Assembly: GCF_035084215.1 (NCBI RefSeq) | Contig: NW_027139623.1 | Location: 930,001 to 994,000 of the forward strand | Origin: Heptranchias perlo | Lineage: Eukaryota | Direction of reading: 5' to 3' | Length of the DNA stretch: 64,000 nt | Shown here: positions 1-64,000 of the stretch, in pieces | Layout of the letters: each line of letters starts with the position of its first letter | How positions within the stretch are numbered: the first letter of the stretch is position 1 | Notes under the pieces: generated by a model | The model's input: only the letters and a program-made list of their open reading frames with translations | Database searches by the model: none | Told to the model about the DNA's origin: nothing | Translations under genes and position numbers: made by a program

Positions 1-147
1 TTGATTACATTTCTATATATGGCTATATGCAAATACCAACTCTGGATGATATCGAAATGGGTCAATTGCTAATGACCATCACAATGCTCGGCCCTGGACC
101 TCTTGTTGAGGGTGGCACGCCTTGTGCCGGGGAGAACTCCAAATTTT

Positions 148-213
148 CTACCGCTTCACCATTGCGTAGGTGGTGGATTCCTCACCGAAGGTTCGGACGA
201 TGTTTCGCTGACC
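148..213 (-). CDS. Last coding exon, GQRNIVRTFGEESTTYAMVKR*, containing ITSM TTYAMV
   Basis: Acceptor cctttcatttcag, phase 0 matching the preceding exon; TAG at 150-148; TxYxxV motif. Confidence 0.85.
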   Translation of the reverse strand, partial: GQRNIVRTFGEESTTYAMVKR

Positions 214-419
214 CTGAAATGAAAGGTGCAGTTGGTCAGAAGTTCAATTGTTCGGCTTAAAATCTGTTAACAGTTCAGAGAAATTATATCAGCAGATGGA
301 TGTCGACAAAAGGCGGCAAAATAATACAAGCGGCGTTGTTCGAGTGGGCGGTCATTAAGCTGAAATGTTGAGCCACTCTAAAGGATTTTGACTGTCTGCT
401 AACGGTCATATCGAGTCTA

Positions 420-1100
420 CAGCTCAGAAACAGGCCTTTGGGCCCAACAGTTCTATGAAGGCGTTTATGCTGCACACCAGCCTCCTCCCTCTCTACTTCA
501 TCTAATCCCATCAGGATATCCTTCTAGTCCTTTCTCCCTCGTGTGCCCATCTAGCTTCCCTTTAAATCCATCTATGCTATTTGCCTCAACTATTCCTGTG
601 GTAGCATGTTCCACATTTCACCATGTACAAAGAAGTTTCTCCTGAATTACCTATTGGATTCATTAGTGACTATCGTATATTTATGACATCTAGTATTGGG
701 CTCCCTCACAAGTGAAAACATTATCTCTATGGCTACCTCATCATCATCTTAAAGGCCTCTATCTGGTCACCCCTCAGCCTTTTCTTTGCTGGAGAAAAGC
801 GCCCCAGTCTGTTCAGCCTTTCTTGATGAGTTGACCCACTCAGCTCTGGTATCAGCCTTGTGAATCTTTCTTGCACCTACTGTAATGAATCTATATCCTT
901 TTTATAATAAATGTAAGGAGTCGCACAACACCAGGTTATAGTCCAGGTTATAGAACAGAACTCGGCTCAATACTCCAAGTGTGGTACAACCAAGGCTCTT
1001 TACAGATTTGACTTCATTTCTTTTTAATTCTATCCCTCCAGTAATGAACCCCAGTGTTTGGTTTGCCTTTTTGTGGCCTTATTCACCGGCGTCGCTACTT
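420..1100 (-). mobile_element. CR1-type LINE 3' fragment, with a small Penelope-type fragment at about 912-953
   Basis: Degenerate CR1 3' end resembling other copies in the window; gtaaggagtcgcacaacaccaggttatagtcc resembles the PLE terminus at 1800. Confidence 0.7.
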
Positions 1101-1761
1101 TCTTTATTTTCAGATGAAGTTATCATTTCAACGTAATGCTGTTTGTGTAAAAACATGGAGGTCCCGCGATTACCAGCAGAGAAACAGGAAATCTGGAAAC
1201 ACATAGCGGGAGGACGTTTCTAAATTAGAGGGGATCGACTTCGATGGAAATGGAAATTGGGAGAAGTTTACAACGGGCGACCGAACCCAGATCGCCCGTT
1301 TTACGCCCGCTCCAAGTCGAAAGTTCCAATGCCTATTTCTGACAGCATCGGGAAATAGAAGGGACAACTTATCATTCCAGGTGTGATTCAAAGATGGCGG
1401 GTGTAACTCATGGAACCCGCACGCTGGATCAGTGAGGTCAATAGAAAATTGTCTTGTTTACATAGCAATGCTCTGCATATTCCACACATAAACCAAAAGC
1501 TAACCCTTCACGGCTATATACAGTCTACAGTCAGGTGCACAGAAGTATGTTTACACGTATGCAGATGCAATCTTGGGAACTAAACTCTGCTTTTGCCCTT
1601 CATTTCCTATAGGGGGAGCAAAGCTGCATCTCACCCCTCAAAGATTCGTGTTCCAATGAGGATCCTTTTCAACAAATCTTTTCAAAAAGATCCATTTCTG
1701 TAGTCCTTTTACGACATATTGAAATATGATTGCAAATGTATTTGGTCTCATGAATATTAAA

Positions 1762-1976
1762 TGATGTGGAGATGCCGGTGATGGACTGGGGTTGACAATT
1801 GTAAACAATTTTACAACACCAAGTTATAGTCCAGCAATTTTATTTTAAATTCACAAGCTTTCGGAGGCTTCCTCCTTCGTCACATCGTTCACCTGACGAA
1901 GGAGGAAGCCTCCGAAAGCTTGTGAATTTAAAATAAAATTTCTGGACTATAACTTGGTGTTGTAAAATTGTTTACA
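1762..1976. mobile_element. Short Penelope-like insertion with inverted (hairpin) arms and 12-bp target-site duplication
   Basis: Arms of about 80 bp are reverse complements; atgaatattaaa at 1750-1761 and 1977-1988; near-identical copies at 27.7, 48.2 and 56.7 kb. Confidence 0.8.
1888..1926 (+). ncRNA. Minimal type-I hammerhead ribozyme
   Basis: TTCAC-CTGACGA-A-GGAGG aag CCTCC-GAAA-GC-TT-GTGAA: intact core, stem I, stem II, palindromic stem III. Confidence 0.75.
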
Positions 1977-2143
1977 ATGAATATTAAAGGTTGAGACAAG
2001 GCGACTGTGATTTTAAACAAAGAACAAAGATCCTGAGAGAAAACGGTCAAATATTTGGAATCAACTTAGTAAGAGCATGAATGAGCGAGATAAATGATAA
2101 CATCAAAGTTAAGAAATAAACCCTAAGTTTATTTGTAACTTAC

Positions 2144-2184
2144 GCAGACTTTCCTCGGCTTCGTTTGTAGATTAAGGTCAGCGT
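2144..2184 (-). CDS. Cytoplasmic exon (Y)ADLNLQTKPRKVC, completes ITIM LTYADL
   Basis: tttcatttag acceptor, GTAAGT donor; 41 bp, phase 1 to 0. Confidence 0.85.
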
Positions 2185-3563
2185 CTAAATGAAACAAAAC
2201 AAAAAAAAGATTGCATTGATGTGTAAATATTTAAAACATTTATTAAAAATGTTTCTTTCTATGGTTAGTCTCTCCAAATGAAATGTTATTAAATCATCAT
2301 ATGAATGGGACCATCTCCACTGCCAAGAGTGGGGAGTACCAACGGTTCTCCGGCTGGCCACTGGGAAGCGAATGGACTTCCTATGCTGGTTTCCGTTACC
2401 ATTTCCTGTCTTTCGCCAGGAAATGAATGCGATTCCCAAGGTTTTTCTGGGAACAGGAAATCGATTTGCACTATGTGGCTTGTTATTTTTAGGACTATTG
2501 CAACTACAGTGTTAGTGTGGCAAGTCTTGAGTTGCCCTATGGTCGCAATGATAGATGAACTTATCACTTTCCACTTGTGACGATTAATGCGGTTACATCC
2601 ATGCTTTATAGTTTTATGAATTTGGATAAGGAAGGAATTGAAGCTGAAAGGAAGAGTGTTACTCATTGAGCCAGGACTGAGACCTCATAATAAATAGTAA
2701 TAAAAAGTGAAGTATTATATAAATGAAAGGACAAATGGGGATTGAATTACATCTACACAGCCTCGTCCAGTAATCCCCAACCCTCCAGCCGTACTTCACC
2801 TGCAGACTATACTTTGCCTTGAGTCCGAGTGCCCATTGCCTGTGAGTTCAATTCGCAATAGAATAAAAATCTTAATGCCTGCACCACTTCCTGTTTACCA
2901 AAACGTACTTCCGGTTGTTATTTTTTGTCACACTTTTGCGTCACCTTTTCCATTATAAATTCCGATGGTGCATTCATTTTTACAATAAAAAGCTGCCTCT
3001 GTAAATTTGCCATCCTGTATTTACACTCGCCCACCAGCGGCGACAATGTCGCACCTCGATTTTGCATCTCCCACCTTCGCAGCCTGTTTGCAAAACCGTC
3101 TGATACTTTAACCAACTCTAATTGCTTAAGAAATTGTCAAATATTTTACTACTTTACTGTAAATCTACAACAATTTTAAACCATGTATGTGCACACTTCC
3201 TATTATATACAAATAAGCGCATAACTTCGGATTTTAAAAGTGGGATTGAATTATGCCTGTGCGCCGGACTCCAATGATCTCGTTCCCGCGATTCCCCTTG
3301 AACTGTAGGACACACTCGATCTCCACTCCACGGTGGAAACATAAAATCAATGTTTATATTGCTTCTTGGTCAGGTTAACAAAATGGTTCAGAAATGATTG
3401 ACTCTGTATGTGATTCTTAGCAGATTTGCTAAATATAGTACAAACTGTTGTCTACAAACTGCTACTGCTAATAACTTCTTGTTCATTTTTGTTCGTTAAA
3501 AGAAAAAGAAAATACTGAACGTCAAAGACAATACCGGATGCACCAATACAAAATAGAACTTAC

Positions 3564-3607
3564 ATGTCAGGGTTTCGTTAGTCTCGTCACTAGGAGGCGC
3601 CGTGGTC
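3564..3607 (-). CDS. Cytoplasmic exon (R)TTAPPSDETNETLT
   Basis: ttcttttaag acceptor, GTAAGT donor; 44 bp, phase 2 to 1. Confidence 0.85.
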
Positions 3608-4149
3608 CTTAAAAGAATAGAAATCGTCGATTCAATCATTTTATTTTGCAAGGCACATTTCATGTGATTCGTAGACAGGTAGTGAATGGATCTAGAGATG
3701 GATCCCGCCTGAGATGTAAAAATGCCCCTCGGTACATGGCCAGGAGATCCAGCTGTTGCAAAACCAAGTTTATTCCTGAGAATTGTTCTTTGTTGCCCTG
3801 AAACTACCGATTTGTTTGACGTGTAGGGCGATTAATGAGGAACCGTCTCCAGCTCTCACTATATGTAGCGACTTCATTAAATTGTTTGTGAATATTGCCT
3901 CCCGTTGGACACTCAATTTTTTCGAGCGCAGTTTCCAATTGGCTAGAATAACTAAGGAGAGACATCATCACAAATGCATTCGCGATGTCGTTACACAGAG
4001 CGAACAGAGGAATTTCTGATCTCATTGAGCGGTGGGTAATGTGGGATCCCCAGATGAGAAAGGTCATAGCTTAATAACAACGTGGCTGAAAAGACATTTA
4101 AAGAAATGAAAGGGAGATAAAATGAAAATTATTCAAGTAAATGAAACTG

Positions 4150-4340
4150 CCCGTGTTTGGGTGAGAGTGTGCGCATGTGTGTGCGTGTGATTGTGTTTGA
4201 TATATGTTTGTGTTCCTGTATATTTGTGATTGTGTTTGTGTGTCTGTGTGTGTGTGATTGTGTGTTTGTGTTTGAGTTTGTGTGTATGAATGTGTGATTG
4301 TGTGTTTGAGTGAGAGTGTAAGTGTGAGTGTGAGTGGGGG
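4150..4340. repeat. Imperfect (TG)n microsatellite
   Basis: Direct reading. Confidence 0.9.
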
Positions 4341-4456
4341 AGCTCGATTCTAAAATTTAAAAGCCAGGACACGGACAATTGTACCGAATGTTTGCTGCTG
4401 GGTTTTATTTCGGTTGAGTGTGGTTGAAATTTAAAATTCAACACTTAATGTCTCAC

Positions 4457-4484
4457 CTCATTTCTCTGCTGTTTCCACATTTCC
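4457..4484 (-). CDS. Cytoplasmic micro-exon (G)KCGNSREM
   Basis: ttttattttcag acceptor, GTGAGA donor; 28 bp, phase 1 to 2. Confidence 0.8.
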
Positions 4485-4739
4485 CTGAAAATAAAACATA
4501 AGTGTTAGAAATCCGGATCCAATTACAAAATAGAAAGATGAGAAAGGTCAAGAAACAGAACAGGTCTTTGGGCCACTGAAACTTATTCTCCAGAACCATC
4601 TCCCTCCCGGCACCACATCCAACTCGATTATGAACAAACCCGTAGAGTATAATTTTAACCTAAACCGCCGAGTGGATAACGGGCGGGTTCGGACAGGACT
4701 TCCATTTTACACGCCGCGCGATTATACCCTCCATTGACA

Positions 4740-5720
4740 GGCCAGAGGTACATCAAGGCTTTGAGGAGCTGAAGAAGATGGCTTCGGTGTTTACGCATGT
4801 TAATCTGGACAACGTGTTGGCTGCAAATGTCTCAATGTTTGTTAATCAGTTTGGAGCGAATGGTAACAGCTGTGGTGGCTATGAAGGAGGCTGAGAGATA
4901 GAGATAGAGTAAGGGTACCGAGGAGAGTTGACCGCATACTGCTCAACGATGTAGTTAAGCTGTAGGGTATGGATGATGAAGATGAGTGGGTCAAAGGAGA
5001 TAATCCTGGGCACAGCAGACGTGATTGTGCAGCCAAGGGAGGCGATGTCAATGGATGAAATGTTATGACTATGATGTGACAGGTAGGAGTGGAAATAAAC
5101 GGGGCAGTTCCAGGGAGGCGGTGTATGGAGGACAGACACTTGAGGGATGACCGATGTTTCAAAGGTCGATTAAGAAGAGGAATGATAACAAGCCATCCAA
5201 GCAGTCACACAGGAAGTAACTGGTACTATGGATGGATGGAAGGTTGATGAGAAAGCCTTGAACAGGAAGTGGTGGGAGAAATCGGAGCATACTTGTAACG
5301 GAATCACACCTTTCAATACTTTATAGAGAAAGCGACCTTTGGATATGGGGAGCTGGAGAGGATGAGAGGATTAAGAGATGGCTTTCTTAGGAATTGCGTG
5401 ATGACAGCCGTTCTGCAGGATATAATGACTGAAGCAAAAAGGGAGCGACCGGATCAGCGCATTGGTACTCAGACAACTGAGGTGCGGAATGTTTGTGGCG
5501 AGTAGCTCAGAAGGGAAAGTGTCATGTGAGCATTTCGTGGGTTTTATGGACGAGATGAGTTTAATGTTGATGGGTAAGGAGATAAAAAAGGAAATATCGA
5601 ATCAGGTTGGAGAGGTTTACACAAGGGTGAGTGGGAAGGGTTAGGAAGTAGAGTGGTCAGAAGAGGCCCAGGCAGAAGAGGATTGTTTTTGATTTGGATC
5701 ACAAGGTATTTACAGATGAG
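4740..5720 (-). mobile_element. Old L2-like LINE reverse-transcriptase fragment
   Basis: Degenerate translation AVPRIISFDPLIFIIHT resembles the RT motif GVPQGSILGPLLF; many stops. Confidence 0.5.
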
Positions 5721-6094
5721 GAAGGGCAGTTATTGCATCTTAATTCACCGCACCCCCCGCAGAAAGACGCTACAGACACCACCCCCGTTGCTGCATCTCA
5801 ATATTCTGTCAATGATTCCAAGTTATTCGCCTCCAGAACTGTATCTGGGAGTCCATTCCTTGCATGATCACTGCGTGATGAAGAAATTCGTTATCTCCGA
5901 TTTAGATGATCTTTTACCAGTTTGTAACTGCCTCGCTTTGACCAAACCTATAACTTCATTTCATGTCATGTTTCAGATTTATCCCTTCCATAACATTTAC
6001 TATCTTAAGAAACTCCATAGAATCACCTCTCAGGTGTCTCCTTCCAGACTGAGAACCCCGAGTTTTTGTCGTCATTCTTCATAATGTGACACTA

Positions 6095-6281
6095 TGGGGT
6101 CGAAATTGGTCTTTGGGCAGTAACGCAAATCGGGCGGTATGACATAGTGTGCCAGTTATACGCTCCACCTGACGTTCAGTTCAATTCACATTAATAGGGC
6201 TGAATATCGGGTGCGGTGTAGAACAGGCGGCAAACGCGATACCGCCTGTTTTGCGCCAACGCTCGACATGGATTTCAGCCC
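6095..6281. mobile_element. Palindromic MITE-like element
   Basis: Ends ggggtcgaaatt / gatttcagccc with imperfect internal inverted symmetry; related copies near 1230, 4660, 7530, 11280, 14620 and 15840. Confidence 0.55.
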
Positions 6282-6458
6282 AGGTCTCTTTCAGCTTCGC
6301 CACCAGCGATTTCACCTTTCAATCTGTGATCTCCTTATATTTACTGTCCGAGGTTAGGGGTCAGGTGGTGGTTCGTTTGTAGTGGGGAAGAAAGGAGACG
6401 ACATTTAGCTTGGTCCATGTGTTGGCAATGAACGGATATTACATGCTGTTTAACTCAC

Positions 6459-6548
6459 CTTTCTTCCAGAAACACACACCCAACAGAGCAAGGATAAGAA
6501 TCAGAATCACAGCAGAGCCAACACCAGCCTCCAGCGCAACGGATTTAT
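6459..6548 (-). CDS. Transmembrane exon DKSVALEAGVGSAVILILILALLGVCFWKK
   Basis: ctcatttag acceptor, GTGAGT donor, 90 bp, phase 1-1; hydrophobic run then KK; no mid-membrane Lys/Arg. Confidence 0.9.
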
Positions 6549-7335
6549 CTAAATGAGATAAAGGGGCACAGTGGAATCAAGTTAACCAACATTATCTACA
6601 CGGAATAAATAATCTGCTGCTTGACAGAAGAACAAAACAGGCACTGGGACTGTGTCGATGGAATGGGCCGCATAACAGAAAAATAATGCATTAAAATGTT
6701 GACATAGAATCTTACAGCGCAGAAGGAGGCCATTCTGCCCATTGTGACTGTGCTGGCTCTTTGAAAGAGCTGTCCAATTAATCCCACTCTCCTGCTCTGT
6801 CCCAAGCTTTGCACTGTTTTGATAACGTCCCTCAGTCTCTGATACTCTAAGTCTGTCTCCCCTCCTCTCTTTTCCACTTATAAATCTCCCCCATTGATTC
6901 AATGCTTCAAAGTCAGTGGATCAGTCATGACGCCGTGAGTGGTTTTGGACCGTGATGACAACAAGATGCACCTGTTAAAACTGACGCGGCACAGAGCTCA
7001 ATTGTCATTGGTCGATTAATTAATTGCCTCGTTAATTCATTGATTCGTTCATTGGATATTAACCGTGGATCTTGGACCAGGTGACTATTTAATTACTCAC
7101 AGCTGGTGGCAAAAATATGATAGCGACAGTGTGGGAATGAATCAGTTTCATTCTGTCAGTTTCATTCTGAATGATCACTGGGTCAAAATTGCACATTGGC
7201 AGAGTGAACAGATGTGGTGACGGTTCAGGTGGGGACCTTGATCAGAACTCACCCGCTCTCTCCACAGAAGCTCACTGACGGGCTGTATGTTTACAGCATC
7301 TGTTTTGTGCTTTTTGCTTACTAGTTTCAAATTAC

Positions 7336-7407
7336 CTTGTGTTAAAGATGGTAGAGTGGGTGTTATTTTTTCTCAGATCCTCTGGGCTATTAGGGATCGG
7401 AGAGCAA
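7336..7407 (-). pseudogene. Stalk exon with in-frame TGA: VALRSLIAQRI*EKITPTLPSLTQ
   Basis: gtcctttag acceptor, AG|GTAATT donor, 72 bp phase 1-1 between last Ig and TM exons; P/T/S-rich end. Confidence 0.6.
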
Positions 7408-7529
7408 CTAAAGGACACAACTAGTGAATCAAATTTTTCAACAGAGTTGGAGAAATAAAACCGTTCGACGTTTGGTGCTTTAACTTTCCTCAGTAACAGG
7501 ATAAATAGCGAACAGTTCGTGAAATAAAC

Positions 7530-7697
7530 GTTAAAAGGCCTTTGGGCGATAGGGAAAACTGGACAGTTTCGCATAGGCCGCCTGTTTTACGCTGCGCCCG
7601 ATATTCAAGTTCTATTGCAGCCAATGGGGTTGAATATCGGGCGGGGCGTAAAACGGATGCACGATCCGATACAGCCCAAGACCAAATATTACCCCTG
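7530..7697. mobile_element. Palindromic MITE-like element
   Basis: Central inverted repeat cccgatattcaa / ttgaatatcggg flanked by ttttacg / cgtaaaa. Confidence 0.6.
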
Positions 7698-7793
7698 GAT
7701 GTCATTTCCACGCTAGTTTTGATCGTTAATTACAACACGGAATGCCTTGTACTGCGGTCGGATGAACACATTCACCGTGTGAATCTCACTCAC

Positions 7794-8087
7794 CTCTTAC
7801 AGTTATATATACAGGGTCACTCTCAGCCGACGTTAGCAGCCTTCCCCACACATCCCCTTTATACAGACAGGTGTAATTTCCTCCATCGGTGTGATCTATA
7901 TTCGTGATGGTGAAAGTGACAGAATTGTCCCGTGCAGCAGTCTGGACATCCGAGTAATTCGCTTCTCGGTGTCTGTATAAGTAAAATGTGAAGCCAGGAT
8001 GGTCCCGGGGGTTTGTACAATTAAAGGTAACTTTTCCACCCTTCAAAACAAGACTAGAATCCACTGATATATTTGGTTTGGGTAGAT
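7794..8087 (-). CDS. Ig domain 6 (membrane-proximal, C2-type)
   Basis: 294 bp phase 1-1; DLPKPNIS..VTFNC..FYLY..DGGNYTC..SDPVYITV. Confidence 0.9.
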
Positions 8088-8509
8088 CTGCAATATGTAA
8101 GGAAAAAGCAGTGACAATCGATTCAACCGCAATACAGACTTATTTTTTGTGAACCAAAATATCAATGACCTGGACTTTGGTATTCAGGGCATAATTTCAA
8201 CTGTTTGCAGATGACACGTAACATAGAAGTTGTAAGCACTGAGGAGGATACTATATACAAGGGGGAAATTGCCCATTCATTAGTGGGATGAAACGGAAGA
8301 AAATAAATCAGTTGGGGTTCTATTTTCAAAATCAGCGTTTATCCCTCAAATTTCGCTCTGGGATACCAGAGGAACAGAGGGAAGGCATTGATTTGAAATT
8401 CGCATTTGTGGTAACTTAGCCGAGCCATAACCTGATTAAAAAGAATGAACGTCTCCGCTAAACAGTGGAGATTCCCATTTCAAATAAAGGAGTTAAGTGT
8501 TAGCGGGCT

Positions 8510-8815
8510 TTGGGATGTGCACAACGCTGGGCAGGCCAGCATTTGTTGCCCGTCCCTAATTGCCCATTGAGAAGGTGGTGGTGAGCCGCCTCCTTGTTGA
8601 ACAGCTGCACTCCATGTGGTGAAAGTGCTCCCATATTGCTGCTAGGTAGGGAGTTCCAGGATTTTGATACAGTGACGATGAAGGAACGGTGACATGTGCC
8701 TCAGTCGAGATGATTTATAACTTGGGGGAAAATTGGAGGTGATGCTGTTCCCATCCAGCTGCTACCTTTGTCCTTCTCGGTGTTGGAGATCTCAGGTTTG
8801 GGCGTTACTGTCGAA
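8510..8815 (-). mobile_element. LINE 3' fragment, shared with 13920-14220
   Basis: Same sequence at the equivalent position in the paralogous intron. Confidence 0.55.
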
Positions 8816-8994
8816 ATCCAACCCAGTGAGATGATATGGAAAACCAGAATGTAATTCATTAAAGTACTCCGAGTTACATGGTTATTTTGAAAATCTCGGC
8901 ACGCAGTTTCGGTTATCTGACAGAGAAACCTGTAATGTGACAAGTCCAGCCAGTTTGGAGGTGCCTCGTGAGGTGACACTACACTCAGTGGAGT

Positions 8995-10265
8995 TAATAG
9001 TAAAAAGGAAGTCAAAGGAAGGGTGGGGCCGATTAGGGACCAAAAAGGCGATCTTCTTGTGGAGGCAGAGTGCATGACTGAGATACCTTATGAGTACTTT
9101 GCATCTGTCATCACTAAGGAAGAGGATACTGCCAATGTTCCAGTAAAGGAGAAGAAACTGGATAGGATGAGAATAGATAAAGAGGAGGCACGTGAAAGGT
9201 TAGCAAAGCTCAGAGTAGAAAAGTCACCGGGTTCGGATGGGATGCATTCTAGCTTGCTGAGAAAAGTACGGGTGGAAATTGTGGAGGGATGAACCCGGCA
9301 ACTACAGGCCAGTCAGACTAACGTCGATGGTGGTGAAACTTTTAGAGACAATAACCCGGGACAAAATTAATTGGCACTTGGGAAAATATGGGTTAATAAA
9401 TGAAAGCCAGAACGGATTTGTTAAAGGTAAATCGTGTTGGACTAATTTGATTGAGTTCTTTGATGAAGTAGTGGAGAAGATTGATAAGGGTAATGTAGTT
9501 GATGTTTTATATAAAGACCTTCAAAGGGCGTTTCTAAAAGTGCCATACAATAGACTTGTTGGCAAAATTGAGGCCCATGAGATTAAAGGGCAGTGGATGC
9601 GGGGATACGTAATTAGCACAGAGACAGAAAGCAGAGAGTAGTGGTGAATGGCTGATTTTCAAACTCGAATGAAATGTGCAGTGGCGTCACCCAGGGGTCG
9701 GTGTTGGGACCGCTGCTCTTTTTGATATATGGTAATAACCTGCACTTGGGTGCACAGGGCATAATTTCAAATTTTGCAGGTGATACGAAACATACAAAGA
9801 AGTGAGGAGGATGGTCACAAACTTGAGGAGGACATAGACAGGCTGTTGAAATGGGCAGGCACGTGGCAGATGAAAGTTTACACAGCGAAGTACGAATTAA
9901 TTCATTTTGGTAGGAAGAATGAGGCGAGGCAATATAAACTAAATGGTACAAGTTTAAAGGGGGTGGGGGAACAAAGAGACCTGGGGGTGTACATTCATTA
10001 AACTTTTAAGGTGGCAGGACAAATTGAGAAGGCCGCTAAAGGGGATACTGAATTCTTTATAAACAGACTTACAGGATACAAAAGCAAGGAAGTTGTGCTA
10101 AACATTTACAAAGCACTGGTTAGGCCCCTGCTGTAGTATTGCGGCGAAATCTGCGCACCACACTTTAGGAGGGATGTCAAGACCTTAGAAAGGTACAGAG
10201 GAGATTTACTAGAAAAGTAAAAGGGATGAAAGACTTCAGATAAGTGGAAAGACTGGAGAAACTGA
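8995..10265 (+). mobile_element. CR1 LINE ORF2 (RT) fragment, frameshifted
   Basis: KSPGSDG, PGNYRPVRLTS, QNGFVKGKSCWTNL and RDLGV motifs in broken frames. Confidence 0.9.
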
Positions 10266-11275
10266 GGACGCTAAATTAGGCCGTGTAGTGCCCGTTGATT
10301 CGGCGCTATGTGGCCTCTCCAACATCTAAGATGGCGTCTTGCATGCGAACGCACATTTGCAGTGTGATGTGCACCAGATGCCATCTTGGTATTGGAGTTA
10401 GCAGTGGGCGAAGATTATGAAGCCGGAATCATGTAAAGTAGGGAGAAAATGGCTTCAATCAGTGTGCAACGATGATTTAGAGTGATAAACACCATTTTGG
10501 GACTTAACGCACAACTCAACGCACAGTCTTAACCCCGACCATCTGAACGTGTCTAAGATTGCCTGGAGGACACTCACCGGCGCTATTTAAAGCGACCATG
10601 CAGGATATACAAATTAGTGGCTGGATTATTGTTACTGGCTGCCGAGACATTTGTAACTGTTCTTGGAGACTCTCCCACTCTTGAATACTAGGATGCAGGG
10701 ACATGGCCTAACATTTAGAGCAAGGGCGTGTTGGAGTGAATTTAGGAAATGCTTCTACATGCAAAGGGTGGGAAACAGTTCGAATGGTATTCTGCAGACG
10801 GCAGTTGATGCTGGCTTACTTGTGAAAGTTAATTCTGAGATTGATAGATTTCTGTGAACCAAGGGTATTAAGGGATATTGGGCTAAGGCAGGTATATGGA
10901 GTTCGGTCACAGGTCCACCGTGATCTCATTGAACGGCAGAACAGGCTCCATGGGCTAAATGCCACCGCCACTTGCTGCTTCCTGATATGCAACATCTTCT
11001 CCTGCAAGAAAGTGCGACGCGTGTCTGGATGACGTGCCTGTCATGGTTGAATAGCTGCCAGTGTGTGTGAGCAGTGATTTGTTAGCCTGCGCTAACTCCT
11101 ATACTAAAATAGCGTCTGGCGCACATCACGCTGGAAACGTGCGTGAGCATCCAAGACGCCAACTTGGATATCGAAGAGGCCGTGTCGGGCCGAAACAATG
11201 GGCGCTACACGGGCCGAAACAATGGGCGCTACAGGAGCCGAAACAATGGGCGCTACACAGCCCAATTTAGCGCCC
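10266..11275. mobile_element. Non-autonomous DNA transposon with long terminal inverted repeats, a nested CR1 3' end and a 3x24-bp duplication in the right TIR
   Basis: ggacgctaaattaggccgtgtag at left vs ctacacagcccaatttagcgccc at right; complementarity extends about 135 bp. Confidence 0.75.
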
Positions 11276-11633
11276 GAACCCTCCCCTTTCCGCCGGGCGT
11301 GTTCGTTTAAAGTTATTCTCCAACTATCACCCTGGGTTGTGAGGTAAAGTTTTAGTCGGGATTGATATCATAAATTTCTGACAGTGGAATATAAATCCGT
11401 CTGAGGCGGAGGCCTGAAACGGGCGATCGAGCACATTTTATACTCCACAGATTTTAAACACCACCCAATTATCATTTCCATTGAAGTCAATGTAAAGAAA
11501 AACCGGAAGAGATGAGAAACGCTCTGCCGATTCACTATCGTCCGTTCTACGATAACGCATTGTCATAATCTACCCCTAATGCTGTTGAATAGATATTTCA
11601 ACAATCTCTGCTCCTCCCGCCCCTTTCACTCAC

Positions 11634-11927
11634 CTGCGATAGTGAACCTCACAGCCTCGCTGAGCTGGGACCAAAACTGCCTTCTATTGACGGAGGTTCC
11701 ATATTGACAGTGGTAGCTCCCTCCTTGGTCTGTTCCGGTGACTCTGAATGTTCCAATGTTGTCCTTTGTGATGATTTGATGAGAGTTCAGAAGTCGGCGA
11801 TCTCTGTAAAAATGGAAAGTTTGATCGCGATAGTCTCCGGCCACGGTGCAGGTAATGGTCACCGTCTCTCCTTTCAAATACACGCCACTTGGTTGATCAG
11901 GGGATATCCGTGGCTTTTTCGGCGTAT
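11634..11927 (-). CDS. Ig domain 5
   Basis: 294 bp phase 1-1; GETVTITC..FHFYRD..DQGGSYHCQY. Confidence 0.92.
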
Positions 11928-12456
11928 CTATGGTAAAATAAATGGAAAGAACAATTGGAAATGGATCTGTGGATTAAGTTACGGTGGAAGTTTGGGAACT
12001 CCATACCGATTGTGTGGTGTTGAGTGGAAATGTTTGTATCGGCGGCTGAAATTCGACAAAACGGGAATTGACCATTCATTAGTGGAATCAAACTGAGGTG
12101 CGAGAGAAAATAAATCAGTTTGTGGTTCTATTTCCAAAATCAGGGTTTAGTCCTGAAATTGCACCCTGCGATACGAGGGGAACATGGACAATGCGCTGAT
12201 TTGAAATTCCCATTCTTTGTCATTTAGGCTATGGTGCAAACCGGATATCAAAGAGTGAACTTCTCTGCTGAACCGTGGAGATTGGAACCTCAAATAAAGG
12301 AGGGAAGTGATGGTCGATTTTTTATTTATCATTCTTGGGGATGTGAATCAATGACATCACTGGATCTGAATATCGGATCGGGCTGATATCAGACGACAGG
12401 TCCGATCCCGCCCGTCTTACACAACTGCCCGTGGCGGATTTCTAATCAATTTTTAC

Positions 12457-13095
12457 TGAGACCTGTCAGGAGCAGAGCGCCGATACTTTGTGAATATTAA
12501 GCAATGTTACAAAGGCCCTGTTTGGAGCTGAACGTAGAGTTCCTCCCTCAGAATATTAAACACTGTTAGAGAGAACATTTCACGAGCTGAGCGCAGATTC
12601 CCTCTCTGACTATTATTCGCTGTTGCAGAGACCCTGTCAGGGGTTGAGCGCAGAGACCCTCACTTTGAGCATTAAACAATGTGACAGAGGCCCTGTCAGG
12701 GGTTGAGCGCAGAGGCCCTCACTTTGAGCATTAAACAATGTGACAGGGGCCCTGTCAGGGGTTGAGCGCAGAGGCCCTCACTCTGAGTATTAATCACTGT
12801 GACAGGGACCCTGTCAGGAGCTGAGCGCAGAGACCCTCTCTGTGAATATTAAACACGGTTACAGAGACCCTGTCAGGAGCTGAGTGCAGACACCTTCCCT
12901 GTGAATATTAAACACTGTCGGAGAGAACTTGTCACGAGCTGAGCGCAGAATCCCTCTCTGTGACTATTAATCACTGTTACAGAGACCCTGTCAGGGTTTG
13001 AGCGCAGAGACCCTCACATTGAGTATTGAACACTGTTACAGAGACCCTGTCAGGAGCAGAGCGCAGAGACCCTCACTTTGATATATGAACAATGT
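12457..13095. repeat. About 60-bp intronic minisatellite, roughly 10-11 copies
   Basis: Unit gagaccctgtcaggagctgagcgcagagaccctcactttgagtattaaacactgttaca. Confidence 0.9.
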
Positions 13096-13113
13096 ATATT
13101 CCCCTTCACTCAC

Positions 13114-13407
13114 CCGCTATAGTCACCGTCACAGCCTTGCTGCGCTGGGACAGTAGCCGTCTTGTTTTGACGTAAATTCCATATTGGCAGTAGTACTGCC
13201 CTTCTTGGTTTGTACTGGTAACCGGGAATGTTCCGCTGTTGTTCTCAGTGGTGATTTGACCAGAGTTCAGCAGTTCCTGCTCTCTGTAAAAGTGATATGT
13301 TTGATCGCGATTTTTTCTGCTCACGGTGCAGGTAATGGTGACCATCTCTCCTTCTACATACACACCACTCCAAAGATTAAGAGATATCCCTGGCGTTGTT
13401 AGCGGAT
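13114..13407 (-). CDS. Ig domain 4
   Basis: 294 bp phase 1-1; GEMVTITC..YHFYRE..QEGQYYCQY. Confidence 0.92.
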
Positions 13408-15111
13408 CTATGACAAAATAAATGGAAAGAACTATTAGAAATGGATCTCTGGCGTTCCCTTGTACACTGGAAGGTTGGAGACTCAATAACGATTGAGCTG
13501 TGTTGACGGGAAGGGTTTGCATCGCTGACTGGGGTTCTACAAACGTGGGATTCTGGATTTGTTTCACAAGAAACACCGAAAGACTTGCATCAATATCGCG
13601 CCTTTCACCATCCCAGGACTTCCCAAAGCGATTACCAGCCAATGAAGTACATTTGAAGTGTAGTCACTGTTGTAAAGTAGGAAATCAATTGGCAGCACCA
13701 CAGCTGGGGTTCTCTTTCCAAACTCAGGGTTTAGGCCAGAAAATGTACTTTGGGATACGAGCGGAACAAGGAAAATGCTTGATTTGAAATTCCTATTTCT
13801 GCTAATTTAGCCCAGGTGAGAACGCAGATAGAAAGAGTGAACTTCTCCATTAAACCGGGGATTCGCATTTCAGATAAAGGAGTTTTTTGGTGTGGCCGAA
13901 ATACGTTCTTATCATACAGAGGTGGCCGTCACAGGCAAGGCCGGCATTTATTCCCATCCCTTGTTGCCCTTGAGAAGGTGGTGGTGAGCCGCCTTCTTGA
14001 ACCGCTGCAGTCCGTATGGTGAAAGTTCTCTAACAGTACTGTTAGGTCGGGAGTTCCAGGATTTTAACCCAGTGACAATGAAGGAACGGTGGTTCTTGTA
14101 AAAATCAGGATGGCGTGTGACTTGGAGGGGAACGTGCAGGTGGTGTTGTTCCCATGTGCCTGCTGTCCTTGTCCTTCTAAGATGGTGGAGGTCGCGGGTT
14201 TGGGAGGTGCTGTCGATATAGGGAAAGCCACAACGTATTTAAGTTAAAGCAACCCCCAAAACAGGTTCATTTTTAAAATCTCTGCACGCAGTTGCGGGTA
14301 TCAGACTGAAAATTTGCAACGTGACAAGAGCAGCCAGTCTGGCAGAGCCTCATGAGGTGACTCTACACTCAATGGAGTTAGAACCCCGGCGCTGTGCTCT
14401 TATTATAATATTAAATTGTTCGCTCTGTTAATTGAGACCTGTAGGGTGTAAAATTGGAAATCAGGAACAGAGGTCATGTAATAATATCACACAACCTACA
14501 TTGTTTTGTTTATCGAAGGTCTTGCGTTCACATCTTCATATTTATTCTCTGGCCAACTGCTGAAATGAACGCCATCACCTCTGGAATTCTCCAGTTCCTC
14601 AGCACGGAGTTAAAAAGGACAATTTTAACACAACCGGCATTGTGGGAGTTGGATAAGTTCTGTCGACCGCCCGTTTAAAACTCTGACCGATTTTACGCTC
14701 CATTAAAGTCACTTGGGGCAAAATCGGGAAGAGTTTAAACAAGTGGCAGACTCGAAACCGCCTCTTTTCCGCCGGGCGTGTTCAGTTAAAATTATTCTCG
14801 AACTATCGCCTTGGGCTGTGAGATGAAGATTTAGTCGGGATTGATATCATAATTTCTGACAGTGGAATATAATTCCGTCTGAGGCGTAGGCCTGAAACGG
14901 GCGATCGAGCACATTTTATACTCCACAGATTTTAAACACCACCCAATCATCATTTCCATTGAAGTCAATGTAAAGAAAAACCGGAAAAGATGAGAAACGC
15001 TCTGCCGATTCACTATCGTCCATTCTACGATAACGCATTGTCATAATCTACCCCTAATGCTGTTGAATAGATATTTAAATAATCTCTGCCCCTCCCGCCC
15101 CTTTCGCTCAC

Positions 15112-15405
15112 CTGCTATAGTGACCGTCACATCCTCGCTGTGCTGGGACCATAACTGCCTTCTATTGACGGAGGTTCCATATTGACAGTGGTAGCTCCCT
15201 CCTTGGTCTGTTCTGCTGACCGTGAATGTTCCAATGTTGTCCTTTGTGATGATTTGATGAGAGTACAGCGTTTGGCGATCTCTGTAAAAATGGAAGGTTT
15301 TATCGCGATAGTCTCCGGCCACGGTGCAGGTAATGGTAACCGTATCTCCTTTCAAATACACGCCACTTGGTTGATCAAGAGATATCGCTGGCGCTGTTAG
15401 CGGAT
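15112..15405 (-). CDS. Ig domain 3
   Basis: 294 bp phase 1-1; close paralog of Ig5. Confidence 0.92.
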
Positions 15406-16157
15406 CTGTGGTAAAATAAATGTAAAGAACAATTAGAAATAGACCAGTGGACTAAGCGTACGGTGGAAGTTTGGGAACTCCATACCGATTGTGCGGTATT
15501 GAGGGGAAATGTTTGTATCGCCGGCTGAGATTCGACAAAACGGGAATTGACCATTCATTAGTGGAATCAAACTGAGGTGCGAGAGAAAAGAAATCAGTTT
15601 GTGGTTCTATTTCCAAAATCAGGTTTTAGTCCTGAAGTTGCACCCTGCGATACGAGGGGAACATGGACAATGCGCTGATTTGAAATTCCCATTCTTTGTC
15701 ATTTAGGCTATGGTGCAAACCGGATATCAAAGAGTGAACTTCTCTGCTGAACCGTGGAGATTGGAACCTCAAATAAAGGAGAGAAGTGATGGTCGATTTT
15801 TTATTTATCATTCTTGGGGATGTGAATCAATGACATCACTGGATCTGAATATCGGATCGGGCTGATAACAGGCGGCCGATCCGATCCCGCCCGTCTTACA
15901 CAACTGCCAGTGGCGGATTTCTACTCCATTTTTACTGAAGAACGGGCGGTCGAGCATCTGCAGCTCATTTTATACTCCACCCGTTTTATACACCACCCAA
16001 TTATCATCTACTTTGAAGTCAATGGAAATAAAAATCAGGAGATATGTGAAACAGCCTGCCGATTCACTATCATCCATTCTACGCGAGCGCACAGTCAAAA
16101 TCTACCTCTAATGGTGTTGAATAAACATTTTCCTAATCTCTGCACCCCTTCACTCAC

Positions 16158-16451
16158 CTGCTATAGTGACCGTCACAGCCTCGCTGATCTGGGACCATAA
16201 ATACCTTCTATTGACAGTGGTTCCATATTTACATTGGTACCGCCCTCCTTGGTCTGCTCTGCTGACCTTGAATGTTGCAATGTTGTCCTTTGCGAGGACT
16301 TGATCAGAGTACAGCGGTGAGCTACCTCTGTAAAAATGGAAGGTTTTATCGCGATAGTATCCGGTCACGATGCAGGTAATGGTAACCGTCTCTCCTTTCA
16401 AATACACCCCAGTCGGTTTATCAGGGGATATCCTTGGCGTTGTTATCGGAT
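16158..16451 (-). CDS. Ig domain 2
   Basis: 294 bp phase 1-1; GETVTITC..DQGGRYQCKY. Confidence 0.92.
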
Positions 16452-16904
16452 CTGTGGCAAAATGAATGGAAAGAACAATTAGAAATGGATCTGTGGATTA
16501 TGTGTACGGTGGAAGTTTGGTAACTCAATAACGATTGCGCTGTATTTTCGGGAACAGTTGGAATCGATGGCTGAAGTTCCTCAAAACGGGAATTAACCAT
16601 TCATTAGTGGAATCAAACTGAGTTGCGAGAGAAAAGAAATAAGTTTGTGGTTCTATTTCCAAAATCAGATTTTAGCCCTGAAATTGCACTCTGCGATACG
16701 AGGGGCACATGGAAATGCGTGGATTTGAAATTCCAATTTCTGGTCATTTAGCCTGTGGTGCAAACCGGATTAAAAAGAGTGAACTTCTCTGTTAAACCGT
16801 GGAGATTAGAATCTCAAATAAAGGAGGTAAGTGATGGTGGGCTCGATTTCATCATTATCATTCTTGGGGATGAGAATCAATGACCTCACTGGGAGTGAAT
16901 ATTG

Positions 16905-17260
16905 AGCTGAGAGCGTGCTGCACCGTCACATGTCCCGTCTTTCAGATGAGACGTTAAACCGAGGCCCCGGCTGCCGTCTCAAGTGAATGTAAAAGATCCC
17001 ACGCCACTATTTCGAAGGAGAGCAGGAAAGTTTTCCCTGGTGTCCTGAGCCAAATATTTATCCCTCAATCAACACCACTAAAACAGATTATCTGATCATT
17101 ATCACATTACTGTTTGTGGGGCCTTGCCGAGTGCAATTTGACCGTCGCGGTTCCTGCATTATAACAGTGACTGTACTTCAAATGTACTTCATTGGCTGTA
17201 AAGCGCTTTGGACGTCCAGAGGTCATAAAAGGCGCCAACTAAATGGTACTTCCTTCTTTT
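16905..17260 (+). mobile_element. Deu-domain SINE (SacSINE1-like), 5' truncated; a shorter minus-strand fragment lies at about 13545-13700
   Basis: ctttcagatgagacgttaaaccgaggcccc..taaaagatccc..aatatttatccctc..cattggctgtaaagcgcttt matches the DeuSINE pattern as recalled. Confidence 0.7.
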
Positions 17261-17699
17261 ATTCAAAAACTGTGGCTGTTTTCCTTGTAACAAAGGAGAA
17301 TGGGGGTAATTTAGTGGCCGTTTTTAAATTTCAGAAGGGTTGGAACCGAGTATAGAGACACAGGCGGTTTCCGGGAGCCCGAACGAGTGGAGATTGATAA
17401 GTTAAAAATGGTATTTCGGGCAGGGAGTAGGAGGGACATTTTAAAGCAAGTGTTGCGAGGCTGTGGAATGAAGCAGAGACCATGTCAACATTTAAGAATA
17501 GGTTCGATCGACGGTTGAAGGGAATTGGGAGCAGAGCACGAACATGGGATTAGGGCTATTGCTCGTGTGGAGGATAAACACCAACACGAAGTGGTTGGGC
17601 CGAACGGCCTGTTTCCGTGTTGTAATTTCTCCATAATCTGTATGACATCCTTGTATTCCTCCAGCAACCGACTGGAATCAGACAAGCAGAATTGCAGCT

Positions 17700-18290
17700 G
17701 TCTTGCACATTTTAGTTTAAGAATCTCTGCGAAGAGAAATATGTTCAACGTGCATAGAACTTTAGTTAGACCACACTTTGAGTGCTTTCTACAGTTCTGA
17801 TCTCCATATTACAAAAAGGATATCCATATTACACTGGACAGGTGCAAAGCGATTTATTGGACGATTCGAACACTGAGGGGATACTGAACTGCCTGGGACC
17901 CTTTTCTCGAGAAAACAGAAGGTTTAGGGGTGACCTGATTGAGATCTTTAAGATTATGAAGGGATTTGATGCGGTAGACGGAGAGAAAATGTTTCCACTT
18001 GTGGGCGAGACCAATACTCGGGGGCCATAAATATAAGAAATTCACCAATAAATCCAATAGGGAATTCTGGAGAAGCTTCTGTGCCGAAAGAATGCTAAGA
18101 ATGTGGAACTCGTTACCACAAGTAGTAGTTTAGGCGAATAGTATTGATGCATTTAAGGGGAAGCTAGATTAATACATGAGGGAGAAAGGGATAGGGTGGA
18201 GGAGGCGCTTGTGGAGCATAAACGCCGGCACGGACCTGTTGCGTCGAATGGCCTGTTTCTCTGCTGTAAATTCTATGTAATCGTAGGAAA
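17700..18290 (+). mobile_element. CR1 LINE 3' fragment
   Basis: RTLVRPHFE and RFRGDLIEIFKIMKGFD motifs. Confidence 0.85.
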
Positions 18291-19063
18291 CGAATCTTGT
18301 CCAATATTTTTATAAGTCTTCCCATTGGCTCTTGGTTACAGTATTCTCCAGCTACAGTTAACTGTGAGTCACGATTCATTCCTAGACGTTTGTGTTTAAA
18401 ACAATTAAAACTCTGCAAACAATTATCCAACTTTTAATATTCAGTTGTGGCGATGTTATTGGAATGAAACTTGTCCAATGACAGTGCAATATGCGGCCGG
18501 GCATTTTCACCAAATTAGCTGCTCTGTTTTCTGTTTAGTTTCTGTGAAGTGCGGCGTCTATTTACCTGTTCACAACGAATCATTGAATCTTATAGCACAG
18601 AAGGAGGCCATTCGGTCCATCGTGCCAGTGCAGACTCTTTGAAAGAGATACGCAATTAGATCAACTCCCACCGCTCTTTACCAATTACCTCTGCATTTTT
18701 TTCCTTTTAAAGTATATATACAATTTATTTTGAATGTTATTACTGAACCTGCTTCCACCATCCTTTCAAGCGGTGCATTCCAGATGACAACTCGCTGCGT
18801 AAAAATAATTTCCTCATCTCCTACCTGGCTCTTTTGCCAATTACCTTAAACTGTGACCTTTGTTTGCCGAACCTTCTGTCAGTGGGAACAGTTTCTCCCT
18901 ATCTACTCTATCAAAACCCATCATCATTTTGCAAATCTCTATTGAATCTCCCCTTATTCATGTCTGCTCTAAGGAGTACAATCATATCTTATCTAATATC
19001 GCCACATAACTGAAACATTTGCCTCGTTGTAAAGTTGCAAAAACCCTGCCCTGTCTCACTCAC

Positions 19064-19347
19064 CTGTTACTATTACTGGCGCCGAGTCACTGAACGAGGA
19101 CCATTTCCATTCCCCGTTAATCCGATAACTATACCGGCACTGGTAATCTCCTTGATCATTTCTGTTGGTGTTGCAATTTGATACACTGTGCTGCTAGTGG
19201 AAAATTGCAGTTCGTTCCCATCTTTGTAAAAGGCATAATTGCCACTCCGGTATTTTTTGTCGTCAAGGCAGTTAATCGTGATGGTTTCTCCGGGTAAGTA
19301 CACGCCAGTCTCTTCATTCATGATAATTTCAGGTTTCACCAGAAGTT
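19064..19347 (-). pseudogene. Ig domain 1 exon with a 1-bp frameshift
   Basis: 284 bp, not a multiple of 3. ELLVKPEI..GETITINC..FYKDG is in one frame and NDQGDYQCRY..SDSAPVIVT in another; the shift lies near 19160-19165. Confidence 0.85.
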
Positions 19348-19509
19348 CTATGTAAAAAAGACATTGACCGTCAATGAGCAGTTACCAACAACGCACGTTG
19401 GCGGCTAAGCGGTACAGAGAATGGGAAACTGGGCGCTGCTCTCCCAACCAACAGGAGAACATAGATCAGTTTGTGTTTGCTTATGAGCATAAAACTACAG
19501 AGCTATTTG

Positions 19510-20080
19510 ATAGATAGAAGAGAGAAAGCGAGAGAGAGAGAGAGGATACGGAAAATAGACAGGCAGAAAGAGTGAGAGGGAAAGAGAAGGGGAAACAGCG
19601 AGGGAGACAAAGAGAGAGAGACGGACAGACAGACAGAGGGGAGTGAGAGAACCACAGAGAGAGACAAGGAAATGGTAATCAGAGAGAGATGGAGCGACTG
19701 AGAGAGATGGAGATCGGGGCGTAGAAGGAAGATTCAACGGGTTAAAAGAGATCACGCCAGAGGCTTGGGAGAGGGCAGGAGAGAAACAGGGAGGAATGAA
19801 AAATAGGAGTGGAAGAGAAACAGAGAGAGGAATGAGAGAAGCAGGGAGAAATAGAAAGAGTGGTGTCAACGGGGCTGGATCGGAAGAAAAAATGAGAGAG
19901 TGGGCGGGAGGGAGTGACAAGTGCAAGAAGACAATGGGACGAAAGAGAGAGTATGAAAAAGAGAGGCAGGGAATAGACAATGGGCAATGAGAGAGAGAGA
20001 GTGTGGTGAAATAGGAGAGGTGACTGAAATGAAAAAGAAATGGAAAGAGGAAGTGAGAGGGAGAAAGAGAGAGAGAAGCT
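19510..20080. repeat. GA-rich low-complexity tract
   Basis: Direct reading. Confidence 0.9.
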
Positions 20081-20814
20081 GGACCTTTGACCTCTCCCTC
20101 AGCTATCTCTGTCGCTGATTGGCTCGCCGAGCTCACAAACTCCCTTGGTCGAGAAACCACGCCCAACTTAATTTTGGATCTCCGCCAAGCCGGTTGTCCC
20201 TTCAACTGAGAATTTGGGAGGAATTTCTTCTCATACAGAGAATGTGAAAGTCGCTGGCAGGTGGAGTGGTTGAAGCAGGTGGCATTGGTGCATCTTAGGG
20301 GGGCTAGATGCATACACGAGGGAGAAGGGAACAGAGGGCTGTGGGGGCAGTGTGGGAAGCGGTCATTCGAAACGAATGGTCCGATTCTGTGCTGTACATT
20401 CTAACTAATTCTATGTAATCAACCCCCCTACAGAGCTGTGAATATCTTTGGAAAGTTTCGGCCGAACTCCCATTGTTTGAAAGTAATGTGATGTGTGAAA
20501 ATGCACATTTCTGAGGTGACTGGTACTCCAGCTAATTTTCCCCGCCTGCCTGTTTGGGAGTTAAGCTTTTCCAAACTATATCTAACGAAAGGGAAATATA
20601 ACATTGTCTCCACACTACCATAAAGAAGGAAAAACATCGATGTTAAATTGTCATGTTCAAAATATTAATTGATTCTCACTTTTCAGTGTCGATTTTATGC
20701 GATTCTGCCCAACCCCAAAAGGGATTGATAACAGTGATCATCTTTTGTGTTGGCATTGTTTGCCGACAGATGGCGCTAGTGCACGTTTTTTCGGGCATCT
20801 GAAGTTGCAACCCA

Positions 20815-23450
20815 ATAAGAACATAAGAAATAGGAGCAGGAGTAGGCCATATGGGCCCTCCAGCCTGCTCCGCCATTCAATAAGATCATGGCTGATCTTC
20901 TACCTCAACTCCACTTTCCCGCCCGATCCCCATATCCAGTGATTCCCCAAGAGTCCAAAAATCTGCCGATCTCAGCTTTGAATTTATTCAACGATTGAGC
21001 ATCCAAAGCACTCTGGGGAAGAGAATTCCAAGCATTCAGGACCCTCTGAGTGAAGAAATTCCTTCTCATCTCGTTCCTGAATGGCCGACCCCTTATGTTG
21101 GGACTATGGTCTCTAGTTCTAGACTCTCAAGTCAGGGGAAACAGCCTTTCTGCATTTATCCGGTCAAATCGACTATGAATTTTATACGTTACAATGATAT
21201 CACTTCTCATTCTTCAAAACTCCAGAGAGTTTAGGCCCATTCTATTCAATCTCTCCACATAGGACAATCCTCTTATCCAAAGAATTAATCTAGTGAACCT
21301 TTGTTGAACCTTGTCTAAAGCAAGTGTATCCTTCCTTAGGTAAGGAGACCAAAACTGTACACAGTACTCCAGGTGTGGTCTACCAGAGCCCTGTAAAATT
21401 GCAACAACGCCTCCTTACTCTTATACTCCAACCCCCTTGCAATAAAGGCTGTCATACCATTTGCCTTCCTAATTGCTTGATTTACCTCCATGTTAAATTT
21501 CTATGATTCATGTACAAGGACACCCAAATACCTCTGACTACCAACATTTCTTAGTCTCTCACTTTTCAAAAATATTCTGTTTTTTATTCTTCCTACGAAA
21601 GGGAATAACCTCACATTTCCCCACATTATACTCCATCTGCCATCTTCTTGTCCATTCACTTAACCTGTTTATATCCCTTTGCAGCATTTTTACGACCTCT
21701 TCACAACTTACTTCCCCACCTAGCTTTGTATCGTCAGCAAACTTGGATAAATTACACTGGGTCCCTTCATCTAAGTCTTTAATATAGATTGTAAATAGCT
21801 GATGCCCAAGCACTGATCCTTGCAGCACCCCACTCGTTCCAGCCTGCCAATCTAAAAATGAACCGTTTATACCTACTCTCTGTTTTCTGTCCGTTAACCA
21901 ATGCTCAATCCACGCTAATACATTACCCCAATCCCATGAGCCCTAATCTTGTGTAACAGCCTCTTTTGTGGCACCTTATTGGATGCCTTTTGAAAATCTA
22001 AATATACTACATCCACTGGTTCTCGATTATCGACCCTGCAAGTTACATCCTCAATAAACTCTAATAGACTGGTCGAATACGATTTCCCTTTCATAAAACC
22101 GTGTTGACACTACCTAATCATATTATGTTTTTCTAAGTGCCCTTTTACAGGCTAACTCTCTCCCTCCTTTCTTGAATAGCGGGTTTACATTTGCTACCTT
22201 CCAATCCACAGGGGCTGTTCTAGAAACTACGAAATTCTAGAAGAACAAAACCAATGCATCCACTATCTCCACAGCCACCTCTTTTAGAACCCTACGATGA
22301 AGACCATCAGGTACAGGGGATTTGTTGGCCTTTAGCCCCATTAATTTCTCCAGGACTTTTTCTTTACTAATCTTAATTGCTTTAAGTTCCTCACTCTCAT
22401 TAGACCCTTGGTTCCACATTATTTCCGGTATGCTTTTTGTGTCTTCTACTATAAGACAGATATAAAGTATTTGTTTATCGTCTCTGCTATTTCCTTATTC
22501 TCCATTATAATTTCTCCTGTCTCTGCCTTTAAGGGACCCACGTTTACTTTCGCTAATCTCTTCCTTTTTACATACTTGTAGAAGCTCTTATAACCTGTTT
22601 TTATATTTCTTGCTAATTTACTCTCAAGCTCAATTTTCTCCTTCTTTATCAACTTTTTGGTCATCCTTTGCTGATTTCTAAAACCCTCCCAATCCTCAGG
22701 CTTACTACTCCTTTTGGCACAATTGTAAGCCTTTTCTTTTAATCCAATACTATCCTTAACTTCTCTAGTTAGCCACGGATGGATCACTTTTCCCATGGAT
22801 TTTTATTCCTCAAGAGAATATATATTCGTTGATAATTATGAATGATTTCTTTAAATGTTCGCCATTGCTTATCAACCACCATATATTTTAATCTAATTTC
22901 CCAATCTACCTTCGGCAACTCGCCCCTCATACTTACATAATTAGCTTTGTTTAAATTTAAGTCCCTAGTTTCGGACTTAACGCTCAAACACAATGTGAAA
23001 TTCTATCATATCTTGATCACTCTACCCCAGAGGATCCTTGACTCTAAGATTACTAATTAACCCTGTCTCATTACACAATACCAGATCTAAAATAGTCTGT
23101 TCCCTAATTGGTTCCTCGACATCTTCTTCCAGAAAACTGCCTCGAATGCATTCCATGAACTCTTCCTCCAGACTACTTTTGCCAATTTGGTTTGCTCAGT
23201 TTATATGAAGATTAAAGTCCCCCACGATTATTGCATTAACCTTGTTACATGCTCCTCTAATTTCCAGATTTATACTCTGTCCAACACTGTATCTACCGTT
23301 AGGGGGCCTCTAAACTACACCCACCAGTGTTTTCTGCTCGTTGTTATTTCTCAACTCCACCCATTCTGATTCTACTTCCTGATTTTTTGAGATAAGATGT
23401 TTCTCTCTGTATCTCATCTTTTATTATCAAGGCTACCTCCAACAACGTCC
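20815..23450 (-). mobile_element. Long degenerate CR1 LINE ORF2 fragment
   Basis: QGSVLG, KFADDTKLGG, KSPVPDGLH and PWLTREVK motifs in broken frames. Confidence 0.9.
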
Positions 23451-23589
23451 CCACACACCCGCCACAAACTTTTCCATATTGCCTCACTTTTCCAAAAATC
23501 AAGTAACCTGGAATATTTTGATAGATTTTTGTTCGGCAAGGTTATTGAGGGATATGGAACCTAGCCGGGTAAATGGAGTTAAGATTCAG

Positions 23590-24160
23590 TTCATAGAATT
23601 ACATAGAATTACACAGAATGTACAGGGCAGATACAGGCCTTTCGGCCATACATTTCCATGCTGGTGTTTATGGTACACACGAGCCTTGTCCCTCCCTCCA
23701 AATCTAACCCTATCTGCACATCCTTCGATTCCTTTCTTCCTTATGTGTTTATCTAGCTTCCTCTTAAATGCCTCTCTGCCAGTTGCCTCAACTACAACAT
23801 GTGGTAGCGAGTTCCACCGTCTAACCACTCCCTGGGTTCTCCTGAATTCCCTATTTATTAGTGACTACCTAATATTTATGGCCTCTAGTTCTGGTCTTCC
23901 CCGCAAGTGGAAACATCATCACTACGTCTTCCCTAACAAACCATTTCATAATCTTAAGACCTCTATCAGGTTACCCATCAGTCTTCTCTTTTCCGGAGAA
24001 AAGCGCCCCAGCCTGCTCAATCTTTCCTAATAGGTATAACCTCTCAGTTCTAGAATGAGCCTAGTAATTCTTTTTACACTTTCTCCAGTCCCCCAATGTG
24101 CTTTTTATAATATGGAGATCAGATCTGTTCACAGTACTCCAAGTGTGGTCTAAGCAAGAT
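23590..24160 (-). mobile_element. CR1 LINE 3' fragment
   Basis: WNSLPHVVVEA..FKRKLDKH motif. Confidence 0.8.
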
Positions 24161-24495
24161 CAGTCATGGTCTAAAGGAATGGTGGAATAAGCTCGAGGGG
24201 CCGAATGGTCAACACCTGTTCCTGTGTCCCTATGTTCCATCTGGAGTGTTGTTTGCAGTTCTGTAACCCACGACAGAGTAAGTGTATAGATGTGCTGTCC
24301 ATAACATGGACATATCCCATAGTGCCTTCGCAATGACAGCTGCTGAGATACAGACCTGTATTACTGCTACCAATGACACAACACGATTGGTTACAGTAAT
24401 CAAATTCATTTACATAAAAACTAACTGAATGATTTAGCAGTCTAGAACAGTAGTTATTAAATTTCATTATTTTAGAGAAAAACGTCGACACTAAC

Positions 24496-24528
24496 CTTGA
24501 GAAATGCTCCGCCGAGCCCCAAAGACAA
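24496..24528 (-). CDS. 33-bp second leader mini-exon (I)VFGARRSISQ
   Basis: ttttctccttttag acceptor, AG|GTTAGT donor, phase 1-1; split leaders are typical of LRC/FcR-type genes. Confidence 0.8.
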
Positions 24529-25329
24529 CTAAAAGGAGAAAACATTAATTAGTTAAATTAACACCAACACCTTTAGACGATCAACATAACAAGCTGATTT
24601 TCGTGAATTGTTTTATGGATATTTCTCAGTGTGATTGCATTGGTGGCATTTTGGTCCGTTTCGGTTAAACTCCCACTCCAGAACTTGAGAGATTTCCAGA
24701 TTTCCACTACCCTTTGTTTGAAAAAGTACTTCCTGCTTTCACTCCAAATGGTCCAGCTCTAATTTTAATACCATGCCTACTTGTTCTCGATTCCCCTCGA
24801 TAACTGAATAAAATCAATCGAGACGTCCCTTTGTAAAACATTCCAATTACCCACGGCAAGTATTAAAAGCTGCCCTTGGGCCTAATGACACAAAACCGCA
24901 TGAAAACTTGTTCAAAAAACACGAAGGGCCCATTTTGTGGCTGAGTGAAACCGTCAGTAAAAGACAAGGGAAAGCAACTGGTGTGGAGTGTGTGTGCAGA
25001 CACTGTGTATCTTTACAGATCTTCACATGCGTCCACATCACGAAACAGAATTGCAATGAAAGCGTCGGAGCTCCAATATGGAATAGATGGATGCATTAAC
25101 GGTGGGAATTGAGATTTTAAAAATTGCAGATTATGGGGTTAATGCTGAGCATAACGGACAGCTGCAGCACTGTGTTTGTTGAAGGGCGTTAGTCTCCAGC
25201 CACTGTGCAGGTCTATTTCTCAGTGATGTGGTGAACTCGAGCATACTGAGGGAGGAAGTTAAGTCTAAATAATGAGATGCGGAAGTTGTATGAATTTACT
25301 GGAAACCGATACTTTTACAAACAATTTAC

Positions 25330-25368
25330 TCACTGTCACAAATTGCACAATCCGGGTGTCCTCGGCAT
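25330..25368 (-). pseudogene. Leader exon copy A: ATG out of frame (MPRTPGLCNL*)
   Basis: Homologous to 32219-32279 with the same A|GTAAA donor; the hydrophobic frame IVQFVTV has no ATG. Confidence 0.6.
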
Positions 25369-25709
25369 GGAAGGAGGAGGAAAATCGAATGCCAATAAGT
25401 AAAGCAGCAAAAAATATTTCAGGCTGAAGTTAATTGCGACAGGAAATGTTCACAATGGACACCTGAGGTTTCAGCTCAGAAGCGCTTCACCTCAGACAAA
25501 CAGGAAGTTAAACACTGACAGTAAGAGCAGAGCATCAGAACCAAGGATGTGTTTAAACACATTGAATGAAAATACATTGAGGCAATCTTTGTAATACGTT
25601 TCAAACAGAATAATTAATTTTCGAATGCCACCACAATTACAATCATAAAATTATACAACCTTGCAACGCAGAAGGAGGCCATTCAGCCCATTGTGCCTGT
25701 GCCAGCTCC

Positions 25710-26960
25710 TTAACATAGAAACATAGCAAAAAGGAGCAAGGGTAGGCCATTCGGCCCTTCGGGCCTGCTCCACCCTTCAAAATGATCATGGTTGATCATC
25801 TAACTCAGTACCCTGTTCCCGCTTTTTCCCCATATCCATTGATCCCTTTAGCATTAAGAAATATATCTATCTCCTTCTTGAATACATCTAATGACTTGGC
25901 CTCCACTGCCTTCTGTGGTGGAGAATTCCAAAAATTCCCCACCCTCTGAATGAAGAATTTTCTCCTCATCTCGGTTCTAAATGGCATATCCCGTATCCTG
26001 AGACTGTAACCCCTGGTTCTGGACTCCCCAGCTATCGGGAACATCCTCCTTGCATCTAGTATGTTTAGTCCTGTTAGAATTTTATATGTTTCGATGAGAT
26101 CACCTCTCATTCTTCTAAACTCTAGTGAATATAGGCCTAGTCGACCCAATCTCTCCTCATACGTCAGTCCTGCCATCCCAGGAATCAGTCTGATAAACCT
26201 TCGTTGCACTCCCTCGATGGCAAGGACATCCTTCCTCAGATAAGGAGACCAAAACTGCACACAATACTCCAAATGTAGTCTCACCAAGGTCCTATATAAC
26301 ATCCCTGATCCTGTACTCAAATCCTCTTGCAATGAAGGCCAACATACCATTCGCCTTCCTAACTGCTTGCTGCACCTGAATGCTCACTTTCAGCGACTGA
26401 TGTACAAGGACAACCAGGTCTCATTGCACCTCACCTTTTCCCAATCTATCACCATTCAGACAATAATCTGCCTTTCTGTTTTTACAACCAAAGCGGATAA
26501 ATTCACATTTATCCACGTTATACTGCATCTGCTATGTTCTTGCCTACTCATTCAACTTGTCTCGAACACATTGGAACCTCTTTGCATCCTCCTCACAGCT
26601 CATATTCCGCCCAGCTTTGTGTCATCTGCAAACTTGGAAATGTTACATTGAGTTCTCTCATCCAGTTCATTGATATATATTGTGAATAGCTGGGGCCCAA
26701 GCACTGATCCCTGCGGTACCACACTGGTCACTGCCTGCCACCCGGAAAATGACCCGGTTATTCCTACTTTCTGTTTCCTGTCTGTCAACCAATTCTCAAT
26801 CCATGCCAGTATATTCCCCCCAATCCCATGTGCTTTAATTTTGCACACTAACCTCTTTGGTGGGACCTTATCAAAAGCCTTCTGAAAATCCAAATACAAC
26901 ACATCCACTGGTTCTCCCCTATCTATTCTACTAGTTACAGCCTCAACAACCTTTAAAGTG
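25710..26960 (-). mobile_element. Relatively well-preserved CR1 LINE ORF2 3' part
   Basis: LDFQKAFDKV, PQGSVLGP, KFADD, RRMRGDLIETYK motifs. Confidence 0.92.
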
Positions 26961-27429
26961 CTATCCAATTAGTCCCAGCCGCCTGCACTTTGTCCATAGT
27001 CCTGCATGTTTTTTTCCCCGTTAAAGTATTTACCCAATTCCATTTTGAAAGTTACAAATAGAGTTGCAGTAACAGACTGATTCTCGGGCATTCATTTATT
27101 AATAAAATTGAATTCAATTCTGTTAAAATACATGCAGAGATGGAATCCCACCTTGTGTCTCCTGTATTTGATATAAGGCGACTTATATACAAACTGATTG
27201 GGAGAAATAGGAGGATATAATCAGCATCTTAATCGTGTATTATGCTGCAAATTTAACTGGGCCTTGAAACCAAACTAATTTATTTCTGAATCCAAATTAT
27301 TAAAGTTATTAAATGACGTTGAAACCACAAGATCTAATTGACATTTTCACGAGAAAGAAATCTATTTGTTCCAGTTTCCACCATTCATTTATCTAAAATG
27401 TCAAGTCACCTTGTAGCTCGGTTGGAAAT

Positions 27430-28260
27430 GTAGTCAACTTGAAATTGTAGTAAGCAGTGAGGAGGATAGTGGCAGACTTCAGACAGACTGGTAATAAAAT
27501 GGGCAGAAACATGGCAGATGACATTTAATACAGAGAAGTGTGAAGAGATGCATTTTGGGAGGAAGAATGCAACGAGGCAATATTAACCATATGGTGCAAT
27601 TTTAAAGGTTTTGCAGAAACAGAGAGACCTGGGGGTGTATGTACACAAATCATGAAAGGTGGCAGTACAAGTTAATAGATCTGTTCAAAAAAATTATAGG
27701 ATCGATGGCTTCAAAAATAGACATTTACCTGACGAAGGAGGAAGCCTCCGAAAGCTTGTAGATTTCAAATAAAAATTGTTGGACTATAACTTGGTGTTGT
27801 AAAATTGTTTACAATTGTCAACCCCAGTCCATCACCGGCATCTCCACATCATTTAAAAATAGAGGCAGAGAGAAAAGAAGCAAAGAGGTTATGCTAAACA
27901 TTTATAAATCATTGGTTTGACCGCAGCTGAAGTGCTGCGTCCAATTCTGGGCACTACATTGTTGGAAGGCGGTCAAGACCTTACAGAGGGAGCAGTGGAA
28001 ATTTATTGGAATGATACCAAGGATAGGGAACGTCAATTAATTGGAGAGACTAGAGACTCTGGAATTGTTCTCCTTAGAGCAGAGAAAGTTAAACGGTGAT
28101 TTAATAGAGGTGTTCAAAATCATGAAGGGTTTTGATAGAGTAAATAAGGGGAATATATTTGCACTGGCAGAAGAGTCGGTAGCCAAAAGGTACTGATTGA
28201 AATGAATTGGCAAAAGAACCAGAGGCGAGATGAGGAGAATTTGTTTTTGCAGTGAGGTCT
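27430..28260 (+). mobile_element. CR1 LINE 3' fragment interrupted by a PLE insertion
   Basis: Degenerate CR1 ORF2 C-terminal sequence on both sides of 27722-27854. Confidence 0.75.
27722..27854 (+). mobile_element. Penelope-like insertion with hammerhead at 27724-27762; 9-bp TSD aaaaataga
   Basis: TTTAC-CTGACGA-A-GGAGGaagCCTCC-GAAA-GCTT-GTAGA; TSD at 27713-27721 and 27855-27863. Confidence 0.8.
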
Positions 28261-28759
28261 ATCGAGATGTCTGTTTGCAAATAATCCCAATAATCCATAG
28301 TCAGTATCAAAATGTGCCTTTGTGCCTATTGACACAAAACAGCGTGAAAAGTTCTTCAAAATGTACAAAAGCCCCGTTTTGGGACTGAATGAAACCGTCA
28401 CTGAAAGATAAAGGAAAGCAGCTGGGTTGGGTGTGTGTCCAAACATTGTGCATTTTTACAGATTCCCACATCTCAACACCACAGAAATGCAATAGAAGTG
28501 TCGGAGCTCTATTATGGGATGGATGGATGGATGCATTAACGGTGGGAATTGATATGGAAACATTGGAGATTAAAAGCTTCATGCTGATCCCAACGGGCAA
28601 CTGCAGCACTGAGTTTATTGAAGGACATTAGTCTCCACCCACTCTACAGATCTATATCTCAGTGATATGGTCATACTGAAAGAGGAAGTGGAGTCTAAAT
28701 AATGAGAAACGAATGGTGTTTGAATTCACTGTAAACTGGTACTTTTACAGACACTTTAC

Positions 28760-28792
28760 TGACTGTCACGAATATCACAAAATGAGTGTCAT
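28760..28792 (-). pseudogene. Leader exon copy B, frameshifted (MTLIL*)
   Basis: Homologous module with A|GTAAAG donor; its promoter is split by a CR1 insertion. Confidence 0.5.
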
Positions 28793-28844
28793 CGCTTTGG
28801 AGGGCAAGATCCAAGATGAATAAGTAATGAATTTTAAAATATTA

Positions 28845-29625
28845 TGCAATACATTTTGGTCAGAGGAGTAAGGAGGCCACGTATTCCTTGGAAAATAAGA
28901 ATCAAAATGGGGTATAGGAGCGAAGGAATCCTGGGGTACAGATTTACAAATCATTAACAATAGCAAAGAAAGTTAACAAGACCATAAAAAGCAAACACAG
29001 CACTGGGGTTCATTTCTATAACAATAGAATTGAAAAGCAGAGACATTATTTTAAACTTATACAGAACCTTAGTTGGACCACGCTTAGATAACTGTGCTGA
29101 GTTCTGGTCGCCACATTTAAAAAAAGACGGATGCAGAGGCACTGGAGAAGGTGCAAAAAAGATTCACAAGAATGAAACCAGAACTGAGTGGTTACGCCCA
29201 TCAGGAAAGATTGAACATGCTGGGGATCTTTTCTCTAGAAAAGAGAAGGCTGAGGGGTGACATGATAGAGGTTTTGAAAATTATAAAGTGGTTCGATAGG
29301 GTAATCGTAGAGAAGACATTCCCACTTGTGAGACAGTTCAAATCCAGGAGCCTAAATATAGAATAGTCACAATAAATCCAACAGGAGAAACTTCTTTACC
29401 CAGAGAGTGGTGAGAATGTGAAACTTGATGCATCATGGAGTAATTGGGGCGAATAGTATAGATGCCTTTAAGGGCAAATTATATAGGTACATGAGAGATA
29501 AAGGTGTTGGAGGATATGCTGATAGGGTTAGATGATATAGGGGGCGAGACTCGCGTCGAACATAAACACCGGCACAGACCAATTACGCCGAATGGCCTGT
29601 TTCCATGCTGTAAATTCGATATAAC
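28845..29625 (+). mobile_element. CR1 LINE 3' fragment
   Basis: LYRTLVGPRL..FWSP and FSLEKRRLRGDMIE motifs. Confidence 0.85.
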
Positions 29626-30229
29626 ATCAGACTGAAGTTAGCAGTGAGAGCAAATACATCAAACCGAAAACTGTGGTTAAACATTTTGAATGTAAATTCA
29701 CTGTCAATCTTTCTGATATGCTTTCAACCGAAAGTTAATTAACACCAATATTAAAGGTGTAGTAACAGAATTATTCATGGGCATTGATTTATTAATAAAA
29801 TTCAATTCTAGTCACTTAAAATACATAGACATATTTAATATTGCAACTAACATCTCCTAAGCTATGAATAAGGAGATGTATTTAGGGACAGCATTCGATC
29901 AGAATAGGAGAAAGCAGAGGAAACAAACAGTCTCACGGCAAGAGGAGGACAATGCCTCAGGAAACTGACCATTCACAATTTCAGCTGGTTTGGGGCCCGG
30001 AATCGAAGTTGGACAGTCAGCTCTTTATTCCGAATAAGGTCAAGGGATCAGGAGGTGGGTCTAATGGGCAAGCTCAGCTCGGAAAGTACATGCGTGGAGA
30101 TCGGAGGGAAACTAGAAAAAGGCTCAGGATCAGGGCTGGGTGATTGGAGAGCCTTAGGAGTGGTTGGGCTTGGTGATATTGGGAATTGTGGGATGCAGCA
30201 GAGGCACCTGAATGGATGGTCTTAATCTT

Positions 30230-31960
30230 AGTGACTTCGGTTATGTGGAGAAACTGGAAAAACTGGGATTGTTCTCCTGAGAGCAGAGAAGGTTAAGTGG
30301 AGATTTAATAGGTGTGTACAAAATTATGAAGGGTTTTGATCGAGTATGAAGGGAGAAACTGGTTCCACTGGCAGGAGGGTCGAGAATCAGAGGATACAGA
30401 TTAAAGTTAATTGGCAAAAGAACCAGAAGGAGATGAGGATAAATTTTGTTCCGCCAAAAATTGTTCTGATCTGGAATGGTGGTGAAGCAGATTCAATAGT
30501 AACTTTCAAAAGCGAATTGGATAGAAACTTGAAAAGGGAAAAAATGCAGAGCGATGGTGAAAGAACAGGAGAATGGGATTAATTTGACAGCTCATTTAAA
30601 TGCTGTCACATTCATGACGAGCCGAAAGGCCTTCCTCTGTGCTGTAAGACTTCATGAAGTTCACTAGGTCCTCGTATTTGTTGTTGGAGGAGAGTGTGGA
30701 GGGGGCTGGGAAAGAGATTTATGGAGATTGTGTGTTGTGGGCAAAAGAAGCTGGAGGTTATCTTTGGTCCCCAGGGTCATTCTGGAGCAGCAGGCGGTTT
30801 TCAGAGAGGACATAGTGCTTGTTCTAATTCTGGGTCAGCCATATCTGGTGATGGATGGCTAAACCAGTGGTGATCCAGATATGCTCAAGTCTGCACCCCT
30901 TGGAATTAAACCAGCAGGAACGATCAGGATAGAAGAGAGTAAACGTTTTACTCGGGGCAAAGGCATCAACGGTTGAAGAACGGGAGTGGTTGAGAAGTTC
31001 CACAGCCGCAGAAGTATGATGACAAATGGCGGGTCAAAGTCTAGGCAACAGAGAGTGTGAAAGTGTTTATTCCAAAGTTGGAACGCAGAAGTAATTTGAT
31101 TTGAAGTAAGTAAGGAGATGTAGATTATGATGGTTGCAAGGAAGTGACCGAGGCCTTGGCAGTGTACAACTCTGGGCACCACACTTTAGGAAGGATGTCA
31201 AGGTCTTGGAGAGGGTAAAGAGGACATTTACCCGGATGATACCAGGGATGAGGGACTTCAGTAATGTGGAGAGATTGGAGAAGCTGGGGTTGTTCTCCTT
31301 AGAGCAGGTAAATGTAAAGGCAGACCTAATAGAGGTATTCAAAATAATGAGGGGCTTTGATAGATCAAGTAGAGTGAAATTGTTTCCGCTGGCAAGTGGT
31401 CTGTAACCAGAGGTCACAGATTTCAAATAGTTGGCAAAAGAACTAGAGGGAAATGAGGAGAAATGTTTACATAAAGAGGTTTGCGAAGATCTGGAACACA
31501 CTACCTGAAAGGGTGATGGAAGCAGATTCCATCGGAACTTTCAAAGGGCAATTGAACATGTACTTGAAGGGGACTAATTTGCAGGGTTATGAAGAAAATA
31601 ATTCGGGTGTGTTACTAATTTGGATTGCTCGTTCAAGGAGCCAGCATAGACTCGACGGCCGAAAGGCCTCCTCCCAAGTTGTAAGATTCTATGATTCTAT
31701 GTTTCTTGTCAACTTGAAATTTTAGTAAGCAATGAGAAGGTTGTTGGCAGAGCTCAGGAGGACATTGGTAGATTGGTGAAAAGGGGAAACACGTGGCAGA
31801 TGACATTTAATGTAGAGAAGTGTAAAGTGATGTATTTTGGAAAGAAGAGTGAGAAGAGGCAATATAACCTAAATGATCAAATTGCACAGCGGGAGCATTA
31901 ACAGAGAGACCTGCGGATTCACATTCACAAATCTTTGAAGGTGGTAGTTGGAGATTAAAC
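30230..31960 (+). mobile_element. Cluster of CR1 3' fragments (about 30230-30660, 31150-31700, 31710-31960)
   Basis: QLWAPHFRKDV and LGLFSLE motifs; attctatg tail at 31686-31701. Confidence 0.75.
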
Positions 31961-32218
31961 GGTAAATGCCGACCCTCCTGCCAGTGGAAACAGTCTCTCC
32001 CCAACTACTCGATTGAAACCTTTCATTATATTTTTCTGAGCAACGGTCAGCAGTAGCACTGTGTTTGTTGAAGGACATTAGTCTCCACCCACTGTGCAGA
32101 TCTATATCTCTGTGATGTGGTCAATTGCAGCATACTGAAGGAGGAGGTGGAGTCTAAATAATGAGAACAGAATGGTGTTTGAACTCACTGGGAACCGATA
32201 CTTTTACAAACAGTTTAC

Positions 32219-32279
32219 TCATTGTTACAAATGTCACAATTCGGGTGAACGGTATGGAAGGAGGAAGTAAATTGAACAT
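32219..32279 (-). CDS. Leader exon copy C, best candidate first coding exon: MFNLLPPSIPFTRIVTFVTM
   Basis: In-frame ATG, 61 bp, phase-1 GTAAAC donor; joined to the mini-exon it gives a hydrophobic core IVTFVTMIVFGA. Confidence 0.55.
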
Positions 32280-35200
32280 GAATAAGTAAAGAATCTGAAA
32301 ATATTGCAGGCAGAATTTAACAGTGATATCAAACACTTAGAACGGAAGCCAATGGTTTCAGTTCAGAAGCGCTTCACCTCGGACAAAGAGGAAGTTTAAC
32401 CGCTGACAGTAAGGACAGTCAGCAGAACAAGAGTGTGTTTAAACACACTGAATGAAAATTCATTGTGCCAATCTTTCTGATTTTCTTCCAACCGATGGTT
32501 ATATTCATTAATTCTTTGAAAGCAACCACTATTAGAGGTGCAGTAACAGATATATTCTCAGGCATTCATTTATTAATAAAATACAATTCAAGAGACTTAA
32601 AATGAATAAAAATATTTAATATTGCAACTAACATCTTCGAAGCTTTCATTAAGGGGATCTATTTAGGGACAACACTCAAACAGAATGGGAACCCCTGACA
32701 GTAAGAACATTGTAGCAGAACCAAGAATGTGTTGAAATATATTCAATGAAAATACATTGTGGCAATCTTTCTGATAGGCTTTTAACCGAGTAATTAATTA
32801 ATTCTTTGAAATCCACCCCTAATAGTGGTGCAGGAGCACACTGATTATCAGGCATTCATTTATTCATAAAATTGAATTGAATTCACTTGAAATTGATAGA
32901 GATGTTTAATATTCCACCTAATATCTCCTAAGCTAGCAATAAGGGGATATATTAGATTGTGCCCCCTTGTTCTCCATTTCACCATCATAACTGAATAAGG
33001 TTTATCGAGAGGTGTAAATTTGTAACTAATTCCATTAATCCCTGGTAATTATCAATAGGTGCCCTTGGGTCTATTTACACAAAACAGCATGAAAAGTTGG
33101 AGATAAGGGGTTAATGCTGAGCCCAACTTGCAGCTGCAGCACTGTGTTTATTGAGGAACATTAGTCTCCACCCACTGTGTAGATCTGTATCTTAGTGACA
33201 TGGTCAATTCTAGCACACTGAAGGAGGAAGTGGAGTTAAAATAAAATCCTCGAGCTGAATGTCGCCTGAATTATTCACCAGAAACATTTAGTTGTACAGA
33301 CAGTACACACGCGCTCATAAATATCACAAAACCCCTAAAATCGAGATGCAAGATGGAATAGAGAATGAAAAATAAGCAAGCAAACTGAAAATGGCCAGTA
33401 CTGAAGAGAACAGGAAGAGCAGTTGGCTTCATGGCGGAAGAAAGCGGTTTCAACTCAGAGGAGGGTGAGTTCAAAGAAAGAGGAACTTAACCTCTGACAG
33501 AGGGAACAATGTCTCAACACCAACGGAATAACTAAAAATATATTTACTAGATTATCCACTGAATGTGTTAAAATGTTTCTTCTCCCCTTTTTTCTCTCTA
33601 TCTCCCCCAAAGACGTGTATTCACGAAGGGAGTTGCTCACGGCCGCCCTCCAATACCCCACCGCATTATCTGCTCATGTCTGAGTGCAGGGGGTTGATTG
33701 ACCTGAGGTCAGCCGTGGTGACCCCTGTCGAACTGCACCCTCCTAACGCGCATGCTCACTTCCAAGCATGGAACATTTCGTATCAGAGAATCAGAGAAGG
33801 TTACTGCACGGCAGGAGGTCATTCGGCCCATCGAGTCCGTGCTGGCTCTATGCATGAGCAATCCATCTAGTCCCACTGCCCCGCCAAAAATAGCAGGGCT
33901 CGTTCGAGATCAATTAAGATGCGATAAGGCGACACTTGGCCGATATTTCATTCAATGGCTTTGTGGCACTGAGCCCACTGGTATCGCCCCCACTCCACCC
34001 CGCCCCTCCCCCGCCCACCTTGATAGAGATCAGCAAACTCAGCGGATGTCGATCGTGGAATTTTCCTTTTATATACATCTTACTCCTACACTGTAGACAG
34101 TAACTGGGCAATCGGGAGACCAATATCTCCCCTTTTCAGCCCGTCTCAAGGCGCCTCACGGGAGCGTTATCAAACAAAATGTGACACCGAGCCACTGAAG
34201 GAGATATTAGCTCAGGTGACCAACAGTTGGTCAAAGCTGTAGGTTTTAACAAACAGATTCTCATAGATTCAATTGTCAAAGAAAAACTCGATCCGAGATA
34301 CTTTAATACCGATATGAAGAGAGATTGTCCCCTCACCGTTACACTCCCCTCACCGTTACCCGCAGAGAATTCAGCACAAGCAAGCAACCGCTCTGAATGC
34401 TTTCCAATGCAGAAGGCTCCACACCAAATTATGAGATACCGGAGTTCGGACACCGCCGGGTTCAGTCTCACTCTCCCGCTTACAGTTGCCCACTCAAACC
34501 GGGAATTGGTATAAAATTGTTTCACGACTCACCAAACAGCAATAAAAAGGCGATTGTATCCATTTTCGAAGAAGTGCTACTTTGAGGCATGAGAGCTGTA
34601 AGGAACGGCGACTGAATCACTTGCTCCACCTCACAGAAGGACAAACCCGGAAGGGTTGAGAGACTGAGAGCGGATACAGAGGCTGCGTGGGAATGAGTTG
34701 GTCCCCACAATTGAAGCAACAACACAGAGTTTTGTACAACCTGAAATAAGATGGGGTTTGGAACATTGCAATGATCTAACATGGCCGCCTTTGACTATTA
34801 GACGGTGATCATAGGATGAAGGGATTAGAATGGACCATTTACCCAGAACAACAGCGTAAATCATTTGTGTTTAGTTGGAACGATTGCTCCCATCATGGTC
34901 AGGATCTCTATTACTGGGAAGGGACCGTGTCCCACTTCAGACACTCGGTGTCAGCATCAAGCACCCAAAATTCAGGCGCAGGAAAATGTAACAACAAAGT
35001 GCCTCAACCCAAACCTCAGGAGAGCTACTGTATCGATTATTGCTTTTCTATTTCCCAAAACAGCCCTCCCGTTGGCTAGTTTAGCGAGGTGTTGTCCGCA
35101 TTACATTACAGACGATTAAAAATAAAACTGGAACATCCAAACCCGGCAGCAATTTAGTTCCACGGAAGTCTGGTATAATGAATGTAGATGGATATGTTCA

Positions 35201-36659
35201 ATGTGACTCTGATATTGAGTTGGTTTACTATCTCATATCCCCCTGGTAACGACTGTGAGAAAGAAAATACCACTTCCAGCTTTCTCCAACCGCCAATTTC
35301 AAACCGTTTATCGATAATGGAACCAAAACACAGCGCTCCGCACAAACCCTGACAGACTCGGGATTCATATTCAAGGATTCCCAGAAACACGGAGCTTTTA
35401 AATAAACCCCGTTACAATTAACAGTCAGTAATATTCCTGCCTAAATACAGTCCCTGCTCTCACAAGTCAACCCGCCTTCTTCCATTTCAGTTCCAGACCC
35501 GATTCGATCTCCCTACACATCCCCTCCCAGACGGGTTCAGCAGTTTAAAAACACCTTATTCCAGCTGATTTGGAGAATCTCATGTGTTGGTGTTTGAGTT
35601 GTGACGCGGAGTTTCTCCGCCAGTGTTACAGTCTCACAGACACTCTCGCCCTGAATCTGTAAAAAGAAAATAACCGTGAACTGGGCCTGGAGCCGAACAC
35701 ATCCCCAGTTACAGTGAGGCCCGGACACCCCATTCTCAGTGTTTTATATCAGACAGTCTCCCACCTTCATGTTCAGCACTAGAGAGAGACAAACACACAC
35801 TGTCCGTCTCACACTTCCAATCGGTGTGTCTATATCACGCTTGCCAGCATTATCCAACCTACATACACAGCACCAGAGACAGACAGACAGACACGATGAG
35901 AGAGAGAGATAGAGAAAGCGGAGAGACAGAGACAGACAGACATACACAGTATCAGTTCCAGACTGACCTGTAAAGTTGCGTTTTATCCAGAAAGATCCCA
36001 TTGTTGAGAAAGAAGGTGCAGTCTCATCTCTCACTGTTATTGTACCAGAGACAGACACATTATTAATCCCACACTTCGGGACAGTGCAGAGAGTGAAAGA
36101 ACAATGGACGACATTTAACCCTCTTTTGCCTGTTCTACCATCTGCAGTTATGCAGCTCAGGGCCGTTCGGCATTATTCTCAGTAGAGCGAGAGTTTCACT
36201 CCGGTTAAATTAATCTATGACTTTTGCTGTCAGATATTAATCCGACACGGTCCCAACAAACACACCGACTCACTCTTTCCTCACATGTTTCTCCAGGATT
36301 GGTTTGAGAAATGCTCGCATCAGTTTTATCAGTAAAGAGTACGAGAATGAACAAAATCCAGAGACCCATTTCAGAGCCGCCCACTTTATCTCTGAAAGAC
36401 TCTTTACCATCAGAAGATTCTGAGAGAAACAGCAGGGATGGAAACATCTAGTTTAATAGTTAGAGATTGTAAAGTCAGTCTGGATTCCAGCGTTAGGCAC
36501 TGGTGGAATCCCATCTGTTTTCCATTCTGGTGCCTGTTCCTGCACTGCCTGTGGACCCCATTCCCTCTGACCTTTCCCCCAGACCCACTTCCTTTGCTCA
36601 GACTCTGAAAAATTCCAATTGGGGAAAGTTTCCATCGATTTTTGTATTGGGAATTAAAC

Positions 36660-37056
36660 CAGATATCTGCGCATGCGTGACTCAGCCCCGCCCCCAGCGC
36701 TGGTCGTTGGTGAGCAGAAGAGCGCATGCGCGCTGCCCTCCCCCAGCTCGGCCTGTGGGCGCCATTCCCTCAGTGAGCGGAAGAAGATGGTTTAAAACAG
36801 CCGGGAATGGAGAGATCACGGCCCCCGGGGGAAGGGAGCAAAGAGCAGCCTCGTTACAGCAGCTCATCGCTTCGGGACCGTGTCCGCAGATGGGCTCAGA
36901 GATCGGCATTGAGTCCGGGGGAAGGTCAGGGGGAGTCCGGGGGCTGTTTGTAAGAGGCGGAGTGGATCAGGAACTGGTCCCGGAACATGGAGTGAGCGGG
37001 GGAAGGGAGAGGTCATTCTCGGGCTGTGTGTGTCCAGGGTGTGTCCAGGGTAAGGG
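36660..37056 (+). promoter_or_regulatory. CpG-island promoter/first-exon-like element, copy 1
   Basis: Two NRF1-type GCGCATGCG motifs, GC box, TGACTCA, CGGAAG, AAGATGG; donor-like GG|GTAAGG at about 37050. Confidence 0.6.
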
Positions 37057-38049
37057 GGACAGAATGGGAAGAACCTGATATTTAAAATCATTGCTGCTTT
37101 CTCTCCCCAAACCAGGAGTGAATGGTCCTGGTTTAGTTCCAGTCTCACCCTGTTTATTGTTATTGGACAGTGAAGAGTGGAAACAGAGCCGGACAGTAAG
37201 GATGTGGGGAGTTATACAAAGAGCATCAATTGCAGGCATTAGGTGAGAAGTGTGAAGGACACATTTTGAACAGCGGCTGTTTGGTTTCATTTGAACGGTT
37301 AGTCCCGTGGGAGAGGGGATTAGAATCCTGACCTGTACAAACGTCCCTGCCCCATCGGGTAGTCCCATTCATGTGTTAGTGGAGGGGTTGGGTTGTGTCT
37401 GGATGTCAATACATTGTTGTAAAACAGCCCAACAACCTGGTGTGCAGAAGCTGGGTGCTGCAGTACTGCAGTGGAGTCAGACACTGACACTGTTTGAATC
37501 GCTGATTTACATTTATGGATATTCAAAATAATTATTAACAGATATTAAACTGATCACTTCTGTATTTTCTTCATCACCTGTTCTTGAGTTACCAGACATA
37601 CGTTTCTTTCTACAGGCAAACCCTTGAAGGATCCATAATAAATGTGATGTTTCCTCCACCCGAGGCACAAGGAACAGTGCAGTCAGCTCCTTCTCACACA
37701 CAGTAAGTACATTATCACACACAGAGCACGGAGTCACAGACAGGTCAACAGTTCCACAGTCTCAGACAGCAGAAGTACTCAGTCCCACAATGATCCCAAG
37801 TTCCAGAGACACATTTTCAATCCACAGTCAAACAGAACAGGTGAGGCAGACACTGTTCCATTTCCCCCGAACTCAGTCCCGCTGACAGGGAGATACAAAA
37901 ATCCAAGTCCAAAATCACACTCTCAGATTGTCTATCTCACAAAGGGGCAACATTAGCCATGAATTAAATACCAGATAGAAATCACACATGGTACCCGATT
38001 GAAAGGTACAGAATGAATCCCAATAACGTTCCTCGAGATTCCTATTGAA

Positions 38050-41000
38050 TTCGAGCCCAGAACTCTCACACACATGTGAGTTTAATACATGCAGTATCCA
38101 TTCAAATAGTGTACCATTCGAATACAAATTGCTAGTGCAAAACTCACGTACAGTATCAGATTGAGAAATGCTGTGACAGTGTAACCTGAGAAACAAATTA
38201 GATACCAGTTTATAATACACTCATAGTATGAGATTAAAAGATACTGTATCAATTCTGTTCATCCAGACCGAGATACACATTACACACGAGTCCAAAAATC
38301 TTATGAAACAAAGTTTAAAGTTACAGTATCAATTCCTTTAGTGCAGACTGATCTACACATTAAATACCAATTCACAATATCATTTTGAAAGATTCATTAT
38401 CATTCACAATAGTAATCACAGAAATACACATTTAATACGAGTCCAAAAAGCACACAAATTATCTGATTGAAACTTCCAGCATCAAATCCTAAAGTGTATC
38501 CATTAGGACCAATTAAATAATGTGAAAAACTATTTAAACATTAAGACATTAAAGCTACAGTATTGAACGCCATAATGTAATCTGAGAGAATAATTCCATA
38601 CAGATACAGAATGAATCTTACACTCAGATACAGTACAGAGACACACAGATACAGAATGAATCTCACACTCACATACAGTACGAGAGGTTGCCAGACATAA
38701 ATTCAATCCCACACTGAAGTACGGTACAAGAGATGACAGATACAGAATGAATCCCACACTGGCCATACAGTACCAAGGACTGACAGATATCAAGTTCATC
38801 CCACACTCTCATAAAGCACTCGAGACTTACAGGTAAAGTATGAATCCCACATTCACACATAGTACCAGAGACTGACAGATACAGATTGAATCTCACACTC
38901 ACACACAGCACCAGAGACTGACAGATACGGAATGAATCCCACACTCACACACAGTACCTGAGAACTGCAGATATAGAATGAATCCCACACTCACACACAG
39001 TACCAGAGACTGACAGATACAGAATGAATCCCACACTCACACACAGCACCAGAGACTGACAGATACAGAATGAATCCCACACTCACACACAGTACCAGAG
39101 ACTGACAGATACAGAATGAATCCCACACTCACACACAGTACCAGAGAATGACAGATACAGAATGAATCTCACACTCACACACAGTACCAGATACTGACAG
39201 ATACAGAATGAATCCCACACTCACACACAGTACCAGAGAGTGACAGATACAGAATGAATCCCACACTCACACACAGCACCAGAGAATGACAGATACAGAA
39301 TGAATCCCACACTCACACACAGTACCAGAGATTGACAGATACAGAATCAATCCCACACTCACATACATTATGAGAAACTGCTTATATGGAAATAATTCAA
39401 CACCCACACACAGTACTAGAGAATGTATATACAGAATGAATCCCACACTCAAATTGAGTACCAGAGAGTGACAGATACAGCATGAATCCCAAACTCACAT
39501 GCAGTACCAGAGACTGAGAGATGCAAGGTGAATCTCACAGTCACCTATATTCGTGCAGGCTGAGTTACAAATTACTTACCAGAGCAAAAATCTCACAGTC
39601 ACAGATTGAAAGATAACGTATCAATTCCATCAATGCAGGCTTGGTTGCACATTACGTACCAGTCCAAAAATCTCACAGTGTCAGATTGAAAGATACAGTG
39701 TCAATTCCATTAATGCAGACTGAGCTACACATTAGAAACCACGACAACAAAACTGTTACAGATTCAGACTGAAATATACAGTATTCTATTCATGCAGACT
39801 GAGCTCCACATTATATACAAGTTCAAAAATGTCACCATATCAGTTTGGAAGATGCACAAATTCACAATTGTTTTCCCATCGATACAGATTTAATAGTAGT
39901 CCAAAAATAGATGCCCACATTATCTGATTATATCCGACAGCATTACATTTTAAAATATATCATTATCTACTAATTAAAGACTGGGAAATAATATTCATAC
40001 ATTAAGGTTTTAAAGATACAGATTTGAACACCATACTGTAAACGGAAATACAAATTAGATACAGATAAAGAATGAATCTCACACTCCGATAGAGTGCCAG
40101 AGACTGATATATGGAATGAATCCCAAACTCATACAATCTACCAGAGACTGACAGATTCAAAATGAATCCCACACTCACACATTATCGCACAGACTGACAG
40201 ATACAGAATTTCTCTCACTGATCCACAGCATCAGAAATTGTTAGATACAGAATGAATGTCTCACCCACACACAATACTAGAGACTGACAGATACAGAATG
40301 AATCCCACACCCACACACAATACCAGAGACTGACAGATACAGAATGATTCCCACACTCACATAGAGTACCAGGAACAGAATGAATTTCACTCACATACAG
40401 TAGCAGAAACTGACAGATACAGAATGAATATCACAGTCACATTACTGCAGACTGAGTTACACTTTACAGACCAGTCCAAAGATCTCCTGGTGCCAGATTG
40501 AAAGATACAGTATAAATTCCATTAGTGCAGACTGAGCTACATATTAGATATATTGGTAAATACTCAGTATTATACTGAAATAAATAGTATCAATACCATT
40601 GGTACAGACTGAGCTACACATTATATACCAGTCCAAAAACCTCATAAATGAGCAGACAGGAAGATACAGTTTCAATTCTATTCGTACCGCCTGAGCTGTA
40701 CAATACATACAAGACTGAAAATCCCATACAACATTAGACTGAAAGATACAGTATCGATTTCATTAGTGCAGACTGAGCCACACATTATATAGCAGTCCAA
40801 CAATCTCATATCCTATCAGACTCAAAGATACAACATCAATTCCATGAGCACAGACTGAGCTACATGTTACTCACCAGTCCTAAAATCTCAGAGAATCAGA
40901 TTGAAAGATTCAGTATCACTTCCATTTTTGAAGACTGAGCTACACATCACATTCCAGTCCAAAAATCTCATACAGTATCAGACTGATAGATAGAGTATCA

Positions 41001-43130
41001 ATTCCTTTAGTTCAGGATGAGCTACATATTGCTTACCAGTCCAAAAATCTCACACAGTGTTCGACTCCGATACAGAATTAGTCCCATTATTGCAGACTGA
41101 ACTACACATTACATACCAGTCCAGTAATTTCACCATGAACAGATTGAAAGGTACATTGTCATTCACAATAGAGTTTAGAGATTAATATGTATTACTACTC
41201 CAAAACTCACACACATTCTTTGATTAAAGAAAATCAAAAGAAATCCATATTTACAAATTAAATAATCAACGGAGAACTATATATAATTTAAAGTATTAAA
41301 GATACAGTTTCAAATAAGATACTGTAAACTGAAATAAGAATACAGAATGAATTCAGACTTGCACATTTTCTCAGAGACTGAATTACAGAATGAATCCCAC
41401 ACTGAGATAAAGTTGCAGAGAATGGCAGATACAGAATGAATCCCACATTCACATACAGCACCAGAGACTGACAGATACAGAATGAATCCATCACTTATAT
41501 ATAGTACCCCTGAGACTCACAGATGCAGAATATACACCAAGCTCACAGTCAGTACCAGAGACTGACAGATACAGAATGAATCCATCACTTGTATATAGTA
41601 CCCCTGAGACTCACAGATGCAGAATATACACCAAGCTCACAGTCAGTACCAGAGACTGACAGATATAGAATGAATCCTACACTCACATACAGTACCACAA
41701 ACAGAATGAATCTCACTCACGCACAGTATCAGGGACTGACAGATATGGAATGAATCCCACACTCACCCACCATACCAGGAACAGAATGAATCTCACTCAT
41801 GCACAGTACCAGGGGTTGACAGATAAAGAATGAATCTCACACTCACAAACAGTACCAGAGACTGACAGATACAGAATGAAGCTCACACTCACATACAGTA
41901 CCAGAGACTGACAGATACAGAATGAATCTCACACTCACAAACAGTACCAGAGACTGACAGATGCAGAATGAATCTCACAATCACATTACTGCAGACTGAG
42001 TTGCGCATTACATACCAGTCCAAAAATCTCATCGTGTCAGATTGAAAGATACAGTGTCAATTCCATTGGTGCAGACTGAGCTGCATATTCGATATATTGG
42101 TAGTACTCATGTTATACTGAAATAAACATTATCAATACCATTGGTACAGACTGAGCTACACATTACATTCGAGTCCACAAACCCCATAAATGATCAGACT
42201 GGAAGGTATAGTTTAAATTCTATTCACACCACCTGAGCTAAAATTAAATAACAGCCCAACAATCTCATACAATATTAGACTGAAAGATACAGTATCGATT
42301 CCGTGAGTGCAGACAGGGCCACAGATTATATAGCAGTCCAACAATGTCACAACATATCAGACTCAAAGATACAATTTCAATTCCATTAGCCTAGACTGAG
42401 CTATATGTTACTCACCAGTCCAAAAGTCTCTCACAGTGTTAGACTCCGACACAGAATTCATCCCATTATTGCAGTCTTAGCTACACATTACATACTAGTC
42501 CAATAATTTCAACGTGAACAGATTGAAAGGTACATTATCATTCACAATAGATTTCAGAGATTAAGATGTAATACCACTCCAAAACTCACACACATTGTTT
42601 GATTAAAGAAAATCGAAAAGTGCATCCATATTATCAAATCAAATACTCGACAAAGAACTGTATATAATTTGGAGTGTTAAAGATACATTTTCAAGTACGA
42701 TACTCTGAACTGAAATAAGAATATGGAATGAATTCAGACTTGCACATTGTCTCAGAGACTGAATTACATAATGAATCCCACACTGAGATAAAGCAGCAGA
42801 GAATGGCAGATACAGAATGAATCCCACTCACACTGACAGTACCATAGACTGACAGGTACATAGTTAATTCCACACTCACGCACAGCACCAGAGACTGGCA
42901 GTGATGGAATTAACCTCACACTGACATAAAGCACCAGAGACTGTCAGATACAGAATAAACTCCACTCTCATATACAGTACCAGAGACAGACAGACAGGTA
43001 CAGAATAAACACCACTCTCAAAAACGGTACCAGAGACAGACAGATACAGAATAAACCTCACTCTCATATACAGTACCAGAGACTGACAGATACAGAATAA
43101 ACCCCACTCTCATGTACAGTACCAAAAACT
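38050..43130. repeat. Compound satellite: four modules of [about 82-bp array, AT-rich linker, 46-bp array]
   Basis: 46-bp period measured at 38975/39021/39067; 82-bp unit ccagtccaaaaatctc..gactgaaagatacag..gcagactgagctacac. Confidence 0.9.
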
Positions 43131-43409
43131 GACCTCTACTGGACGTAAGCGAGAACTGTAAAAAAGCGGAACAAATTCACATTATCTGTCGTGGTTGCAG
43201 AAACAGGACAGTGTGCAATGTGAGGAAAGTTTCTGTCTGTAACTTTTACTCTCGTATTTTTGCACATTTTGACGGTGAAACATGAAGACAATTGATTCAT
43301 AATAAAGTTTTTCTTTCACTCATTCGATAGTTGTGAATTTGCCCCATTATATTTCACTGTACATTGCGCAGTGTTTCTCTCTGATTTCCCACGACACGAT
43401 TTAAATTGC

Positions 43410-46355
43410 TCCTCTACCCCATTTAGACTCTTATTTTCCAAGCAGTATGTGGCCTCCTTATTCCCCCTCGCGAAATGCCCCACCTCACACCTTTCTATAT
43501 TGAAATTCAATGGCCATTTCCACGGCTGTTCTGCAAGTTTATTTTGTCCCAGTCTTCCTCAGTATTGACAATACCCCCGAAATCAATTACAAGAATTTAA
43601 CACAGCATTAGAAGTAGTGTTTGGTCAAACAAAATGTACTTGCAGCTCGTCTCCATTCCCAGTTTTTCTAAATCCCACCCGTACAATATAATGTGAAGAA
43701 TGAGTTTATCTTCTGTCCCTCTCTCATCTGTAAACTTCAATGACCCGGGGTTTGGGGACATCTACTGGCCGGAAGCAGAACTGCAACAGTTCGGAACAAA
43801 TTGCTGAAACCGGACAAGGTGCAGTGTGAGCGTGTTTGTGATTGGTGGCAGGTATTAAATCTGATTTTTTTATACCTGTCCATTAAACTTTACTGTTTGT
43901 TACTGAACAGTAAACAGAGCCGGACAGAAAGGATGTGGGGAGTTACAAAGAGCATCTATTGCAGGCATCAGGTGAGAAGTTTGAAGGACTCATTTTAAAC
44001 AGCGGCTGTTTTGTTTCGGTTGAACTGTTCATTCCAAGGGAGAGGGAATTAGAAATCTGATGTGTGCAACGGTCCCGTCCACATCGGTAGTCCCATTCAT
44101 TGATCAGTGCAGCGGTTGGGTTGTGTCTGGATGTCACTAAATTGTTGTAAAACAGCCCAACACACCTGGTGTGCAGAAGCTGAGTGCTGCAGGACTGCAG
44201 TGGAGTCAGACACTGACACTTTGTAACGCTGGTTTTCATTTGTGGTTATTACAATGATTATTAACAGAGATTCAATTGATCAGTTTTGTATTTTCTACTT
44301 TACCTGTTCTTGAATTACAAGACATACTTTTTCTTCCTACAGTTAAATCCTTGAAGGACCCAGAATCAGTGTGATGTTTACTCCACCCGGGGCACAAAGA
44401 GCAGTCAGTGCAGCCAGCTCCTTCTCACACACAGTAGGTACCTTATCACTCACAGAGCACAGAGACACAGACAAGTCATCAGTCCCACAGTCTCAGACAG
44501 CAGAAATAGTCAGTCGCGCACTGATCCCAATCCAACAGTCAAAGAGAGCAGGAGAGAAAGACATAATTCCCATTTCACAATGACTCAGTATCGCTGACCG
44601 GCAGATAAATATTTCCCAGTCCAAAATCACACCCAGTATCAGATTGAAAGGCACGGTGTTAATCTCACATTCGTTCAGCCTTAGCTGCAAATTAAATACC
44701 AGGTAGAACTGACACATGGTACTGATCGATAGATACAGAATGAATCACAATAGTGTACTCCAAGATTCAAATTAAATACCAGCCCACAACTCACACACAT
44801 TATGAGTTTAAAGATGCCATATTCATGACAATAGTGTACACTGAGATATAAATTAGATACCAGTTCAGATGTTACCCATATTTGACTCACATATGTCCAA
44901 AAACCTCATAGTGTCAGAATGAAATGTACAGTTTCAATTCCTTTACTGCAGGCTGAGGTACACATTAGATACCAGTCGAAAATTCCCATACAGTATCAGA
45001 TTGAAAGACACTGTATCAATCCCATTATTGCAGACTGAGCTACACATCACATACCAGTCCAAAAATCTCAGTGTCAGGTTGAAAGATACACTATCAATCC
45101 CATTAGTGCAGATGGGGCTACACATTATATACCAGTCCAAAATTCGCATAAGGTATCGTACTGGAAGATACAATATTAATTCCTTTACTGCAGACAGAGG
45201 TTCACATTAGATACCTGTCCAAAAATCACATACAGTATCATACTGAAATATATAGTATCGATTTGATTAGTACAGACTGACCGACACGTTACATACCAGT
45301 ACAAAAATCTCACAAAGTGTCAGACTGGAAGATACAGTATCAATTCCATTAGTGCAGACTGAACTATACCTTACAAACCAGTCTAAATATATTGCGCAGT
45401 GTCAGACTGAAAGGTACAGTATGAATTCCATTAGTGCAGACTGAGCTACACATTATATACCGTCCAAAATTCACATACATCATCATACTGAAACAGACAG
45501 TGTGAATCCTATTAGTGTAGACTCAGCTACACATCAGAAACCAGTCCAAAAATCTCTCGCAGTGTCTGACTGAAAGTTAGAGTGTCAATTCCATTAGTAC
45601 AGTCTGAACCACACATTTCATACCAGTCGAAAAATCTCATAGTGTCAGACTGAAAGATACAATATCAATTCCACTAGCCCAGACTGAGCTACACAATAAA
45701 TACCAGTCCAATAATTTCACAGTAAAAGATTGAAATGTACATTATCTTCACAGAGATTAAAATGTAATCCGACAACAAAACTCACACACGTTGTTTGATT
45801 AAAATAAAATCCGAAACTGTATCCATATTTACAAATTAATGCTAGATGAAAGATTTGCATACATTAATGACTTAAAGATACAGTTTGAAACACCATACTG
45901 TAGCCTGAAATAAGAATACAGAACGAATCCAGACTTGCACTTTGACCAGAGACTGAGTTACAGAATGAATCCAAACTGAGATAAAATACCAGAGACTGAC
46001 AGTCAAAGAATGAATCCCACACTCACAGATAGCACCAGAGATTGACAGATACAGAATGAATCCCACACTCACACACATTCCCAGAGATTGACAGTCACAG
46101 AATGAATCCCACACTCACATACAGTACCAGAGACTGAGAGATACAGAATGAATCCCACACTCACAGACTGTACTGGAGACTGACGGATACAGAATGAATA
46201 TCAAACTCACATACATTACCACAGATTGACAGATACAGAATGAATCCCACACTCACAGACTGTACTGGAGACTGACGGATACAGAATGAATATCACACTC
46301 ACATACAGTAACAGAGACTGACAGACAGAGAATTAATCCCACACTCACATGCAGT
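43410..46355. repeat. Histone-repeat unit copy 2: H2B upstream region fused directly to the post-cluster spacer, then satellite
   Basis: 43415-43866 matches 48700-49127; sequence from 43890 matches 37150 and 57750 onward; 82-bp array 44800-45740 and 46-bp array 45910-46355. Confidence 0.85.
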
Positions 46356-46584
46356 CTGACATCTACTGGCCATAAGTGAGAACTGTGACAGAGTGGAACA
46401 AATTCACATTATCTTTCGTCGTTCCAGATTCAGGACAATGTGTCATGTGAGGAAATAGTTTCTCTCTGTAACTTCTACTCTCGTACTTTTTCATATTTTG
46501 TCCGTGAAAAATTAGACAATTGATTCATAATAAAGTTTTTGTTTTGCTCATTCGAAAGTTGCCCCATTGTGTTTCACTCTACAT

Positions 46585-46879
46585 AACGAGGGGGCACAGA
46601 TTTAAGGTGAGAGGGGAGAGATACAAAAGGGTCCAGAGGTGCAATTTTTTCACTCAAAGGGTGGTGAGTGTCTGGAACGAGCTGCCAGAGGCAGTAGTAG
46701 AGGCGGGTACAATTTTGTCTTTTAAAAAGCATTTGGACAGTTACATGGGTAAGATGGGTATAGAGGGATATGGGCCAAGTGCAGGCAATTGGGACTAGCT
46801 TAGTGGTATAAACTGGGCGACATGGACATGTTGGGCCGAAGGGCCTGTTTCCATGTTGTAACTTCTATGATTCTATGAT
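46585..46879 (+). mobile_element. CR1 LINE 3' end with (attctatg)n tail
   Basis: TRGHRFKV..FFTQRVVSVWNELP; absent from the paralogous site near 43364. Confidence 0.9.
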
Positions 46880-47029
46880 TGCACAAGATTTCTGTCTGAT
46901 TTCTCAGGACTCGATTTATATTAATTCAAATAAACCGAACTGAAACACAAATAAAAACTGAGGGCAAATCTGCAAGTTTCAACGGCGACCGTCAAAAGTG
47001 AAAGGGATAAAATATAGAAAAAATTAAAA

Positions 47030-47122
47030 CCGAAAATGCTGGAAAGACTCAGCAGGTATGGCAGCATCTGTGGAGAAGGGAAGCTCGGGTTAACGGTTCA
47101 GGACTATGACCCTTCTATAGAT
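47030..47122 (-). mobile_element. Older Penelope-type terminal fragment with decayed hammerhead-like core
   Basis: Minus strand ctatagaagggtcatagtcctgaaccgttaac..ccacagatgctgcc..cctgctgagtctttccagcattttc. Confidence 0.45.
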
Positions 47123-47599
47123 CAGAAAGGTTAATCCGACATAATTGAAATAAGGAACGGGAATCAGCAGAGGGAAAGACTTCAGAAAATCAATTAATTT
47201 CACTGAATCCGGGCAATTGTGTTCCGTATCCACTGTACTGATCAGGGCACATAATAATACAAAGGATCAGAGTTAAATTCAACGTTATGGGAGAAATAAA
47301 TGAATTTTAAAAGTATTTTTATGTAAATTTGACCCGTTTGTGTTTTGGAAACACTATCGCTCTGAACATCATCAAATTCGGTTCCAGTCTTGGTGTTTCT
47401 GAATTCAGCGAACTGTGATTCAAACCTGTTGGAATTAACTGTTTGGAAGGCAGCTCGACTCACCATTATAGCGCCTTAGTTCACTCGGAGGGAGAAATAG
47501 AGTGTTTCTGTGGAGTTTCGGACTGAATTGCTCCCTTTTGGTTTCTGGCACTTTAATCACAGACAATAAATAGTTCCCAAACATCAGCCCCTGAACAGA

Positions 47600-48530
47600 C
47601 ACAACAAGCTGATGGAGTTTCTCATTCTTTGATATTAAATAAGGTGATGGCAAAAGCGAATGGAAAGAGGTTAGGAAGAAGTCACAAAAACAATTAGGGA
47701 AGCAAACAGGAACTACGAAATCAAATTATCAAGGAATACAAAAAGAAATAGTAAATTATTCCACAGGCACAAAAATAACAAAAGGAAAATCAGAATATCT
47801 GAGGGCCACTAAGGGATGCACAAGATAAACTCACAGGTAACGTCAGTGAAATGCCAGAAATATTGAATTATTACTTTGCCTCAGTATTTACCCGGGAGAT
47901 TAACAGGGTGAACATGATATTAGAGGAAGAGGTCAATAAAGATATCAAGACATTTAAGTTAGAAAGGGTGGTTAAACTCCTGGTCCAGATGGATTGCATC
48001 CGTGCATATTAAATGAAGCAAGGGAAGAGATAGCAGAGGCACTGTTACATATATAGAAAAAATCATCACAAAAAGGAATAGTGCCAGAGGACTGGATGAC
48101 AGTTAATGTGATTCTTATATTTTAAAACAGGAGATAGAACAAGTCCAGGGAACTATAGACCAGTTAACTAAAGGCCGGTGGTCGGAATGATCATGGAATC
48201 TTTTACTCAATGTTGCAATAGAAAAATTGTAAACAATTTTACAACACCAAGTTATAGTCCAGCAATTTTATTTTAAATTCACAAGCTTTCGGAGGCTTCC
48301 TCCTTCGTCAGGTGAACGATGTGAAAATGACGAAGGAGGAAGCCTCCGAAAGCTTGTGAATTTAAAATAAAATTGCTGGACTATAACTTGGTGTTGTAAA
48401 ATTGTTTACAATTGTCAACCCCAGTCCATCACCGGCATCTCCACATCATGACTGCAATAGAAAAACATCGATAAACCGAAAATATAATAAAGAATAGTCA
48501 GCACGGATTTCAGAAAGGGAAGGTTTAACA
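47600..48530 (+). mobile_element. Degenerate CR1 ORF2 fragment interrupted by a PLE insertion
   Basis: cctggtccagatgg, ccagggaactatagaccagtt and agtcagcacggattt motifs. Confidence 0.75.
48227..48452. mobile_element. Penelope-like hairpin insertion; intact hammerhead on the minus strand at 48278-48316; 13-bp TSD
   Basis: tgcaatagaaaaa at 48214-48226 and 48453-48465; perfect inverted arms. Confidence 0.8.
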
Positions 48531-49299
48531 GTCTGACAGAAGGTTTGACAGTTTAAATTATAGTTCAACATAACTTATCTGCTTTTCAATTCTACTCCTC
48601 CAGAAACAAACCTCTGTGTTTGCTTTTTATGGACTTATCAACCTGTGTTGCTACTTTTAAAGATTTGTCAATCTGTACCCCTAAATCCCTTTACACTTCG
48701 ACTCCATTTAGACTCTTATTTTCCAAGCAGTATGTGGCCTCCTTATTCCCCCGAGCAAAATGCACCACCTCACACCTTTCTATATGGAAATTCCAAGGCC
48801 ATTTGCACCGCCTTTCAGCAAGCTTATCAAAGTCAGTATAGATAATACCCCCTAAATTCATTACAAGCATTTAATACAGCATTACAACTAATGTTTTATC
48901 TATAAAATGGTCTCCATTCCCAGTTTTTGAAAATCCCACCCGTGCAATATAATGTGAAGAATGAGTTTATCTTCTGTCCCTCTCTCATCTGTAAACTTCA
49001 ATGACCCGGGGTTTGGGGACATCTACTGGCCGGAAGCAGAACTGCTACAGTTCGGAACAAATTGCTGAAACCGGACAATGTGCAGTGTGAGCGTGATTGT
49101 GATTGGTGGCAGGTATTAAATCTGATTGGTTTCTTCAGATATCCAATCAGATCGATAAAGGAAAAATATTGTGACATCAGTCCCAATCACAATCATTGCC
49201 TTCCCTCATCCCTCATTACCATAGGGCTGTGGGGCTGCCTGTTTAATCCGAGCTCGGAGCGGATTTGGGTCATTTCTGGGTCTGAAATTGAGTTTGAAA

Positions 49300-49674
49300 A
49301 TGCCTGAGGACAAGAAAGCAGCTCCCAAGAAGGGCGCCAAGAAAACCTTGAATAAAGCACCAGCCAAGGGCGGCAAGAAGCGGAGAAAGTCGAGGAAGGA
49401 GAGTTACTCCATCTACGTCTACAAAGTGATGAAGCAGGTTCACCCCGACACCGGCATCTCCTCCAAGGCCATGAGCATCATGAACTCCTTTGTGAACGAT
49501 ATTTTCGAGCGCATCGCGGGTGAGGCTTCCCGCCTGGCCCATTATAATAAACGGCACACCATCAGCTCCCGGGAGATCCAGACCGCCGTGCGCCTGCTGC
49601 TGCCCGGGGAACTGGCCAAGCACGCCGTGTCGGAAGGGACAAAGGCGGTGACCAAGTACACCAGCTCCAAGTAA
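49300..49674 (+). CDS. H2B: Histone H2B (replication-dependent)
   Basis: [22 protein letters not shown]; intronless; 3' stem-loop. Confidence 0.98.
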
Positions 49675-49710
49675 AACTCAACAATGCACTGAAAAAAAAA
49701 TAAACACAAA

Positions 49711-49726
49711 GGCTCTTTTAAGAGCC
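49711..49726 (+). terminator. Histone 3' stem-loop (H2B)
   Basis: GGCTCTTTTAAGAGCC followed by ACCCA. Confidence 0.95.
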
Positions 49727-50644
49727 ACCCACAGTCTCTCTGAAGACGCTGTACCGACACCTCTGTATGGAATCATTTTACTGTAGATAGTTTGATACTA
49801 ACTGTCTCTCTATAACTCTTGTGTTTTTGTAGTTTCTCTTGAAATCTGGAAGATTCTCATAATCACAGCCCGGTTTAATCTGTGTGTCGCTTTTTTATTG
49901 AGTCCCAATAACCAAAAACGTGTCCCTGATCCTCTCATTCCCGTTCATTTTCCACCCCTTCCCCCGTGTCTGCCCCATCAGAGCCGTTTTGAGGCGGTGG
50001 ATTAGACTTCAGTCATTTCTTTCTCCTTTTCACGTTTGTTTGTTCATTATTCGGGAATATCACTTTCAGAACCGCAATCCTTTGTAAAGCAGCAACCCTG
50101 AAAGGGAATTCACACCGAGGACAGAATAGTCGAAAGGATCTGTCACTGTTCGACTTCTTACACCAGGAGTCTCGGCTCCGGTTTCGATCGCGCTGCAGCT
50201 CCTGTGAACAGGGATCAATCCACAATCTGTGGTTTGTTACTTTTACAAAGATTGAGCTGGAATCTGTCCCGTTACAAAATGGGACTTTATTCCCGCCCGA
50301 TTGAAAGCGAACGGTGAAAGAAGGCGGATTTTAACCGGATTGTAAAAGATTCTGGAAGTTGTGACGGGAAATGTAGAAAAACAGAGTAAAAGGAGAGAAA
50401 TTATTCAACCTTTGTCTTAAGGCGACATTATTTACTAAATCCGCTTCTTGTGTTACAAATATATTGGCGGGCTTTTCAAATTTCAAAAAAACGGTTCACT
50501 TCGGGATTTTCCGCCTTTTCTCATTGCCGGCTGTTGATTGGTGAATAAAACAGCTCTCTGATTGGTCAGTGCGTTCAACCAATGAGATTGAGAACAGATG
50601 GACCAATCACAATTTCCCCCACTGTTCTCCTCCAGAAGGTATAA

Positions 50645-51094
<450 letters not shown>

Positions 51095-51124
51095 AGCGGC
51101 CAAGATTTAATCTGATAACCCAAA

Positions 51125-51140
51125 GGCTCTTTTCAGAGCC
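51125..51140 (+). terminator. Histone 3' stem-loop (H2A)
   Basis: GGCTCTTTTCAGAGCC ACCCA, then purine-rich gaaagggct. Confidence 0.95.
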
Positions 51141-51669
51141 ACCCACTGTATTTATGAAAGGGCTGGTTACTGTCTGTCAAAGGACTTGATTCCGATTCGA
51201 GAAACTAACAATAACTTGTTAAATACAAATGATCCATATCGGCCTGTTGCAGTACTCGCTCCGGACCGCAGATGTCGCCAACCTCCAATAGATTGACATT
51301 TGCAGTTTGTATGGTGAATGAGACAAAATACCAGAACCGTCAGAATTGTTAACTAGGTGGGTGGGATGCAGAAATACCAGGGACGCTTGTTATTATTTAC
51401 CGTCCCATCCTCGGACAAGTCTGCCTCGGTTTGTTATTTTACCCAGACTTGTACAACAGATGCTGACTAATGTGCTGTTTATTGTATCAGCGATTGCAGA
51501 ATTAAGAATGTGAGTGAAATTTGTGTTTGGATGTGAGTGAGGTATTTATTCTGTCCATGTCCGTCTGAAATCAGCTGCCCCCCTTTATACATTTCCCATT
51601 TAAGCAAATTTCTCACGGTCCTGCCATTTCAACCCAGGAGATCACAGCTCTTTCCATCGCCGATTTGGT

Positions 51670-51685
51670 GGCTCTGAAAAGAGCC
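51670..51685 (-). terminator. Histone 3' stem-loop (H3)
   Basis: GGCTCTTTTCAGAGCC on the minus strand. Confidence 0.95.
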
Positions 51686-51718
51686 TTTGTTGCACTTGGT
51701 GCTGAAGCCGGGTCGGGT

Positions 51719-52171
<453 letters not shown>

Positions 52172-52987
52172 TCATACGGAGTCACCTATGGGGCCGCCTT
52201 TTATGGAGTCTATGGGCTCCGCCCATGGCCTGTGATTGGCTGAAGTCCCACACCCTGTCAGGGAGGGACTGCCCCGGGAATTTGATTGGCAGGTTTAAAC
52301 CGAGCTCTGTCAGTCAGACCGAAACGGCGGGACGATTTGGGCCCCAATTGGCTGAGCTGAAATAAATCTTCAATTTCAAAAAGCCCGCCAATTTCAGAGC
52401 ATCAAATAACAGTTTCAAGAAAATCTCATTTCCCTCCAGCAATTTAATAATCTCTCTCTTTATAATCTCCATTATTTCCTTCTCCTCAGCTCAAATCTCA
52501 GGCTGTTTCACATTCCGGTTCATTCTCTGATCTGTCTGTAAACGGGCGGGAATAAAGCCCCGGTCATTGCTTTCCGGAACGGGACAAAGTCCAGCTTCAA
52601 TTTCAAAAATCCCGCCAGTTCCGGCCCCGTGAACCGCTCCTCAAACAGAAACTTCACATCGAACTGATAATTGAATGAGGGCAGGAAATAAAGACCGAGC
52701 AGAGAGGACACAGCGGGAGAGGGAGTGAGGCGGGATTTTACTCTGAGCGGAGAATGTAATGTCTGGAGAAAGAGTCTGTATGACCGCCTGTTCATTTATA
52801 CCGTGAAACCGGGAATTCCGCTCCTTCTCTCGGGATGGCCGAGAACCCGGGCCGTTGTTTCTGATCTCCCTGTACCGAGTGTTGGGGAATCTCCCTATAC
52901 TAATTAAATATCAGAAACTGATTCCCCATCCCGAGATCTTTCCTCTCCCCGTTCCCAGGTCAGTGCTCTCTCTGTGAGGCGGTGGGT

Positions 52988-53003
52988 GGCTCTTAGAAGA
53001 GCC
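52988..53003 (-). terminator. Histone 3' stem-loop (H4)
   Basis: GGCTCTTCTAAGAGCC on the minus strand. Confidence 0.95.
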
Positions 53004-53038
53004 TTTGTTTTGTGTCCGGTTTGAAAGGGTCGAGTTGT

Positions 53039-53359
<321 letters not shown>

Positions 53360-53454
53360 TCACTCAAATCGCTGCTGAATGAAAAACGAACTTCTGCTGC
53401 TTCCGTTTTTATGCAGCCTGCCCCGACCTGACTGAAACAGACACAGGGGTGAGA

Positions 53455-53605
53455 GAGGGAGGGGAGGAGACAGAGTGAGATATTAAACAGAGAGGGGAGG
53501 AGACAGAGTGAGATATTAAACAGAGAGGGGAGGAGACAGAGTGAGATATTAAACAGGGAAGGGAGGAGACAGAGTGAGATATTAAACAGAGAGGGGAGGA
53601 GAGAG
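53455..53605. repeat. 33-bp tandem repeat (about 4.5 copies) in the H4 upstream region
   Basis: gagaggggaggagacagagtgagatattaaaca repeated. Confidence 0.9.
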
Positions 53606-54272
53606 TCAGAGTGACGGACAGAGCGGAGAGCGGCCTCTGATCTTCCAGCTCCACCTCCAGCTTTCTCCACCCGCCAATTTCAAACCGTTTCTCGATAATA
53701 GAACCGAAACACAGCGCTCCGCACAAACCCTGACAGACTCGGGCTTCATATTCAAGGATTCCCAGAAAAGCTTTTAAATAAGCCCCGTTACAATTAACAG
53801 TCAGTAATATTCCTGCCTAAATACAGTCCCTTCTATAACAAGTCAACCCGCCTCCTTCCATTTCAGTGTCAGACCCGATTCGATCTCCCCACACATCCCC
53901 TCCCAGACCGGTTCAGCAGTTGACAAACACTTTATTCCAGCTGATTTGAAGAATCTCATGTGTTGGGGTTTGAATTGTGATAGCGGCGGATCTCCGCCAG
54001 TTTTACCCTGTCACGGACTCTCGCCCTGAATCTGTGAGAAAAAATGAACTGGGACTGGAGCCGAACACACGCCAGTTCCAGTGAGGCCCGGCCCGGACAT
54101 CCCATTCTCTCTATTTTATTTCAGACAGTGGGGGTGGGGCGGGAATAGCGAATGTCAGCGAGTCACCGGGACCCTGGGTTTATTTGAAATGATTTCTATC
54201 TGAAATCTGAGCCCGGCCCCGGGACAGGAATCATCTGATTCCGGGATCAGCTCTTTTCTGAGATACGTGGGT

Positions 54273-54288
54273 GGCTCTGAGAAGAGCC
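54273..54288 (-). terminator. Histone 3' stem-loop (H1)
   Basis: GGCTCTTCTCAGAGCC on the minus strand. Confidence 0.95.
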
Positions 54289-54324
54289 GTTGGGTTCAGA
54301 TGGTCACAAGTTGCACTTGATTTT

Positions 54325-54939
54325 TTACTTCTTTTTGCCCGCTGCTTTCTTAGGCTTTGCTGACTTCGGCTTGGGCTTGGCCCTCGGTTTTTCCACCTTC
54401 TTCGCCTTCGCCTTCACTGTCTTGGGGGTCTTGGGCTTCTTAGCCGCCGCTTTCTTCTTAATTGGTGATTTCGCCGCCTTTTTCGTGGTCGATTTCTTGA
54501 CCGCTGGTTTCTTGGCCGTTAATTTCTTGCTGGCTGTTTTTTTAGCCGCTGGTTTCTTTCCGGGAGATTTCTTCGTCACTTGTTTCTTCACCTTCTTTAC
54601 CACTTTTGCCTGGGTTTCCTTCTTAGCGACTCTGAAGGAGCCCGAGGCGCCCGTGCCCTTGATCTGCACCAGGGAGCCTTTTTCCACATTTCTCTTGATA
54701 CTTAATTTGATCTGGGACCGGAGCTTCTCCACATCCAGGCCTTTGGTAGCCAGAACCTTCTTTATCGCGGCCAGGGATATCCCCTTGCGATCCTTGCAAT
54801 CCGCCACAATCTTGAGGATCTGTTCGCCCAACGGGGGACCGGTGGACTTGGGTCTGGGAACCGCGTTCTTCTTCTTGGGAGCCTTGGGTGGAGCGGCGGC
54901 GGCAGGAGGTGCCGTTTCGGCGGCTGCAGTGTCTGTCAT
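54325..54939 (-). CDS. H1: Linker histone H1 (204 aa)
   Basis: MTDTAAAETAPP..globular domain GTGASGSFR..Lys-rich tail; AAACACA box, GC box and TTTAAG upstream. Confidence 0.95.
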   Translation of the reverse strand: MTDTAAAETAPPAAAAPPKAPKKKNAVPRPKSTGPPLGEQILKIVADCKDRKGISLAAIKKVLATKGLDVEKLRSQIKLSIKRNVEKGSLVQIKGTGASGSFRVAKKETQAKVVKKVKKQVTKKSPGKKPAAKKTASKKLTAKKPAVKKSTTKKAAKSPIKKKAAAKKPKTPKTVKAKAKKVEKPRAKPKPKSAKPKKAAGKKK

Positions 54940-56740
54940 GTCCGGGACTCTGTCGAAAATCTCTCTGACAGTCAGAGCTGGGTCAGAAATGAAACGAGAG
55001 GCGGCGGCACAGAGCAACTTAAAGGCACAGAGCGGACGGGGCGGAGACATCCTGCTGTCAGCTCCCGGCCCCTCCAGCCTCTCTGTGTTTCTCTCTCCTC
55101 TTAAACTCCCCGATTCCAATTCAAATCGGGCACTCCAGAGTCCCAGACTAGCCCCTTCCCATCTCTAACACCGGTATGTTTGCTGTCGATAAACTTTCAC
55201 CGGAATTAAAAGCACCAGTTTCGATTTAAACCCGTTTCATTGCTGCACTGATCGCGCTCTCTCACCCGATCGCCGACATGATCTTCGTTTTTCGGCTGAA
55301 ATCTTGAATTGATCTGAAACTTTACATTAAATTTCCACTTCGGAGCTCGGCAGGGGAGGAGGGCGATCCTTTGACAGGGATTTTTTCAAAATTTTACTCA
55401 AAATAGACTTGGAAATCCGGCGATGAGACCGGCCACACAAACACAGTGACATGAACCTCACCCACCCGCCCCTTTAACACACTCTCTCTGACACAATGTT
55501 CACATCTTCACATTCACAGGACAAACTGTTCGCCAGATTGACAATTCCCGGGACAGGCTTTCCTCCCCGCTCGGCCTGTGCTGCAGATTCTCGGGGGTTA
55601 GTTGTCGTTTCCCAGCTCAGTAACTGTTAAACACCCTGAGGCCGGCGCTCCTCACAGTGTCTGGTCCCCAGATTCAGGGACAGGAGACAATCACAGCTGT
55701 GGATGTGATAATCCATATCTGGTTTTACATGATTATATTATTCACACTCAGCAATATGTTTGGTTGAGACGATAATACAAATTATCCGCTCTGGGCTCCT
55801 CCAGTCTCTCTGTCTTTCTCTCCCTCCTCCTAAACTGACTGACAGACAAAAGTAACTGGTGTCCTATCCGTCCCATTCTCAACACCCAGAGACGGCCAGT
55901 TATTGAATAAATTCAACATTCACAGGCAGTCCAGTGTCAGACAGTTACAGGCTGTTTCTCTCCACCTTTCCTTACTGGACTGGAGACTGATAAATGCACC
56001 GTCAGACCGGCTCATACAGAATAGAAGGGACAGTGACCGTCTCACCAACAGCACCGGAGGTCTGTTCACAGACACTGAATCAGTCTTTACCTTCCAACAG
56101 GGTGTTCATATTACGCTCAATAACACTATCCCGCTTTCATGTACAGCGCTAGAGATAGAGAAATACAGACGGACAGATAAAGAGACAGACAGAGACAGGC
56201 ACACAGACAAAGTATCATTCTCACACTTCCTCTCAGTGTGTCCGTTTCACACTCAGCAAACAGTATCCCACCTTCGTGCACAGCGCCAGAGAGATACAGA
56301 CAGGCAGAGTATCAGCCATACGCTTCCCATCAGTGTCTCTGTATCACGCTCAGCAGCAGTATTCCACCTTCATAAGTTGTACAAAAGAGAGAGAGAAACT
56401 GACCTGCAATGTCCCGTTTTCACCCAGTAACAAATTGGAAAATTCTCCATTCCAATTGCCATTCCAAGCTGGAGTGACAGAAGATGCAGTCTCATCTCTC
56501 ACTGATATTATTTCAGAGACAGACACATTATTAATCCCACTCTCAGGGACAGTGTCACGCATTTAACCCTCTCTTGCATGTTGTACCCTCTGCAATTTTG
56601 CAGCTCATGGCCCTTCTGCATTTCTCTCAGTGACCGAGATTTTCACTCCGATTGAAATAATCTGGGACTGTTGCCGTCAGATATTAATCCGACACGGTCC
56701 CAGCAAATACACCGACTCCCACTTTCCTCCCATGTTTCTC

Positions 56741-56873
56741 GAGGATGAAATCCTCTCATTTCGAGGATTTCATTTTCACATCGTTCACCTGACGAAGGAG
56801 GAAGCCTCCGAAAGCTTGTGAATTTAAAATAAAATTGCTGGACTATAACTTGGTGTTGTAAAATTGTTTACAA
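56741..56873 (+). mobile_element. Penelope-like insertion with hammerhead at 56784-56822; empty site in paralog near 36290
   Basis: Flanked by duplicated ttctc; the paralog reads catgtttctccaggattgg uninterrupted. Confidence 0.8.
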
Positions 56874-57261
56874 TTCTCCAGGATTGGTTGGAGGAATCCG
56901 GCCTCCAGATACGGAGTCACAAGTTTCTTTATCAGTAAAGGGACCAAGAATGAACAGAACCAATTGGCTCATTTCACAGCCGCCCACTTTATCTCTGAAA
57001 GACTCTTTTCCATCAAAAGATACCGAGAGAAACAGCAGGGATGGAAACATCTAGTTTAATAGTTAGAGATTGGAAAGTCAGTCTGGATTCCAGCGTTAGG
57101 CACTGGTGGAATCCCATCTGTTTCCCATTCTGGTGCCTGTTCCTGCACTGCCTGTGGACCCCATTCCCTCTGACCTTTCCCCCAGACCCACTTCCTTTGC
57201 TCAGACTCGGAAAAATTCAAATTGGGGAAAGTTTCCATCGATTTTTGTATTGGGAATTAAA

Positions 57262-57658
57262 TCAGATATCTGCGCATGCGTGACGCAGCCCCGCCCCCAG
57301 CCCTGGTCGTCGTTGAACGGAAGAGCGCATGCGCGCTGCCCTCCCCCAGCTCGGCCTGTGGGCGCCATTCCCTCAGTGAGCGGAAGAAGATGGTTTAAAA
57401 CAGCCGGGAATGGAGAGATCACGGCCCCCGGGGGAAGGGAGCAAAGAGCAGCCTCGTTACAGCAGCTCATCGCTTCGGGACCGTGTCCGCAGATGGGCTC
57501 AGAGATCGGCATTGAGTCCGGGGGAAGGTCAGGGGGAGTCCGGGGGCTGTTTGTAAGAGGCGGAGTGGATCAGGAACTGGTCCCGGAACATGGAGTGAGC
57601 GGGGGAAGGGAGAGGTCATTCTCGGGCTGTGTGTGGACAGGGTGTGTCCAGGGTAAGG
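57262..57658 (+). promoter_or_regulatory. CpG-island promoter/first-exon-like element, copy 2
   Basis: Same motifs as 36660-37056; TGACGCA replaces TGACTCA. Confidence 0.6.
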
Positions 57659-58689
57659 GAGACAGAATGGGAAGAACCAGCTATTTAAAATCATTGCTGC
57701 TTTCTCTCCCCAAATCAGTAGTGAATGTTCCTGGTTTAGTTCCAGTCTCACCCTGTTACTGGACAGTGAACAGTCAGGATGTGGGGAGTGAAACAAGCAG
57801 TATCTATTGCAGGCATCAGGTGAGAAGTGTGAAGGACACATTTTAAACAGCGGTTGTTTGGTTTGGGGTGAACGGCTAGTCCCATGGGAGAGGAGTTGAG
57901 AAACCTGACCTGTACAAAGGTCCCTGCCCCATCGGGTAGTCCCATTCACGGATCAGTGCAGGGGTTGTGTTGTGTCTGGATGTCACTAAATTGTTACAGA
58001 ATCGTCCAACACACCGGGTGTGCAGAAGCTGAGTGCTGCAGTACTGCAGTGGAGTCAGACATTGACACTGTTTGTATCACTGGTTTTCATTTGTGGATAT
58101 TCAAAATGATCATTAACAGAGATATTAAACTGATCACTTTTGTATTTTCAACCTCACCTGTTCCTGAGTAATAAGAGATAATTTTCTTTCCACAGGCAAA
58201 TCCTTGAAGGATCCAGAATAAATGTGATGTTTCCTCCACCCGAGGCAAAAGAAACAGTGCAGCCAGCTCCTTCTCACACACAGTAAGTACATTATCACAC
58301 ACACAGAGCACGGAGTCACAGACAGGTCATCAGTTCCACAGTCTCAGATAGCAGAAGTAGTCAGTACCACACTGATCCCAAGACCCAGAGACACATTTTC
58401 AATCCAACCATCAAACAGAGCAGTTGAAGTAGATACTGTTCCATTTCTCCCAAACTCAGTTCCGCTGACAGGGAAATACAAAAATCCCAGTCAAAATCAC
58501 ACTCTCAGATTGAAAGGCACTGTGTCAATCTCACAATTGGGCAACATTAAATACCAGATAGAAATCACACATGGTACCCGATTGAAAGGGACAGAATGAA
58601 CCCCAATAATGTACCCTGAGATTCGAATTGAATACCACCCCACAACTCACAAATGTGAGTTTAATACATGCAGTATCCATTCGATTAAT

Positions 58690-61600
58690 GTATCATGAGG
58701 TACAAACTGCAGACATGTCCAAAACTCATGTAGAGTATCAGACTGAGAAATGTTGTGACAGTCGAACCTGAAAAACAAATGAGAAACCAGTTTATAATAC
58801 ACATAGTATGAGATGTAAATACACAGTATCAATTCTATTAGTGCACACTGAGATACACATTACATACCAGTCCAAAAATCTCATACAATATTAGACTGAA
58901 AGGCACAGTATCGATTACAATAGTACAGACTGAGCTGCACATTATATACCAATTCCAAAATCACTATATCAGTTTGAAATATATGTTATCATTCACAATA
59001 GTACACAAAGATATTGATTTAATAGTAGTCCAAAAAGCACACAAATTATCTGATTAAAAACCTCCAGCACCAAATCCTAAAGTATATCCATATTTACCAA
59101 TTAAATGAAAAAAACTATTTAAACATGAAGATATTAAAGCTGCAGTATTGAACACCATAATGTAATCTGAGACAATAATTATAGACAGATGCAGAATAAA
59201 TCTCACACTCTTATGGTACCAATGTTGACAGAGAATGTATCCCAAACTCTCATAATGTACCAGAGACTGGCAGATAAAGTATGAATCCCACACTCACACA
59301 GCATCAGAGACTGTATATATCAAATGAATCGCAAACTCAAACACACTACTGACAAGATACACAATGAATCCCACACAGTATCACGGACTGAGAGATACAA
59401 AATGAATCTCTCAGTCACCTACATTAGTGCAGGCTGAGTTACAAATTAGGGACCAGTCCACAAATCTCAGTGTCAGATTGAAAGATACAGTACCAATTCC
59501 ATTAGTGCAGACTGAGCTACATATTAATTACCAATACAAAAGACCAATGCAGATTCAGACTGAAATATACAGTATTCCATTTATGCAGACTGAGCAACAC
59601 ATTGTATATAAGTTCAACATGTCACCATGTCAGTTTGGAAGATACACTGTATCACAATTGTGTTCACATTGATGCAGATTTAATCGTAGCCAAAAAGTGC
59701 AGTGATTCTCTGATTATAACCTACAGCAACACATTTTAACGTATATAATTACTTACCACTTAAACACTGGGAAAAATTATTTATACATTTATGTATTAAA
59801 GATACAGGTTTGAATGCCATGCTGTGAAATGAGATACAAATTAGATACAGATAAAGAATGAATCTCATACTCAGATCCAGTGCCAGAGACTGACATAAAG
59901 AATGAATCCCTCACTCATACAATGTACCACTGACTGACAGACACAAAATGAATCCCACACTAACATACAGTAGCACAGACTGACAGATACAGTATATATA
60001 TCACTCATATACAGTATCAGAGATTGATGGAAATGGAATGAATGTCTCACTCACATGCAGCACCAGAGACTGACAGATATGGAATTAATCCCAAATTCAC
60101 ACATGGTGCCAGAGACTGACAGGAACAGAATGAATCTCATTCAGATACAGTACAAGGGGCTGACATATATAGAATCAATCCCACACTCACACACAGTACC
60201 ACAGGCTGACAGAATCAGAATGAATCACAAAGTACCACAGTCAGACAAATACAGAATGAATCTCTAAGTCAAATCACTGCAGACTGAGTTACACATAACA
60301 TGCCAGTCCAAAAATCTTCGTGTCAGATTGAAAGATAATGTATCAATTCCATTAGTGCAGACTGAGCCAAACATTATATAGCAGTCCAACACTGTCAGAC
60401 CATATCAGACTCAAAGATACAACATCAATTCCTTTAGCATGTACTGAGCTACATGTTACACACCAGTCCAAAAATCTCATACAGTAACAGACTGATAGAT
60501 ACATTATCAATTCTATTAGTGCAGGCTGAGCTGTATATTACATTCCAGTCCAAAAATCTCAGTGTCAGACTGAGATACAGAATTAATTCCATTATTATAG
60601 ACTGAGCTACACATTATATACCAGTTAAATAATTTCACCATGGAGAGATTGAAAGGTACATTATCATTCACAACAGAGTTCAGAGATGAAGATGTAATAC
60701 ACTCACAAACATTGTTTGATTAAAGAAAATCCAAAAGTGTATCAATATTTACAAATTAAACACTTGATAAAAAACGGCATATACTTTAAAGTATTAAAGA
60801 TATAGTTTCAAATACAATAATATAAACTGAAATAAGAACACAGAATGAATCCAGACTTGCACATTGTCTCAGAGACTGAATTATAGAATAAAACCCAGAC
60901 TGAGATAAATTGGCTGAGACTGACAGATACAGAATGTATCCTAAACTCATATACAGTATCAGAGACTGACAGATACAGAATAAAGCCCACATTCACATGC
61001 AGCACCAGAGACAGACAGAAACAGAATGAATCCCACACTCACACACAGTACCAGAGACAGACAGAAACAGAATGAATCCCACACTCACACACAGTACCAA
61101 AGGCAGACAGATACAGAATAAACCCCATACTCATGTGCAGTACCAGATACAGACAGGTACAGAATAAACCCCACACTTATATACAGTATCAGAGACTGAA
61201 AAATACAGAATAAACCGCACACTCATATACAGCACCAGAGACAGACAGAAGCAGAATAAACCTGACACTCGCATACAGTACCCGTTACAGACAGATACAG
61301 AATAAACCCCACACACGTACAGTACCACAGACTGACAGGCACAGAATGAATCCCACACTCACACACAGTACCAGACACTGAAAGATACAGAATAATCCTC
61401 ACATTCATATACAGTACCAGAAACAGACGAATAAAGAATAAACCCCACACTCATTTGCAGTACCAGAGACAGACAGATACAGAATGAATCCCAAATTCAC
61501 ACACAGTACCAGAGACTGACAGATACAGAATGAATCCCAAATTCACACAAGGTACCAGAGACTGACATACACTGAATAAACCCCACACTCATTTCCAGTA

Positions 61601-62340
61601 CCAGAGACTGACAGATACAGTATATACCCCCCACTCATTTGCAGCTCAAGAGACTGACAGATACAGAATAAACCCCACACTCATATACAGTACGAGAGAC
61701 TGATAGGCACAGAATGAATCCCACACACACACAGCACCAGAGACTGACAGATACAGAATAAACCCCACACTCATATGCAGCACCAGAGACTGACAGATAC
61801 AGAATAAACCCCACACTCATATACAGTACCAGAGACTGACAGATACGGAATGTGTGAATTTGGGATTCACAGTATCGGAGACAGACAGATACAGAATAAA
61901 CCTCACACTCATGTACAGTATCAGAGACTGACTTATACAGAATGAATCTTATACTCACACACAATACCAGAGACTGACAGATACAGAATAAAGCCCAACC
62001 TCATATACTGTACCAGAGACAGATAAATACAAAATAAACACCAAACACATCTACAGTATCGGAGATAGACAGATAGAGAATAAACCCCACACTCACACAC
62101 AGTACCAGAGACAGACACAGAATAAAAGCTACACTCACACACAGTACCAGAGACAGACAGATACAGAATAAAACCTACACTCACACACAGTACCAGAGAC
62201 AGACCAGACAGGCACAGAATAAACCCCACACTCACACACAGTACCAGAGAGTGAAAAATACAGAATAAACACCAAACTCTTGTACAGGATCAGAGACTGA
62301 CAGATACAGAATAAACCCCACAATCATGTAAAGTGCCAGG
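58690..62340. repeat. Compound 82/46-bp satellite, three modules
   Basis: Same units and linkers as 38050-43130. Confidence 0.9.
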
Positions 62341-62354
62341 AAAAATTGTTTGGT

Positions 62355-63805
62355 TAGTGAGTGTCTGTAAATGAAGGAAACATGTTGTCTGGTAAGGGAG
62401 TGTCTATACATGAAGGAAAAACGGTGAAGGGTCAGGGAATATCTATAAATGAAAGAGAAATGGTGACAGGTCAGGGATTGTCTATAAATGAAGGTGAAAT
62501 GGTTTCTGGTAAGGGAGTATTATAAATGGGAGAAGACATGGTGACAGGTCAGGGAGTGTCTAAAAATGAAGGCGAAATGGTGACGGGTGACGGAGTGTTC
62601 ATAAAGGAGGGAGAAATGGTGACAGATGAGGCAGAGTCTGTAAATGATGGAGAAATGGTGACTTGTCAGAGGGTGTCTGGAAATGAAGGAGAAATGGTGA
62701 CTGGTCCGGGAGTGTCTGTAAATGAAGGAGGAATGGTGATTGGTCCGGGAGTGTCTGTAAATGAAGGAGGAACGGTGATTGGTCCGGGAGTGTCTGTAAA
62801 TGAAGGAGAATTGTTGACAGGTCAGGTAGTGTCGATATCTGAAGGAGAAACAGTGATGGGTCAGGGAGCGTCTATTAATGAAGGGAAATGCTGACGGGTC
62901 AGGGAGAGTTTGTAAATGAAGGAGAAATGCTGAAGGGTCAGGAAGCGTCTATAAACGTAGGAGAAATTGTGTTTGATCAGGGAATGCCTGAAAATGAAGG
63001 CGAAATGGTGACTGGTCAGGGGGTTTCTGTAAATGAAGGAGGAATGGTGATTGGTCAGGGGGTGTCTGTAAATGAATGCGAAATGGTGACTGGTCAGGGG
63101 GTGTCTGTAAATGAAGGAGGAATGGTGATTGGTCAGGGGGTGTCTGCAAATGAAGGAGAAATGGTGACTGGTCAGGGGGTGTCTGTAAATGAAGGAGGAA
63201 CGGTGACTGGTGCGGGAGTGTCTGTAAATGAAGGCGAAATGGTGACTGGTCAGCGGGTGTCTGTAAATGAAGGAGAAATGGTGAGTGGTCAGGGGGTGTC
63301 TGTAAATGAAGGCGAAATGGTGACTGTCAGGGAGAGTCTGTGAATGAAGGAGGAACGGTGATTGGTCCGGGAGTGTCTGTAAATGAAGGCGAAATGGTGA
63401 TTGGTCCGGGGGTGTCTGTAAATGAAGGAGGAACGGTGATTGGTCCGGGAGTGTCTGTAAATGAAGGCGAAATGGTGATTGGTCCGGGGGTGTCTGTAAA
63501 TGAAGGAGGAACGGTGATTGGTCCGGGAGTGTCTGTAAATGCAGGAGAATTGTTGACAGGTCAGGGAGTGTCGACATCTGAAGGACAAAAAGTGATGGGT
63601 CAGAGAGTGTCTATTAATGAAGGGACATGCTGACGGGTCAGGGAGAGTTTGCAAATGAAGGAGAAATGCTGAAGGGTCAGGGAGCGTCTATAAATGTAGG
63701 AGAAATTGTGTTTGATCAGGGAGCGTCTGAAAATGAAGGAGAAATTGTGATAGGTCAAGGAAAATCTTTAAGTGAAGGAGAAATGGTGACTGGTCAGGGA
63801 GAGTC
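62355..63805. repeat. 39-bp minisatellite
   Basis: Unit gtctgtaaatgaaggagaaatggtgactggtcagggggt. Confidence 0.92.
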
Positions 63806-64000
63806 TTTTGCCAAAATTGGGAGATATCACAGATGGACGGCATACAGGCAGCTATACGGAGGGACATTGTGTGGAAATGAGGGGCAGAGCATATACACAC
63901 AGCCAGAGTCAGCATATTCAGGAGAGGAGAGGGGAATCAGTGAGTGTGGAACTGAATCCAACCAGAGTCAGCAACTTCAGGGGAGGAGAGGGAGGGGAAC

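Follow-up and report, generated by a model that had tools for sequence, protein, structure and literature searches.

The 64,000-nucleotide stretch of Heptranchias perlo DNA analysed here (the window) contains a candidate receptor gene of 13 exons on the minus strand (34590–148), whose product probably acts as the inhibitory partner in a family of paired receptors found in sharks and rays. Read in exon order, its predicted product is a type I membrane receptor in which six Ig domains of the C2 type (D1–D6) precede an uncharged transmembrane (TM) segment and a tail carrying two tyrosine motifs (Table 1).

Table 1. Exons of the candidate receptor gene, from leader to stop codon, with the observations that bear on each.
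Feature	Position	Strand	Observations
Leader exon 1	34533..34590	-	58 bp from first ATG, 31 bp from second; phase 1; GTGAGT donor
Leader mini-exon 2	24496..24528	-	33 bp; AG/GT; phase 1-1; matches P0005 residues 17–31
Ig D1	19064..19347	-	284 bp; lacks one base near 19170 (frameshift in the assembly)
Ig D2	16158..16451	-	C2 type, repeated type; Pfam Ig_2/Ig_3; AG/GT
Ig D3	15112..15405	-	Splice sites and Pfam Ig match
Ig D4	13114..13407	-	Splice sites and Pfam Ig match; RNA-like contigs end at exon edges
Ig D5	11634..11927	-	Splice sites and Pfam Ig match
Ig D6, membrane-proximal	7794..8087	-	LRC-leaning; four N-glycosylation sequons
TM exon	6459..6548	-	90 bp; hydrophobic core without charged residue
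Cytoplasmic exon 1	4457..4484	-	28 bp; splice phase and contig depth arithmetic
Cytoplasmic exon 2	3564..3607	-	44 bp; last base is the first of the ITIM Tyr codon
Cytoplasmic exon 3	2144..2184	-	41 bp; finishes the ITIM LTYADL
Last coding exon	148..213	-	66 bp; ITSM TTYAMV and stop; RNA-like contigs end at 212/213

The TM exon and the four tail exons all have AG acceptors, and their phases join them into a single open frame. The TM exon and the tail exons of 28, 44 and 41 bp have GT donors and the 66-bp exon closes with a stop codon; splice sites and frame thus bear out the original prediction of five micro-exons (90, 28, 44, 41 and 66 bp) joined in phase. No poly(A) signal was found in the 147 bases 3' of the stop, and a tRNA search found none. 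The six Ig exons proposed earlier are all present, D2–D6 clearly, as they pass the Pfam Ig cut-offs, and D1 weakly, its first half giving a weak Ig_3 match. The D3 and D5 cassettes (exon plus flank) are 94% identical. The receptor had been described as hidden, but the automatic NCBI model P0007 of H. perlo already has D6, TM and tail identical to those of the window gene; a structure model of P0007 has a predicted helix at the TM segment.

Expression over the predicted exons was supported in part, by contigs from three runs of one sample in one study that are guessed to be RNA, none being recorded as RNA. These RNA-like contigs end at exon edges (19064, 13114, 13407–13409, 7794 and 212–213), and depth in an intron bin (14301–14950) was zero in the guessed-RNA runs versus 61 in the DNA run. 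Depth in the micro-exon bins equalled the tail-contig depth multiplied by exon length in four of six cases and was above that expectation in the other two. No joints across the tail junctions were present among the contig rows listed for the RNA-like runs. Relative to the window, the tail contigs show 1, 5 and 11 letter differences, and may therefore derive from paralogs.

Of the split leader with a mini-exon that had been predicted, the 33-bp mini-exon stands, and the first leader exon is placed at 34590–34533, where 17 of 19 residues match the paralog P0004. The start proposed before, at 32279, was rejected: its donor, GTAAAC, is weak, and it falls inside a repeat unit with 78–85% copies at 25145–25639, 28591–28843, 32690–32953 and 33131–33244. 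The original prediction also overlooked the frameshift in D1: this exon is 284 nt long, and the assembled six-Ig frame therefore runs into a stop at codon 122. Three contigs carry an extra D1 letter relative to the assembly (X1 record 8, X5 record 16 and X6 record 24). In the DNA contig, X1 record 8, 281 letters cover 280 bases and one other letter differs; in X5 record 16, 240 letters cover 239 bases and nothing else differs. Since DNA and RNA-like contigs both carry the extra base, either the assembly has slipped or a broken copy lies beside an intact near-twin. We somewhat favour an assembly slip, in which case this copy encodes 704 residues. It is rather unlikely that the 1-bp loss is genuine and has made this copy, in a family that is otherwise real, a recent pseudogene or a null allele; the intact contigs would then stem from a near-identical paralog or from the other haplotype. 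Besides the premature stop, that reading draws on the position of the break outside any homopolymer, on the near-identical paralogs P0001, P0002, P0004, P0007 and P0008 (92–100% per domain), and on the stored H. perlo models, from which a D1-like domain is absent (best BLAST matches listed, ~37–42%). Against it stand the extra base in X1 record 8 and X5 record 16, the intact state of the remaining exons and splice sites, and the fact that skipping of D1 preserves the frame; if D1 is skipped, the product has 609 residues and five Ig domains.

The cytoplasmic tail is 61 residues long, with tyrosines at positions 27 and 56, the first in the ITIM LTYADL and the second in a single ITSM, TTYAMV, three residues from the C-terminus. 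The exon ends confirm two details reported earlier, the division of the ITIM tyrosine codon (T/AC) by an intron and the spacing of 29 residues between the tyrosines. Motifs were assigned by consensus, (S/I/V/L)xYxx(I/V/L) for an ITIM and TxYxx(V/I) for an ITSM, with location in the tail and an uncharged TM required, and the sequence has all of these features. An ITIM before an ITSM arose in 33 of 200,000 shuffled tails; this rarity, and the retention of both motifs in related shark proteins, set the pair apart from a chance occurrence.

Nearly all homologs came from sharks and rays, and there is a chimaera relative. Among 45 cartilaginous-fish proteins, which include isoforms and near-copies and therefore do not represent 45 independent genes, 17 have an ITIM and, 28–31 residues further on, a terminal (T/S)xYxxV, which in 15 is a strict ITSM (TxYxxV). 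These two-motif proteins come from Heptranchias, Cetorhinus, Carcharodon, Mustelus, Scyliorhinus and Pristis. Orthologs lacking the tyrosine motifs had been named as evidence that would count against the receptor; both tyrosines are conserved between genera, and one or both are missing in the relatives P0003, P0006, P0033 and P0042. In P0001 and P0004 the Thr of the ITSM is Ser, so that for the family as a whole the label 'tandem ITIMs' fits no worse than 'ITIM + ITSM'. An Arg at the start of the TM segment was found in five of the 45 proteins, four of them short-tailed and the fifth, P0012, a fused model; the sequence there reads S/I/T-P-I-R-L (xPIRL). Judged by these features of sequence, the short-tailed Arg-TM sisters are likely activating receptors. 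The H. perlo paralogs vary in domain number and order, and P0001 and P0002 match the window gene at 94–98% over D3–D6. The NCBI models P0001–P0008 carry inconsistent names (FCRL5, KIR3DL1, LILRA3, OSCAR, IGSF1-like) and none includes D1; P0002 and P0007 begin within an intron of the window gene (15957–15901). By sequence comparison, the window gene has many near-identical sister copies within an expanded, clustered, paired shark/ray family.

We infer that the receptor is expressed on leukocytes, where binding of ligand by the outer Ig domains would lead a Src-family kinase to phosphorylate both tail tyrosines. The phosphorylated ITIM and ITSM would then recruit SHP-1 or SHP-2, SHP-1 being perhaps slightly favoured given the Ala at pY+1, and the recruited phosphatase would damp signals from activating receptors, likely including the Arg-TM sisters, which would themselves pair with an adaptor. 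That the tail is a switch and not a pure brake, its ITSM binding SAP/EAT-2-type adaptors and activating in some cells, seems quite improbable. ITSM binding of such adaptors can activate in SLAM receptors, and the prevalence of the strict TxYxxV among two-motif proteins is consistent with such a role. The Thr-to-Ser change in close paralogs and the presence of a single ITSM so near the C-terminus argue against a switch, as does the description of ITIM + ITSM tails as working through SHP-2 (PMC12151841).

The gene had been assigned to a poorly described LRC/FcR-like inhibitory family. That much stands for a cartilaginous-fish multi-Ig receptor with ITIM and ITSM; the data stop short of placing it in either the leukocyte receptor complex (LRC) or the FCRL group, and the lean towards the LRC is confined to D6. 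The closest structural match of D6 was CHIR-AB1 (Z 14.1, rmsd 1.6, 92 aligned), followed by LILRB4 D1 (13.8) and LAIR1 (13.8), against 12.2 for FCRLA, and its identity to the three best-matching solved LRC domains is 24–31%. D6 scored 92–119 against four LRC proteins versus 60 against one calibrated FCRL; of 300 bootstrap trees, 158 placed it with the LRC and none with FCRL. In the per-domain phylogeny that had been suggested, an unrooted tree of 98 columns without LILR, KIR, CHIR or tetrapod FCRL sequences and with one calibrated FCRL, the D6 type was sister to the LRC at 55/88, yet the D6+FCRL alternative had an AU p of 0.149 and hence was not rejected. Primate IGSF1 and NxxR reptile proteins rank among the 150 best matches in a profile search. 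LRC receptors are defined as type I receptors with C2-type Ig domains only (PMC6557307), as this gene is, and the family has both ITIM forms and charged-TM short-tail forms (17/45 and 5/45). On this evidence, true shark membership of the LRC (the LILR/CHIR/LAIR lineage, from the same ancestral cluster) is unproven, and we hold it tentatively, at a little under an even chance. Against it, besides the 55/88 for D6, D1–D5 lie beyond the LRC domain group and sit among unnamed proteins of frogs and turtles; the Asn of NxxR is found in none of the five activating sisters; and the whole-protein profile scored higher with FCRL5 (134.5) than with PIRB (86.5). The LRC is flanked by TTYH1, LENG8, RPS9, TSEN34 and other genes (PMC6557307); histone genes are the sole neighbours in the window.

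Fc receptor-like protein 5, the name of many database entries, implies instead that the receptor belongs with FCRL/LITR, which we consider improbable; the data do not support it. FCRL5 did rank first in summed-score PDB searches, FcR chains are mixed among the top Foldseek rows, and D2–D5 scored 82–101 against sturgeon FCRL versus 58–77 against mammalian LRC proteins. However, the FCRL5 lead is a sum of many weak domains (≤11 bits each for D6), and a real fish FCRL gave 242 vs 74 bits where the shark two-domain profile gave 86.7 vs 92.3. The ray-finned FCRL/LITR domains form a separate group (96/92) with no shark domain within it. FcR/FCRL leader exons are 30 and 21 bp, a pattern obeyed by only a fraction of Xenopus genes (PMC2413239), and those found here are 58 (or 31) and 33 bp. 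Several markers and references were set aside. The top rows of the Foldseek search with the two-domain model were a mixture of FcR and LILR chains at rmsd 9–27, and the search was therefore not used for assignment. The single-domain model of D5 gave a near-tie (CHIR-AB1 Z 12.3, CEACAM6 12.2, CEACAM1 12.1; FcgammaRI 10.9), and D5 is therefore a generic C2 fold. ESM Atlas clusters of allergin-1, IGSF1, FcgammaRII-like and FCRL1 all lay at 0.95–0.96. Pfam PF17737, the HIDE1 (C19orf38) Ig family, in which D3–D6 score above the cut-off and D2 at it, is also matched by related proteins from frog, turtle and chimaera; since it takes in both a lizard LRC protein and the sturgeon FCRL but misses primate IGSF1, it was rejected as a discriminator. 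Carp P0048 (CEA and LILR rank top) and turtle P0071 (named A1BG-like; FCRL5 87 vs PIRB 56 bits) were ambiguous and therefore excluded from the reference groups.

A 2021 paper in Immunogenetics reportedly describes, in the elephant shark, a single LRC-like gene alongside two FCRL genes. Earlier work on sharks found neither FCRL nor LRC homologs of the C2-only kind (PMC4016189, 2014), the date at which the LRC arose has been called unclear (PMC6557307, 2019), and cartilaginous fish are still said to lack Fc receptors and FCRLs, with the question raised of how they then carry out antibody-driven phagocytosis (PMC13337447, 2026). Our literature search, which covered few subscription texts, found no paper on this shark/ray receptor family. 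An expanded family with ITIM and Arg-TM forms and an LRC-leaning domain thus occurs in a lineage described as without such receptors. If the family is the LRC stem, a large paired C2-Ig system predates the split between cartilaginous and bony fish; ancestry on the LRC side, taken alone, is possible but slightly short of probable. The further step, in which the family is the LRC stem and also includes the missing antibody (Fc) receptors of sharks, would be a long shot; such members would be likened to CHIR-AB1, the chicken IgY receptor. The tail mechanism itself is ordinary, and the genes were already present as automatic database models. What the family offers is a set of named candidates, with which the origin of paired receptors could be dated and binding to IgM, IgW, IgNAR, MHC class I or collagen tested.

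Among known systems, FCRL, Xenopus XFL and teleost LITR have in common with the shark gene long C2 arrays, a two-exon leader, multi-exon tails with tyrosine motifs and paired forms; they differ from it in a second leader exon of 21 bp, not 33, and the match of the shark gene to FCRL5 is weaker than a true fish FCRL gives. CD33-type Siglecs carry an ITIM and then an ITSM. PD-1 has the same order and, by prediction, the same engagement of tandem SH2 phosphatases, but its ectodomain is unrelated, so the likeness is one of working only, and the shark motifs mismatch the PD-1 consensus (PMC12151841). From the LRC (LILRB/PIRB, LAIR1, chicken CHIR and the IGSF1/A1BG group) the shark family differs in the xPIRL of its sisters, where the LRC has NxxR, and in having no domain inside the LRC group. 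It shares with the LRC an ectodomain of C2 domains only, each on its own exon, a split leader, the coexistence of ITIM-bearing and Arg-TM forms, exon shuffling and an expansion specific to the lineage, and the variation in domain number and order among the H. perlo paralogs resembles that of both the LRC and the Xenopus FcR-like families. The second leader exon of the LRC is 36 bp, and that of the shark gene is near to this length, though not equal.

Exons D2–D6 each measure 294 bp, have AG/GT boundaries and are of phase 1-1. Downstream of them come the 90-bp TM exon and four tail exons (28, 44, 41 and 66 bp). As the original prediction held, these micro-exons chain in phase into a single open frame. 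The resulting tail of 61 residues carries tyrosines at residues 27 (LTYADL) and 56 (TTYAMV), at the predicted spacing of 29. The two motifs match, respectively, the consensus for an ITIM and that for an ITSM as quoted in an excerpt of PMC12151841. When tails were shuffled, an ITIM preceded an ITSM in 33 of 200,000 trials. The first tail tyrosine codon is interrupted by an intron, again as predicted. Because three database models (H. perlo, white shark) end or diverge just past the same L-T pair, comparison of the sequences suggests that this intron position is common to relatives. The proposed leader start at 32279 was abandoned: it lies inside a repeated unit, and its donor is GTAAAC. The paralogs instead indicate a first leader exon matching 17 of 19 residues of the paralog P0004, with donor GTGAGT. 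At 33 bp, the second leader exon differs from that of FcR genes, which has 21 bp (excerpt of PMC2413239).

Coordinates of the gene and of other features in the window
Feature	Position	Strand	Observation
First leader exon	34590-34533	-	Placed by paralogs
Repeated unit within intron 1	25145-33244		Several copies of a non-coding unit, 77–88% identical
Six Ig exons (D1–D6)	19347-7794	-
Exon-plus-intron cassettes of D5, D3 and D2	11401-12459, 14879-15938, 15941-16902
Start of P0002 and P0007 models	15957-15901		19 residues, encoded in D2-D3 intron
End of open frame	148	-
Histone cluster adjoining the gene	49225-55164	+ (H2B, H2A); - (H3, H4, H1)
Stem-loop-like matches in histone cluster	49711, 51125, 51685		
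Paired segments	~36400-37900, 56900-58600		Near-identical ORF translations, suggesting local duplication
G-rich tandem repeat	62500-63900	both	Gives repetitive ORFs on either strand

Transcript evidence came from contigs of three runs of one sample in one study, whose RNA status is our guess (the record lists none as RNA). The three runs behave as RNA: depth in intron bin 14301-14950 was 0, versus 61 in DNA, and pieces terminate at exon edges with surplus letters. Three contigs in the last exon end at 212-213 and carry 139–140 letters more; by length, the three upstream micro-exons would explain 113 of these, and ~27 remain for the TM exon. For the 28- and 44-bp exons, bin depth matched the product of contig depth and exon length in 4 of the 6 combinations of run and bin, and was higher in the other 2. 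Between the last-exon contigs and the window there are 1 to 11 mismatched letters, so what the contig ends and depths show is the splicing pattern of the family, not specifically that of the window copy.

The D1 exon is 284 bp, and the assembled frame therefore hits a stop at codon 122. Leaving D1 out keeps the frame open for 609 residues, and a 285-bp D1 would give 704. A DNA contig over 18909-19188 has 281 letters for 280 window bases, and two contigs of the guessed-RNA runs over 19064-19302 have 240 for 239 (other differences, 0 and 9). Given this additional letter, an intact D1 form is present in the sample among the contig pieces listed, and an assembly slip is a somewhat favoured explanation of the missing base.

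A D6 search returned ten longer proteins; Heptranchias perlo supplied eight of them (79–100%), which makes this shark or a near relation the most likely source of the window. P0007, an automatic model from this species, shares D6, TM and tail with the window gene. The top profile matches were one frog protein and 45 cartilaginous-fish proteins, the latter including isoforms and near-copies. Among the 45, 17 pair an ITIM with a terminal (T/S)xYxxV at a spacing of 28–31 residues (Thr in 15 of 17), five have an arginine at the TM start in the form xPIRL (NxxR in 0 of these 5), and others have no TM or no motifs; the fused model P0012 is counted in both the two-motif and arginine-TM sets. This white shark protein is an apparent fusion of an arginine-TM gene with an adjoining inhibitory gene, implying that genes of both types are neighbours. 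Several family members sit together on a single small scaffold in each species, and the 30 named of 150 profile matches include rays, skate, horn shark and one Callorhinchus protein. Paralogs vary in domain number and order. Introns included, the D5 and D3 cassettes are 94% identical, and the D2 cassette is 83–84% identical, a likeness that marks tandem duplication of exons in the recent past. Two further H. perlo models depart from the window gene: P0002 has the tail and no TM exon, and P0006 has lost the distal tyrosine. The common start of P0002 and P0007 is likely a model artefact. Related Ig domains are fused with SRCR in P0020, P0026, P0075, P0082 and P0133 (horn shark, white shark, H. 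perlo, grouper, Callorhinchus); the Callorhinchus fusion combines SRCR with four Ig domains and bears three Tyr motifs in its tail.

The prediction of an LRC/FcR-like receptor is partly supported. With a sturgeon protein (242 bits to FCRL5, 74 to PIRB) and a lizard NxxR protein (154 to LILRB1, 97 to FCRL5) as calibration, the shark profiles are intermediate: the long profile scored 134.5 to FCRL5 versus 86.5 to PIRB, and the two-domain profile 86.7 on the FCRL5 side versus 92.3 on the LRC side. D6 leans toward LRC in sequence and modelled structure, with 28.8 bits to LAIR1 as a single domain versus ≤11 to any FCRL5 domain, alignment scores of 92–119 to four LRC proteins versus 60 to the sturgeon FCRL, and Z-scores (P0007 model) of 14.1 for CHIR-AB1, 13.8 for LILRB4 D1, 13.8 for LAIR1 and 12.2 for FCRLA. 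A short, unrooted tree of 78 of 183 domains, built without a mixture model and without LILR, KIR, CHIR or tetrapod FCRL, set LRC (98/89), FCRL/LITR (96/92) and the D6 type (98/92) each on one side of a branch; D6 joined LRC at 55/88, a grouping seen in 158 of 300 bootstrap trees, and none of the 300 placed it with FCRL. On the other side, the AU test rejected neither D6 with FCRL (p = 0.149) nor all shark domains together (p = 0.191), and D1–D5 are nearest to unnamed frog and turtle proteins, D5 having a generic C2 fold. The frog and turtle multi-Ig proteins P0034, P0067, P0071 and P0107 have the D1–D5 domain type and fall outside the LRC and FCRL/LITR groups; they may represent an unnamed third lineage that mammals have lost or reduced. 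We conclude that the shark receptor cannot be filed as LRC or as FCRL; automatic gene names mislead, as an excerpt of PMC6557307 cautions.

According to excerpts, sharks are without FCRL or C2-only homologs of LRC receptors (PMC4016189), cartilaginous fish are without Fc receptors and FCRLs (restated in 2026, PMC13337447), and LRC origin is unclear (PMC6557307). Our literature search found no paper on this shark and ray family, other papers being judged from their listings. A 2021 paper reportedly describes one LRC-like gene in elephant shark, so LRC-like genes may already be partly known from cartilaginous fish; what appears undescribed is the expanded family of paired receptors with mosaic domains and an xPIRL TM.

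The feature is real, and its architecture, motifs and sister forms are demonstrated. By likeness to LRC activating receptors, which pair with an ITAM adaptor (excerpt of PMC6557307), the arginine-TM sisters would do the same; we leave their adaptor unnamed because PMC4016189 found no FcRgamma in sharks. In the inhibitory form, the outer Ig domains would bind ligand, both tail tyrosines would be phosphorylated, and a tandem-SH2 phosphatase would dock at the two sites; by analogy, the receptor likely works like a brake of the LILRB or PD-1 type.

Follow-up and report, generated by a model that had tools for sequence, protein, structure and literature searches.

Short hammerhead-bearing inserts in a Heptranchias perlo locus, read as end-pieces of a Penelope-like retroelement

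What the hammerhead ribozymes of Penelope-like elements (PLEs) do, and how the inverted arm and tail of PLE insertions arise, are described as questions that are still open (PMC8557442, PMC11167929). Minimal hammerheads are reported from the pLTRs of metazoan PLEs (Xena, Poseidon and Neptune of fishes, coelacanth, Xenopus and turtles; PMC4209133). Both questions meet in the 64,000-nt stretch of Heptranchias perlo DNA analyzed here (the window), in which four short inserts carry such a motif. The first-pass annotation took them for members of a ribozyme-processed retroelement family. Were these copies made through the action of the ribozyme, or do they only carry it along?

Four inserts with a minimal hammerhead motif

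Minimal type-I hammerheads had been claimed at 1888, 27724, 48316(-) and 56784, and the motif could be read at each of these positions: in copies 1 to 4 the first base of stem I is 1888(+), 27724(+), 48316(-) and 56784(+), with C3 of the core at 1893, 27729, 48311 and 56789. In 4/4 copies the order is stem I, CTGACGA, an additional A, GGAGG/CCTCC, GAAA, AGCT and T. The core, whose conservation across copies had been named as decisive, is intact in every one, and all four share the features of the minimal form, namely this core, the extra base 9/10.1, the G10.1-C11.1 pair and a palindromic AGCU as the remnant of helix III. Core bases are numbered, and cuts predicted, as is usual for hammerheads. 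The motif spans 1887-1927(+) in copy 1 (stem II 1901-1905/1909-1913, predicted cut 1921/1922), 27723-27763(+) in copy 2 (predicted cut 27757/27758), 48317-48277(-) in copy 3 (predicted cut 48283/48282) and 56783-56823(+) in copy 4 (predicted cut 56817/56818).

The family pattern gave 4 matches in the window and 0 in 100 dinucleotide shuffles, and a generic scan for the hammerhead core (stem II of at least 5 bp) gave 5 matches, versus a shuffle mean of 0.11 and a maximum of 1. The fifth match, at 22699(-) inside a LINE relic, has a 5-bp stem II, is otherwise unlike the family and lies within chance. Taken alone, the 41-nt motif folds into stems I and II in copy 1 (z -2.44; 4 of 200 shuffles equally good) and in copy 2 (z -2.17; 6 of 200). 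An Infernal-type check, which had been suggested for this motif, failed to recover it: no Rfam hammerhead family appeared among the 12 window matches at E up to 5, nor in the three metagenome relatives described below (L001-L003). Rfam hammerhead models expect a helix III.

All four inserts lack an ORF and are pieces of 120-230 bp, each with the minimal hammerhead motif and each flanked by a target-site duplication (TSD) of its own, of 12, 9, 13 and 5 bp, as the first-pass annotation had it; the repeats are exact in copies 1-3, and that of copy 4 is established by an empty site. Copy 1 lies between 12-bp TSDs at 1750-1761(+) (92% A+T, its final base fitting the element too) and 1977-1988(+). 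Its inverted 5' arm at 1761-1882(-), antisense pLTR that runs from the tail end (tail 1761-1796) to U4 of the core, meets a tail-less sense arm at 1880-1978(+) through a TCA microhomology (1880-1882), and this sense arm has one substitution relative to the other arms. Copy 3 is oriented the other way, with a tail-less sense arm at 48225-48330(-) and an inverted 5' arm, with tail and again reaching U4, at 48328-48452(+); together they form a perfect inverted repeat of 86 bp around a 17-nt loop, between 13-bp TSDs at the 3' end (48214-48226(+)) and the 5' end (48453-48465(+)) of the element. Copies 1 and 3 are head-to-head palindromes, with arms of 85-86 bp and loops of 11 and 17 nt, a structure that is absent from the first-pass annotation.

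Copy 2, a member of a second subfamily, is a sense pLTR with tail (27722-27852(+), tail 27817-27852) between 9-bp TSDs at 27713-27721(+) and 27855-27863(+); the left one may also be read as 12 bp from 27710, with one mismatch. It sits within one of the RT-type LINE relics of the window, and the LINE homologue near 10 kb, in a loose alignment, is without the insert. Copy 4 is a tail-less sense pLTR (56756-56875(+)) with a fold-back piece at its 5' junction (56741-56755(-)), in which 56745-56755 is the reverse complement of 56763-56773, and its 5-bp TSDs stand at 56736-56740(+) and 56874-56878(+). The best exact repeat returned by the repeat-finding script at this copy was another 6-mer, not the 5-mer. 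At the paralogous empty site (~36.29 kb), however, the 5-mer is single, and the duplicated segment (36325-37097 versus 56928-57700, 95.9% identical) is free of the insert, which confirms the 5-bp TSD of copy 4 and makes the insertion younger than the duplication. The full segmental duplication that supplies this empty site spans 36008-37434 and 56476-58011, is 80-96% identical, and contains open frames, 193 and 248 codons long, that match nothing in Pfam.

Comparison of the arms qualifies the description of these copies as near-identical: it holds for copies 1, 3 and 4, whose five arms show 0-1 differences per 85 nt, and does not hold for copy 2, a separate subfamily with 92-96% identity to the others. 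The six arms end at two discrete 3' sites 36 nt apart, three arms at each, and the 36-nt stretch between them is the tail, which is carried on the inverted arms of copies 1 and 3 and, in sense, on copy 2, and is missing from copy 4. The inserts thus display the variable TSD length of EN+ PLEs (5-13 bp), their optional tail of 30-40 bp (36 nt on 3/6 arms) and, in 2/4 copies, their inverted 5'-truncated copy, to which copy 4 adds its 11-bp fold-back. The TSDs are 60-92% A+T, versus 57% for the window; the arm ends overlap the TSD edge by 1-2 nt, and the AT-rich targets make this overlap weak as evidence. None of the four copies is inserted within a microsatellite, 0 of the 36 tandem-repeat rows in the window overlap a copy, and the nearest copies on the same strand are 26 and 29 kb apart. 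The stop of the inverted arms at U4 was rejected as a fixed position, since it is seen in 2/2 window copies but other loci join elsewhere, and an initiator-like TCA at the 5' starts was discounted because the region is TCA-rich.

It might be asked whether inverted repeats of 85 bp are instead the terminal inverted repeats of a MITE-like DNA transposon, or fold-back chimeras introduced by assembly. Such an origin is extremely improbable, even though copies 1 and 3 are near-perfect palindromes between TSDs: the TSDs vary in length from 5 to 13 bp, two copies are without a long inverted arm, the arms are unequal by the tail, and the joints differ among loci. Moreover, four DNA runs contain 0.89-0.91 of the words sampled from 1300-2500 (one sample, possibly the source of the window).

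The surroundings of the inserts are varied. A series of Ig-domain exons at 7786-19381(-) resembles shark Fc-receptor-like or KIR-like genes and is partly duplicated; one of these exons is 98% identical to a H. perlo protein, and 12/12 of its matches are sharks. A compact histone cluster at 49303-54940 holds H2B, H2A, H3, H4 and H1 with five matches to the histone 3' stem-loop, and copy 3 lies ~0.85 kb upstream of H2B. Minisatellite blocks at 38600-46355 and 59847-63806 are built of 46-, 82- and 39-bp units with a strong strand skew. If transcribed, the palindromic copies would be expected to form double-stranded RNA of 85 bp near the immune-receptor-like and histone genes.

A young family and its likely parent

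Four public runs were aligned to window positions 1600-2150 at 85% likeness. DNA run X4, which may be the window's own sample, placed 19,189 contigs on this interval, 7,579 of them at 99% or more, and the summed depth was ~0.9-5.9 million over the element versus ~55-270 on its flanks, values that are not a copy number. The claim of a recently active, abundant family is supported in the sense of a young PLE family of high copy number with a minimal hammerhead in its terminal repeat. In X4 the tail end forms a sharp boundary: 97 contigs have loose ends at 1761 and 45 at 1762, and the flanks are unrelated (agreement 0.36-0.38). Across other loci the inverted joints fall at many positions, indicating that the palindromes are made anew at each insertion. 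At copy 1 itself, none of the 15 joint rows listed, out of 66, skips the copy, which speaks neither for nor against polymorphism. The match of X4 record 15 (window 1977-2100) begins exactly at the right TSD of copy 1, is preceded by 59 unplaced letters and shows 10 differences, and this record is possibly an empty allele or a paralogue.

Variants at 5% or above were found at seven positions of the inverted arm, all of them downstream of the cut in sense terms. In none of the 4 runs does the hammerhead show a variant at this level, versus 5 variable sites in the next 17 nt downstream; its loop is equally invariant, so that youth accounts for part of the missing variation. A trace of greater age is found at 909-946(-), where a 38-bp relic of a related family, the 3' part of a pLTR without the hammerhead, lies in AT-rich DNA and ends at the tail-less end position. 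A similar older variant is seen as loose ends at 1932 in X4 and in X5, a run that may be RNA.

Runs X9 and X11 reach beyond the inserts: their contigs extend at least 255 letters upstream of the motif, and this upstream sequence differs from the tail. Loose ends in X11 match the 5' part of copy 4 and continue upstream, while others in X9 and X11 match the start of copy 2, and matches to two different copy starts indicate two or more subfamilies. The X11 upstream sequence also led us to reject a tail-to-head circle, which had been considered from a 4-nt overlap between the tail end and the 5' start of copies 3 and 4. Both runs are labeled as other organisms, two in all, and each yields few such contigs (19 and 12, at low depth), although the pieces are near-identical (104 nt, 0 differences; 82 nt, 1 difference); these may stem from related species, from carried-over DNA or from horizontal transfer.

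No ORF is attached to any of the four copies, as expected of truncated copies, and tblastn searches of the window with 153 and then 136 PLE-like proteins returned no PLE ORF and one weak LINE RT match. The link to a PLE ORF on which the first-pass annotation had staked its reading is suggested by relatives. A wider pattern recovered 3 metagenome loci (L001, L002 and L003), while the narrow metagenome scan, viral contigs and prokaryote genomes gave 0 matches each. In L002, a contig of low coverage with unrelated-looking flanks that is possibly chimeric, a GIY-YIG ORF ends ~210 bp before a module that is 78-79% identical to the window's over 72-76 nt, and the likeness includes a downstream block outside the search pattern. 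This GIY-YIG end matches the protein P0008 (tblastn E 6e-14) and shares 18/21 residues with P0166 in the last block. In L003 the end of an ORF with CX4CxxC and GIY-YIG lies upstream of the module, so that two relatives carry it behind a GIY-YIG ORF end; L001 has an inverted RT fragment.

P0166 is a H. perlo protein of 643 aa with an RT, a CX4CxxC and the same C-terminus as the metagenome proteins. Its cluster at 90% identity has 54 members, 40 of which were read, and the 15 listed are all from H. perlo. Judged by sequence, P0166 is likely the parent of this pLTR. A CX2-5CxxC linker, which PMC8557442 gives as the mark of Neptune/Nematis and as missing in Poseidon, is present both in this candidate parent and in P0001, the protein of the relative L003. 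The parent is thus likely a Neptune-type EN+ PLE, a clade name taken from the linker motif and the vertebrate host. The Pfam GIY-YIG model did not score on P0001 or P0166 and did so on their relatives P0017 (E 5e-6) and P0047 (E 1e-4). Searches with P0001 gave 2 uninformative matches among PDB sequences and, as a pattern, 4 and 34 matches in viral and genome contigs, none of them confirmed. Read-through of a H. perlo protein into the pLTR was rejected, the one weak match among 136 proteins being a turtle protein. Two H. perlo gene models, P0237 and P0290, join pieces of a PLE ORF to epn2 and DIPK2Ab isoforms and are probably annotation chimeras or exonisation, and two PLE-like proteins, P0111 and P0217, carry an OTU-like cysteine protease domain.

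The relatives also allow the stems to be compared. In the window and metagenome motifs together, 95.5% of the cells of stems I and II pair, 3/11 pairs are changed on both sides, and 5/500 shuffles reach as high a percent-paired score; the set amounts to 4 distinct sequences, with L001-L003 chosen by a pattern that fixes the core and most of stem II, so that stem I is the independent part of this covariation. Stem I of copy 2 differs from that of copy 1 with its pairing kept. Folds of the whole module are ordinary (z -1.4 to +0.2), and a 3' helix, TGGAC/GTCCA, is conserved in 4/4 sequences at a level not above shuffles (140/500). Another helix, of 6 bp, pairs the block after the AATAAA-like signal with the tail (48377-48428(+), 27781-27832(+), L002 and L003); it is kept in 4/4 with one two-sided change, again not above shuffles, and is a candidate for a stem-loop at the RT start site.

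Ribozyme processing and the route of insertion

If the copies were products of the ribozyme, as in the model of Cervera and de la Pena 2014 (PMC4209133), a hammerhead dimer would cut a tandem precursor, the unit would possibly be circularized, and the processed RNA would be copied. Cleavage of minimal hammerheads as dimers is attributed to Lunse et al. 2017 in the summary given by PMC6765202. The motif itself suits this model, with its intact core, the described extra base, the G10.1-C11.1 pair, the palindromic remnant of helix III and the absence of variants of at least 5% in 4 runs versus 5 sites in the 17 nt downstream. Two 41-mers also co-fold at -32.3 kcal/mol, versus -13 each, with the AGCU palindrome paired, in a minimum-energy dimer that swaps stem II for intermolecular pairs.

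The ends of the copies point the other way. Measured from the predicted cut, the sense arms of copies 1-4 start 42, 36, 48 and 62 nt further upstream and each inverted arm begins 28 nt upstream, so that no copy starts at the cut (0/6 arms); likewise, neither a sense start at 1922 nor an inverted end at 1854 occurs among the joint rows listed (15 of 66 and 12 of 44). All six arms cross the predicted cut, no copy has a tandem partner, and the palindromic copies cannot fold the hammerhead: in full-length transcripts, stems I and II are predicted to pair with a probability of 0.0 for copies 1 and 3, 0.95-0.98 for copy 2 and 0.14-0.34 for copy 4. For the anole Poseidon, PMC11167929 reports that hammerhead mutants left insertion unaffected and that no RNA reads ended at the cut. 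Ribozyme processing of these copies is not supported, and we consider it improbable. Because RNA that is cut and re-ligated into a circle would also give copies spanning the cut, the claim of the first-pass annotation is unsupported rather than disproved. The hammerhead is likely a passenger in these four copies; selection likely acts on it in the parent element, in which helix III could come from a tandem partner.

How, then, were the inserts written? Very probably they are 5'-truncated pLTR end-pieces of a Neptune-type PLE, written by its RT-GIY-YIG protein into AT-rich DNA from RNA that the hammerhead had left uncut. The endonuclease would nick both target strands, 5-13 bp apart, and reverse transcription would begin at either of two fixed internal positions of the RNA, ~36 nt apart, the choice of site giving a tail-less or a tailed 3' end. 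The cDNA would stop 7-33 nt upstream of the hammerhead core, and repair of the nicks would create the target duplication. In copies 1 and 3 both nicks would have been primed, one per start site, and the two cDNAs would have been joined via a 3-nt TCA/TGA overlap, producing a head-to-head palindrome with a tail on one arm. In vitro, the anole Poseidon is reported to nick AT-rich DNA, to extend both strands and to use two internal starts that bound the tail, with uncut RNA as the main substrate (PMC11167929). Two internal start sites of this type account for the two 3' ends seen here, although the mechanism is taken from Poseidon, a different clade.

The loops of the palindromes bear on how the arms were joined. 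In each of the two (copies 1 and 3) the tail-less arm extends further 5' than the tailed arm, which stops at U4, and the loop reads in sense on the strand where the tailed arm is antisense. Fold-back from the tailed site would give an antisense loop and fold-back from the tail-less site no tail, and the arrangement therefore fits two cDNAs. The 5' junction of copy 4 is an 11-nt snap-back, which indicates that fold-back synthesis also occurs here; both routes seem to be in use.

The stop of the cDNA upstream of the core may be plain truncation, or run-off at the start of the transcript if the 5' pLTR of the mRNA served as the template. We tentatively raise a more specific reading, possible though somewhat doubtful, in which the inserts are strong-stop-like stubs: RT would start at the two pLTR sites on the uncut 5' end of the mRNA and run off its start, just upstream of the hammerhead, each subunit of a dimer priming one target strand at its own site. 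Were this true, tens of thousands of near-identical shark copies would record twin priming by a PLE RT in vivo, and the hammerhead would mark the 5' end of the transcript, rather than defining the template by cleavage.

A short template could also belong to a self-propagating non-autonomous element, SINE-like or a monomer of a non-LTR retrozyme, in which the pLTR transcribes short RNA templates that are mobilized in trans. The starts of the four sense arms, just upstream of the core, fall within 26 nt of each other, the family is young and of very large size (7,579/19,189 X4 contigs at 99% or more), and monomeric pLTR-derived retrozymes have been described, also in one chondrichthyan (bioRxiv 10.64898/2026.07.22.740005). 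We nevertheless judge this very unlikely, given that no copy has tandem units, that the 5' ends differ (-7, -13, -19 and -33), and that the X9 and X11 contigs run at least 255 letters upstream into non-tail sequence with no tail-to-head junction seen. If the short template were the 5' end of the parent mRNA, this alternative would merge with the explanation that we prefer, that of end-pieces written from uncut PLE RNA.

With this locus a described PLE class gains a young shark family of very high abundance, and the idea of genomic copies as ribozyme-cut products is corrected. The thousands of contigs with at least 99% identity are a dataset in which 5' and 3' ends, loop orientation and TSD length can be counted, and genome-wide counts would distinguish twin priming from fold-back, and random truncation from run-off of the transcript.

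Comparison with known systems

Every feature of the inserts is already described for EN+ PLEs. A literature search found no paper on Penelope elements in Heptranchias, and repeat libraries may still record the family. The motifs are like those described by Cervera and de la Pena 2014 (PMC4209133) in their type-I core, extra base 9/10.1 and G10.1-C11.1 pair, in the palindromic 15.2-16.2 without helix III, and in occurring mostly as dispersed single motifs from truncated elements. Distinctive here are a helix II of 5 bp and a hexanchiform shark as host; the very low sequence variation resembles that of D. virilis and differs from that of most families in that account.

EN+ PLE insertion units are described as an inverted 5'-truncated copy with a tail of 30-40 bp (PMC8557442, PMC3846280), and the present inserts resemble them in that the inverted arm adjoins the 5' end and the tail is at one end only, and in their TSDs (8-10 bp in the rotifer examples), junction microhomology, palindromes and solo pLTRs. 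The whole insert here, unlike those units, is pLTR only, at 120-230 bp. The targets here are AT-rich unique DNA, in contrast to the microsatellites of the units in the same two sources, and Neptune is said to favor microsatellites (PMC8557442). Two cDNAs account better for the loop orientation than the antisense self-priming put forward in 2013 (PMC3846280).

The Poseidon element PAc of Anolis carolinensis, as described in PMC11167929, likewise targets AT-rich DNA, has two 3' ends with an AC-rich tail between them, and leaves copies that span the uncut hammerhead. Its hammerhead overlaps the start of the ORF, whereas in the relatives of the present copies it follows the ORF stop, and the Neptune/Nematis linker CX2-5CxxC, which Poseidon is without, occurs in the candidate parent. 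With the non-LTR retrozymes (bioRxiv 10.64898/2026.07.22.740005) the inserts share a non-coding, pLTR-derived sequence, a type-I hammerhead and a vertebrate host; those retrozymes are described as tandem units, while the copies here are single or head-to-head. Identity with them was rejected, with no head-to-tail units in the 36 tandem-repeat rows and X11 upstream sequence that is not tail. Set against all of these systems, the four inserts are an ordinary but very clean example of probable PLE end-pieces.
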